The notes below the pieces were generated by a model. It ran no database searches and was not told the DNA's origin. It worked only from the letters and a program-made list of their open reading frames with translations. From Thermoplasmata archaeon (GTDB lineage Archaea > Thermoplasmatota > SW-10-69-26 > JACQPN01 > JAJPHT01), in assembly GCA_034667685.1 (NCBI GenBank), contig JAXDQU010000002.1, positions 1 through 39,539 on the forward strand: DNA of 39,539 nucleotides. The letters run 5' to 3'. Positions within the stretch are counted from its first letter, which is position 1; every line of letters begins with the position of its first letter. Position numbers and translations under genes: made by a program. Positions 1-39,539 of the stretch are shown here, in pieces.

Positions 1-121
1 CTCCAAGGACATTCGCGTCTTCGTGCCTTCGTGTTGACGTCGGGCCCAAGGAAATCAAAGTGCAGAAGAAGGTTGAGCACGCATGCGCTTCGCTGGGGGC
101 AAGTCAATTAAGATGGGCATG

Positions 122-220
122 ACCGGACGAGCCTGGGACGTTGGCTTTCCGACGGAGACCCATCCCCCCCACGCCAAAGCGGTTGGCGCGACACCCCCCG
201 TCAGAGGGCGCGGCTCCGGT
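122..220 (-). ncRNA. Candidate structured RNA (four-way junction), family unknown
   Basis: Minus strand folds by hand into a closing stem ACCGGAGCC/GGCTCGTCCGGT and three hairpins. Several G-U pairs work only on this strand. The region is intergenic. Confidence 0.3.
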
Positions 221-374
221 GCGTGGATGCGTAAAGAACGGGTTTGGCCAAGGTGGGCACCCCGCTTAACGCTGCCGGCATCACTCTGGCAACCGTCGAA
301 TGGCGCTTTTTCTCGGGGAAACGGCCCGCGAGTCTCGCGGATCGGCGGTTGCCGAATCGACGCGCGCCGTGATA

Positions 375-869
375 TCAGGCGACCCGGAACGGGACCTCGG
401 CGAGCAGGCCGTCGCCCAGCGTGAAGCGCGCGACGTAAGCGCCCGGCGGCGCGGCGCGCGTGCCCTCCTTGCCCGCGAGCTGGCCGTCCCACGTCCACGC
501 CGCGGAAAGGCTGGCGCCGGGCGCGAACGACGCGCTGCCCTGGGCGGCGGGGCACGAGCGGTCCGCGCTCACGTGCGGCGATTGATAGCGCCAGACCTGC
601 GTGCCCTGGAGCACGGCGACGTCGAGCCCGTTCTTGCCGCAGCCCACCTGCGCGACCTGGATCGCGCTCTTGCAGTTGTTGGTCACGTTGACCGAGAGCG
701 TCGTGGGCGTCCCGGGCGTGACGGGATCGGGCACCACCGTCGCGCCCACGTAGAGGCAGGCGGGAAGCGCCGCGGGCCCCGCGGTGGCCTCGTTGCTGCG
801 CCAGGGGATGGTGCAGCCCGCCAACAGCGTCGAAGCGAGCAGGAGCGTCACGATCGCCCGGGTCGGCAT
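375..869 (-). CDS. Lipoprotein with Ig-like (BsuPI-like) domain
   Basis: MPTRAIVTLLLASTLLAGC lipobox; beta-rich LSVNVTN...WRY...WTWDG...PGAYVARFTL pattern. Start moved to ATG 869. Confidence 0.75.
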   Translation of the reverse strand: MPTRAIVTLLLASTLLAGCTIPWRSNEATAGPAALPACLYVGATVVPDPVTPGTPTTLSVNVTNNCKSAIQVAQVGCGKNGLDVAVLQGTQVWRYQSPHVSADRSCPAAQGSASFAPGASLSAAWTWDGQLAGKEGTRAAPPGAYVARFTLGDGLLAEVPFRVA

Positions 870-972
870 GGGCGGCGTTCCGCCGAGCCAGGCTTGCCCC
901 TTCTGGGTCAAATGGGAGACCGTGCGCGCGGCGCTAAACGCGAGCTTCGCTCGCGGTCTGCGGGCTCCGGCA

Positions 973-1773
973 CTAGACGAGCCGCTCGGGGCACGCATCG
1001 CGCCGGGAGCAGCCGCGGCACTTGCCCGGGCGCTCGTGGTTGCGGTGGACGACGCCCGTCATGTCGGAGAGGCGCATCCGCAGCGAGGTCTCCAGAACGC
1101 GGTCGCGGAACTCGTCGGTGAAGGGGACCTCGAACGTGCGGTCCTGGTACTGGAGCACGCCGTGCGGCGGCCGGACGCCATAGTTCTCCTCGACGAGGAT
1201 GCAGTAGACGCCAAGCTGCATGAGGTGCGAGTCGTGCGGCGTCTCGGGCGTGCGGCCCGTCTTCAGCTCGACCGGGATGTAGTGCTCGTCGCGGCGCACG
1301 ATGTAATCCGGACGGCCCGAAAGCTCGTAACGCTCGGCGCGCAGCGTCTCGGCGGGCTTGTCCAGGTCGCTGTACGCGAGCTCGCCCTCGACGAGCCCCG
1401 CCTCCGCGACGACCTGGTTGGCCTCCTGCTCCTTGCGCATCGCGCGCAGCAGGAACGCGAGCGCCACGAAGAGCCACACGAGGCTCATCATGACCAGCAG
1501 CGTGTGGTACGCCCAATGCGCGTCGAGGAAGACGACCTCCAGCGCGAGCGTCATCGCGGACGCGGCCGTCAGCGCGAGGTAGAGCGCGATCCGGAGCGAC
1601 TCGTTGTGGTCCTTCAGGATGCGCCGCCAGAGCGCGATGCGCTGCCCGACCGCCGCGTGGTCCGACTCGCCGCGCGCCAGGACCTCGTCGGTGGACGCGA
1701 TGCCGCGGCGCGCGAGGGCCCAGCTGAGCGGGCAATAGACGTACCTCTCGACGTCCGCGGCGCTGTAGCCCAT
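973..1773 (-). CDS. cas4: Solo Cas4-like RecB/PD-(D/E)XK nuclease with Fe-S cysteines and two inserted TM helices
   Basis: N-terminal YCP, GESDH, GRPD, VELK and QLGVY motifs; C-terminal C-x2-C-x5-C; two hydrophobic helices after the GESDH motif. Start ATG 1773. Confidence 0.85.
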   Translation of the reverse strand: MGYSAADVERYVYCPLSWALARRGIASTDEVLARGESDHAAVGQRIALWRRILKDHNESLRIALYLALTAASAMTLALEVVFLDAHWAYHTLLVMMSLVWLFVALAFLLRAMRKEQEANQVVAEAGLVEGELAYSDLDKPAETLRAERYELSGRPDYIVRRDEHYIPVELKTGRTPETPHDSHLMQLGVYCILVEENYGVRPPHGVLQYQDRTFEVPFTDEFRDRVLETSLRMRLSDMTGVVHRNHERPGKCRGCSRRDACPERLV

Positions 1774-1847
1774 CGGTCCAGCTTCCGGTCTCCTAGGGCT
1801 TGAATCCGATGGGGACCGGACTCGCGGCATTCCGACGGGGCTCTGCG

Positions 1848-1934
1848 GGGCTCTGGGCTCAGGACTCTGGACTCCGGGCTCTCCGGAGCAGAGCAGCCGG
1901 GAGCCCCGAGTCCACAGTCCTGAGCCCCGAGCCC
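1848..1934. repeat. Long inverted repeat built from heptamer units (GGRCTCN)
   Basis: Left arm gggctct gggctca ggactct ggactcc gggctct ccgg pairs with right arm ccgg gagccc cgagtcc acagtcc tgagccc cgagccc; stem about 38 bp. Confidence 0.85.
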
Positions 1935-1939
1935 TGTGT

Positions 1940-2428
1940 TCACGTGATCCCCTCGATCGCCGACACGTTCCATGCGCCGGCGTGGCGCCAGCCCGTCGCA
2001 TTCTCGTAGCGGGCCAGCGCGGCGTCGGCCTGCGCGCGCAGCGAGGGCCACGTGGCGTTCGCGTCGGCCATCGTCTGGACGTGCGACTCGCGGTCGCCCG
2101 GCGCGCGGTGGAAGTAAAGCGTGAGCGCCGAGCCGCCGCCGGGGTAGACGCCCGCGACGAGCTGGGGCATCGGCATGCCGGGCTGCATCGCCATGACCGA
2201 CGACCAATCGCCCTCGGGCGTGCGCATGTCGGCGGGCTTCACGTCCGAGAACCCCGCGGCGCGCGCGCCGGCCTCGCCCGTCGTCGCGTTCCACGGCTCG
2301 GGGAACGTGACCGTCGCCATGACGCCGGTGAACACGTAGCTGCAATCCTGGCCGGCGGGGCACGGGTGGAACATGGTGCAGCCGGGCAGCGCGATGGCAA
2401 AGGCAAGGACGAGGACGATCGCGCGCAT
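1940..2428 (-). CDS. Hypothetical lipoprotein (paralog A)
   Basis: LPGC lipobox; shares PWNAT, ANATWP and ENATGWRHA with the neighbouring gene. Confidence 0.8.
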   Translation of the reverse strand: MRAIVLVLAFAIALPGCTMFHPCPAGQDCSYVFTGVMATVTFPEPWNATTGEAGARAAGFSDVKPADMRTPEGDWSSVMAMQPGMPMPQLVAGVYPGGGSALTLYFHRAPGDRESHVQTMADANATWPSLRAQADAALARYENATGWRHAGAWNVSAIEGIT

Positions 2429-2899
2429 TCAGCGCACCGCCTCGACGGGCTCCACGGTCCAATCGCGCGCATGGCGCCAACCCGTCGCGTTCTCGAACGC
2501 CGCGAGCGCGCGCTCCGCGTCGTTCGAATGCGTGGGCCACGTCGCGTTGGCCTGCTCGCGCACCTTCGCGTGCGAGGTGCCGTGGCCCTGCCCCGTAGGA
2601 AACGAGAACGTGAGGAAGAATCCGCCGTGGGTCTGGTCGGGCCCCGCCTGCGCGTTGCGGTCGTTGAAGGCGCCCGCGACAAGGAAGCTCTGGTTGCCCT
2701 CGCCCATTCGCTGCGGCGGCGCGAAGCCGGCAGCCGCGATGCCCTCCGCCACGCGCGTCGCGTTCCACGGCGCGTCGAAGCCGACCGTGCCGCGCACGCC
2801 GACGAGCGAGTACGAGCAATCCTCGCTGTTGCAGAGAAGCACGTCCATGCATCCCGGGAGCGCGAGGACGAGGAGGAGCGCGAGGGCAGGAATGCGCAC
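2429..2899 (-). CDS. Hypothetical lipoprotein (paralog B)
   Basis: LPGC lipobox; its TGA directly abuts the ATG of paralog A. Start GTG 2899 or TTG 2908. Confidence 0.8.
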   Translation of the reverse strand: MRIPALALLLVLALPGCMDVLLCNSEDCSYSLVGVRGTVGFDAPWNATRVAEGIAAAGFAPPQRMGEGNQSFLVAGAFNDRNAQAGPDQTHGGFFLTFSFPTGQGHGTSHAKVREQANATWPTHSNDAERALAAFENATGWRHARDWTVEPVEAVR

Positions 2900-2977
2900 A
2901 CGCGGCAAGCCATCGGCCCTTGGATGAAGACGACGCCCCGCCGAAGCCTACAAGGCTCCCCCCGAAGCTCGCGGCGC

Positions 2978-3517
2978 GTGGACGACGGGGAAACCGCCTC
3001 GGAGTGGATGCGTCACGCGCAGGAGGACCTCGACGCGGCGCGCCTCTTGGAAGGCGGTGGTCTCCATGCGTTGGCGGCGTTCCATGCTCAGCAGGCCGCG
3101 GAGAAGGCGATGAAGGCCGTTCTCATTCTCAGGGGGCGCGGTCTCGCCCGGACCCACGACGTCCAGCGCCTCGCGGCAGACGCCAAGGCGCCCACGAACA
3201 TCGCAGAGATCGTGAGCGCAGCAGAACGCCTCCGCGCTCGGCTTCGCGACGACCTGCCGATCGACCGGATCGTGCTGTTCGGCTCCCGTGCCCGCGGTGA
3301 GGCGCGAGCGGACAGCGACATCGACCTCATCGTGGTCAGCGCGCGCTTCCGCGGCATGAGCGCCGGCCAGCGGATGTACCGCGTCCGGAAGGCCTGGGAC
3401 CTCCCCGTGGCCGTCGATTTCCTCTGCTACGCGCCCGAGGAGTTCGAGGCGCTTGCCCACCGCGCGAGCATCGTGAAGATCGCGCTGGCTGAAGGTCACG
3501 ACATCGCGAGCGCGTGA
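2978..3517 (+). CDS. Truncated HEPN domain fused to minimal nucleotidyltransferase (MNT)
   Basis: W..HAQEDLDAA...FHAQQAAEKAMKA...THD is the HEPN N-terminal half, running straight into LFGSRARGEARADSDID (GSx10DxD). Start GTG 2978. Confidence 0.8.
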   Translation: MDDGETASEWMRHAQEDLDAARLLEGGGLHALAAFHAQQAAEKAMKAVLILRGRGLARTHDVQRLAADAKAPTNIAEIVSAAERLRARLRDDLPIDRIVLFGSRARGEARADSDIDLIVVSARFRGMSAGQRMYRVRKAWDLPVAVDFLCYAPEEFEALAHRASIVKIALAEGHDIASA

Positions 3518-3939
3518 GCGCCATCGGGCGCGGGCTCGTCGGACGGGAGCGGCGCCCCCGGCAGCGCCACCACCCGCGGCGCGCCGATGCCCCCCGGCGC
3601 TCGCAGCACGAGCACGCGTCCCTGCGCGTCCTCGACGAGCGCGCCGTCGCCCTCCTCGCCGCGGTAGTCGCTCACCACGGCGTCGGGGCGCTCGTCGCGG
3701 ATACGCGCCAGCTCGCGGCGCCATGCGGCGGCGGAGGCGCCCTGCATCACGGCGAACGGGACGGCCAGCAGGCAGAGGACGATCGCCGCGCCCGCGAGCC
3801 AGACGGCGTTCTTGTGCCCGTTGTCCGGGCGCGCGACCTCGCGGAACGAGCCGCGGTCGTAGGCGTAGAGCAGGCCGGACGCGACGAAGACGAGCGCCAC
3901 CAGCAGGGCGGCGACGGCATTCCGGTCCATTGGCCTCAC
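3496..3939 (-). CDS. Membrane protein, 2 TM
   Basis: Two hydrophobic helices. GTG start overlaps the dys stop (alternative ATG 3930). Confidence 0.7.
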   Translation of the reverse strand: MRPMDRNAVAALLVALVFVASGLLYAYDRGSFREVARPDNGHKNAVWLAGAAIVLCLLAVPFAVMQGASAAAWRRELARIRDERPDAVVSDYRGEEGDGALVEDAQGRVLVLRAPGGIGAPRVVALPGAPLPSDEPAPDGAHALAMS

Positions 3940-5003
3940 GCGTGCTGGCGGATGGGCTTGAGCTCGTCGCCCTCGTAGTCGAGCGCGAGGCGCTTGCGGT
4001 TCTGCCAGAGGTGCTTCTTCTGGATCAGCGCCGTGGCGAGGAGCGGAAGCGCGACCGTGATATCAACGTGCGCCTGCACGAAGTCCGCGTCCTTGGCGAT
4101 CTTGCCCCACGACTGCGCCTCCTTGAAGGTGCAGCCCGAGAGCGCGCCCCAGTCGGGCATGTCCATCGTGAGCTGGATCGCGTACTGGTGGCCGCCCGCC
4201 TCGTGCCCCAGCACCTCGGAGATGACCTCCGTCTGCTGGATGTAGTTCTTCGGCACGCCGCCGCCCAGGTAGATGATGCCGGTCTTCTCGGACTTGTACT
4301 TGACCTGCGCGAGCTCGTAGGCGTCGCGGATCATGTCGAGCTTCGGGTACGGCTTGCCCGTGGCCTTCGCCTTCGTGTAGTTGTAGATCATGCCGATCCC
4401 GATGCTGCTGTCGTGGATCGTCGGCACGAAGATGGGGACCTTCTGGCGCGCGGCCTCGGCGACCCACGAGTCCTGGTCCTTGGCGAAGTGCTCGCCGAAG
4501 AACGTCATGATCTCGCGCGTCGAGTACGTGCGCGCCGGGTCGAGCTTCGCCACGAGGCCGCCCAGGTAGTCGTCCGTCTCGCGGAACTTCTCCTCGTCGA
4601 CGATGGTGTCGTAGAGGCGGTCGAGGAAGTGCTCGCGCAGCTCCAGGTCGTCGACCTCCGGCGCGGCGCGCCAGAAGTTGTAGCCGCGCGCGGCGTACAT
4701 GTCCTGGTAGGGCTGCGAGCCCACGGTGACGATGACGTCGACGAGCTTGTGGCGGATCAGGTCGCGCAGGACCTTGCGCTGGCCGCCCGCCATGAGCGAG
4801 CCCGCCACGCCCAGGATGATCGTCGGGCGCGAGGGGTCCTGGAGCATGTTCTCCCAGACCTGGAGCGCGGTGCCGAGGTTGCGCCCCTGGAAGCTGATGT
4901 TCTTGAACGCGTCCATCAGCTCGGCGACGCTCTGGATCTTCGAGGGCTCGAACTGCGTGATGGGCGTGTTGAGCCAATCCGACTTCTTCGTGCGGGGCGC
5001 CAC
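3936..5003 (-). CDS. dys: Deoxyhypusine synthase
   Basis: SFQGRNLG, LGGGVPKNYIQQ and GALSGCTFKEAQSWGKI (active-site Lys). GTG 5003 follows a GGTG RBS. Confidence 0.95.
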   Translation of the reverse strand: MAPRTKKSDWLNTPITQFEPSKIQSVAELMDAFKNISFQGRNLGTALQVWENMLQDPSRPTIILGVAGSLMAGGQRKVLRDLIRHKLVDVIVTVGSQPYQDMYAARGYNFWRAAPEVDDLELREHFLDRLYDTIVDEEKFRETDDYLGGLVAKLDPARTYSTREIMTFFGEHFAKDQDSWVAEAARQKVPIFVPTIHDSSIGIGMIYNYTKAKATGKPYPKLDMIRDAYELAQVKYKSEKTGIIYLGGGVPKNYIQQTEVISEVLGHEAGGHQYAIQLTMDMPDWGALSGCTFKEAQSWGKIAKDADFVQAHVDITVALPLLATALIQKKHLWQNRKRLALDYEGDELKPIRQHA

Positions 5004-5160
5004 GGGAGACACCTGACGGGCCGCGCGAGGGGCCGGACGTTCAAGAAGGTTTGCCCCTCGTCCCGTCCTGAGCGGACTCCCGCTCGTGGCGACCGAGGCC
5101 ATCAGCGCGCCGAACTGCAGCGTGACGCCGCCCAGATAGGTGCCGTCCGGTCGCCGCTCC

Positions 5161-6129
5161 TCAGGGGAACGGGCGCGACGAGACCGCGACCTCGTGCGCC
5201 ACGAGCGCGAAGTAGCCGTCGTTGGTGTGCGCGGCGGGCGCGCTGATCTTCCAGTCGCCGGCGAGCGCGGGGTACTGCGCCTGGTCGTAGGCGAAGCCGC
5301 CCGAGGGCTGCGCGTCGGTGGCCGGGCCGCCCGAGGGGTACGCGGTGCCATTGGGATCGACGAGCTGGTAGGCGCGTGCGTAACCCTTGGCGCCGCCCTG
5401 GATCTGGACGCTCACGAAGGTCTGCCGGTCGTCCACGTGGAACGTCTGCGTGTTGAGCGTGGCCACCGGGAAGACAGTGGTGCTGTTGAACACCTCCTTC
5501 GCGGTCGCGGTGGCGATGGCACCGGTCCAGTTGTCGCGGGCGCCGTCGATGGCGAGGCCGTAGCCCGCCGCGAAGTCGAGGTGGCTCCACCACTTCAGCG
5601 CGGGGACGTAATCATAGGTCGCGTAGGGCTTGCCGCCCACGGACGCGACGAGCGTGAAGCCGGGCTGGCCGCCCGCGGTCGGGATGGCGGGCGCGTACGT
5701 CGCCACGACGGTGGCCTGCTGGCCGTCCCACGTGGTGGACCATGCGGCGCCGTCGCGCATCGGGAACGCGAAGAACGCGACGGGGTTGCCGTGCTGCCCG
5801 CCGGCGAGGTCCGAGGCGCGGATCTTGCCGAGGTAGCTGATGTCGAACATCGCGTCGTAGCCGGCGAGCGTCGGGCTCGTCGTCGCCAGCGTGTAAGCGT
5901 CGGACGAGGCGGCGGTGACGACGAACGTGACGTGCTCGGAGGACGCGCCGTTCTTGCTCGTGGCGGTCCAGGCGTCGCCCACGCGCCAGACCGGCGCCTG
6001 CACGGTGCTGTTGTTGAGGAGCGCGGGCGCGGCGGCCGGCGCCTTCTCCGCGTGCGTCGCCGCGGGCGCGTTCGGGCTCAAGCACCCCGCGCCCAGCAGC
6101 GCGAGGAGGACGATGGCGACCGCTCGCAA
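5161..6129 (-). CDS. Secreted lipoprotein, unknown function
   Basis: LLGAGC lipobox; APVWRVGDAW motif; TTG 6129 follows a GGTGA RBS. Confidence 0.8.
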   Translation of the reverse strand: MRAVAIVLLALLGAGCLSPNAPAATHAEKAPAAAPALLNNSTVQAPVWRVGDAWTATSKNGASSEHVTFVVTAASSDAYTLATTSPTLAGYDAMFDISYLGKIRASDLAGGQHGNPVAFFAFPMRDGAAWSTTWDGQQATVVATYAPAIPTAGGQPGFTLVASVGGKPYATYDYVPALKWWSHLDFAAGYGLAIDGARDNWTGAIATATAKEVFNSTTVFPVATLNTQTFHVDDRQTFVSVQIQGGAKGYARAYQLVDPNGTAYPSGGPATDAQPSGGFAYDQAQYPALAGDWKISAPAAHTNDGYFALVAHEVAVSSRPFP

Positions 6130-6190
6130 GCCCTCACCAGCCCGCCGAGCACGACCCGAGAGCATGAAGCAACCGGCGCCGCATCCCGTC

Positions 6191-6874
6191 ATGATGACGG
6201 CGAAGGTCGTCCCGATCCCGCTGGGCTTCGTGAACGCCTACCTCGTGCTCGACCGGCGCGCGGTCCTCGTCGACGCGGGCGAGCCGGGCCGCGAGACGCG
6301 CATCCTGGAGGCGGTGAAGGCGGCGGGCGTCGCGCCGCGCGACCTCGCGCTGATCTTCCTCACCCACGCGCACACGGACCACGTCGGGAGCGCCGCCGCC
6401 CTGCACCGCGAGACGGGCGCACCCCTGGCAATCGCCGAGCCGGACGCCACCTACCTGCGCGAGGGGCGCAGCGCGCCCGTCGTCCCGCGCGTCGCGGTGA
6501 TGAAGCTCCTCGCGGGCGTGATCGCGCGCCGGCCGGGCCCGCCCGCGGCCGAGCCCGCGCGGGTGCTCGCGGGCGAGACGAGCCTCGCGGAGTTCGGCGT
6601 CGCGGGCCGCGCCCTCCCGACGCCGGGCCACACGAAGGGCTCCGCGACGCTGCTCCTGGACTCGGGCGAGGCGCTCGTGGGCGACGCGATGAACGGCGGG
6701 ATGCCCTTCCCGCGCGGGCGGCCCGGCCGGCTCGTCATCGCCGAGGACGTGGAGCAGGCGCGCGCAAGCCAGCGATTGATATCGTCGAAGAATCCGACGC
6801 GCGTCTTCGTGGGGCACGGCGACCCGCGCGGGTTCACCGGCGCGCAGGTGCGGGCGTTCGTGGCGAGATCTTGA
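6191..6874 (+). CDS. MBL-fold metallo-hydrolase
   Basis: LVDAG, THAHTDH, TPGHT, VGD and GHG motifs. Confidence 0.92.
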   Translation: MMTAKVVPIPLGFVNAYLVLDRRAVLVDAGEPGRETRILEAVKAAGVAPRDLALIFLTHAHTDHVGSAAALHRETGAPLAIAEPDATYLREGRSAPVVPRVAVMKLLAGVIARRPGPPAAEPARVLAGETSLAEFGVAGRALPTPGHTKGSATLLLDSGEALVGDAMNGGMPFPRGRPGRLVIAEDVEQARASQRLISSKNPTRVFVGHGDPRGFTGAQVRAFVARS

Positions 6875-6939
6875 GCGCCGGCGCGATGCGAAGGCAACTC
6901 TTATCTCCCGAGACTCGGGTCACGTCGTGGAGGCTTCAC

Positions 6940-7197
6940 ATGAGAAGGTTGTCCATTCTCGCCCTTGCGCTGTTGGTCGGAAGCACGTTCGTCGTCTTGG
7001 CGATGCCCGCGGGCTCCGCGACCTGCGCGGGGCTCGCCGACACGGCCGACGCCAAGTGCATTGGGGTGTACAGCGACGGCACGCAGAACTGCATCGGGTT
7101 CTATGGGGACACGCACCCCCCGTGGAACGCGCTGAACTGCGGTGGCGTCGACGTCCCCAATCTGACCAACCACTGCGTCGAAGGCATCTGCCAGTAG
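6940..7197 (+). CDS. Small secreted Cys-rich protein (85 aa, 6 Cys)
   Basis: GGAGG RBS; Sec-type signal ending PAGSA; six Cys in the mature part. Confidence 0.75.
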   Translation: MRRLSILALALLVGSTFVVLAMPAGSATCAGLADTADAKCIGVYSDGTQNCIGFYGDTHPPWNALNCGGVDVPNLTNHCVEGICQ

Positions 7198-7213
7198 ACC
7201 GCTCCCAAATGCC

Positions 7214-7248
7214 CGCGGCCGGGCCACGGGCCCGGCCGCGCTCTTCTT
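7214..7248 (+). terminator. Perfect 12-bp hairpin with pyrimidine tail, putative terminator
   Basis: cgcggccgggcc-acg-ggcccggccgcg followed by ctcttctt, just after the stop at 7197. Confidence 0.5.
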
Positions 7249-7292
7249 GATCGTGGAAACCGCTATGCGCGAGCATCGGGCTCGCCGCGCCG

Positions 7293-8078
7293 ATGACGCA
7301 GTACGAGAACCTGCTCGTGGAGCGCGACGGAGCCATCGCGGTCCTCACCGTCAACCGGCTCAAGGCGCTCAACGCCATGAACCAGGCCACGCTCGCGGAG
7401 CTGACCGCGGCGGCGCGCGAGCTGGACGCGGACCCGGGCGTCGGCGTCGTCATCCTGACCGGCGCGGGCGAGAAGGCGTTCGTCGCCGGCGCGGACATCA
7501 CCGAAATGGCGTCGTTCGGCCCGCAGCAGGCCGAGGACCACGCGCGCAAGGGGCAGGCCGCGATGGCCGCGTTCGAGCGCATGCGCAAGCCGGTCATCGC
7601 GGCCGTCAACGGCTACGCGCTGGGCGGCGGGCTGGAGATCGCGCTGGCGTGCGACATCCGGCTCGCGAGCGAGAACGCGCAGATGGGGCTTCCCGAGGTC
7701 AGCCTCGGCACGATCCCCGGCTTCGGGGGGACGCAGCGCCTGGCGCGCCTCGTGGGCCCGGCGATGGCGAAGGAGCTGGTGCTCAGCGGCCGCCGCGTGA
7801 AGGCCGACGAGGCGCTGCGCATCGGCCTGGTCAACCGCGTCGTGCCGCAGGCCGAGCTCATGGAGACGGCCAGGCAGCTCGCGCGCGACATCCTGGCCAA
7901 CGGGCCCTACGCGGTGCGCCTCGCCAAGGAGGTCATCGACCGCGGCCTGGAGACCGATCTGGCCGCGGGCCTGCGCCTGGAGGAGAAGGCGTTCGGCCTC
8001 ACGTTCTCGACGCACGACCAGAAGGAGGGCATGCGCGCCTTCACCGAGAAGCGGAAGCCGGCCTGGAAGGGCGAATAG
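7293..8078 (+). CDS. Enoyl-CoA hydratase/crotonase family
   Basis: AFVAGADI, NGYALGGGLE and PEVSLG motifs with both catalytic Glu. Confidence 0.95.
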   Translation: MTQYENLLVERDGAIAVLTVNRLKALNAMNQATLAELTAAARELDADPGVGVVILTGAGEKAFVAGADITEMASFGPQQAEDHARKGQAAMAAFERMRKPVIAAVNGYALGGGLEIALACDIRLASENAQMGLPEVSLGTIPGFGGTQRLARLVGPAMAKELVLSGRRVKADEALRIGLVNRVVPQAELMETARQLARDILANGPYAVRLAKEVIDRGLETDLAAGLRLEEKAFGLTFSTHDQKEGMRAFTEKRKPAWKGE

Positions 8079-8133
8079 GACTCACGTCAAGTGACGCTGC
8101 TTTGAAGCTCTTGAACCTGATGCCGCTGCGGCC

Positions 8134-8784
8134 ATGGCGACCGGCTTCACGGCGCTCGATATCATCGTCGCGGCGGCCGCGCTCGTCGTCGCGGTCTGGT
8201 TCCTCGTCGCGTGGCGCCGCCTGGGCGAGCCCGCCCTGCTGCTCTTCGCCGTGGGCCTCGCGCTCAAGGGCGTCGGCTACGGCGTCGCGGGGCTCGCCGA
8301 CCCGGTGAGCAGCCGGCCCGCCAGCGCGTTCGACCTAACCCGCATCGGCGTCCTCTTCGTGGGCAACCTGCTCATGGTGAGCGCGTACCTCGGCGGCCGT
8401 CGGCAGCGCGCCTGGCTCCTCGCCGGCTGGATCGTCGCGGGCGGCGCGGCGCTGCTCGTCGCGATCGACCTGGTCGTGCCGCCCCTGGGCAGCGTCGACC
8501 TCCAGGTGGCGTCCATCGTCTCCGCCAGCATCATCGCCGTCGCCAACGTCGCCTGCGCGGTCTTCGCGGCGCATGGCTTCCGCGCCTCGCCCTCGGCGGG
8601 CCGCGCGCTCGTCCCCACGGCCTTCCTCTTCTGGGGCCTCTCGAACTACACGGGCCTCCTCATCGTGCTGGGCTCGCCCTCGTGGCTCCACGTCCTGGTC
8701 CAGCTCTGGCGCCTCGTCGCGGTCGTGCTCATGCTGGGCGCGCTCGTGCTTCCCCGCGGAGGTGCCGGCCCTGCCAAGGCGTGA
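8134..8784 (+). CDS. Polytopic membrane protein (about 7 TM)
   Basis: Seven hydrophobic segments; overlaps the downstream wHTH gene. Confidence 0.8.
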   Translation: MATGFTALDIIVAAAALVVAVWFLVAWRRLGEPALLLFAVGLALKGVGYGVAGLADPVSSRPASAFDLTRIGVLFVGNLLMVSAYLGGRRQRAWLLAGWIVAGGAALLVAIDLVVPPLGSVDLQVASIVSASIIAVANVACAVFAAHGFRASPSAGRALVPTAFLFWGLSNYTGLLIVLGSPSWLHVLVQLWRLVAVVLMLGALVLPRGGAGPAKA

Positions 8785-9040
8785 GCGCTGGGGCGTCGCG
8801 GGCTCCATCCTCGAGGCCATCGACCGCGAGCACACGGAGCGCGGGCCCCAGGCGCGCGTCACCAACGTCGCCGTGCGCGCCAACGTCCCCTACGACCGGC
8901 TCGTGACGTACCTGGAGAGCATGGCCGCCGCGGGCCTCGTGCAGCTCGACAAGATGCCGCGCCTCACGCCCGAAGGCGAGGACGTGCTGCGGCAGTACCG
9001 GCAGTGGACCGAAGTGGTGCGGCGGTACGGGTTCCTCTGA
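8762..9040 (+). CDS. Winged-helix transcriptional regulator (archaeal HTH_45-like)
   Basis: ILEAI...TNVAVRANVPYDRLVTYLESM..AGLV....RLTPEG pattern. Start GTG 8762, or CTG 8771 behind GGAGGTG. Confidence 0.8.
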   Translation: MPALPRRERWGVAGSILEAIDREHTERGPQARVTNVAVRANVPYDRLVTYLESMAAAGLVQLDKMPRLTPEGEDVLRQYRQWTEVVRRYGFL

Positions 9041-9094
9041 TCGGCACCACAGCCAATTCTTAAGGTGCGGCCGCAGAATCCAAGCTTGGTCCCC

Positions 9095-9400
9095 GTGGCT
9101 GCGAACGTCCGACCCGATCGGCAGAGGCTCGCCGCGTTCTGCCGGCGGCATCGCATCCGGAGGCTGTCGCTCTTCGGCTCGGTCCTCCGCGCGGACTTCA
9201 GGCCCGACAGCGACGTCGACGTCCTCGTCGAGTTCCAACCCGACGAGCAGGTGTCCTTCTTCGACCTCTTCGACATGGAGGAGGAGCTCTCCGCCATCTT
9301 CGGTGGCCGCAAGGTCGACATGCGGACGCCCCAGGACCTGAGCCGGTACTTTCGCGACGACGTGACGTCCAGAGCGGAGGTCCAGTTTGCACAAGGATGA
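9095..9400 (+). CDS. mntA: MNT nucleotidyltransferase antitoxin (type VII TA)
   Basis: [22 protein letters not shown] (GSx10DxD); TTCTTAAG about 30 nt upstream. Confidence 0.9.
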
Positions 9401-9732
9401 TCGCACCCGCGTTCGCCACGCGCTGGTGGCAGCCCAAAAGGGCGATCCATCACGCGCAGGGCGCTTCACGCGCCACGTTGGACGAGGACGAGCGCCTCGC
9501 GTTCACGCTGATCCACCTGCTAGAAATCGTTGGCGAAGCATGCAATCAGGTATCGCCCGAGTTCCAGGTGGCGCACCCAGTCGTCCCATGGAAGAAGGCG
9601 ATTGCCTTGCGCCACAGGCTCGCGCACGGCTACTTCGACGTGGACCTGGGAATCGTCTGGGCGACGGTCACGAACGAGCTCCCTTCCCTCTGCAAGCTGC
9701 TCGACCAGGTTCTTGCTGAAGCGCCGCCATAA
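9387..9732 (+). pseudogene. hepT: HepT-like (DUF86) HEPN RNase toxin, frameshifted
   Basis: GGAGG plus TTG 9387 gives [18 protein letters not shown]. One extra G near 9441 shifts to AIHHAQG...LEIVGEA...PWKKAIALRHRLAHGY (Rx4H). Confidence 0.75.
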
Positions 9733-9743
9733 CGCGAGGACAG

Positions 9744-10529
9744 ATGGACGCCCTCGACCTCCCGCACTACGACGTCGGCCCGCGCGACGCGCTGCCCGTC
9801 GTGCTGCTGCACGGCTTCCCGCTCGACCACGCCATGTGGGCGCCGCAGAAGGCCGCGCTCCAGGAGGCCGGCCTCCGCGTGATCGCGCCCGACCTGCGCG
9901 GGCACGGGCGCGCGCCGGTGGGGCACGGGCCCGCGACGATGCAGGCGCACGCGGCCGACGTGCTGCGCCTGCTCGACCGCGTCGGCGTCCGGCGCTTCGC
10001 GCTCGCCGGCTTCAGCCTGGGCGGGTACGTCGCCTTCGAGGTCGCGCGGCAGGCGCAGGCGCGCGTCGTGGGCCTCGCGCTCGTCGACACGCGCGCGGAG
10101 CCCGACTCGCCCGAGGCGCGCGAAGGGCGATATCAAACGGCGGCGCGCGTCCGCGCCGGGGGCGTCGCCCCCGTCGTCGAGAGCATGCTGCCCAAGATGC
10201 TCACGCCTCGCGCCGACCCGACGCTGCGCGCGCAGGTCGAGCGCACGATGCGCGCGACCCCGCCCGAGGGCGCGGCGCAGGCGCTCGAAGGCATGGCGGA
10301 GCGCCCCGACTCGCGCCCGGCGCTGGCCGCGATCCGCATCCCCACGCTCGTCGTCGTGGGCGACCAGGACCCGATCGCGCCGCCCGACGCGGCGAAGGCG
10401 ATGGCCGACGCGATTCCCGGCGCGCGCCTCGTGGTCGTCCCCGGCGCGATGCACCTCACGCCGCTGGAGAAGCCGGCCGAGGTCGACGCCGCGATGGTGG
10501 CGTGGGCGAAGTCGATCAGGCCGTGGTGA
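9744..10529 (+). CDS. Alpha/beta fold hydrolase
   Basis: LLHGFP, DLRGHG, GFSLG nucleophile elbow, GDQD and a C-terminal His. Confidence 0.93.
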   Translation: MDALDLPHYDVGPRDALPVVLLHGFPLDHAMWAPQKAALQEAGLRVIAPDLRGHGRAPVGHGPATMQAHAADVLRLLDRVGVRRFALAGFSLGGYVAFEVARQAQARVVGLALVDTRAEPDSPEAREGRYQTAARVRAGGVAPVVESMLPKMLTPRADPTLRAQVERTMRATPPEGAAQALEGMAERPDSRPALAAIRIPTLVVVGDQDPIAPPDAAKAMADAIPGARLVVVPGAMHLTPLEKPAEVDAAMVAWAKSIRPW

Positions 10530-10986
10530 CCTGCCGCGCCGCGAGCCAGAGCGCGACCCACAGCGCCAGCGGCGCGAGGTAGAACGCGGCCGTGCCCCAC
10601 TGCACCGGGCCGCGGCGCTCGCGCACCTCGCGCGCCAGCGAGGCGGTGGTGCCCAGGCCGACGCCGAGGTTGGCGAAGCTCAGGATGGCGACGATCGGCG
10701 GATGCGCGTCGTAGCCGGGCAGGAACGCGACGACGCCTTCGAGCGCGGCGCCGAAGACGAGCGCGTAGCCGATCAGCCCGACGAGCGCGCCCTTGCTGCC
10801 GTGGCTCCCGGTCGAGATCGCGTACGCCCACGCCGCGAGCGCGAGGACAAGCGCCAGCGTCTCCAGCAGGAAGACCGGCTCGCCCATCCCCGCGGCGGTC
10901 TGCCCGCGCTCGCGCTGCTGGAGCACGAGCTGCGTCACGGCGAGCGCGAGCGACGTGGAGGCTCCGACGGCCCAGCCCCGGCCCAT
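10516..10986 (-). CDS. Membrane protein (about 5 TM)
   Basis: Multiple hydrophobic helices from ATG 10986. Confidence 0.7.
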   Translation of the reverse strand: MGRGWAVGASTSLALAVTQLVLQQRERGQTAAGMGEPVFLLETLALVLALAAWAYAISTGSHGSKGALVGLIGYALVFGAALEGVVAFLPGYDAHPPIVAILSFANLGVGLGTTASLAREVRERRGPVQWGTAAFYLAPLALWVALWLAARQVTTA

Positions 10987-11038
10987 GCGCCCCCCAGCCC
11001 GAGCCTCAGCCTTAGCCCTTGGCCCGCCACAAAGGCTA

Positions 11039-11072
11039 TGCCATTTGGCCCACCCATGCGTGCCAAGTGACC
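11039..11072. promoter_or_regulatory. Putative Xre operator pair
   Basis: TGCCATTTGGCC (11039) and TGCCAAGTGACC (11061), 22 bp apart; the second overlaps the Xre start. Confidence 0.4.
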
Positions 11073-11522
11073 CAAAGGTCCCCGCGCGCGCCGGAGCCGC
11101 GCCGTCCACGTCGCGAGCGCATCGTGCACCCGAGCCTCGGCTTCAGCGCGAAGGACCCCATCGAAGCGTCGGATCTCGTGCGGAAAGGGCTCCCGCACCA
11201 GAAGGTCGAGATCTTCCGCAAGGAGAGCGGCATGTCGCTGGAGCGCATCGCCTCCGCGACGCACATCGCCCGCCGGACGCTCGCCAGGCGCAAGCAGGGG
11301 CGCCTCACGGGCGAAGAATCCGAGCGGCTGATCCGGTTGGCGTCGATCTTCGAGCAGGCCGTGGACCTCTTCGAGGGGGACAAGGGGAAGGCCGTCGCGT
11401 GGATGTCGCGGCCCAACAAGGCGCTTGGCGGCCGGACGCCCGAGGAGCTCGCCCACACGGAGATTGGCGGGCGCGAGGTCCTCTCTCTCCTGGGACGCCT
11501 TGAGCACGGTGTCTTCTCTTGA
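11067..11522 (+). CDS. Xre/MbcA/ParS antitoxin
   Basis: VRKGLP...RTLARRKQGRLTGEESERLIR...WMSRPNKALGGRTP...GRLEHGVFS. Start approximate. Confidence 0.92.
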   Translation: MTQRSPRAPEPRRPRRERIVHPSLGFSAKDPIEASDLVRKGLPHQKVEIFRKESGMSLERIASATHIARRTLARRKQGRLTGEESERLIRLASIFEQAVDLFEGDKGKAVAWMSRPNKALGGRTPEELAHTEIGGREVLSLLGRLEHGVFS

Positions 11523-11977
11523 CCCGGCTGTGGCGCGTCGTGCGGCGCAAGCGCGCCGGGGAGGCCTTCAGCGGCGAAGGCGGGCGCGTCTTCGGAGGGC
11601 GCTGGAACTCCCCGGGGACGCCCATCGTCTACACGAGCGAGAGCGCCGCCTTGGCCGCCCTGGAGATCCTCGTCCACGTCGAGGACCGGAGCGTCCTCGA
11701 CGGCTACGTCGCCTTCGTCCTCGACGTGCCGGAGGAGGCGATCGAAACGCTCGACCCGCGCCTCCTGACGCCCGGCTGGAGCGACTTCCCGGCGCCCGCC
11801 CTGCCGCGAGCGCTCGGTGACGCGTGGGCGGCCCAAGGCGAGTCGCTGGGGCTGCGCGTTCCGAGCGCCGTCGTCCCGGGCAGCAACGTGCTGCTCAATC
11901 CGCGCCACCCCGGCTTCGCGGCGATCCGGATCCCGGAGCCGCTCGCGTTCCCGTTCGACGCGAGGCTGTCGCGATAA
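11519..11977 (+). CDS. RES-domain NAD+ phosphorylase toxin
   Basis: SGEGG...GGRWNSPG..VYTS...ALE...VPSAVV...NVLLNPRH...FDARL; TTGA overlap with Xre. Confidence 0.95.
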   Translation: MTRLWRVVRRKRAGEAFSGEGGRVFGGRWNSPGTPIVYTSESAALAALEILVHVEDRSVLDGYVAFVLDVPEEAIETLDPRLLTPGWSDFPAPALPRALGDAWAAQGESLGLRVPSAVVPGSNVLLNPRHPGFAAIRIPEPLAFPFDARLSR

Positions 11978-11998
11978 CCCAAGCGCCAGCCCTAGCCC

Positions 11999-13546
11999 TC
12001 AGCCCAGCTCATGGTGCATGTCGCCCATGCCCTGCGGCTCCAGCATCGGCAGCGTCAGGTTGGCGCCGCGCAGCGCGGGACCGGCGCGCAGCGTGGCGAA
12101 CATGCCCTTGACGACGTCGCTGTGCATGCTCGGGTCCTTGACGCACTTGTCGGTGCACACGTCCACGAAGCTCGCCCACGGGCGGCCGACGTTGTCGATG
12201 GCGACCTCGATGAAGTCGTTCATGCCGTGGCAGCGCGTGCCGCCGCACAGGCCGCGCGCGAGCGGGTCCATCGGGTCGTTGGCGGTGACGCTCTCGACGG
12301 TGGCGTTGGGCTTCAGGCCGTCGACCATCACGCCGAGGTAGGCGTTCCACGTCGCGTTGTCCCACTCGGGGCAGGAGGGCTGGCCGAGCAGGTCGCCGGT
12401 CAAGCCCGCGTTGCCCTTGCACTTGCCTTCGTAGCCGCCGGGCACGGTGGAGCCGACGTACGCGAACGCGACGTGGCCCGGGTCGCCCACGGCGAGCTGG
12501 TTGAACATCGTGGCGGTGACGCCGGGCGCGGTGACGTTGCGCGGCTCCAGCCACGTCTTGCCCTTGTCGGGGCTCGCGGTGTACCAGACCTGGCCGCCGC
12601 TCTCGAACGTGGCGTACATGTTGCCGTCCTTGTCGACGGCGAAACCCATCTCGTGGTCGCCCACCTTCTGCTTGAGCGGAATCTGGAGCGTCTGCCAGGA
12701 GAGGCCGTCGTCCTGCGTGTACTTGATCTTCGGACCGCCGGGGCAGTCGGCCTTGGGCAGGTACATCGTGCCGTCGGGGCCCGCGCGCAGGTGCGACGTG
12801 AGGCCGCCGCAGCCGTCCTGCACGCTGTTGAAGACCGGGACCTGCGGCGTGAAGGAGAGGCCGCCGTCGTAGCTCATCGCGCAGCCGCTCTCGACGCCGT
12901 TGTTGGTGCAGCGGTAGACGACGTTGGGATAGCCCACGGTGGGCAGCATGCGCGGCTTGGCGGCGCCGACGGTCTGGTGGTCGTTGACGTTGGTGTTGCC
13001 GCACGAGTACGGGTTCGTCGTCCACGTCGCGCCGTGGTCGTCGGAGAACGATAGCGCGCCGCACGAGAGCGGCAGGATGTCGTCCATGAACACGCGGCCC
13101 GTGTCGTAGTCCACGAAGACGATCGGGTCGTTGGTCGAGGGGTGCTCCGGGACCGGGCCGACGTAGGGGCCCACGTCCTTGATCGTGGCGCCCGAGTCGA
13201 ACGTGGCCCAGAGGGTGGGCGGCGTGCGCTGCACGGGGCCCGCCCCGATCGTGGGGCCGAAGCCGGTCATGTAGACGCCGCCGTCCTTCGCGGCGCCGAT
13301 GCTGGGCTCCGTCGCGCCCGCGGGCAGCATGAACTCGCCGCCGAGCGCCGCGGGGAAGCTCGCGTTGGGCACGCCGGTCAGCCAGGATTCGTGCGTGACG
13401 TGGAACACGCCGCTCGTGCCGACGGAGGGCATCTCGACGGACGCGGCGGGAGCGTCCTTCGTCGAGGCGGTGTTCACGGGCGCGTTGAGGCAGCCCGCCA
13501 AGAGGGCGGCGGAGGCCAGGACGAGGGCGAGGACCTGGGCGGACAT
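11999..13546 (-). CDS. Lipoprotein with BNR/Asp-box repeats (sialidase-like propeller)
   Basis: LLAGC lipobox; Asp-boxes SDDHGATW, SYDGGLSF, TQDDGLSW and SPDKGKTW. Confidence 0.85.
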   Translation of the reverse strand: MSAQVLALVLASAALLAGCLNAPVNTASTKDAPAASVEMPSVGTSGVFHVTHESWLTGVPNASFPAALGGEFMLPAGATEPSIGAAKDGGVYMTGFGPTIGAGPVQRTPPTLWATFDSGATIKDVGPYVGPVPEHPSTNDPIVFVDYDTGRVFMDDILPLSCGALSFSDDHGATWTTNPYSCGNTNVNDHQTVGAAKPRMLPTVGYPNVVYRCTNNGVESGCAMSYDGGLSFTPQVPVFNSVQDGCGGLTSHLRAGPDGTMYLPKADCPGGPKIKYTQDDGLSWQTLQIPLKQKVGDHEMGFAVDKDGNMYATFESGGQVWYTASPDKGKTWLEPRNVTAPGVTATMFNQLAVGDPGHVAFAYVGSTVPGGYEGKCKGNAGLTGDLLGQPSCPEWDNATWNAYLGVMVDGLKPNATVESVTANDPMDPLARGLCGGTRCHGMNDFIEVAIDNVGRPWASFVDVCTDKCVKDPSMHSDVVKGMFATLRAGPALRGANLTLPMLEPQGMGDMHHELG

Positions 13547-13601
13547 CCCGGGGGGATCGCCGGGGGACCCGCTTTGAGCCTTGTTGTCAGCCCCGCATCG
13601 G

Positions 13602-14441
13602 TCACTTGTGGGCGCTCGCCACGACGAACTCGGCGGGCATGGCGAGCGCGCCGTTGGCCGTGCGCCAGCGCGCGGCATTGGCCCGCGTCTTCTCCAGCAC
13701 GCGGCGCTGCACGTCCTCCAGCTCTTCGGAGAGCGAGTGGCCCAAGGGCGTGCCCTCGCGCATCGCCTGCACGTACGCCTCCACGCCCTCGAAGCGCTGC
13801 GTCATCTCGACGCGCCGGTCGCGCGCCTCGCGGAACCCGGCCTCGCGCAGCATCCCGACCAGCTCGCCCTCGCCGCCCATCTCGTAGGGCGTGGGAAGAT
13901 AGCCCGTCTCGTCCGGCTCGGCCAGCTCCAGCATGGGCTCGACCATCGCGTGCAGCGCGGGGCAGCGCTCGCCGGGACCCCAGACCGTCGCCACGAGGCG
14001 GCCGCCCGGCCGCAGCACGCGCCACGTCTCCGCGATCGCCTTCGCGGGGTCGGTGACGATCTGGAGGCCGAAGCGGCACGTCACGAGGTCGAACGTCCCC
14101 TCCGGGAGCGGGAGCGCCTCGGCATCCATCACCTCGAAGCGCGCATGGTCGAGGCCGCGCGCCTTCGCCTCGCGCCGCGCGATCTCGACCATCGCCTCGG
14201 AGAGGTCGACGCCGAGCACGGAGCCCGCCGGCCCCACGAGGCGCGCGAGGCTCAGCGCCGGCTCGCCCGGACCCGTGGCGACGTCGAGCACGCGCTCGCC
14301 CGGCGCGGGGCGCGCGGCCTCCAGGAGCGCGGGGTTGGCGAGGTCGAGGTTGCGCAACACGGGCCCGTAGTGCGCGGCGCTCTGGTTCCACGTGTCGCGC
14401 GTGTAGGCCTTGTAGGACTCCTCGTCGTAGGTCCAGCTCAT
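13602..14441 (-). CDS. Class I SAM-dependent methyltransferase (UbiE-like)
   Basis: VLDVATGPG, GVDLS, DAEALP, FDLV and RVLRPGGRL motifs. Confidence 0.92.
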   Translation of the reverse strand: MSWTYDEESYKAYTRDTWNQSAAHYGPVLRNLDLANPALLEAARPAPGERVLDVATGPGEPALSLARLVGPAGSVLGVDLSEAMVEIARREAKARGLDHARFEVMDAEALPLPEGTFDLVTCRFGLQIVTDPAKAIAETWRVLRPGGRLVATVWGPGERCPALHAMVEPMLELAEPDETGYLPTPYEMGGEGELVGMLREAGFREARDRRVEMTQRFEGVEAYVQAMREGTPLGHSLSEELEDVQRRVLEKTRANAARWRTANGALAMPAEFVVASAHK

Positions 14442-14467
14442 GCGCGGGGCAGGCGGCTCTCCATGCA

Positions 14468-15040
14468 TCAACTGGGCAGCCGGCCGATGCGGAGCGGCCC
14501 TTCCTCCGTCACGATGACGTCCATCCCCTGGTCGTGCTCCTCCGTGACGGGCACCTTGTCGACGACCTGCGCGCCGAACGCGAGCCCCACGCGCAGCGGA
14601 CGCGGGTGCGCGGCGAGGAAGCGGTCGAAGTGCCCGCCCCCCTGGCCGAGGCGCGAGCCGTCGCGGCCGAAGAGGAGGCCGGGCACGAAGACCACCGCGA
14701 GCGATCCCGCGTCCACCTCCTCCCAGGGCTGGCGAGGCTCAGGGACGCTTCGCGCGGCCGGCACGAGCGCCCAGGGATGGTCGAGCCGCGCGAAGCCCAG
14801 CGTCTCGCCGCGCACGACCGGCACCGCGACCACGACGCCGCGCGCGAGGAGGCCGCGCAGCAGCAGCGAGGTCCCGACCTCCGAGCCCGCCGAGGCGTAG
14901 CAGCCCACCACGCCCCCCTCCGCGGCCTCGGGCAGCGCCAGCGCGTGCTCCGCGATGCGCTCGCTCCAGGCCTCGCGCTGCGCGGGCGGGATCGCGCGGC
15001 GGCGGGCGCGGGCTTCGTCGCGCAGCTGGGCCTTGTCCAA
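14468..15040 (-). CDS. 5-formyltetrahydrofolate cyclo-ligase
   Basis: KAQLR N-terminus, VPGLLF, RLGQGGGHFDR and HDQGMDVIVTE. Confidence 0.92.
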   Translation of the reverse strand: MDKAQLRDEARARRRAIPPAQREAWSERIAEHALALPEAAEGGVVGCYASAGSEVGTSLLLRGLLARGVVVAVPVVRGETLGFARLDHPWALVPAARSVPEPRQPWEEVDAGSLAVVFVPGLLFGRDGSRLGQGGGHFDRFLAAHPRPLRVGLAFGAQVVDKVPVTEEHDQGMDVIVTEEGPLRIGRLPS

Positions 15041-15094
15041 CGGCGGGGAAGACGCGAGAACCTACATATACGTGGTGCCACACTTTCGTGGGTC

Positions 15095-15382
15095 ATGCTG
15101 ATGGAGCTCCCCGATTCGGTCAGCGGCGAGGGGCCACGGATGGCGACGCTCGTGGAGGTCGGCCGCATCCTGGAGGACGCCCAGGACGAGCCCCCGCTCT
15201 CGCTCGCGGAGATCGAGCGCCGCATGGCCGCCAAGCGTGTCCGGCACGAGACGCTGCGCGCCTCGGTCGATTTCCTGCAGCAGCTCGGCTTCGTCACGCG
15301 CGGCTCGAAGGGCGCGCAATGGACGCACCGCGACGACGAGACGTTCTGGCGCGCGGCCAGGAAGGGCAAGTCCCTCCTCTGA
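15095..15382 (+). CDS. Small winged-helix protein, putative antitoxin
   Basis: LSLAEIERRM...TLRASVDFLQQLGFV pattern; ACATATAC box about 25-30 nt upstream; directly precedes a RelE-like gene. Confidence 0.7.
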   Translation: MLMELPDSVSGEGPRMATLVEVGRILEDAQDEPPLSLAEIERRMAAKRVRHETLRASVDFLQQLGFVTRGSKGAQWTHRDDETFWRAARKGKSLL

Positions 15383-15391
15383 GGCCGCGGC

Positions 15392-15718
15392 TTGACGACG
15401 GACGTGTGCCTGGAGGGCCCCGCGCAGAAGCACTTCGCCAAGGCGCCCAAGCCCATCCAGGCCGAGCTTCGGCGCCTGGCGTCGCGGCTCGCCTCCGACC
15501 CGCAATCGGGCGAGCACGTTCCCGCCGCGGACGTGCACAACAAGGCCACCGTGAAGAAATGGGAGCGGCGCGTCGGGCGGGTGCGCAGCCTCTACAAGCT
15601 GACGCTGGCGGACGGCTGGCGCGCGCTCTACACGATCGGCAGCCATGGCGCCGACCGCGTCGTGATGATCCTCGAGATCGTCGACCACAAGCGGTACGAC
15701 CGGCTCATGGGCTACTGA
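15392..15718 (+). CDS. RelE/ParE-superfamily-like putative toxin
   Basis: LYKLTLADGWRALYTI...VMILEIVDHKRYDRLMGY resembles a RelE-type C-terminus. Confidence 0.7.
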   Translation: MTTDVCLEGPAQKHFAKAPKPIQAELRRLASRLASDPQSGEHVPAADVHNKATVKKWERRVGRVRSLYKLTLADGWRALYTIGSHGADRVVMILEIVDHKRYDRLMGY

Positions 15719-17534
15719 GCGGCGGAAAGACGACCCGCACGCGCGTGCCCTTGCCCGGCGCGCTCTCGACCTCGATGCGCGCGCGGTGCTCGTCGAGGAT
15801 GCGCCGCACGATGGCGAGGCCCAGGCCCGTGCCGTCGGGCTTCGTGGTGAAGAGCGCGTCGAACATGCGGCGCTGGACCTCCTCGTCCATGCCCACGCCC
15901 TCGTCCTCGACCACCAGGAGCGCGCCCCCCTCGGGCGCCTCGCCCGTGACGACGCGCACCGGCGTCCCGCTTGGCGAGGCGTCGAACGCATTCTGCACGA
16001 GGTTGATCACGACCTGCGCCACGCGCGCGGCGTTCGCCAGCGTGGGCGGCGTGGGGCGCAGGCGCGCGTCGACGCGTCGGGCGGCCGGGTGCGTCTGCGC
16101 GAGGAGCCGGAGCGCGTCGCCCACCGGCGCGTCGAGCGAGAGCGGCGCGCGGGCGTCGACGCCCTTGCGCGTGAAGCGGCGGAGGTCCTCCAGGAATCCG
16201 TTGAGGCGCGCGGCGCTCTCGACGACGGTCTCCAGGAGCGGCGCCAGCGCGGGGTCGATCTGGCCGCCCGCCGCGCGGGCCTGGAGCAGGTGGCTGGCGT
16301 TCATCATCGCCGTCATGGGCGTGCGCGCCTCGTGGGCGACGCCGGAGACGAGCGTGCCCAGCGCGGCGAGCTTCTCCGCCTGCGCGAGGGCGGCGCGCGC
16401 GGCCTCCAGCTCGCGCTGGGCGGCGCGTTGCGTGGTGAGGTCGCGCAGGATGTAGAGCCGGCAGCGCCGCTCCTGGTAGACGACGGTCGTGCCGACGATC
16501 TCGACGGGCAGGATGGTCCCGTCGCGGCGGCGGATCCACGACTCGAAGCGGGGCGCGACCTCCTCGCCGCGCGCCAGCGCCGCGAAGCGCGCCGCCCAGA
16601 CGTCCGCGGCCTCGGGCGCGGTGACGGCCGCGACGGGGTTGGGGAGCGCGAGCAGCTCGTCGCGCGCGTAGCCGGTGAGCGTCAGGAGCGCGTCGTTGAT
16701 GTGCACGAGGCGCCCGCGGTCGTCGACGAGCGCGATCGCCTCGCCAAGCGCGGCCTGCGCGTCGAGGACCGTCTCCGCGAGCCGCTTCTCGCTGCGCACG
16801 GCGGCCTCGGCCTCGACGAGCTTCGCGCGCTCCGAGACGTCGCGGCTCACGACCGTCGCGGCCACGACCTTGCCGTCCTGCCAGACGGGGCTGATGCGCG
16901 TCTCGTAGTGGCGCATCTCGCCGTCGAACGTGGTGGCGCGCGCCGTGTTCGTGACGACCTCGCCGCGCCCGAAGACCCGCGCGTAGGCGGCGCGCGTGGC
17001 TTCGTGCTCCTCGGGGGGCGACCACGTCGTGACGCGCTCGCCCACGATGCCCTCGCGCGGGCGGCCCGGCGCGTCGCGGTTGAGGAAGGTGATGCGCAGG
17101 TCCGGGTCGACCATGTAGACGTAGTCGGCCGCGTTCTCCACGAGGCTCCGCCAGCGCGCCTCGCTGACGCGCAGCGCCTCCTCGGCGGCGACGCGGCGCG
17201 TGACGTCGCGCACGGCCGAGACGCGGCCCACGGGCTCTCCGCGCTCGTCGAGGAGCGGCCGCGTCAGCGATTCGACCCAGCGGAGCGCGCCGTCCTTGCG
17301 GCGGACCCGGTAGCGGTACGTGTCGCCCGACTCGAGGTCGAGGCGCAGGCTCTCGCGGTCCTCCGGGTGGAGGAACGAGGACGCGACGCGGCCCAGGATC
17401 TCGTCGGGCTCGTAGCCGAGCAGAGCGCGGATGCCGGGCGAGACGTAGCGGACCACGCCGTCGAGGTCCACCTCGACCACGACGTCGCCGGTCCCCTCGA
17501 GCAGGACGCGCAGGCGGCGCTCCGTCGCCTCCAT
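15705..17534 (-). CDS. Cytoplasmic PAS-domain sensor histidine kinase
   Basis: Three PAS/PAC repeats; H-box AHEARTP; N, D (EDEGVG), F (FTTK) and G2 (GTGLGL) boxes. Confidence 0.95.
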   Translation of the reverse strand: MEATERRLRVLLEGTGDVVVEVDLDGVVRYVSPGIRALLGYEPDEILGRVASSFLHPEDRESLRLDLESGDTYRYRVRRKDGALRWVESLTRPLLDERGEPVGRVSAVRDVTRRVAAEEALRVSEARWRSLVENAADYVYMVDPDLRITFLNRDAPGRPREGIVGERVTTWSPPEEHEATRAAYARVFGRGEVVTNTARATTFDGEMRHYETRISPVWQDGKVVAATVVSRDVSERAKLVEAEAAVRSEKRLAETVLDAQAALGEAIALVDDRGRLVHINDALLTLTGYARDELLALPNPVAAVTAPEAADVWAARFAALARGEEVAPRFESWIRRRDGTILPVEIVGTTVVYQERRCRLYILRDLTTQRAAQRELEAARAALAQAEKLAALGTLVSGVAHEARTPMTAMMNASHLLQARAAGGQIDPALAPLLETVVESAARLNGFLEDLRRFTRKGVDARAPLSLDAPVGDALRLLAQTHPAARRVDARLRPTPPTLANAARVAQVVINLVQNAFDASPSGTPVRVVTGEAPEGGALLVVEDEGVGMDEEVQRRMFDALFTTKPDGTGLGLAIVRRILDEHRARIEVESAPGKGTRVRVVFPPLSSP

Positions 17535-17571
17535 CGTCGCGAAGCCCGTCGGGCAGGACTTAATCCTATCG

Positions 17572-19500
17572 TCAAGCAGGCGGCAGCTTGCGCTGGCCCG
17601 TGCGCACGCGCGTCTCGTGGACGACGCGCTTGTCGGGGAAGCGCGCGCGCAGGAAGTCGAGCACGGCCTGGTCGGTCGTCCACACGCGCACCCAGTCGTC
17701 GGGCGCGCGCATGCCGCGGCCCACCTGCTGGAGGAGCGTGCGGCGCGCGCAGTCGCGGGCGTAGCGCCAGAAGGCGCCCTCGCCGATCTCGTCGCCGTAC
17801 TTCTGCGCGAACTTCTTCTTGATCGCCTGCAGCTTCGGGTCGCTGATATCAGGCAGCGGGAGCTTGATCAGCACGAGGTCGCGGCAGAGGTCGCCCTTGA
17901 GGTCCACGCCGCGGTTCATGCGCGTGGAGGCGATCTCGTCCGTCTCGCCCGCGAGGAAGCGGCGCAGCGTCTCGTCGCTCTCGCGCTCCTTCTCCAGGAG
18001 CTTCACGACCTTGCGGGCCGCGGCGCTCCACTCGGCGATGCTTTCGAGATATCCTTTTCCGTGCACGACGTAGGCCGTCGGCCCCTTGGCGTGCTTCTGG
18101 ATGAACGACAGCGCGCGGTCGAACCCCTCGCGCAGCGGCTGGCCCTGCGGGCCGTACCACGCCTCCCAGCGCACCGGGACGGGCGCGGCGGCCGGGTCCT
18201 CGGGCACGCACAGGTGGAGCTGGCCCTGGTACGCCGTCTCGCCCTGCACGATCACGGGGTTGCGGAAGCCGTACACGTCGCGCAGGATCGCGGCGTCCTG
18301 GAGCGTCGCGCTCATCCAGAGGCGCTTCGGGCCGCTCTTCGCCAGCAGCGAGCGGAGGATCACCTGCGGCTCGCCCACGGCCACGAGGTAGCGGTCCTCC
18401 TTCTTGGTGCACACGAGCGCGTCGGGGTGCTCCAGCGCGTCGCGGAGCTGGCCGGCGCGGCGGGCGGGCTCGTCCCCCTCCATGCTCTCGTAGACCTTCG
18501 CGACGGCCTGCATCGTCTCGACGGGCGGCTCGCACTCGCCAAGCTGCGTCTTGTCCGCGAGCCGCTTGCGCGCCTCCTGCAGCTCCGCGACGACGGCCTT
18601 GTCGCGCGCGCTGGGCCTCGCGTCCGGGTCGAGCCTTCCCTTTTTTGATAGCGACACGAAGCGGCGCAGGAGCGTGTCGATCTCGTGGGCGCCGATCTCG
18701 ACCGTGCTGCCCAGCGAGTCGAGGAAGTGGTCGGCCTCGTCGAACACCTCGACGTCGAGCCGCGGCTTGCGCGCCAGCGAGGTCTCGGCCTCCCACTTCG
18801 CCTGGTTCATGACGATGGCGTCGGCCTCGGAGTAGGCGGCGTACTGCGCGAAGTAGGGGCACGGGTTGCCGCGCGCGACGTAGACGAACTCGTGGAACAC
18901 GGCCTCGTAGGGGCGGCCCTTCTCGGCGAGCTCCTGCTGGAAGGCCCACTCGGCCTCGGCGCCCTCGTGGAGGAACGTCGCGTCGGCGAGCTTCTGCGCG
19001 TTCTCGCCCTTGTAGACCGGCGACCAGTCGGGACACTTCATCGCCGCCTTCCAGCGGGGCGTCGAGCTCGGAAGCTCCTTCGTGCACACGAGGTCGGGCG
19101 AGGCCGCGTCCTTGCCGTGGAACGCGCAGTGGAAGCTCTTGCGCCCCTTCATGACGCGGATGCGCAGCATGCGCTTCTTGCGCGCGTCGCGGATGACGTA
19201 CTTGCCCTCGTAGTCCTCCGCGTACTGGTCCTGGAGGTTCTTCGTGGGCACCACGACGATGCCGCGCCCCATGTTGGCGATGACGTGGAGCGCGATGAGC
19301 GACTTGCCGCTCCCGAGGTTCGCGTGGAAGAACACGTCCGACGCGCCCTCGTCGAACGCGCGGATGATGTCGGCGACCGCGTCGAGCTGCGAGCCGCCAT
19401 GAGAATACGCTCGGGGGGAGAGCTTCTCCCCCCGAGCGGTTTCCAGACCCCAGAACGCCCGCTCCTGAGCCACAAGCGAGCGGGTAGTGTCCGAGGGCAT
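17572..19500 (-). CDS. DinG/XPD/Rad3-like SF2 helicase
   Basis: ANLGSGKS, FDEADH, MSAT, RGVDLKGD..R..VLIKLP, QQVGRGMR; four Cys compatible with an Fe-S cluster; TTAA box about 30 nt upstream of ATG 19500. Confidence 0.88.
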   Translation of the reverse strand: MPSDTTRSLVAQERAFWGLETARGEKLSPRAYSHGGSQLDAVADIIRAFDEGASDVFFHANLGSGKSLIALHVIANMGRGIVVVPTKNLQDQYAEDYEGKYVIRDARKKRMLRIRVMKGRKSFHCAFHGKDAASPDLVCTKELPSSTPRWKAAMKCPDWSPVYKGENAQKLADATFLHEGAEAEWAFQQELAEKGRPYEAVFHEFVYVARGNPCPYFAQYAAYSEADAIVMNQAKWEAETSLARKPRLDVEVFDEADHFLDSLGSTVEIGAHEIDTLLRRFVSLSKKGRLDPDARPSARDKAVVAELQEARKRLADKTQLGECEPPVETMQAVAKVYESMEGDEPARRAGQLRDALEHPDALVCTKKEDRYLVAVGEPQVILRSLLAKSGPKRLWMSATLQDAAILRDVYGFRNPVIVQGETAYQGQLHLCVPEDPAAAPVPVRWEAWYGPQGQPLREGFDRALSFIQKHAKGPTAYVVHGKGYLESIAEWSAAARKVVKLLEKERESDETLRRFLAGETDEIASTRMNRGVDLKGDLCRDLVLIKLPLPDISDPKLQAIKKKFAQKYGDEIGEGAFWRYARDCARRTLLQQVGRGMRAPDDWVRVWTTDQAVLDFLRARFPDKRVVHETRVRTGQRKLPPA

Positions 19501-19670
19501 CCCCGTCGGCCGCGAGACCCGCGTTGGGCTTAAGGAGTACGCAAAGGGGCCGCGGGCGGGGACCATTCCGGTGGAGCGGGTGCTTCTTGCGCTGCGCCGC
19601 CGATCGCGCGGCGCGCAGAACGTCGCCCCCGCGCGTGGGTTGAAGTAGGGCCTCCGACCAAGCCTCCCGC

Positions 19671-20366
19671 ATGGCGGCCTGGCGCCGGCACGTCGAGCTT
19701 GCGGCGCTCCTGGTCCTGGCGATCGTCCTCGCGGGCTACGCTTGCGTGTGGGCCCTGCACGCCGCGGACACCGTGGCGGCCTGGACGCTCCCGCCCCGCG
19801 AGATCGACGGCGGCCAAAGGCCGCAGCAGCCCTTCGAGGCCGCGCAGTTCCGGCTCGAGGTCGTCTTCGGCGCCGTGGGGCTGCTGATGATCCCGTTGGG
19901 CGGCGCGCTCATCGGCGCGCTCTGGCCCTCCAGCCACCGGCGCGCCATGGTCCTCGTGGGCGCGCTGGACGTCTGGTTCGCGCTGCGCTTCTTCGACGAC
20001 CGCTGGGTGCAGCCGCACTGGACGCCGACGCTCTCGGTCGCCACCACGGCCGCGGAGGGCTTCGCGCTCGCCGTCTTCGCCGCCGCGATGGCGTGGCGCG
20101 GACGACGCACGGCGTGGCTCGCGGGCCTCTCGCTGGCCTGCGTCGGGCTGGCGCACGCCGAAGCCGTCTGGACGATGGCGGGCTGGCCCGGGCCGTGGCA
20201 CCCGACCACCAACCCGTCCGCCGCCGCGCTCCAGGCGTCGACCTACGGGCTGCACGCCGTCGCGTGGGCGCTGATGGTGGCCGCGCTCGCCCTCGCGGCG
20301 TGGCCGCTGATCCGCGAGCCTCAGGCCAAGCACTTGACGGAGCCGTCGTTCTGGAACTCCTCGTAG
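19671..20366 (+). CDS. Polytopic membrane protein
   Basis: About six hydrophobic helices. Confidence 0.7.
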   Translation: MAAWRRHVELAALLVLAIVLAGYACVWALHAADTVAAWTLPPREIDGGQRPQQPFEAAQFRLEVVFGAVGLLMIPLGGALIGALWPSSHRRAMVLVGALDVWFALRFFDDRWVQPHWTPTLSVATTAAEGFALAVFAAAMAWRGRRTAWLAGLSLACVGLAHAEAVWTMAGWPGPWHPTTNPSAAALQASTYGLHAVAWALMVAALALAAWPLIREPQAKHLTEPSFWNSS

Positions 20367-20686
20367 ACGGCGCACGCGGCGGTCTGCCGGGCCGAGACGC
20401 AGAGGCGGAACATGTGGTCCATGTCGCCCGCGTAGGGGGAGCAGTAGGTGAGGCCCAGCGTGCCGGTCTGCGTCGACGCGTAGCAGGTGCGCGTCTCGGT
20501 CACGCCGCTGACGTGCTTCTGGTAGACGAGGCAGTCGCCCTGCGTGCCGGCGCAGACGTAGTACCAGTTGTAGTCCGCGACGTACGCGTACTCCACGCAC
20601 CTGTCGCCGGCGCTGGCCTGGGCGGCGGGCACGAAGGTCGCGAAGGCGGCGGCTAAAGCGAGCACGAGGGGGACGACGCGCATCAT
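20321..20686 (-). CDS. Secreted Cys-rich protein (8 Cys, two 4-Cys units)
   Basis: Signal ending PAAQA; internal similarity CLVY...TCYA versus CAVY...KCLA. Confidence 0.75.
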   Translation of the reverse strand: MMRVVPLVLALAAAFATFVPAAQASAGDRCVEYAYVADYNWYYVCAGTQGDCLVYQKHVSGVTETRTCYASTQTGTLGLTYCSPYAGDMDHMFRLCVSARQTAACAVYEEFQNDGSVKCLA

Positions 20687-20797
20687 GGCGCCGGGCGCAC
20701 CACCGCGCCACGCACATCAGGGCAGCGCGGTTGCAACATCCCCGCTGCGCGCAAGCTTGATGGCCGCGCCCACGCCTCGCGCGGCCGGAGGCATTCC

Positions 20798-21004
20798 ATG
20801 AACGTCACCCGCGTCCTCGTCCTCGGCCTGCTCCTCGTGCCCGCCCTCGTCCTCGTCACGCCCAGCGCGTCCGCCGTCGCGTGCAACTCGCACTTCACCG
20901 GCGTGAGCGAGGTCGACGCGGTGGAGTACCGCGCCTGCGCCACCGGCCTCGCCGCCGTCAACAACGCCTGCGGCAAGGTCACGCACCGCGTCTGCTTCGA
21001 GTAG
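20798..21004 (+). CDS. Small secreted Cys-rich protein (68 aa, 4 Cys)
   Basis: GGAGG RBS; signal ending PSASA. Confidence 0.75.
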   Translation: MNVTRVLVLGLLLVPALVLVTPSASAVACNSHFTGVSEVDAVEYRACATGLAAVNNACGKVTHRVCFE

Positions 21005-21009
21005 GGCGA

Positions 21010-21183
21010 TCAGCCCGCCGCGCGGCGCGGCCGGCGCACCAGCTCGCCCTGGCAATTGGGGCAGACGAAGCCGAACCCGCTCGCGCACGCCTCGCACCAC
21101 GTGCACTCGTAGCTGCACACGTAGGCGATGCCGGCCATCGGTGTCGCGGCGCCGCACTTCTCGCAGACGGCGCGCATCTCCAT
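21010..21183 (-). CDS. DUF1272-family Cys-rich small protein (57 aa; not in the ORF track)
   Basis: Translated by hand: MEMRAVCEKCGAATPMAGIAYVCSYECTWCEACASGFGFVCPNCQGELVRRPRRAAG; GGTG RBS. Confidence 0.88.
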   Translation of the reverse strand: MEMRAVCEKCGAATPMAGIAYVCSYECTWCEACASGFGFVCPNCQGELVRRPRRAAG

Positions 21184-21190
21184 GCGGCAC

Positions 21191-22513
21191 CTACGGCGTC
21201 GCCGGGCCTCCGAAGAGCCCCGTGCCGCCGGTCTGCACCGCGATGGTCGCGTAGGCGTCCGACCACTGGTCGTCGTTGGTCGTGGTCGTCAGGCAGGAGC
21301 TGACGCAGCCGTCCGCGAACGCGACGACGACCGCGCCGCCCGCCGTGACGCTGGCGTCCATGAAGTCGAGCAGGTTGCGGTGGCAGCTCCCCGAGGAGGG
21401 GCTCACGTCGTAGATGCAGCCGCGCTGCACCGGGTCGCTCGTCGCCTTCACGGTGCTCCACGTCAGGCCGCCGTCGTACGAGAACGAGACGTACAGGTCC
21501 CAGACCCCGTGGTAGCCCGCCGCGAAGGGGCTGCCGGTGCCGGTGGTGCTGCCGAGGAACGCGACGGCGACGCTGCCGTCGTTGCCCGCGACGACCGCCT
21601 GGAAGGTGCTGGCCGTGATGGCCGGGCTGACCGTGGACGCGAGGTCCGTGAGGCGGTCCCACGTCGCGCCGTGCGTCGTGGAGCGCCCGACCCACGGGTG
21701 CTGGTCGACGCCGTCCGCCCACGCCTCGTAGAGCGTGTTGTCGGGCGTCGTCGCGACCGACGGGTCGAAGCCGCCGCCGGTGGGCGAGGTGCGCGAGCCG
21801 GGGATCGTGTAGCTCAGCCACGTCTTGCCGTTCTGGTTGGTGGAGAAGCCGCCCTGCCGGCTGCCGCAGTACGCCGAGGGGACGTAGGCCGTGCCGTCCG
21901 CGCTGACCTTGACGTGGCCGTGGAAGCTCTGGCAGAGCGGAATCGAGACCGGCGCGCCGAACGTCAGGCCGCCGTCCATCGACGTGGAGCACTCGTCGGT
22001 GCCATCCTGCGCGCAGTAGTAGACCGCGCGGTTGGAGAGCGCGCCCAGCGGCGCCGTCCCGTGCCAGGGACCCACGCCGATCGACTCGTGGTCGAACGCG
22101 GGCAGCGCGCAGGCGTTGCCCTCCTGGACCCACAGCGCGCCGTCGTCGTCCGTGTACTGGAGCAGGCTGCACGCGGGGCCGATGCCGCCCGCGTACGTCC
22201 GGCCCGTCGCGCGGTCCGTGACGAGGATCGGGTCGAGGTTGAACACCGACTGCGGCGCCGTCACGTCCTGCCAGGTGGGCGAGCCGCCCGCGGGGAAGTT
22301 GATCTTGTACGTGCTGGCGAACGCCTGGAAGAACGCGCTGTCGGTCGCCGGGTCGACGCCGATGCTGGGCTCGCCCGCGTTGTTCGAGTTGCCCAGGCTG
22401 GAGGGCGCCGCGTACGTCGAGAAGGCGGGCGTGGAGCCGCCGGCCTGCGTGGCCGCGGGGAGCGCCGCGAGCAGGAGCACGGCGAGGATGGGGACGATCA
22501 GGACGCGACGCAT
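21191..22513 (-). CDS. Secreted BNR/Asp-box protein (sialidase-like propeller)
   Basis: Signal peptide; Asp-boxes TDDDGALW, SMDGGLTF, STTHGATW and SYDGGLTW. Confidence 0.85.
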   Translation of the reverse strand: MRRVLIVPILAVLLLAALPAATQAGGSTPAFSTYAAPSSLGNSNNAGEPSIGVDPATDSAFFQAFASTYKINFPAGGSPTWQDVTAPQSVFNLDPILVTDRATGRTYAGGIGPACSLLQYTDDDGALWVQEGNACALPAFDHESIGVGPWHGTAPLGALSNRAVYYCAQDGTDECSTSMDGGLTFGAPVSIPLCQSFHGHVKVSADGTAYVPSAYCGSRQGGFSTNQNGKTWLSYTIPGSRTSPTGGGFDPSVATTPDNTLYEAWADGVDQHPWVGRSTTHGATWDRLTDLASTVSPAITASTFQAVVAGNDGSVAVAFLGSTTGTGSPFAAGYHGVWDLYVSFSYDGGLTWSTVKATSDPVQRGCIYDVSPSSGSCHRNLLDFMDASVTAGGAVVVAFADGCVSSCLTTTTNDDQWSDAYATIAVQTGGTGLFGGPATP

Positions 22514-22631
22514 GGGGAGCCTCGGGTCCGCCAGGACCGTTCCACGTCAAGAGGATGCCGCCACGCGCATAGGATCTCATGAGGCTCGCCGCCGGCACGC
22601 GCTTCAAACGTGGGCCCGCGGATCGGGCCGC

Positions 22632-23075
22632 ATGCCCATCTCGTCCGCGCCGCTCGCGAAGAAGCTCATGCTCAAGCCCGGCATGAAGGGGCTCCTGCTC
22701 CACGCGCCCGCGGGATTCAAGCTCGACGTCCCGAAGGGCGCGACGCTCGCCACGAGGGCCAGCGCGAAGACGTACGACTTCGGCCTCGCGTTCGCCAAGG
22801 ACGCGAAGGCGCTCGCCAAGGTCGCGCCCGCGCTCGTGGGCCGCATGCGCGAGGACGCGATGGCGTGGATCGCGTGGCCCAAGAAGACGGGCTCCATCGA
22901 GACCGACCTCTCGCGCGACGGCGACTGGGACGCGCTCTGGGACACCGGCTGGGAAGGCGTCTCCCTCGTGTCGCTCGACGACGACTGGAGCGCGTGGCGC
23001 ATCCGGCCCTCGCCCAAGGTGAAGCGGAACGAGCGGGCGCTGAAGGCGATCGCGGAGCGCGAGGCGAAGCGCTAG
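22632..23075 (+). CDS. DUF3052-like protein
   Basis: LAKKLMLKPG...WIAWPKK...DLSRD...VSLDDDWSAWR pattern. Confidence 0.75.
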   Translation: MPISSAPLAKKLMLKPGMKGLLLHAPAGFKLDVPKGATLATRASAKTYDFGLAFAKDAKALAKVAPALVGRMREDAMAWIAWPKKTGSIETDLSRDGDWDALWDTGWEGVSLVSLDDDWSAWRIRPSPKVKRNERALKAIAEREAKR

Positions 23076-26000
23076 AAGAAATCGCTCAGCTTCGCCTTCT
23101 TCACCCGGTCGTTCGTGAAGACGCTATCAATCGAATCCGACACGTGCTCGATGCGCTGCTGCACGTATTCGGAGACGTCGAACCGCACGCAGACTTCCTT
23201 GCTCACTTCGAGGTACTTCTTGACCGAGCCCTCGTGGACGGTCATGGTGAGGTTCGCGTTGCCGCACTTGCGGCATTTGCCCGTGAGCGGAATGCGGCGG
23301 TACTTGGTGTTGCACTTGGTGCAGCGCATGGCCTGCTTGCTGAACGCCTTCAGGTTGCCCATCATGTCGGGCAGGAAGTGCGAGCCGATGACGCGCGCCG
23401 CGACGTCGGGCGCGTCCACCGCGCGGATGCGCGCCGCCAATTCGAGCTGCGCGGTCATCTTGTCCATCATGCTGCCGATGGTCTTGTAGGCCGACATCTC
23501 GGGGCCCTCGGCGATGTCGGCGGTGTCGTGCGTGAAGCCGAAGCCTTCGTACTGCGAGGGCTTGCCCAGGCGCTTCGCCACCATGTCGATCATCTTCTCG
23601 ACGTCCTTGGGCCCGGGGTGCGCGAGCGTCGCCTCGAAGAACTCCAGCGGGTACTCGAACATCGTGTCGACGTTGTGCGCCTCCTTGTCGACCTCGCTGG
23701 GGTCGAGGCGCATCGTGAGCGTGAGCGGCGCGTCCATCAGGCCGCCGCGGTTGCTGGGCAGGTAGACGCGCGAGAAGTTTAGCAATCCATCAAGGAGAAG
23801 CATAACACAATCTTCGTCGCCGTCGCATCGGATCTGGTAGAGGCCGTTCCCGAGCAGCACGTTCCGCGTCAGGAGGTCGTCGGAGCCCGAGTCCACGTCC
23901 AGGCAGTACGTGGGCTCGTCGGAGGCCTCGCGCCGCGCGACGCGCAGCACGCGGTCGAACAGGTGGTGCGCGCCCTCCTCCGGATCGAAGCGGCGACCCT
24001 CGACCTGGATCACGCGCGTGGGCTTGACGTTCTCCAGGAGCGCCGCGAGCCGCGACGCCTTCTCGGGATGCGCGGGCTCCACGAGCGCGGCGAACGCCTT
24101 GATGTCGGCGCCGTAGAGGCTCAGCGCGTCCACGGGACCGAGCGTCTCCGGCGGGGGGCGGCCCAACGCCTCGTAGCGCGCCCGCAAGAAAGAGCCGGGC
24201 TCGCGCGGCTCGCCGGGGACGAAACGCGCGAAGATGCCCTGCGACTGGAGGAGCGTGGCGAAGTCCTCCAGGAGCGCGCGGTTGGCCGAGTAGAGCCGCA
24301 GGCGGGGGGGCTCGACGAAGGCGCTGCCGTCCCCGTCGAAGTAGCCCGCGACGAGGCTCGCGACAAGAGCGTCGGGAAGCCCGTAGCACCAAGCAGGCAC
24401 GCGTTTCTCGTGCGCGCCTTCGCCGGCCTTCCAGACCTTGGCGAGGAGCAGGTACGCGATGCGGCTGGGAAGCGTGACCTTGCTCTCCTCCTCGACGGCC
24501 GGCTCGCGCCCGAACGTCTCCTGGATGACGCGCACGAGCCTCGCCCGCAGCGTCGGCTCGGGCACGCGCCAGCTCACCTGGTGCGCGCTGCGCGTCGAGC
24601 GCGCGTAGCCTTCCGCGAGGTAGAAGCCCAGGAGCCAGCAGAGGTCGCGCGTCGCGGGCACGCGGACGGGCATCGACGTGTCGTCGCGCGCGAAGGCGAG
24701 GCGGGCCTCCGCGGGAATCTCGCGCCACTCCGCGAGGCCGGCACGGGCCAGCGCCGCGTAGTGGGTCAGCGGGAAGCTCCGCAGCCAGCGCGAGGGGATG
24801 CGCCGCTGCGCCGGGGTCGCGCCGCAAAGCTCCTCGACGCGCTCGCGGCCGACGCGCGCGAGGAGCGCGCGGAGGAACGGCTCCGCGTCGCGCAGGCGCA
24901 GGGTCGCCGCCTCCGGGAGATCGGCCAGGAGCGCGCCCAGCTCGAAGGTCGGCGACGAGGTCTCCCGCGGGAGGCTCATGGCGACGGGGACCTGGTCGCC
25001 GGGCGCGACCTCCGAGGCGGGGACGTGCAGGAGCCGTCCCTCGCGGCGCACGAGCACGCGATGGTCGAGTGTTACCGTGATGCGCCGGTGCGTCGAGGTC
25101 TCGACGTCGATCCAGGAGCGCGTCGTCCCTTGGATGAGCTTGGTCACGCGCAGCCGGCGCGGCGCCATCGTCGCAGGATCGAGCGAGAGAATCTCCAGGG
25201 GCTCGTCGGGCTCCGCGACGCGCGTCCCGTGCCCGTCGAGGGCGCGTCCGCGCTGCGCGATCGCGGGCGCCACGAGGGCGTCGAGACGCGTCTTCTCGAC
25301 GCGCCCCTCGCGCAGGACGACGACCTCGGTGTCGCCGCGGAAGCAGTTCCTGCGCTTCGACGCATGGAAAAACGGGTGCCCATAGTGCCCTTGCGCGCGC
25401 GTGTGGCCGATGATGCGGCAGAGCACGCCGCCCGAGGTGTGGGGCGCGAGCGCGACGAAGAGGTGGCCGTAGAGGTCCTCGATCTTCTTGCAGTTGTAGT
25501 AGGGCTTGTAGCCGTAGAGCTTGACCAGCAGCTCGTCGACGTACTGCGACGCGCGCAGCATGTAGTCGAGGCACGACGTCGAGACGATGATGTCCTGGAC
25601 CTTGATCTCCAGGATCTGCTGGTCGTGGACGAGCGGGTCGCCCTTGATGTCAAAGAGGTAGCCCAGCTCCTTGAGCCGCTCGACGCTGACGTGGGCCTCG
25701 CGCGGCTTGAAGTGCGTGAGGGTGATGTTGATCATGTCGAAGCGGACCGTCGCGTCCTTGAACGTGAACAGGTTGTGCTTCGCGCGCAGGAGGCCTTTCT
25801 CGATGGGCTCGGGGCTCTTGCTCTTGGAGATGAGGCCCACGACGGCCTTGACGGCGTCGGGCGAGTCCTCCAGCTTGAGGCGCTCCATCGCGGCCTCCAC
25901 GAGCGGCGCGATCTCGACGGGGCGCGGCTCGATGCGCTCGCCCTCCTTGCGGCGGACCATCTCGGTGTGCGCGCCGCAGGCGTCGCAGCGGTACGTGATC

Positions 26001-28117
26001 TGCCGCTTCTTGCATGCGGGGCAGGCGCGCTCGCCGACCTCGATCTCGATGGGGCCGGCCTTCATCGCGTCGCCCAGGAGGCGTTGCGGGCCGCCGGCGA
26101 TGCTGATCGGGAAGAGCAGGTGGACGGGCGGGTTCATCTTGCGCTCGGCGGCCTTCTCGGGGCGGCCCATGCGCGTGCCGATGCGGTAGATGCCGCGCGG
26201 ACGGATGGGGAAGCCGGCGAGGTGCGCGGCATAGTGCGTCGGGCCCTCGGGGCCCCCGTCGAGCGGCGCGCGGCGCACGATCCGCTCGTCCTGCACGTCG
26301 AGGCCCAGGCCGCGCAGCATGGCGTAGGCGTGGCGGCCGAACCTCACGTCGTCGAACGCGGAGTCGTTGAGCGCGCCAAGCTCGGTGATGATATCACGGA
26401 GCGCGCGCTTGCCCGCGGTGGGGTCGGCGCTCTCCAGGGCCTTCTTCGGCAGGAGCAGCATGTCCTCCGCCCAGCGGCCGTGCTCCTCGGCGAAGCGCGA
26501 CAGGGCCTGGATGTCCTCGATCGAGAGGTCGTGCCAGAAGAGGTTGTAGCGCGGCGCGAGCGGCGTCTGCGTGCGCTCGGCGAAGAGGACCGCGTCGCGG
26601 GCCGTCGGAAGCTCGGGCGGCGCGGCGCCGGTGGCCTTCCGCACGGTCTGCCGCCACCACTCCTCGCACCACGGGGATTGCGGGAGCGTCTTGTTGTTCT
26701 CGGCGAACTCGCCGTAGGGCACGAGGATCTCGCCGAGGTCGACGACCTGGCGCACCTGCGGGCGGAGCTGCTTCGCCATCTTGTACGACGTGACCTCGAC
26801 GAGGCTGCCGTTCGCCAGCAGCACGAGGGGCGGCTCGATGCTATCACACGGCGTCGTCGCGGTCGCCTTGCCGGGGCGCTCGATCTTCATCTGCGTGCCC
26901 GGCGCCAGGAAGTCGTCGCAGAGCGCCATGGCCGCTGGGTGGATCGCGGTGGTCGCGAGCCCGCCGGTGCGCGCGCGGCCGTAGCGCAGGCGCCAGCCCC
27001 CCTTGCGCGAGGGGTGCGCGAAGACGGGGCGTCCCGCGATGAGGTCGAGCATGAACTTCGCGCTGGGCTCGATGGCGCCGCGCGGCGCGTCGGCGTCCTT
27101 GGCCCACGGGTCGGTGAACTTCTTGCCGCCGTGCGCCTCGTCCTTCCCGCCGCCGGCCGCCTTCTTCTTGACGTAGTCGATGACCTGGTCGATGAACTCC
27201 CAGCCGTCGAGCTTGAGCGCCCTCACGTTCTTCTGGATCTTGGGCGCCTTCTGCGTCATGCCCTCGGCGAGGACGAGGCACGCGCCGCCGCGGATCTGGT
27301 TCGTCGTGAGGCGCGGCAGGTCGCGGTTGCCGCCGATCTCATCCTTCTCCGTGCCCTCGCCGTCGATCATGACGGGGCAGCTGCGCATGATGAGCTCGAT
27401 CTCTTCGTTGCTCGGCGTGTACTGGAGGTTCGCCGCGGCCCTGTACGCGGGGATCTCCTCCTTCATGCGCGAGATCTCCTTCTCGGTCGCGACGTACTTG
27501 CCGATGCCCAGCGCGCGGCGCACCACGTCCGCGATGAGCACGCTGAGCGCCTGGCCCGTGCCGCCCGCCGCGCGGATGGGGCCCGCGAAGACCAGCGCGC
27601 AGCAGTCGGTGCCGTCGTCGTTCTTCAGCAAGCGGACGCCGGCGATCCCTTCGAGCGGCGCGACGAGGATGCCCTCGGTGAGGATCGCGAGCCCCGTGCG
27701 CACGGCCTGGTCGAGCGCCTTCTCCTTGTCGTCGAACGTGCCGAACTTGCCGGCCGCGACCTCGTTGGCGACGATGAGCGAAAGCTCCTCGCGGTTCTTC
27801 TCCTTCGAGAGATCGCGGATGCGCTGCGCGACGCCCTTGGGGCCGACCAGCTCCTCGACGCGCGCCGCGAGGTCGATGGCCGGCGGGATCTCGACGCGCG
27901 TCTCCGGGTCGAACCCCTTCTCGCGGCACAGGCGAGCCAGCTCGTACTCGCGGCGCATGCGGCTCTCCAGCGCGGCGAAGTAGCGCTCCATCTCCTCGGA
28001 CGCGCCGCGGCCCGAGGGAATGGCGACCTCCGGCGGCTCGAAATCGAAGTCGTCCGCCTCATCGGGCTCCTCCTCCTGGAGGGGGACTGCGTCGTCGAAA
28101 TAGCCGACCGAGCCCAA
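23072..28117 (-). CDS. polC: DNA polymerase D large subunit DP2 (intein-containing)
   Basis: AILTEGILVAPLEGI, FAGPIRAAGGT, RMGRPEKA, APHTSGG, KRRN|CDGDED, RGGLMDAPL and a C-terminal Zn finger. Confidence 0.98.
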   Translation of the reverse strand: MGSVGYFDDAVPLQEEEPDEADDFDFEPPEVAIPSGRGASEEMERYFAALESRMRREYELARLCREKGFDPETRVEIPPAIDLAARVEELVGPKGVAQRIRDLSKEKNREELSLIVANEVAAGKFGTFDDKEKALDQAVRTGLAILTEGILVAPLEGIAGVRLLKNDDGTDCCALVFAGPIRAAGGTGQALSVLIADVVRRALGIGKYVATEKEISRMKEEIPAYRAAANLQYTPSNEEIELIMRSCPVMIDGEGTEKDEIGGNRDLPRLTTNQIRGGACLVLAEGMTQKAPKIQKNVRALKLDGWEFIDQVIDYVKKKAAGGGKDEAHGGKKFTDPWAKDADAPRGAIEPSAKFMLDLIAGRPVFAHPSRKGGWRLRYGRARTGGLATTAIHPAAMALCDDFLAPGTQMKIERPGKATATTPCDSIEPPLVLLANGSLVEVTSYKMAKQLRPQVRQVVDLGEILVPYGEFAENNKTLPQSPWCEEWWRQTVRKATGAAPPELPTARDAVLFAERTQTPLAPRYNLFWHDLSIEDIQALSRFAEEHGRWAEDMLLLPKKALESADPTAGKRALRDIITELGALNDSAFDDVRFGRHAYAMLRGLGLDVQDERIVRRAPLDGGPEGPTHYAAHLAGFPIRPRGIYRIGTRMGRPEKAAERKMNPPVHLLFPISIAGGPQRLLGDAMKAGPIEIEVGERACPACKKRQITYRCDACGAHTEMVRRKEGERIEPRPVEIAPLVEAAMERLKLEDSPDAVKAVVGLISKSKSPEPIEKGLLRAKHNLFTFKDATVRFDMINITLTHFKPREAHVSVERLKELGYLFDIKGDPLVHDQQILEIKVQDIIVSTSCLDYMLRASQYVDELLVKLYGYKPYYNCKKIEDLYGHLFVALAPHTSGGVLCRIIGHTRAQGHYGHPFFHASKRRNCFRGDTEVVVLREGRVEKTRLDALVAPAIAQRGRALDGHGTRVAEPDEPLEILSLDPATMAPRRLRVTKLIQGTTRSWIDVETSTHRRITVTLDHRVLVRREGRLLHVPASEVAPGDQVPVAMSLPRETSSPTFELGALLADLPEAATLRLRDAEPFLRALLARVGRERVEELCGATPAQRRIPSRWLRSFPLTHYAALARAGLAEWREIPAEARLAFARDDTSMPVRVPATRDLCWLLGFYLAEGYARSTRSAHQVSWRVPEPTLRARLVRVIQETFGREPAVEEESKVTLPSRIAYLLLAKVWKAGEGAHEKRVPAWCYGLPDALVASLVAGYFDGDGSAFVEPPRLRLYSANRALLEDFATLLQSQGIFARFVPGEPREPGSFLRARYEALGRPPPETLGPVDALSLYGADIKAFAALVEPAHPEKASRLAALLENVKPTRVIQVEGRRFDPEEGAHHLFDRVLRVARREASDEPTYCLDVDSGSDDLLTRNVLLGNGLYQIRCDGDEDCVMLLLDGLLNFSRVYLPSNRGGLMDAPLTLTMRLDPSEVDKEAHNVDTMFEYPLEFFEATLAHPGPKDVEKMIDMVAKRLGKPSQYEGFGFTHDTADIAEGPEMSAYKTIGSMMDKMTAQLELAARIRAVDAPDVAARVIGSHFLPDMMGNLKAFSKQAMRCTKCNTKYRRIPLTGKCRKCGNANLTMTVHEGSVKKYLEVSKEVCVRFDVSEYVQQRIEHVSDSIDSVFTNDRVKKAKLSDFF
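23828..25345 (-). mobile_element. Intein with LAGLIDADG homing endonuclease in DP2 (506 aa)
   Basis: Starts CFRGDT after KRRN; block B TLDH; LLGFYLAEG and LVAGYFDGDG; block F TYCLDV; ends NGLYQIR before CDGDED. Confidence 0.93.
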
Positions 28118-28312
28118 GGGGAACGCTCCGGGTCAGCCGGGTCCCGACCAAAGGGGTTTCGGGGACGGCCCCCCGGAAAACCCGCGCGCCTGTTCTTCAG
28201 GTGGAGCCGTTTCCCCTGGCGTGGACGACCTCCATCGGAAGCCAAGGGGTAGAGTCGCGCCGAAAGTGTTCGCGCCCCAAATCGCATGCCCCTGCGCGCC
28301 CGGTGGGGCTCG

Positions 28313-28561
28313 ATGCGTCCCATCATCCTCGTTTCAGCGCTGCTGCTCCTCGCCTTCGCCCCCGCCGCGCAGGCGCACCCCATCGGGGGCGAGGGCTGCG
28401 TCTCCGTGGCCACGGACCCGCCGGGCGCCGGCACCAACCTCGACTCGTGCCTCCATCCCTCGGGCGACAGCAACGTCCGCGGCGGCGAAGGGTGCGTCGC
28501 CGTCGAAACCGATCCCCCGGGCGTCGGGACCCACCTCGACTCCTGCATCGGCTCGATCTAG
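28313..28561 (+). CDS. Small secreted protein with two GGEGCV..TDPPG...LDSC repeats
   Basis: Signal ending PAAQA; duplication visible in protein and DNA. Confidence 0.75.
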   Translation: MRPIILVSALLLLAFAPAAQAHPIGGEGCVSVATDPPGAGTNLDSCLHPSGDSNVRGGEGCVAVETDPPGVGTHLDSCIGSI

Positions 28562-30246
28562 ACCACATCGCCCGGGTTCGCGATCTTCTCGGGCTGGCGG
28601 AAGGCGCCGCCGAACGCGGTCTTCCCGACGACGTCCACGCCCGCGGGCTTGCCGCGGTGGAAGTCCACCATGTAGGGCTTGCCCGTGTCCAACTCGATGA
28701 CGGGGACCTTCGCCGGCTCGGGCATGAAGCCGTGCATCTTCTGGTACGCCGTCTGGCTCTGCCAGCACGAGGCGTTGATGAGCGTGATGCCGCGGTAGCT
28801 GTCGAGCCCCGCCGCGTGCACGTGCCCCGTGACGAAGACGTCGGGCACGCTGTCGATGGTGAGGTAGTCCTTGTGCTCGGGCGCGATGGGCGTGCGCAGG
28901 CCGTACACCGGGACCATGTGCCGGCGCACCACCATCTCCTTCATCGCGTCGATGGGGCGCTCGTAGCTCATGCCGGCGACGCGCGTGATCCAGTCGTCCA
29001 TGCTGCGGCCGTGATAGCTCAGGATCTCGACGCCTTCGATGGAGAGCTTGCACGGGTTGCCGATGTGGCGCACGCTCTCGGGGAAGAGCCGCGTGTATTT
29101 CTCGGGGAGCGCGGGCTGCGGCTCGGCGGGCCGCACGAGGTCGTGGTTGCCCGGCATCACCATGATCTTGATATCATCGCGGATGCGCGCGAGCTGCTCG
29201 CCGGCGTACCGGTACTGCTCGTACGCGTCGACGATCGCCAGCTCCTCCTCCTGGCCCGGGAAGATGCCGATGCCGTCCACGACGTCGCCGTTCACGACGA
29301 GGTACTTCACCTTCCGCGCCAGGGCTTTCATGCGCGAGTCGCCCCAGTCGAGGTTGATCCAGCGCAGGAAGCGCTCCCAGTCCTCGTGCAGGAACGTCTT
29401 CGCGCCGAAGTGGACGTCGCTGAGGATCGCGACGGCGGCCGCGTGCGCGCTGCGCCGCGCCTGCCCCGCCATCGGGACGTCGGGGCGCACGATGTGCTCC
29501 AGGATCAGCAGGTCGCCGCGGCCGGGCGGCTTCGCCACGACGCCGATGACCTCGTCCTCGATGACGGTGTCCGTCTCCACGAGCAGGTTCGCATCGCTCG
29601 CGGGCGCCAGGAGCGCGACGCTGCCGGTCTCGTCCTCCAGCTCCAGCAGGCGGTGGCCGTTCTTCGTCGTGCGGATCTCCGTGACGATGCCGATGAGCTG
29701 GATCTTCGCCAGGCCGCCGGCCCGCGCCCGCGAGATGGGCACCGCGCCGCTGACCTCGCGGCGCTGCTTGAGCATCTTGCGGATCTTCCCGAGCCGGTCG
29801 TTGAAGTAGCGCGTGAAGTCGGAGATCGCGCCCTCGCACGTCGAGTTGCCCGTCACGTCGGCGAGCACGTCGATCTGGTGCGCGTACGGCTCCATCAGGC
29901 GCGGGCGCGGGGGCAGCGGGCCGCCCTTGGCCTTGAGCTTCGCCTCGACCTTGGGCTCTTCGAGCACGAGGCCCCGCGTGTCGGGCGTGAACGGCGCGAC
30001 GACGGGGGGAGGCGAGGGGAGGCTGGGGGCGGCGACGGGAGGCTGTGGGAGGACGAGGGGGGCGGCCGGGAGGACCTGCGCGGGCTGCCGCGGGGCGGGC
30101 TCCAGGTCGGCGAGCGTGACGAGGAAGGGAAGCTCGGCGCGCGCCAGCAGCCTCTCGCCCAGCGCGGGCTCCTTCTCCAGGCGGGCCGCGGCGTCGGGCG
30201 CCAGCAGGCTGCCGCGCTTCAGGAGCTCCGCGAGAAGGGACTGCAC
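28558..30246 (-). CDS. polB: DNA polymerase D small subunit DP1 (3'-5' exonuclease)
   Basis: OB-fold region plus SDVH, GDVVDG, PGNHD, YHG and GHVH phosphoesterase motifs. Confidence 0.97.
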   Translation of the reverse strand: MQSLLAELLKRGSLLAPDAAARLEKEPALGERLLARAELPFLVTLADLEPAPRQPAQVLPAAPLVLPQPPVAAPSLPSPPPVVAPFTPDTRGLVLEEPKVEAKLKAKGGPLPPRPRLMEPYAHQIDVLADVTGNSTCEGAISDFTRYFNDRLGKIRKMLKQRREVSGAVPISRARAGGLAKIQLIGIVTEIRTTKNGHRLLELEDETGSVALLAPASDANLLVETDTVIEDEVIGVVAKPPGRGDLLILEHIVRPDVPMAGQARRSAHAAAVAILSDVHFGAKTFLHEDWERFLRWINLDWGDSRMKALARKVKYLVVNGDVVDGIGIFPGQEEELAIVDAYEQYRYAGEQLARIRDDIKIMVMPGNHDLVRPAEPQPALPEKYTRLFPESVRHIGNPCKLSIEGVEILSYHGRSMDDWITRVAGMSYERPIDAMKEMVVRRHMVPVYGLRTPIAPEHKDYLTIDSVPDVFVTGHVHAAGLDSYRGITLINASCWQSQTAYQKMHGFMPEPAKVPVIELDTGKPYMVDFHRGKPAGVDVVGKTAFGGAFRQPEKIANPGDVV

Positions 30247-30303
30247 TGGCGAAGGAGTAGACGGCGCGGAAGATGAAGGCGCGCCGCCGGTTTCGCGTGG
30301 AGA

Positions 30304-30489
30304 TCAGAAGCGCCCGCGCACGCTGAGGCGGAACTCCTCGAGCGCCTCGGTCGAACGGAACTGCTTGGGCTCGCCCACGTTCCCGCAATGGAGGCACTCG
30401 ACGGAGGCCTCCTCGAAGGCGAACTCGCCACCCTCATGCTCCACGTGCTGGAGCAGCGTGCTTCCGCAGCGCGAGCAGGCGCCAGGCAT
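30304..30489 (-). CDS. Small zinc-ribbon protein (61 aa)
   Basis: CSRCG ... CLHCG; ATG 30489. Confidence 0.7.
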   Translation of the reverse strand: MPGACSRCGSTLLQHVEHEGGEFAFEEASVECLHCGNVGEPKQFRSTEALEEFRLSVRGRF

Positions 30490-30623
30490 GGTACGACGTG
30501 GGCGCCGGGCCGTGCATAGCCTTTCCGCCAGGCCGCCTGTCCCGAACCCGCAGCCCTGGGTGGCGCAACCCTCAAAAAGCAAGGCTGGGCTAGCGCGGCA
30601 TCTCCACCCGGAGTTGAACCACT

Positions 30624-32843
30624 GTGGCGAAGGAAGTCACGCTCAAAGTCTCCGAAGCCGTCCAGGAAGACGTGGCGAAGGGCCGCGTCCGCGTCGACGC
30701 CGCCACGCGCCTCGACCTCCACCTGACCGTCGGCGACGTCGTGGAGATCATCGGCAAGAAGAGCACCGCCGCCATCGTCTGGCGAGCGCACCCCGATGAT
30801 GAAGGAAAGGGCCTGATCCGCATGGACGGCCTGATCCGCGACAACGCGGGCGTCGGCATCGGCGACAAGGTCCGCATCCGCAAGGTCGAGGTCAACCCGG
30901 CCAACCGCATCACGCTCGCCCCCGTCATCGAAGAGGGGCAGAAGCTCCAGTTCGGCAGCGGCATCGAGGGCGTCGTCAAGCGCGGCCTCTTCAAGCGCCC
31001 CGTGACCAAGGGCGACACCGTCATCGTGCCCGGCATCGCGCTCATCGGGCGCGCGCTCCCCTTCATCGTGGTGGAGATCAGCCCCGCGGGCATCGTGCAG
31101 ATCACCGAGGGCACCGAGGTCAACATCCGCGAGGAGGCGATCTCCGAGTCGGAGCTGGCCGCGCCCAAGGTCACCTACGAGGACGTGGGCGGCCTCAAGG
31201 ACGAGCTGACCAAGGTCCGCGAGATGATCGAGCTGCCCCTGAAGCACCCCGAGCTGTTCGACCGCCTCGGCATCGAGCCGCCCAAGGGCGTGCTGCTCCA
31301 GGGTCCTCCCGGCACCGGCAAGACGCTCATCGCCAAGGCCGTCGCCAACGAGTCGGGCGCCAACTTCTACAGCATCCAGGGCCCCGAGATCATGAGCAAG
31401 TTCTACGGCGAGTCCGAGGCCCGCCTCCGCGAGGTCTTCGAGGAGGCCGAGCAGAACGCGCCCGCGATCATCTTCATCGACGAGATCGACAGCATCGCGT
31501 CGAAGCGCGAGGACACGCAGGGCGAGGTGGAGCGCCGCGTCGTCGCGCAGCTCCTCACGCTCATGGACGGCCTGAAGGGGCGCGGCAAGGTCGTCGTCAT
31601 CGGCGCCACCAACCGCGTCGACGCCGTGGACCCCGCGCTGCGCCGCCCGGGCCGCTTCGACCGCGAGATCGAGATCGGCGTGCCCTCCCGCGAGGGGCGC
31701 AAGGAGATCCTCCAGATCCACACGCGCTCGATGCCGCTGGACAACAGCTTCGACTTGGACTACCTTGTCGACAACAGCCACGGGTTCGTCGGCGCCGACC
31801 TCGCCGCGCTCGCCAAGGAAGGCGCGATGAAGGCGCTGCGCCGCTACCTGCCCGACATCGACCTCGACAAGCCGATCCCCACGGAAGTCCTGGAGAAGAT
31901 GCACATCAAGATGGACGACTTCAAGGACGCGCTGCGCGAGATCGAGCCCAGCGCGCTCCGCGAGGTGCTCATCGAGATCCCGCGCACCACGTGGGAGGAC
32001 GTCGGCGGCCTGGGCGAGCTCAAGCAGCAGCTCCGCGAGGCCGTCGAGTGGCCGCTCAACAACCCCGAGGTGTTCAAGCGCATGGGCATCAAGCCCCCGC
32101 GCGGCATCCTGCTCTACGGCCCGCCCGGCACCGGCAAGACGCTGCTCGCGAAGGCCGTCGCCAACGAGAGCCGCGCGAACTTCATCTCGGTCAAGGGCCC
32201 CGAAGTGCTATCGAAGTGGGTCGGCGAGAGCGAGAAGGCGATCCGCGAGATCTTCAAGAAGGCGAAGCAGGCCAGCCCCTGCATCATCTTCATGGACGAG
32301 ATCGACTCGATCGCCCCGCGCCGCAGCATGGGCAGCAGCGACTCGCACGTCACGGAGCGCATGGTCAACCAGCTCCTGACGTCCATCGACGGCATGGAGG
32401 CGCTGGAGGGCATCGTCGTCATCGCGGCGACGAACCGCCCCGACATCCTCGACCCCGCGCTCCTGCGCGCCGGCCGCTTCGACCGCCTGCTCCAGGCGCC
32501 CCCGCCCGACCAGGGCGCGCGCAAGAAGATCCTGGAGATCCACGCCGCGGCCATGCCGCTCCAGGACGTGGACCTCGAGGAGCTCTCGCGCCGCACCAAT
32601 GGCTACGTCGGCGCCGACCTCCAGAGCCTCTGCCGCGAGGCGGCGATGCTCGCCCTGCGCGTCAACATGAAGGCCGACATCGTGACGATGAAGGACTTCG
32701 AGCAGGCGCTCTCCCAGGTGCGCCCCTCGGTCGACGAGAACACGACCGAGTACTACAAGAAGATCGCCCAGGAGCTCGAAGGCGGCATCATCCGCAAGCA
32801 GAAGGAAGCCCGGAACTCGCAGAAGGGCGTCGAGTACCTCTGA
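30624..32843 (+). CDS. cdc48: CDC48/VAT family AAA+ ATPase
   Basis: N domain plus two AAA modules (GPPGTGKT twice; IFIDE and IFMDE); C-terminus ends EYL. Confidence 0.98.
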
Positions 32844-32907
32844 GCGCCACGGCTGCGCGCGCGAGGGCCTTTTGTGGTCCTCGCGCGCTGCGGCACGCGG
32901 GCACACC

Positions 32908-33108
32908 ATGCGGACCCCCCTTCTCATCGCCGCGATCCTTCTCGTCTCGACCTTCACGCTCGTCGCCACGGCGCCGTCGGCCTCGGCCTGCACGCCGCCC
33001 AACTGTCCGGGCTTCGGCGGCTGCCACCTGACCAAGCCGACGTACGACGTCGACCCCGAGAGCGCCACCGTCACGCTCACGCCGCCGCACATGGAGTGCT
33101 ACTACTGA
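32908..33108 (+). CDS. Small secreted Cys-rich protein (66 aa, 4 Cys)
   Basis: Signal ending PSASA; CTPPNC...CHLT...ECYY. Confidence 0.75.
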   Translation: MRTPLLIAAILLVSTFTLVATAPSASACTPPNCPGFGGCHLTKPTYDVDPESATVTLTPPHMECYY

Positions 33109-33118
33109 GGTGGGCGGC

Positions 33119-33490
33119 ATGCGGACCCTTCCCCTTCTCGTGAGCCTCGCGCTCCTCGGCGGCTTCGTCCTCGTCCTCTCGCCCGCGGCCGATGCCTGCG
33201 TCGCCACGCCCTCGTGCTTCGGCGGCCCCTGCCAGGTCACGTACGGCAGCACGGATGATATCGTGGGCGACCCCGCCCTCAACGTGCGCTACCCGAACGG
33301 CGTCGAGTGCGTCTCCAGCGGGATCAACCCGCCCTGCCACGTGACGTGGCGCCAGGTCTACCTCGACATGGACCACGCCACCGACGTCCCCGACGGCGTG
33401 GAGTGCGTCTCGTGCCACGTCACGGGTCACTACGTCTACCTGGACATGGACCACCCGACGTTCGTGCCCGACGGCGTCGACTGCTCCTGA
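33119..33490 (+). CDS. Secreted Cys-rich protein with three C-x-VT...P[ND]GV[ED]C repeats (8 Cys)
   Basis: GAGGTG RBS; signal ending PAADA; repeats 2 and 3 are also similar in DNA. Confidence 0.8.
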   Translation: MRTLPLLVSLALLGGFVLVLSPAADACVATPSCFGGPCQVTYGSTDDIVGDPALNVRYPNGVECVSSGINPPCHVTWRQVYLDMDHATDVPDGVECVSCHVTGHYVYLDMDHPTFVPDGVDCS

Positions 33491-33494
33491 GCCG

Positions 33495-33924
33495 GTCTCC
33501 CCAGAGGTCTTCTGGCGAAGCGCGGGCGGTCCGGCCGTCGCCGAGATCGAGCTCCTGGACACGGACTATCCCGCGTTCGTCGCGGCGGACCTCCTCGCGC
33601 CCAACGGCACGAGCCTCGGCGACGGGGGCCAGGGCGCGCAGGTCCACGCCGCGGGCACGGACGTCGTGAGCTACGCGCGCTTCGGAAGCGGCGCCGCTGG
33701 CATCCAGGTCTCGTTCGACGACCTGCGCGGCGAATACGTGCTCGTCCTGTGGGCGGCGGGCCCGGGCGGCCACTGGGGCGCGGCGGTGCGGGCCAACCCT
33801 GCGCGTGCCTCTTCCTCGACGCGCGCGCCGGGCACCGTCACGTTCGGGCACCGGCGCCGATGCGGGCGTCGAGACGCTCGACGGCGTGCTCATGCTCGCC
33901 GCGGACGTCGAGCTTCCCGCCTAG
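33495..33924 (+). pseudogene. Startless, frameshifted gene remnant
   Basis: Protein-like frame AEIELLDTDYPAFVAADLLAPNG...GEYVLVLWAAG has no upstream start; the C-terminus VETLDGVLMLAADVELPA* is in another frame. Confidence 0.45.
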
Positions 33925-33929
33925 GGATG

Positions 33930-34116
33930 CTACCGGACGCGCGCGTTCTCGCACGCGATGAGCGCGTCGCGGTACGCGAACACGCTCGTGCCCTTGCAGT
34001 CCAGGGCGTCCCTGCGAGCCCGCGGGCGGGGGACGGAAGCGGAGCGTGCCCGCCTCGCCCGCGGTGCAGCCGGCCGCGACGAGGGCAAGCACCGCCAGGC
34101 ACGCCAGCGCGCGCAT
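33930..34116 (-). pseudogene. Lipoprotein remnant
   Basis: MRALACLAVLALVAAGC lipobox; a plausible C-terminus DALDCKGTSVFAYRDALIACENARVR* lies in a different frame. Confidence 0.45.
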
Positions 34117-34175
34117 GCGCCGGGAGCGCGCGGAGGGAACGAGGCTTTTGCGTCCCGACCCGGATCGGCGCCCGC

Positions 34176-34604
34176 TTGCGGCGCATCTGGACGATCGGCT
34201 ACGAGGGGCACGACCCCGAGAGCTTCACGCACGTCCTGCGCAAGGCCAAGGTCGAGCGCGTGGTTGATATCAGGGAGCTTCCGCTCTCGCGCAAGCGCGG
34301 CTTCAGCAAGGCGGCGATGGCGGCGGGGCTCGCGGCCGCCGGCATCGGCTACTCGCACCTCAGGGCGCTGGGGACGCCGCGCCCGCTGCGCCACGCGTAC
34401 AAGGCCGGCGGGAGCTTCGAGGCGTTCCGCGACGGATACCTCGGCCACCTGGAGGGCGTCGAGAGCGCCATCGGCCAGCTCGAACGGATGGCGCAGGAGG
34501 AGCGCGTCGCGATCCTGTGCGTGGAGCACGACGCCGCCGTCTGCCACCGCGGGGTGCTCGCGGGCGTGCTGAAGACGCGCGGCTGGAGCGTGACGGACCT
34601 CTGA
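34176..34604 (+). CDS. DUF488-family protein
   Basis: IWTIGYEG, VDIRELPLSRKRGFSK, GIGYSHLRALG and LCVEHDAAVCHR. TTG 34176. Confidence 0.9.
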   Translation: MRRIWTIGYEGHDPESFTHVLRKAKVERVVDIRELPLSRKRGFSKAAMAAGLAAAGIGYSHLRALGTPRPLRHAYKAGGSFEAFRDGYLGHLEGVESAIGQLERMAQEERVAILCVEHDAAVCHRGVLAGVLKTRGWSVTDL

Positions 34605-34610
34605 GCGAGG

Positions 34611-34811
34611 CTAGGGCCGCAGCCGCCCGTTGCGGTAGACGCCCTCGCCACGCAGCGCGACGCCGAACGTGAGCACGACGAACGCGCCCACGACGACGGC
34701 GAGGATCGCCGCGAGCAGCAGCGCCTCGGGGAACCCGCCCGGCGAGGCCGGCAGCGCCGAGGACTCCGCGGGCGACTGGTTCGCGAGCTGCGCCAGCACC
34801 GCGGATATCAT
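34611..34811 (-). CDS. Small single-TM protein
   Basis: One long hydrophobic helix; ATG abuts the upstream TGA. Confidence 0.6.
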   Translation of the reverse strand: MISAVLAQLANQSPAESSALPASPGGFPEALLLAAILAVVVGAFVVLTFGVALRGEGVYRNGRLRP

Positions 34812-35483
34812 TCAGACCCTCGGCATCCGTCCATAGACGCGGCGCGTCGGGTAGGCGGTCTCCTGGACGCGGCGCGCGTAGAGGGCGCCGGCCACGGCCG
34901 CCGCGATGGCGGAGGCCAGGACGCACGCGACGAGGAACAGGATTCCCGCGCTCGTCCCGAAGTAGCCCACCGTGCTGCCCCAGCCCGGGCGCCAGTAGAG
35001 GCCCACGGGCCAGTTGACGCGCGCGAGGTCGACGCCCGCCGCGTTCGCGCCGATGGCGTAGCCGATTGCCGTGAGGATGGCGAGCGCGAAGAGGCCGAAG
35101 AGCGTGCCCAGCGCGCCGCCGAGGGCGCCCTCGCCGGCGTTGCGCGTCCGCGTCCCGGCCCAGAACCCGCCCAGCGTCGCGAGCAGCGGCGCGCCCACGA
35201 GCGGAAGGAGCGCGACGAGGCCCGCGGCGCCCACGAGCGCGGCCTGCGCGGGATCGTTGAGGTTGACGCTCTTCAGCGCGAAGGCCGCGGAGTAGGCGAG
35301 GATCGCCACCGCGACGCCCAGCGCCACGAAGAGGCCGAAGACGCCCAGCCCGGCGCGCACCCAGTCGAGCCGGTCGCTCGCCTGCGTGGTGATATCACGA
35401 TCCGTGGCGAGCGTGCGCCCGCTCGCGGGGCCGCTCGTCCCCTGGAGGCGCATCGCGCGCTCCGCTTCCGTTTCCTCGAACAT
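34812..35483 (-). CDS. Membrane protein (about 4 TM)
   Basis: Hydrophobic helices from MFEETEAE (ATG 35483). Confidence 0.75.
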   Translation of the reverse strand: MFEETEAERAMRLQGTSGPASGRTLATDRDITTQASDRLDWVRAGLGVFGLFVALGVAVAILAYSAAFALKSVNLNDPAQAALVGAAGLVALLPLVGAPLLATLGGFWAGTRTRNAGEGALGGALGTLFGLFALAILTAIGYAIGANAAGVDLARVNWPVGLYWRPGWGSTVGYFGTSAGILFLVACVLASAIAAAVAGALYARRVQETAYPTRRVYGRMPRV

Positions 35484-35521
35484 GCGCGTCGGTCGGCGAG
35501 GCGCTGGAAGCGACTTGTGGC

Positions 35522-35998
35522 CTAGTGCTCCATGCCGCGCTTTGGCTTGACCTCGCGCAGGAGGCTCTCCTTCAGCTCGGCCATGACGCCGCCCAGCTCC
35601 TGCAGCTTCTCCTCGCCGAGCATCTTCTTCGCGTCGGGGAACATCTCCTTCTCCTCCTCGTCGATGTGGTGCTCGACGTTCTCCTGGAGGACCTTCATCT
35701 TGGCCTCGAAGTCCTCCGCGCCGAGCTCCACGCCCTGAAGCTCCTCGATGATGAGGTCGACCACGTGGTGCTCCTCCTTGCTCTCGGCGACCAGCTCCTT
35801 CCCCTCCTTGTCGGCGGCCTCCTTGAACGCCGGGTAGAACACCTGCTCCTCGATGGTCTCGTGCACCATCAGCTCGCGCACGATGCCTTCGGCGGTCTTG
35901 CGGCGCTGGTCGACGGGCCGCCCCTTGGTCGATTCGAACTCGGAGAAGAGCGCCTTGACCTTGCGGTGGTCCTGCTTGAGAAGATCGATCGCGTCCAT
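35522..35998 (-). CDS. Hemerythrin/HHE cation-binding domain protein
   Basis: LKQDH, HETIEEQVFYP, EEH and HHIDEEEKEMF motifs. Confidence 0.93.
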   Translation of the reverse strand: MDAIDLLKQDHRKVKALFSEFESTKGRPVDQRRKTAEGIVRELMVHETIEEQVFYPAFKEAADKEGKELVAESKEEHHVVDLIIEELQGVELGAEDFEAKMKVLQENVEHHIDEEEKEMFPDAKKMLGEEKLQELGGVMAELKESLLREVKPKRGMEH

Positions 35999-36049
35999 CG
36001 GACCCGCCTGCGTGGGCGGAAGGTTGCCGCTTGTGGCGCGTTCCCCGAT

Positions 36050-36457
36050 TCAGCGCGGGGTGGGGGCCAGCGCGAGGTGCGACTTGAGGTCGGCGAGCTT
36101 GCGCTCCCAGTCGGCGAAGACGCGCCGCTCCGTCGCGGGGCTCCAGTTCCCCGAGAGCGTCGCGGTCACGAGCGTCCCGCCCTTGGCCGGCTCGACCTGG
36201 ATCTGGCTCACGGTGTTGCGCTCGTCGACGACGGTCCACCCTTCGTCCTCGTGGAAGTGCGTGATCTGCGCGCGGAGCTCGCGGCCGCTGGCGGTGCGCA
36301 GCCCGAGCCACGCGCCCTGCAGCCGGTCCTGGCCGCCCAGCAGGTTCGCCTCGTCGATGCCCGGCGCGAAGAGCGGCACGTTGGCCGCGGAGCTGAGGAA
36401 ATCGAACACGACGGACGGGGGCGCGGGGACGGTGACGCGCATCTCGCGGGTGGCCAT
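36050..36457 (-). CDS. SRPBCC/START-like protein
   Basis: VPAPPSVVFDFLS..ANVPLFAPG N-terminus, beta-rich core (VEPAKGGTLVT) and C-terminal helix LADLKSHL. Confidence 0.8.
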   Translation of the reverse strand: MATREMRVTVPAPPSVVFDFLSSAANVPLFAPGIDEANLLGGQDRLQGAWLGLRTASGRELRAQITHFHEDEGWTVVDERNTVSQIQVEPAKGGTLVTATLSGNWSPATERRVFADWERKLADLKSHLALAPTPR

Positions 36458-36552
36458 GCTTCTGCCACGGGTCGCTCAGATGCTTGAAGGGCGCGACGCG
36501 TCCGTTCCGCGCAAACCCTTATGCTCGCGCAAGCGGCCGGCCGCTCGGAGGC

Positions 36553-36723
36553 TTGTCCATCCCACCGCGCAGGATCCCCGTCTTCGTGGGCGCGCAGGCG
36601 GAGTGCGCGCAGTGCGGCCGCGAGATCACGGACCCGTGGGCGCTGGAGGCGTTCGGCCGCTGGTGCTCCGCGCGCTGCTATCACGCGGCCGGGCTGCCGC
36701 CGTTGATGCGCCAGGCAGCCTAG
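36553..36723 (+). CDS. Small treble-clef/TRASH-like metal-binding protein
   Basis: CAQC-x16-CSARC; CTTATG box about 30 nt upstream of TTG 36553. Confidence 0.5.
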   Translation: MSIPPRRIPVFVGAQAECAQCGREITDPWALEAFGRWCSARCYHAAGLPPLMRQAA

Positions 36724-37021
36724 CCTTTCCGACGTACGCCTTCCGGAGCCGCCCGCCCTCGCGCCAGTACTTGTACGTGTACGGCCCGTGGAGCTGGCCG
36801 GCCCGGCAGCGGCAGTTCGTCTTGCCGCAGCGGATCCCCTCGGTGCGGAAGGTGTACGTGACGGGCTTGCCGCCGACCTCGGCCTGCAGGCTCGCCACGT
36901 GCCGCGCCTCGGCCTCCTCGGGCGTGACCAGGATGTCGTGGAGGAAGCGGGTCAGGTCCTCCTGGTCCTCGCGGGGGAGCGCGGCCAGCAGCGCCTTGAC
37001 GCGGTCGAGCGGCTTCTCCAT
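36626..37021 (-). CDS. DUF6788-like Zn-binding protein
   Basis: RCGKTNCRC..GQLHGPYTYKYWREGGRLRKAYVG motif. Confidence 0.8.
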   Translation of the reverse strand: MEKPLDRVKALLAALPREDQEDLTRFLHDILVTPEEAEARHVASLQAEVGGKPVTYTFRTEGIRCGKTNCRCRAGQLHGPYTYKYWREGGRLRKAYVGKARLPGASTAAARPRDSSARSTSGRTPPAPTGP

Positions 37022-37062
37022 CTTAGGTACGGGGTCGGCCAGGCCAAAGGCCGTACCTAAGA
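37021..37062. promoter_or_regulatory. Perfect 12-bp inverted repeat with 18-bp spacer, putative operator
   Basis: TCTTAGGTACGG ... CCGTACCTAAGA, touching the ATG of the DUF6788-like gene. Confidence 0.6.
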
Positions 37063-37134
37063 CTTGCGCTTCAACGGGCGAGTCCCCGGTCCGCCAACCT
37101 ATAAGAGAAAGACCCCGGAGAGCCAGGGGGCGCC

Positions 37135-38025
37135 ATGCCGGAGGCGCTCGTGAGCATCCAAGGTCTGGGCCGCCGCTACGGCGACCAGTGGGCCATCCGC
37201 GACCTGACCTTCGAGGTCCGCCGCGGCGAGATCTTCGGCCTGATCGGCCCGAACGGCGCGGGCAAGTCCACGACCATCAAGATCCTGGCCGGGCTGCTCG
37301 CCCCCACCGAGGGGCAGGCGATGGTCGGCGGGCTGCGCAGCGACGACCCGCGGCACAAGGCGCGCATCGGCTACCTGCCCGAGGAGAGCCCGCTCTACGA
37401 GGACATGACCGCGCTCGCCTACCTGCGCTTCTTCGCGCGCCTCTACGAGGTGCCCAAGGCCGAGGCGAACCGGCGCATCCACGCCGCGCTCGACGCGCTG
37501 GAATTGGACGCCGAGGCGCGCGAGAAGAAGAAGATCGGCGACATGAGCAAGGGCATGCGGCGCAAGGTCGCCATCGCGCGCTCGCTGGTCAACGACCCGG
37601 ACCTCGTCATCTACGACGAGCCGGCCAGCGGCCTCGACCCCGTCGCGTCGGCCTACATCCTCGACCTCGTGCGCGGCCTCGCCAAGCAGGGCAAGACCGT
37701 CGTCTTCAGCGCGCACAACCTGTTCCACATGGAGCGGATCTGCGACCGCGTGCTGATCCTGCGCCGCGGCGCCATCGTGGCCCAGGGCTCGATGAAGGAG
37801 ATCCGCGCCGCGACGCGCGGCACGCAGTTCGTGGCGACCGTCAGCGTCCCCATCCAGGGCGCCGCGCCCGGCGAGCACGGCTTCGAGACCACGCTGGAGA
37901 ACATCGAGGACGTCAAGGGCATCGAGGCGCGCGCGGTCGCGGCGGGCGGCCGGCTCGTGGACGTCCGCACGAAGGAGCTGACACTCGAAGAGATCTTCCT
38001 GCGCACCACCTCCGCGAAGGCCTGA
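37135..38025 (+). CDS. ABC transporter ATP-binding protein
   Basis: GPNGAGKST, MSKGM signature, YDEP and SAH; CTATAAG box near 37099. Confidence 0.96.
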   Translation: MPEALVSIQGLGRRYGDQWAIRDLTFEVRRGEIFGLIGPNGAGKSTTIKILAGLLAPTEGQAMVGGLRSDDPRHKARIGYLPEESPLYEDMTALAYLRFFARLYEVPKAEANRRIHAALDALELDAEAREKKKIGDMSKGMRRKVAIARSLVNDPDLVIYDEPASGLDPVASAYILDLVRGLAKQGKTVVFSAHNLFHMERICDRVLILRRGAIVAQGSMKEIRAATRGTQFVATVSVPIQGAAPGEHGFETTLENIEDVKGIEARAVAAGGRLVDVRTKELTLEEIFLRTTSAKA

Positions 38026-38029
38026 TCGC

Positions 38030-39539
38030 ATGGGCTCGCTGCGCCGCATCGCCAACATCGCCTTCGCCGAAGGGTTCCGCACCGGCGGCTCGTTCAGCAA
38101 GAAGTCGAGCCTCGCGCTCCTGGCGATCGGCGTGCTCACCGCGCTCCTGGTCCCCCAGCTTCTCCACAACGGCCTCGACTTCGACCGCGGGCTCTACCGC
38201 GTCGCGGTGGTCGAGGGCTCGCCGCTCCTGCCCGCGGTCGAGGGCTCGCGCCTCTTCCGCGTCGTGCAGGCCGATCCCGGGACGGCCGTGGAAAGCGGCG
38301 CCGCCGACCTCGCGATCCTCGACGGGCGCATCGACGCGATGGAGGGGGCGAAAGGCGAGGCCGCGATGGCCGCGCTCCGGCAGGCCGCGAAGGACTACAC
38401 CTTCACCCAGCTCGCGCAGGAGCAGGACCAGGGCGCCGCGTTCCCCGTGCGCGTCGAGCTGACCTACGCCCAGCAGGCGCGCGCCGGCAACGCGGCCGCG
38501 CTCCCCTCGCTCCCCGCCCAGCAGGCCCCCACGCCGAGCGAGCCCAGCCCCTCCCCGTCCGGCTCGGGCACCGTGACCGGCTCGGGTGGCACGGCGAGCG
38601 CGGCGCCGCCCGGCGGCAGCACGGGAGGCTTCGACTTCCTGCCCCAGGAGCGCAGCGTCAACACGCCCGAAACGCTATCACCGCCGTTCCCGTTCCGCTC
38701 GCTGCTCCTGGCGTACGCGTTCCTGATCCCGATGAACTTCGTCGTGCAGGTCTACGCCGGCAGCGCGATCGGCGAGCGCCTCGGAAGGAAGGGCGAGGCG
38801 CTGCTCGCGAGCCCCGCGCGCCCCTGGGAGATCATCGTGGGCAAGGCGCTGCCCTACTTCGCGCTCATGATGGCCGTGTGCGCGGGCATCGTCCTCGTGA
38901 TCCACGGCGGCTGGCTCTCGCTGGTCGCGGTGATGCCGCTCGCCTACGCCTTCCTCGCGCTGGAGTTCGTCGCCGCGATGTTCGCGCGCAGCTTCCGCGA
39001 GCTGACGTTCCTCACCGTCTTCACGAGCGTCATGCTAACGATCTACGCGTTCCTGCCCGCGGTGTTCACCGAGGTCCACCCGATCGCGCTGATCTCGCCC
39101 ATCTCGCTCGTGGTCATGGACCTGCACCACGATCCCGTGACGTGGGGGCAGATCCTCTACGCGACGGTGCCGCTGACGCTCTTCAGCACGATCCTCTTCG
39201 TGCTCGGCGCCGCGCTCTACACCGAGGAGGACCTCTTCCACCAGAAGCCCGTCATGGCGAAGGCCGTGGACATGCTCGCGCGCCAGGTGCGCAGCCTGGG
39301 CAGCGCGATCAAGGTCCAGCTCATGCTCATCGCGTGCGTGCTCGTCGTCGAGCTGCTGCTCATGACGTTCCTCTTCGCGTGGCCCGTCCCGGTGGGCACG
39401 CTGGGCATCCTGCTCGCCGTCGCGCTCTGCGAGGAGACGTTCAAGGGCCTGCCGAGCTACGCGGCGCAGACGCGCGGCGCGATCCCGACCCGGCGCGCGG
39501 TGCTCTTCGGCGCGCTCGCGGGCCTCGGCTTCTTCCTCG
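38030..39539 (+). CDS. ABC-2 type permease fused to PrsW-like intramembrane protease domain (partial, runs off window)
   Basis: Open frame from MGSLRRIA; PFPFRSLL...ERLGRKGEALLASP permease loop; EETFK and GLGFF PrsW-like motifs near the end. Confidence 0.8.
   Translation, partial: MGSLRRIANIAFAEGFRTGGSFSKKSSLALLAIGVLTALLVPQLLHNGLDFDRGLYRVAVVEGSPLLPAVEGSRLFRVVQADPGTAVESGAADLAILDGRIDAMEGAKGEAAMAALRQAAKDYTFTQLAQEQDQGAAFPVRVELTYAQQARAGNAAALPSLPAQQAPTPSEPSPSPSGSGTVTGSGGTASAAPPGGSTGGFDFLPQERSVNTPETLSPPFPFRSLLLAYAFLIPMNFVVQVYAGSAIGERLGRKGEALLASPARPWEIIVGKALPYFALMMAVCAGIVLVIHGGWLSLVAVMPLAYAFLALEFVAAMFARSFRELTFLTVFTSVMLTIYAFLPAVFTEVHPIALISPISLVVMDLHHDPVTWGQILYATVPLTLFSTILFVLGAALYTEEDLFHQKPVMAKAVDMLARQVRSLGSAIKVQLMLIACVLVVELLLMTFLFAWPVPVGTLGILLAVALCEETFKGLPSYAAQTRGAIPTRRAVLFGALAGLGFFL

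Follow-up and report, generated by a model that had tools for sequence, protein, structure and literature searches.

The octamer TGATATCA has been written hundreds of times into the genomes of one archaeal genus, with codons and amino acid residues altered on the way; the open-access literature searched gave no comparable archaeal case. Together with TGCTATCA (equivalently TGATAGCA), which carries the single change tolerated per site, and with a weaker tolerance at its end positions, it constitutes a highly iterated genomic word. This description, of a genus-specific iterated word that is not a repeat and whose copies arise by substitution and are then retained, is made with high confidence.

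The draft genome (124 contigs, 3.48 Mb, GC 0.711) contains 378 copies of TGATATCA, where Markov models of orders 0-3 predict 4.0, 3.1, 2.0 and 11.0, and the word ranks first among all genomic 8-mers under the order 2 model. Another 329 copies of TGCTATCA/TGATAGCA bring the strict 8-mers to 707, one per 4.9 kb. Genes were taken from crude GC3-based ORF calls (2678 ORFs, 77% of the genome). When synonymous codons were shuffled within each gene, coding sequence held 265 copies of TGATATCA vs 4.5 +/- 2.3 in the shuffle, 192 of TGCTATCA vs 7.2 and 62 of TGATAGCA vs 0.8. Asp-Ile codon usage does not suffice for the full 8-mer, since 248 of the 391 GAT-ATC dicodons are also preceded by T and followed by A. 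A first-pass annotation had inferred a selected genome-wide DNA signal from a single window, the whole 39,539-nt stretch of DNA that was analysed. The core of that proposal, a selected or driven signal at the DNA level, is supported, as the enrichment survives an amino-acid-preserving shuffle and extends well beyond the window, to the rest of this genome and to the other four genomes of the genus. The three functions that the annotation had named, a chromatin site, a methylation-linked palindrome and an uptake or recombination signal, are still the candidates considered here.

Within the window, TGATATCA occurs 7 times vs 0.06 expected (100 dinucleotide shuffles, maximum 1). The heptamer GMTATCA gives 26 matches on both strands, which amount to 19 distinct sites vs 1.54 expected (maximum 5). 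All 19 heptamer sites reported earlier, 7 of them TGATATCA, were recovered at exactly the positions claimed (Table 1), as were the two related YGMTAKCR sites at 13049 (CGATAGCG) and 32206 (TGCTATCG); GC was measured at 0.68-0.74 in the window, where about 72% had been quoted. With 19 sites in 39.5 kb, a density of one site per 2 kb holds for the heptamer within the window but not genome-wide for the strict 8-mers. The rare codons CTA TCA are indeed read at 38673-38680 in a plus-strand ORF and at 18646-18653 in a minus-strand helicase-like ORF; genome-wide, CTA makes up 0.8% of Leu codons and TCA 1.9% of Ser codons.

Table 1. Sites of the word and its variants in the 39,539-nt window, with reading context and state in related genomes
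Word	Position	Strand	Reading context	Relatives
TGATATCA	370..377	.	last three bases form the TGA stop (minus-strand reading) of minus-strand ORF 375-998	
CGCTATCA, looser variant	583..590	-	minus reading CGC TAT CAA (Arg-Tyr-Gln)	
TGATATCA	4058..4065	.	GTT GAT ATC ACG (Val-Asp-Ile-Thr), minus-strand ORF 3939-5351	
TGATATCG, end-position variant	6777..6784	+	TTG ATA TCG (Leu-Ile-Ser)	
CGATATCA, end-position variant	8157..8164	+	CTC GAT ATC ATC	
CGATATCA	10128..10135	+	CGA TAT CAA (Arg-Tyr-Gln); context filled 35/131 genome-wide	
TGATATCA	17844..17851	.	CCT GAT ATC AGC (Pro-Asp-Ile-Ser), helicase-like ORF 17575-19566 (minus)	
CGCTATCA	18646..18653	-	minus reading TCG CTA TCA (Ser-Leu-Ser); CTA and TCA both rare	
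CGCTATCA	23122..23129	+	minus reading ATT GAT AGC GTC	CGCTGTCG, TGCTGTCG, TGGAGTCG or CGCTCTCG
TGATATCA	26389..26396	.	CGT GAT ATC ATC (Arg-Asp-Ile-Ile)	nearest relative CGACGTCG (Asp-Val-Val)
TGCTATCA variant	26839..26846	+	minus reading TGT GAT AGC ATC	common to G002; TGCTGTCA or TGCTGTCG in G001, G003, G004; TCGTGTCG in outgroup G007
TGATAGCT	29012..29019	+	minus reading AGC TAT CAC	same in 5/5 genus members; outgroup G007 TGGTAACC
TGATATCA	29169..29176	.	GAT GAT ATC AAG	
TGATATCG, end-position variant	33256..33263	+	GAT GAT ATC GTG	
TGATATCA	34265..34272	.	no gene called	G001, G003 CGACGTGC
GGATATCA, end-position variant	34803..34810	+	no gene called	
TGATATCA	35390..35397	.	no gene called	
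TGCTATCA variant	36676..36683	+	minus reading CGT GAT AGC AGC (Arg-Asp-Ser-Ser)	
CGCTATCA	38673..38680	+	ACG CTA TCA (Thr-Leu-Ser)	common to G003; G004 CGCTCTCG

Positions 2, 4, 5 and 7 of the word are essentially invariant, and enriched changes are confined to C in place of A at position 3 and to the two end positions. One-off variants cluster at both ends of the word and at positions 3 and 6. Position 1 prefers T > C > G, A, and position 3 takes A and C about equally provided that the other half is perfect, while double variants stay at background. Spacing between the halves TGAT and ATCA is enriched only at zero (378 vs 0-38 at spacings 1-12). When other bases flank the core GATATC, no enrichment is seen (CGATATCG 42 vs 24-61 expected, GGATATCC 12 vs 7.5-24 expected), and the TGCTATCA variant does not contain this core.

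The same DNA word is read in many frames. It stands at least 100-fold over the local neutral expectation in all contexts permitted by protein, in non-coding DNA and across TGA stops. It fills 248 of the 564 compatible Asp-Ile contexts T GAT ATC A (44%), 156 of 949 contexts NTG CTA TCA, 58 of 458 contexts T GAT AGC A, 28 of 30 contexts TGC TAT CAN and 35 of 131 contexts CGA TAT CAN; 24 of 1603 TGA stops genome-wide are followed by TATCA, and approximately 34 copies lie in apparently non-coding sequence. This occupancy pattern is reproduced in the congener G003. Contexts with an Ala codon are poorly filled (8 of 867 for T GCT ATC A, 4 of 705 for NTG ATA GCA): placing the changed half in an Ala codon lowers the enrichment of one and the same double-stranded variant by a factor of 7-30. 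The deficit recurs in G003 and is not predicted by a purely DNA-level model.

Each copy lies in unique sequence. The word is neither a peptide motif nor a by-product of codon usage, and the 705 distinct 20-mers found across the 707 sites show that it is no repeat element either. Gaps between sites have a coefficient of variation of 1.0 and a median of 2812 bp vs 2841 expected, and at the scales that a 124-contig draft can resolve, the spacing cannot be told apart from Poisson. Likewise, 440 genes carry at least one site vs 448 expected under a Poisson model. Coding and non-coding DNA carry the sites at a similar density, and neither intergenic clusters nor operator-like arrangements were seen among the sites of the genome. 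Density rises from 0.36 per 10 kb where local GC is 0.62-0.66 to 2.2 at GC 0.71-0.73. The depletion in acquired DNA that had been suggested as a check was found, as sites are scarce in low-GC, probably acquired regions, in the manner of a signature of the resident genome; site-poor contigs include C118 (7 vs 16.5 expected) and C42 (3 vs 12.7). The most codon-biased genes are also sparser in sites (1.36 vs 2.4 per 10 kb).

The enrichment is restricted to a single genus, whose members are high-GC soil archaea resembling Thermoplasmatota. All five members are rich in TGATATCA (378 copies in the genome described here, G000, and 111, 141, 210 and 53 in G001-G004), while copy numbers are 2, 3, 5 and 2 in four further genera of the family and 0-9 in relatives at the order and class level. 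The variant is enriched in all four congeners as well (72, 229, 151 and 63 copies; 5 in outgroup G007), and the varying ratio of perfect to variant copies hints at dialects. Where genomes of lower GC in the phylum have many matches, composition accounts for them (observed/expected at most 2.4). Sites of the window, including the one at 29169..29176, also lie on identical contigs of an independent soil study. No archaeal report of such a word was found in the open-access literature searched, in agreement with the earlier remark that a described archaeal counterpart was not known.

New copies originate through point substitutions that fall only within the eight bases, and old ones are retained. 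When 96 sites present only in G000 were aligned to G003, the 8-mer differed at 3.16 positions as compared to 1.34-1.58 per flanking 8-mer. Site creation involves 2-5 changes, with transitions and transversions mixed (150 against 153). The site at 29169 is graded across relatives, from TCAGGTCC in G007 through TCACGTCG in G003 and TGATGTCG in G002 and G004 to TGATATCG in G001. Proteins are affected too: 49 of the 80 coding G000-only sites also carry an amino acid difference, and spanned codons differ more often than flanking codons (28.9% vs 18.3%, p = 1.7e-4), mainly by V>I (13), L>I (8), E>D (7) and A>S (7). Among 58 conserved X-D-I-Z contexts the word is present in both genomes in 12, in G000 only in 11, in G003 only in 1 and in neither in 34 (Fisher p = 1.5e-5). 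Of 13 G003 sites G000 has kept 12; in a control set of single rare GAT codons at conserved Asp positions, the figure is 150 of 350 (p = 4e-4). Divergence flanking the sites is no lower than elsewhere and therefore gives no sign of motif-linked recombination tracts.

It seems plausible, though tentative, that the iterated word is read as double-stranded DNA and kept by a fixation bias arising from its use as a self-tag in exchange. The reader would be a symmetric, dimer-like protein on double-stranded DNA, requiring one perfect half-site TGAT and accepting TGCT or, more weakly, CGAT as the other half. Word-creating variants would be preferentially fixed with an effective bias of approximately ln(100-200), which could override codon bias and drive conservative amino acid replacements. 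The source of the bias is the least certain step: the word may tag 'own' DNA when cells of the genus exchange or recombine DNA with each other, and this self-tag mechanism, taken alone, is put forward with some reserve, at somewhat less than an even chance. Its logic would be that of the molecular drive of bacterial uptake signal sequences, with a hypothetical archaeal machinery; the same logic is now proposed for cyanobacterial HIP1 as well.

Several observations weaken the exchange reading. ComEC (PF03772) was found in 0 of 15 genomes, the genome itself included, DprA and Vsr are absent from the genome, and the T4SS-type families PF12846 and PF02534 gave only weak matches at the P-loop level, with no genus pattern. 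The flanks of sites are not less diverged, and site-wise selection would account for the retention of old sites just as well. Moreover, the uptake signals known to us are not palindromes, and we know of no uptake signal or sequence-specific DNA uptake in archaea.

A rather improbable alternative is a methylation-linked palindrome, where a putative orphan methyltransferase would target the word, its GATATC core or its TATCA half, with copies created and kept by a methyl-dependent repair bias (the ratchet proposed by Elhai for HIP1) or by selection for methylated sites. TGMTAKCA, degenerate-symmetric with strict inner positions, does resemble a Type II recognition site, AccI (GTMKAC) being a comparable degenerate example. 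The concentration of one-off variants at the ends and at positions 3 and 6 also recalls HIP1, whose variants are biased to the first and last positions according to Elhai (PMC4390886). The genome has a NucS mismatch endonuclease, and its stand-alone methyltransferases, beside which no nuclease is obvious, are of N4/N6 type (at C106) and of C5 type (at C63, adjoining the primase small subunit). However, no genus-confined enzyme was found in the four main methyltransferase families (PF02086, PF01555, PF00145 and PF02384). PF02086 is missing from 4 of 4 congeners and gives only a 21.8-bit match here, within a motif-poor low-GC island, and the other three have orthologues in word-less sister genera. 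Neither stand-alone enzyme shows a genus-specific conservation pattern, the N4/N6 enzyme being evenly conserved within and beyond the genus and the variable region of the C5 enzyme as divergent inside it as outside. The lack of Vsr, the family-wide occurrence of the MutS-like gene and the behaviour of GATATC described above also count against methylation.

Sites for a nucleoid or chromosome-organising protein, each kept by ordinary selection for structure or segregation, would correspond to the reading of HIP1 given by Xu et al., and seem rather improbable here. The graded half-site tolerance is what a dimeric binding-energy landscape might produce, old sites outlast control rare codons, coding and non-coding densities are similar, and the lower density in the most codon-biased genes is the expected balance of cost and benefit. 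Against this stand the Poisson-like spacing, at the scales of the draft, the lack of clusters or operator-like arrangements, and the fact that no candidate protein was found. With approximately 700 redundant sites, the effective advantage of every single one would have to outweigh codon bias and bring about residue changes, which makes drive easier to accept than a structural benefit per site.

It is quite improbable that the copies are neutral passengers of a functionless mutational bias, protein-guided or context-specific, converting near-matches. Restriction of the differences to the 8-mer, enrichment of the one-off variants themselves and the 7-fold range of copy number among congeners would fit such a bias, but 2-5 mixed transitions and transversions toward a single 8-mer would not, and we know of no mutational process with such 8-mer specificity. 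Rapid conversion predicts depleted one-off variants, whereas these are not depleted, and 12 of 13 G003 sites persist in G000 despite strong third-position GC pressure. Trivial causes (codon or amino acid usage, a paralogous peptide motif, a dispersed MITE/REP repeat or an assembly artefact) can be rejected: 248 of the 265 perfect copies in called genes do use the GAT ATC frame, but the shuffle, the unique 20-mers, the occurrence in every permitted frame and on either strand, over stop codons and in non-coding DNA, the five genomes and the independent-study contigs leave them almost no probability.

The word was compared with four known systems. Restriction-modification targets share the Type II format of an 8-bp symmetric word with M/K degeneracy; however, such targets are avoided, as the palindrome CTAG is in this genome (observed/expected 0.23), whereas the archaeal word is enriched. 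Chi, the hotspot of RecBCD/AddAB, is also an over-represented octamer, both could mark 'self' DNA ends, and its density in E. coli (about one per 4.5-5 kb) is near that of the archaeal word. Chi is, however, asymmetric, strand-skewed with replication and far less enriched, and a palindrome cannot carry orientation. USS of Pasteurellaceae and DUS of Neisseriaceae are similar in their hundreds of copies of a short, clade-specific word, in their at least 100-fold excess and in their excess of one-off variants. Uptake signals are depleted in acquired DNA, and the archaeal word is likewise sparse in apparently acquired DNA. Frame preferences and measurable proteome effects are shared as well, uptake sequences being described in PMC2817400 as co-evolving with proteomes. 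The archaeal word differs in being palindromic and shorter (8 bp), with no ComEC or DprA found. HIP1 (GCGATCGC, with alternate HIPs) is described in PMC5861425 and PMC13756078 as 15-300-fold enriched, conserved, spreading by substitution without indels and recently tied to transformation. On these descriptions, both are palindromic octamers of the same order of enrichment, in coding and non-coding DNA, spread by substitution and not insertion, with enriched one-off variants, retention above controls and lineage specificity. HIP1 differs in being a GC-rich word of cyanobacteria, with the range of a phylum and approximately one copy per kb, whereas the archaeal word is AT-rich in a 71% GC genome, belongs to one genus, occurs once per 5-9 kb and has, in the four main families searched, no methyltransferase whose distribution follows it. 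The archaeal word is probably best read as a member of the HIP1/USS class.

The window corresponds to positions 1-39539 of contig C2, and the genome that carries it is a draft of 3.48 Mb in 124 contigs (the largest 167 kb), with 71.1% GC and an estimated completeness of 99%. The first-pass annotation had proposed that GMTATCA and TGATAKC sites in the window belong to a selected, genome-wide DNA signal, and our analysis supports this proposal. All 7 copies of the perfect palindromic 8-mer TGATATCA it had located are present in the window (0.06 expected from dinucleotide shuffles), and GMTATCA with its complement gives 26 strand hits, that is 19 sites, against 1.54 expected. Its codon readings, the CTA TCA pairs listed in the table below, are also correct. 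The word is not confined to the window, since the genome contains 378 copies of TGATATCA, where Markov models of orders 0, 1, 2 and 3 expect 4.0, 3.1, 2.0 and 11.0, and it is the most deviant 8-mer of the genome at order 2. Because an AT-rich word stands here on a GC-rich background, chance copies are almost nil.

Codon or amino-acid usage, named in the first-pass annotation as a possible cause, does not explain the excess. A simple GC3-based caller, which is crude and misses some real genes, gave 2678 ORFs, which make up 77% of the genome, and synonymous codons were permuted inside each ORF over 30 rounds, preserving the proteins and the codon usage of each gene. The ORFs contain 265 copies of TGATATCA as compared to an expectation of 4.5 ± 2.3 (maximum 9), and 192 and 62 copies of the single-change variant TGCTATCA and its complement TGATAGCA, where 7.2 and 0.8 are expected. 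This null is conservative because the codon pools contain the word's own codons. GAT-ATC dicodons are flanked by T before and A after in 248 of 391 cases, T otherwise making up about 4% of third positions, and the excess of TGATATCA over the amino-acid-conditioned expectation is 115-fold and 1100-fold in the two open frames. Usage is rejected as the cause by all three tests, and the excess over composition-aware and codon-aware nulls lies beyond the at least 15-fold that characterises HIP-class words.

The word equals its own reverse complement, as do the palindromic octamers of the HIP class. Among its 24 one-letter variants only the replacement of A by C at position 3 shows strong enrichment, with TGCTATCA counted 173 times and TGATAGCA 156 times in the genome. 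Next in rank are variants of the end positions (CGATATCA and TGATATCG, 82 copies each), while positions 2 and 7 admit practically no change (0-2 copies per variant) and variants of positions 4 and 5 barely exceed the amino-acid-conditioned expectation (TGACATCA in frame b, 31 against 19; TGAGATCA, 11 against 10.5). The double variant TGCTAGCA, which includes CTAG, is at background with 3 copies, one of them in about 5000 compatible coding contexts. Avoidance of CTAG is only 4-fold and cannot cancel a 100-fold enrichment; therefore, the word seems to need at least one perfect half-site. TGAT and ATCA are enriched together only at zero spacing; at spacings of 1-12, and for everted or direct repeats of the half-sites, we found codon periodicity and no enrichment, and spaced half-sites were rejected as the true motif. 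The 20-mers around the 707 strict sites (TGATATCA, TGCTATCA and TGATAGCA together) comprise 705 distinct sequences, which rejects a longer repeat or MITE. Since the flanks are not conserved, the 8-mer is the entire unit, and no longer repeat surrounds it.

Other short words also deviate in this genome. CTAG is the most avoided palindrome (768 copies, observed/expected 0.23), and TACGTA (0.10), AAGCTT (0.27), CAGCTG (0.31) and CTCGAG (0.31) are low among the 6-bp palindromes, which suggests restriction systems, present or past. A second over-represented family comprises GTAGTAG and CTACTAC (224 and 162 copies, about 10-13 expected), accompanied by TCTAC/GTAGA and ACTAC/GTAGT. These words, together with GGGGGGGG (125 copies, 38 expected), may be tied to the avoidance of CTAG or to a peptide repeat.

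Within genes the word is used in every reading that the code allows. It occupies 248 of 564 X-Asp-Ile contexts followed by an A-starting codon (T GAT ATC A, 44%), 156 of 949 [L/M/V]-Leu-Ser contexts (NTG CTA TCA, 16%), 17 of 251 [L/M/V]-Ile-Ser contexts (NTG ATA TCA), 58 of 458 X-Asp-Ser-[A] contexts (T GAT AGC A), 28 of 30 Cys-Tyr-His/Gln contexts (TGC TAT CAN) and 35 of 131 Arg-Tyr-His/Gln contexts (CGA TAT CAN). Most contexts are about 80- to 120-fold over the amino-acid-conditioned expectation, and two, each made of two very rare codons, are more than 1000-fold over it; CTA accounts for 0.8% of Leu codons and TCA for 1.9% of Ser codons in this genome. The third frame, in which TGA is a stop, is used precisely at stops: TATCA follows 24 of 1603 TGA stops and is the third commonest 5-mer in that position. 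Of the 378 TGATATCA copies, 264 lie within called ORFs, another 57 in coding-like sequence and about 34 in sequence without coding periodicity, where their density resembles that in coding DNA. Since the word appears in all code-allowed readings, a peptide motif and a translational signal are excluded, and the pattern points to recognition of the word as double-stranded DNA. One asymmetry does not follow from such recognition alone. Contexts in which the variant half lies in an Ala codon are poorly occupied (T GCT ATC A, 8 of 867; NTG ATA GCA, 4 of 705), being 7-30 times less enriched than the Asp-Ser and Leu-Ser contexts with identical double-stranded sequence, and the same is found in the nearest relative, G003. 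Residues with A-starting codons (Thr, Ile, Lys, Asn, Met) follow Asp-Ile about twice as often as expected.

Along the genome the strict sites are Poisson-like (gap coefficient of variation 1.0; median gap 2812 bp, 2841 expected) at the short range that contigs of at most 167 kb allow, the quasi-periodicity of HIP1 lying at 10-90 kb. Gaps under 100 bp are mildly deficient (5 against 14), and 440 ORFs contain at least one site as compared to a Poisson expectation of 448. Along genes, TGATATCA and TGATAGCA are evenly distributed, and TGCTATCA tilts mildly to the 3' half (KS p = 0.005). The 14 pairs less than 200 bp apart are all scattered, 12 of them wholly within called ORFs; no operator-like clusters were present among them, and such clusters upstream of a regulator are rejected. 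Site density falls to 1.36 per 10 kb in the most codon-biased ORFs (GC3 at least 0.97) against 2.4, and the word, although AT-rich, is scarce in DNA of lower GC (0.36 per 10 kb at GC 0.62-0.66 against 2.2 at 0.71-0.73). Contigs C118 and C42 are significantly site-poor; C118 carries an island which looks like an acquired defence module.

Location of individual sites, genes and stretches discussed in the text
Feature	Location	Description
CTA TCA	window 38675-38680	codon pair at a site
CTA TCA	window, near 18650	codon pair at a site in a helicase-like ORF
Site 370	window 370	TATCA directly after a TGA stop
Site 26839	window 26839	common to G000 and G002 only
Site 29012	window 29012	same in all five genus members; outgroup differs
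Site 29169	window 29169	stepwise series: TCAGGTCC in G007, TCACGTCG in G003, TGATGTCG in G002 and G004, TGATATCG in G001, TGATATCA in G000
High-depth stretch	window 31085-33040	second AAA domain of the CDC48-type ATPase
High-depth stretch	window 36953-37604	conserved nucleotide-binding stretch of ORF 37135-38022
C5-type methyltransferase	C63:5379-6320 (L234:2379-3320)	stand-alone; PCE in place of the usual PCQ catalytic motif; adjoins the DNA primase small subunit
Site-poor island	C118:30000-45000 (locus L233)	low GC; DUF499 protein (936 aa), unannotated ORF (473 aa), DUF1156 methylase-like protein (1055 aa), SNF2/ResIII helicase with NOV_C domain (1134 aa); a DDE transposase adjoins the DUF499/DUF1156/SNF2 gene set

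Counts in 41 genomes place the enrichment within one genus. Against 109 copies per Mb in our genome (G000), TGATATCA is found 210, 141, 111 and 53 times in the congeners G003, G002, G001 and G004, 2, 3, 5 and 2 times in four other genera of the same family (0.6-1.6 per Mb) and 0-9 times in relatives at the order and class level. The TGCTATCA variant, summed over strands, is enriched in the four congeners as well (72, 229, 151 and 63 copies in G001 to G004; 5 in the outgroup G007). It exceeds the perfect form in G002 (229 against 141) and G004 (63 against 53), with the reverse in G000, G001 and G003, which hints at a dialect shift between congeners. Many hits in three genomes of the wider phylum (G030, G032 and G037) were rejected as enrichment, since at 40-53% GC with observed/expected ratios of at most 2.4 they are explained by composition.

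For the CDC48-type ATPase of the window, the best matches come from archaeal metagenome-assembled genomes labelled Methanobacteriota (80%) and Thermoplasmatales (75%). A public record of 22 kb titled 'Proteobacteria bacterium' (L001) encodes a CDC48 97% identical to it and shares synteny with the window, the nucleotide identity being 82-92%; this record probably represents a genome of the G003 species under a wrong label. Near-identical DNA is present in soil metagenome runs, and contigs from an independent soil study (run X2) are letter-identical to the window over several motif sites. None of the 40 variant positions listed, out of about 1990, falls inside a site, a number that has no bearing on polymorphism at the sites. 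In two stretches of the window the summed contig depth in the soil runs is 10-100 times that of the rest, the extra depth coming from contigs of other organisms. Soil Thermoplasmatota of high GC are described in PMC9287336, for example the Lutacidiplasmatales with about 69% GC.

Comparison with G003 shows how sites arise. Over 704 kb aligned (of 1.09 Mb compared; 80.9% nucleotide and 78.6% amino-acid identity), 121 sites of our genome fall in gap-free alignment, of which 25 are shared and 96 are found in G000 only. The latter differ at a mean of 3.16 positions in the 8-mer against 1.34-1.58 per flanking 8-mer. As the differences are limited to the gap-free 8-mer, the sites have formed by point substitutions in the word, with no insertions or wider conversion tracts, and thus spread as dispersed single copies by substitution, as HIP-class words do. 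One site (CGACGTCG against TGATATCA) had suggested an origin by CpG deamination, which is unsupported by the 150 transitions and 153 transversions overall. Among 80 coding G000-only sites, 31 have synonymous differences only and 49 also change an amino acid. The rate of amino-acid difference is 28.9% in the spanned codons against 18.3% in flanking codons (p = 1.7e-4), and the main replacements (V>I 13, L>I 8, E>D 7, A>S 7) are all toward residues that the word encodes. Three sites of the window with their states in the relatives, one of them a stepwise series, are given in the table.

Once formed, sites appear to be kept. Of 58 conserved X-Asp-Ile-[A] contexts, 12 carry the word in both genomes, 11 in G000 alone, 1 in G003 alone and 34 in neither genome, and its presence in the two is associated (Fisher p = 1.5e-5). 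G000 retains 12 of 13 G003 sites, as compared to 150 of 350 for single rare GAT codons where Asp is conserved (p = 4e-4), so that in this small sample from one genome pair the sites are conserved above control sequence, as in the HIP class. The occupancy pattern recurs in G003 at lower levels, for example in 32 of 120 Asp-Ile contexts. These data indicate that sites are maintained once formed and that G000 kept adding them. A double-stranded word of 8 bp is thus under a directional, roughly constant force, about 100-200-fold above the local baseline; this force had its onset in or close to the ancestor of a single genus and is still operating.

Genes responsible for this force were sought by family searches over 15 genomes (our own, 4 congeners and 10 outgroups). 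No genus-specific pattern was found for D12, N4/N6, N6 or C5 methyltransferases, MutS_V, ComEC, AAA_10 or a T4SS coupling protein. The D12 class, which we take to be that of M.EcoRV, is absent from the four congeners and has a single 21.8-bit hit in our genome, within the C118 island. The N4/N6, N6 and C5 methyltransferases are not confined to the genus, having orthologues in sister genera that lack the word, and the variable regions of two conserved stand-alone methyltransferases carry no genus-specific signature. A stand-alone C5-type enzyme on contig C63 has orthologues across the order (9 further genomes sampled). ComEC (PF03772) was found in 0 of 15 genomes, DprA (PF02481) and Vsr are absent from our own, and the T4SS families PF12846 and PF02534 gave just weak P-loop hits in the 15 genomes; of the competence machinery that USS/DUS systems rely on (ComEC, DprA or a sequence-specific receptor), neither ComEC nor DprA was thus recovered. 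NucS is present in our genome, and a MutS-like gene is family-wide, not genus-specific. The searches therefore give no gene-level support to a methylation ratchet or to competence of the bacterial type. It is possible that known enzymes have changed specificity, or that an archaeal-type importer or other archaeal machinery is involved.

We tentatively favour a symmetric DNA-reading protein combined with a fixation bias, most plausibly linked to DNA exchange or recombination. While DNA is imported or undergoes homologous recombination between cells, a genus-specific protein would read TGATATCA in its double-stranded form, word-bearing DNA would be preferentially acquired or retained, and the resulting molecular drive would have rewritten codons, and conservatively amino acids, in about 1/6 of genes. 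That all these steps hold together, making the word the first archaeal 'self' DNA word, is rather doubtful. A methylation-linked origin is unlikely; orphan-looking methyltransferases do occur in the genome, but none of the searched families is confined to the genus. A chromosome-structural role, which would have to accommodate the Poisson-like spacing of the sites, is improbable as well.

Short words of such abundance are seldom met in genomes. The well-studied examples are cyanobacterial HIP1, whose cause has been under debate for thirty years, and the uptake signals of two bacterial families. The word described here adds an independent example from a different domain of life, with an onset recent enough that sister genera still lack it and a force so strong that amino-acid replacements give a measure of it. 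Its range of 53-378 copies makes the genus a natural comparative system for what makes such words, and its five genomes can be profiled against sister genera toward the responsible gene. Should the word serve as a tag for DNA exchange, then uncultured soil archaea would have sequence-selective gene flow; if it is a true 'self' word, soil Thermoplasmatota would have exchange machinery unrelated to bacterial ComEC/DprA competence. In practice, it is a sharp marker to bin the genus and to detect recently acquired DNA within it.

Among known phenomena, cyanobacterial HIP1 comes closest. In PMC5861425, PMC4390886 and PMC13756078, HIP1 is a conserved palindromic octamer, 15-300-fold enriched, with one-off variants conserved too; a methyl-directed repair ratchet is given as its possible origin, and it has lately been tied to transformation efficiency and to the distribution of T4SS genes. 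TGATATCA also resembles bacterial uptake signal sequences in its proteome effects and frame preferences (PMC2817400) and, like USS/DUS, is clade-specific, has hundreds of copies and shows a reading-frame bias. Unlike Chi, which is asymmetric and strand-skewed, its main form is palindromic and its asymmetric variant is found at 173 and 156 copies on the two strands. Unlike REP and MITE elements, which are longer and mostly extragenic, it has unique flanks and lies mostly in ORFs, and unlike a restriction target, which is avoided in its host, it is enriched more than 100-fold. The open-access literature, supplements aside, contained no paper with TGATATCA as an iterated word and no archaeal iterated palindrome or uptake sequence. 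We class TGATATCA as a HIP/USS-class iterated word, AT-rich within a GC-rich genome and, as far as that literature shows, the first in an archaeon.

Follow-up and report, generated by a model that had tools for sequence, protein, structure and literature searches.

Inteins are described as keeping one residue without exception, the terminal Asn, Gln or Asp responsible for bond breaking in splicing (PMC7664689), and the passages of reviews that deal with terminal residues name these three only, Arg being absent from them (PMC4031507; PMC7664689). The closest described relatives of the element reported here are the Pab and Pho PolII mini-inteins (PDB 2LCJ, 5BKH, 7OEC), which interrupt the large subunit of DNA polymerase D (DP2 of PolD) at KRRN/CDGDED and, as a first-pass annotation of our sequence had stated for Pab, end in Gln (...IVTHQ/CDGD in both). 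Cyclisation of this Gln is documented (PMC4031507), and in the Pho PolII structure the block F His lies 3.4 Å from it (PMC8229266). The insertion point is inside the acidic motif NCDGD of DP2, and the Asn of the motif is required for efficient synthesis (PMC7708050). The Gln/Asp-ending inteins, among them those of Chilo iridescent virus RNR and Methanoculleus marisnigri PolII, are also without terminal Asn, yet they splice, showing that the step-3 residue can change in evolution; the side chain of Gln (an amide) or Asp (a carboxylate) is able to cyclise like that of Asn. Our literature search, which had supplement-only listings (e.g. the intein tables of PMC4760082) outside its scope, found no description of an Arg-ending intein.

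An intein of this kind is present in the window, that is, the whole stretch of 39,539 nucleotides analysed here, from a Thermoplasmata archaeon (contig JAXDQU010000002.1). The features of the locus are the following.

28558..30246, minus strand: gene of DP1, the PolD small subunit, directly upstream of DP2 on the same strand (DNA_pol_E_B 49.4 bits, Metallophos 41.6 bits)
23072..28117, minus strand: gene of the DP2 precursor, 1681 codons and a stop, with 0 internal stops
25346..28117, minus strand: N-extein, last residues ...HASKRRN
23828..25345, minus strand: intein of 506 aa (residues 925-1430 of the precursor), made up of a HINT splicing domain in which a LAGLIDADG homing endonuclease is nested
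25343..25345, minus strand: Cys1 (TGC), the N-terminal nucleophile, invariant in 19/19 Arg-type and 46/46 other aligned DP2 inteins
25061..25072, minus strand: block B TLDH (Thr92, His95), both residues invariant in 19/19 Arg-type rows
24602..24634, minus strand: first LAGLIDADG motif (LLGFYLAEGYA), from the PI-PkoII alignment
24323..24355, minus strand: second LAGLIDADG motif (LVAGYFDGDGS), within the LAGLIDADG_3 match at protein residues 1252-1299
23894..23911, minus strand: block F TYCLDV; its position 4, usually Asp, is Cys481
23828..23866, minus strand: last 13 residues, RNVLLGNGLYQIR, which align one for one with HNVIINENIVTHQ of the Pab PolII intein
23828..23830, minus strand: terminal Arg506 codon CGA, with the same letters in contigs of two sequencing runs
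23825..23827, minus strand: Cys+1 (TGC), first residue of the C-extein motif CDGDED
23072..23827, minus strand: C-extein, beginning CDGDEDCVMLLLDG, stop codon included

The junctions read HASKRRN/CFRGDTEV on the N side and GNGLYQIR/CDGDEDCV on the C side, and the final intein codons CAG ATC CGA (Q-I-R) are followed by TGC. The first-pass annotation had placed between KRRN and CDGDED an insert with Cys first, TLDH, two LAGLIDADG motifs and TYCLDV, and had read the same end; translation and Pfam agree with it, and the boundaries are fixed by a contig of run X9, from a related organism, which joins 23824 to 25343 with exactly 1518 bases absent and so represents the empty site, with a 3-base ambiguity at the junction from the repeated Cys codon. 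Other ends were considered and rejected. Ending the intein at the Asn of GN/G or RN/V leaves a non-nucleophilic Gly or Val at +1 and extra residues in the product, and the Asn of GN/G, at position -7, is replaced by Glu in P0026, P0032, P0043 and P0099; moving the intein by one codon would make Phe its first residue and Cys its last. The Gln two residues before the end, which had been proposed as the cyclising residue, would leave Ile-Arg on Cys+1, and the proposal is further undermined by the variation of this position (-3) across the clade described below, where it is Q, T, S, L, N or M.

The 1681-aa DP2 matched PolC_DP2_N (376.6 bits), PolC_DP2_central (399.2 bits) and PolC_DP2_cat (446.2 bits), and the intein matched LAGLIDADG_3 (37.8 bits against a cut-off of 22.5) and PI-PkoII (1.2e-18, or 4.9e-30 with the profile); the insert therefore carries a nested LAGLIDADG homing endonuclease, whose activity is predicted. 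Scores for the splicing domain were below the cut-offs, with 22.7 bits for Pfam Intein_splicing (cut-off 35.8) and 24.2 for NCBIfam intein_Nterm (cut-off 24.5), and NCBIfam intein_Cterm gave no match even at E<=1, whereas a canonical DP2 intein scores 20.1 vs 15.6 with this model. Among the class 1 features, Cys1, block B Thr/His (B:7, B:10), Cys+1 and in-frame insertion at a conserved site are kept, and the C-terminal Asn/Gln/Asp, the penultimate His (G:6) and the block F His (F:13) are missing. The penultimate and block F His are usual in class 1 inteins and not obligatory.

Compared with the Pab/Pho PolII inteins, the Arg type has the same Cys1, block B T..H, Cys+1 and gap-free last 13 residues, and the terminal residue of both is a non-Asn residue with a nitrogen at epsilon. 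The two differ in that the PolII inteins have a His-Gln end, the block F His and Ser at F:4, whereas the Arg type has Ile/Val-Arg, Lys/Arg and Cys at these places; in addition, the window copy contains an endonuclease and the PolII relatives are mini-inteins. Class 3 inteins (WCT signature; for example mycobacteriophage Bethlehem DnaB and Deinococcus radiodurans Snf2) resemble the Arg type in having Cys at F:4 and no penultimate His, but they are characterised by the lack of an N-terminal nucleophile, Trp at B:12, Thr at G:5 and an Asn end (PMC4031507), in contrast to the window intein with its Cys1, Val two places past the block B His, Gln at -3 and terminal Arg. Type B bacterial intein-like (BIL) domains are HINT domains with a C-terminal block unlike intein block G, as in the Arg type; however, BILs are described as having no +1 nucleophile and as mainly cleaving (PMC4031507), whereas the Arg type has an invariant Cys+1 and resides in a single-copy polymerase gene.

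The terminal Arg is not restricted to the window. It was found in 34/34 distinct DP2 inteins of the clade examined, about 26 to 65% identical to the window copy, and in 10/10 further near-identical cluster members that include the junction; because every one of these ends in Arg, the residue is conserved far beyond chance and the Arg-ending clade is almost certainly real, the rows in this and all other counts being relatives and not independent events. Arg may thus have arisen a single time. Cys+1 is present in every Arg-type sequence, all of which are metagenome or MAG derived. At the 17 loci with DNA, all six Arg codons are used (CGA 9, AGA 3, CGC 2, CGG 1, CGT 1, AGG 1), which is what the first-pass annotation had expected of a real class; the close homologs are not the uniformly Gln- or Asn-ending set that it had considered as the opposite outcome. 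According to the source names, the Arg-ending inteins come from Thermoplasmata's own phylum Thermoplasmatota, from Hadesarchaea and from Pacearchaeota. In the phylum sample, a match at E<=1e-40 was found in 15/401 genomes, and 15/15 end in Arg, 11 of them being among the 53 genomes of one other family; in the phylum sample of the Hadesarchaea genome, 2/66 had an Arg-ending intein. One member of the clade, P0091, is a natural mini-intein form of 193 aa. A metagenome contig scan, dominated by the generic LAGLIDADG pattern, gave 40 loci at 21-34% identity and 0 close relatives, and L053, the one locus inspected for a DP2 junction, showed none; the ESM Atlas gave generic intein and endonuclease clusters only.

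In a tree of 65 DP2 inteins, including 19 Arg rows, all 19 fell within a clade of 26 (SH-aLRT support 99), and the Arg rows as a single group were not rejected (p-AU 0.174). The Arg clade adjoins the Gln-ending PolII inteins, and therefore a change from Gln to Arg is the likely origin; the N-terminal half of the Arg-type profile matched the Pab polC intein (2LCJ) at 2.6e-13. The Arg-ending inteins are thus likely to be an old DP2 clade derived from Gln-ending PolII inteins. Residues that vary together with the terminal one were counted in 33 Arg-type tails and in 27 Gln-ending and 24 Asn-ending DP2 inteins. Position -13, the site of the block F His, is Lys in 27 and Arg in 6 of the 33 Arg types (Arg494 in the window), compared with His in 18/24 Asn types and 12/27 Gln types. 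Residue G:6 of the Arg types is I 24, V 4, T 3, P 1 or M 1, and a penultimate His occurs in 0/33, so that the joint loss of terminal Asn/Gln and penultimate His seen at first in the window is a property of the clade.

Since DP2 is single in the 99%-complete genome, DP1 is adjacent to it and four same-genus genomes are without the intein, the window copy is a genuine mobile element and very probably is splicing-competent. The DP2 catalytic domain is uninterrupted in 5/5 related genomes (4/4 of the same genus and one of the same family), and no second, uninterrupted DP2, which the first-pass annotation had thought of as evidence against splicing, accompanies the window copy. From the single intact DP2 and the patchy, homing-like distribution we infer excision and extein ligation, in line with the earlier expectation that splicing still happens, and the Arg type as a whole probably splices. 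The sequencing runs listed as containing this stretch include no RNA run.

The best overall explanation, which we advance tentatively, is a mobile, splicing-competent DP2 intein of an always-Arg clade in which step 3 is carried out by the N-epsilon of Arg. Because Cys1, the Thr and His of block B and Cys+1 have all been retained, steps 1 and 2 would follow the class 1 pathway. For step 3, the release of the C-extein, the Asn, Gln or Asp route would be impossible here; the internal guanidino nitrogen (N-epsilon) of Arg506, placed at the same side-chain position as N-epsilon-2 of the ancestral Gln, would attack the residue's own backbone carbonyl, forming a six-membered delta-lactam, the counterpart of the six-membered glutarimide made by Gln, and severing the Arg-Cys+1 bond. 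The site would have been re-tuned along with this, Lys/Arg taking over from the block F His and the penultimate His being lost. Peptide synthesis offers a chemical precedent, a well-known side reaction in which the internal guanidine nitrogen of Arg attacks the activated carboxyl and a delta-lactam forms (PMC3597280; PMC7352207). Judged from sequence comparison, Arg cyclisation is possible as the step-3 chemistry, and it is somewhat doubtful that these inteins form a fourth mechanistic class, in which Arg would resolve the branched intermediate as a delta-lactam after a single transition from the Gln type followed by re-tuning of block F. It counts against Arg cyclisation that guanidinium is protonated at neutral pH and is a poor nucleophile, and that the activated esters of the peptide-synthesis precedent greatly exceed a backbone amide in reactivity. 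If true, Arg cyclisation would be the first natural peptide-bond cleavage of an 'arginine lyase' type.

Alternatively, and in our view rather improbably, step 3 is thiol-based and Arg506 merely positions or strains the scissile bond. In one version, Cys+1 would undergo an N-to-S acyl shift on Arg-Cys+1, the freed alpha-amine would attack the N-extein thioester on Cys1, and the intein C-terminal thioester would be handed to Cys481 or hydrolysed; in the other, Cys481 would attack the scissile bond directly, as in a cysteine protease. Cys occupies position 4 of block F in 33/33 Arg-type tails and in 19/19 rows of the alignment, a fit at least as good as that of Arg cyclisation, and the F:4 residue, which faces Cys+1, is a nucleophile of class 3 inteins (PMC4031507). 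However, the same Cys is present in 14/27 Gln-ending and 5/24 Asn-ending DP2 inteins, and therefore it predates Arg and is not Arg-specific, and the strict terminal Arg (34/34) together with the joint change of the block F His to Lys/Arg is unexplained by this route. The suggestion of the first-pass annotation that the block F Cys takes part thus stands as far as its invariance goes and keeps this Cys a live candidate, but it loses force from the Cys of the other types. Either Arg does this chemistry in a clade located in the catalytic motif of a replicative polymerase or a second route of C-extein release exists; in both cases protein chemistry and the intein toolbox would gain a reaction (for example for cleavage or ligation tags under other control by pH or redox), and the data suggest a way of finishing protein splicing that has not been described. 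The clade is testable now with the natural mini-intein and the solved structures of the Gln-ending relatives, and intein detection is affected as well, since the NCBIfam C-terminal splicing model misses Arg-ending inteins.

Still less probable is cutting of Arg-Cys+1 by an intein-activated water or an Arg-specific host protease, with ligation from the branched intermediate. Neither the variable -3 Gln nor the -7 Asn, sometimes Glu, provides a conserved cyclising residue near the C-terminus, and the strict conservation of Arg ahead of the cut would match the preference of an Arg-specific protease. On the other hand, occurrence in three archaeal phyla by source names and patchiness within the genus form the pattern of a self-sufficient homing element, whose spread would be hindered by dependence on a host factor. 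Conservation of the C-terminal strand also points to an internal active site: in the nine closest relatives identity is 0.94 in the tail and 0.54 overall, and the tail/overall ratio is 1.74-1.88 in the Arg type vs 0.76-1.37 in Asn or Gln clades. Trans-assisted C-terminal cleavage is likewise unlikely for an element spanning three archaeal phyla.

That the insert no longer splices, being a tolerated domain of DP2 or residing in a dispensable DP2, is highly improbable. It would accord with the loss of the terminal Asn/Gln/Asp, the penultimate His and the block F His, with the silence of intein_Cterm and with two PolB-family matches in the same genome, which bear on the indispensability of DP2. 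Nevertheless, the insertion splits the NCDGD motif, whose Asn matters for synthesis (PMC7708050), and Cys1, Thr92, His95 and Cys+1 are invariant at overall identities of 26-65%. DP1 and both exteins of DP2 are intact, neither LAGLIDADG motif has been lost, and close relatives differ in having or lacking the intein, the empty site being exact, as for a homing element.

The probability that the Arg reflects a mistake in sequencing or assembly, or a CAA-to-CGA mutation private to one genome, is negligible: although CGA is one transition from CAA and is the sole CGA among the 148 Arg codons of the DP2 gene, Logan contigs used to check the assembly, from X1 (23500-24898) and from X2 of a different study (23802-25600), have 0 differences across it, and the relatives carry Arg with diverse codons, which disposes of this option of the first-pass annotation. 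Codon-specific recoding of CGA was rejected on the same codon diversity. At the four closest loci, synonymous variation affects 9 of the final 12 codons, with 0 protein changes.

The N-terminal, central and catalytic domains of DP2, the large subunit of PolD, were each recognized by Pfam at 377-446 bits, the catalytic domain as two separate stretches. The gene and its insert are arranged with DP1 as follows.

28558..30246, minus strand: DP1, small subunit, directly upstream of DP2 on the same strand
23072..28117, minus strand: ORF of DP2, DNA polymerase II large subunit, 1681 aa
23828..25345, minus strand: insert (intein), 506 aa, between ...HASKRRN and CDGDEDCV...

The features that the first-pass annotation had assigned to the insert were all found: it starts with Cys (CFRGDTEV), carries block B TLDH (25061..25072), two LAGLIDADG motifs (24602..24634 and 24323..24355) and block F TYCLDV (23894..23911), and ends in Q-I-R, with codons CAG ATC CGA followed by TGC. 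Its endonuclease core matched PI-PkoII (1.2e-18) and its N-terminal splicing half matched the polC intein of Pyrococcus abyssi (Pab; 2.6e-13 with a four-sequence profile), and the insertion site together with homology places it in the DP2/PolII intein family. Among eight long ORFs tested around DP1-DP2 (19530..22703 and 28201..30276), one is DP1 and the other seven, listed below, matched no Pfam family at E<=0.001; several of them overlap real genes in a different frame or on the opposite strand and may be spurious at 70% GC.

19530-20717, minus strand: ORF
20717-21190, minus strand: ORF
20979-22703, minus strand: ORF
27625-28548, minus strand: ORF
29174-30397, minus strand: ORF
21128-22582, plus strand: ORF
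28201-30276, plus strand: ORF

The terminal Arg is not an artefact, as judged from the contigs of two runs, an intein-less allele and, decisively, the conservation of Arg in relatives. The terminal codon is covered with no differences by assembled contigs of two sequencing runs from different studies, X1 (23500-24898) and X2 (23802-25600), which together with the conserved Arg rules out the suggestion that CGA is a sequencing error. In addition, a third run, X9 (a mine metagenome), gave a contig of 319 bases with approximately 90% identical flanks that joins 23824 to 25343 and omits exactly 1518 bases at this site, which pins down the ends of the intein except for the ambiguity of the repeated Cys codon; the catalytic domain is also uninterrupted in all four same-genus genomes and in one same-family genome. 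Varied Arg codons among homologs had been proposed as the sign of a real class, and 34 distinct Arg-ending sequences were found, using all six Arg codons, with no exception within the clade. Where DNA was available (17 loci), the final Arg is encoded by CGA in 9, AGA in 3, CGC in 2 and CGG, CGT and AGG in one each, and within the last 12 codons of the four closest loci, 9 vary synonymously and none alters the protein. This result indicates that selection acts on the amino acid. Among 17-codon stretches of DP2, third-position GC is lowest in the one at 23780..23830 (minus strand), which begins at the last codon of the intein, with 7/17 compared with 0.95 for the whole gene and 0.94 for the intein. 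This A/T-ending tract is partly common to intein-less relatives, and could be a co-conversion relic from homing or a constraint of the endonuclease target site.

The members of the clade came from several searches. Sampling 60 related genomes yielded three full-length orthologues (45-54% identity), all ending in NVLLGNGLYQIR before CDGDED, and a 5.8-billion-protein collection gave seven more Arg-ending relatives (51-64%), one with Val in place of Ile before the Arg. A scan of GTDB genomes found an intein ending in ...KNVLWSNQLFQVR (33% identity) in a Hadesarchaea MAG, and a 66-genome sample of that phylum contained two Arg types and one Gln type. Searching 1.84 billion cluster representatives with a profile brought in P0014-P0020, P0026, P0032, P0043, P0091 and P0099, and all 10 further cluster members spanning the junction end in Arg. 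A scan of metagenome contigs yielded no close relative. In the phylum sample, 15 of 401 genomes matched at E<=1e-40, all ending in Arg, and 11 of these belong to one other family (53 genomes sampled). Judged by source names, the members belong to Thermoplasmatota, Hadesarchaea and Candidatus Pacearchaeota. P0091, on a 1527-base contig, is an Arg-ending mini-intein of 193 aa without endonuclease, which makes it the handiest member for biochemistry or NMR.

We compared DP2 inteins inserted at this site, 85 in all (33 of Arg, 24 of Asn, 27 of Gln and 1 of Asp type); because the Arg-type rows are relatives, the counts below describe a clade and not independent events.

Residues accompanying each terminal residue
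Block F position 4 (Cys481), Cys: Arg types 33/33; Asn types 5/24; Gln types 14/27
Position -13 (block F His of Pab): Arg types Lys 27, Arg 6; His in 18/24 Asn types and 12/27 Gln types
Penultimate residue, Arg types: Ile 24, Val 4, Thr 3, Pro 1, Met 1; His 0

An alignment of 19 Arg rows has the invariant residues C1, W78, R87, T92, H95, P120, D464, Y480, C481, L497 and R506. The Gln at -3, previously considered as a candidate for the missing function, is weakened in that role, as this position varies across the clade (Q, T, S, L, N, M). Relative to the whole intein, the 13-residue tail is better conserved in Arg types, with tail-to-overall identity ratios of 1.74-1.88, than in Asn or Gln clades, with 1.21, 1.37 and 0.76.

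In reviews (PMC4031507, PMC7664689), the terminal position is given as Asn, Gln or Asp only, and step 3 as cyclisation of its side chain. We tentatively prefer a reading in which step 3 is cyclisation of the Arg itself: the N-epsilon of Arg506, equivalent in side-chain position to N-epsilon-2 of Gln, would attack its own carbonyl and form a six-membered delta-lactam. Activated arginine in peptide synthesis is well known to undergo such a ring closure as a side reaction (PMC3597280, PMC7352207). The weak point is that a protonated guanidinium is a very poor nucleophile towards an amide. In the structure of P. horikoshii (Pho) PolII, the terminal Gln has the block F His at a distance of 3.4 A as its presumed activator (PMC8229266), and this His is the exact residue swapped for Lys or Arg in the Arg clade. 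The main rival, which we find rather doubtful, is a thiol route, in which either Cys+1 would undergo an N-to-S shift and the Cys1 thioester would then be aminolysed, or Cys481 would attack directly; the invariance of Cys481 in Arg types favors it, but the block F Cys predates Arg, and the required terminal Arg is left unexplained. Hydrolysis or a host protease is unlikely, and an insert that does not splice is very improbable.

That the intein splices is suggested by several lines of sequence evidence. The genome, 99% complete, has a single DP2, and the insert interrupts the acidic motif NCDGD, in which the Asn is required for efficient synthesis (PMC7708050). The exteins and DP1 are intact, and the N-terminal splicing residues and Cys+1 are invariant down to approximately 26% identity. 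The patchy distribution among close relatives, the exact empty site and the retention of both endonuclease motifs resemble a homing intein, and the natural mini-intein P0091 argues for splicing as well. As caveats, the genome also has two PolB-family genes, all Arg-type sequences are metagenome-derived, and no RNA run was listed among the sequencing runs matching the stretch. A second LAGLIDADG intein of the same genome (L098, G000:C17:37383-40562), in an SNF2-type helicase after ...GLGK, has canonical ends, with Cys first and ...THN last followed by Thr; thus, ordinary and Arg-ending inteins coexist in one organism.

Compared with class 1 inteins, the window intein retains the features of steps 1 and 2, whereas the penultimate His and block F His are both missing, as is the terminal Asn, Gln or Asp, the sole feature regarded as universal. 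It is not a class 3 intein, because Cys1 is present and the B:12 Trp and G:5 Thr are missing, and Cys+1 rules out a BIL domain. Its scores were below the cut-offs of Pfam Intein_splicing (22.7 versus 35.8) and NCBIfam intein_Nterm (24.2 versus 24.5), and NCBIfam intein_Cterm gave no match in it, whereas a canonical DP2 intein scored 20.1 against a cut-off of 15.6. When P0002, L024 and L007 were compared, the NCBIfam C-terminal splicing model TIGR01443 matched the Asn-ending DP2 intein, and not the Arg-ending or Gln-ending one. Arg- and Gln-ending inteins are probably under-called by automatic annotation. No report of an Arg-ending intein was found in the literature searched, though a supplementary table may list one, and there is a fair chance that these inteins are a new mechanistic class.

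In a tree of 65 DP2 inteins of this site, built after deleting the last residue, all 19 Arg rows fell inside one 26-row clade (SH-aLRT 99), whose other rows end in Gln (five) or Asn (two). The tree requires three changes for Arg, of which well-supported branches force two, and constraining the Arg rows to one group was not rejected (p-AU 0.174). The tail RNVLLGNGLYQIR aligns one-for-one to HNVIINENIVTHQ from the PolII inteins of Pab and Pho, and the simplest history would be a Gln-ending ancestor followed by a CAR-to-CGR transition. Asn-ending P0027 is the sister of Arg-ending P0026 (support 98) and retains Lys at -13, which looks like a reversal from Arg to Asn within the clade and makes the pair a useful natural control. 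An Asp-ending intein at the same site, P0110 (...NLAVYD before CDGDQD), is located on a long branch.
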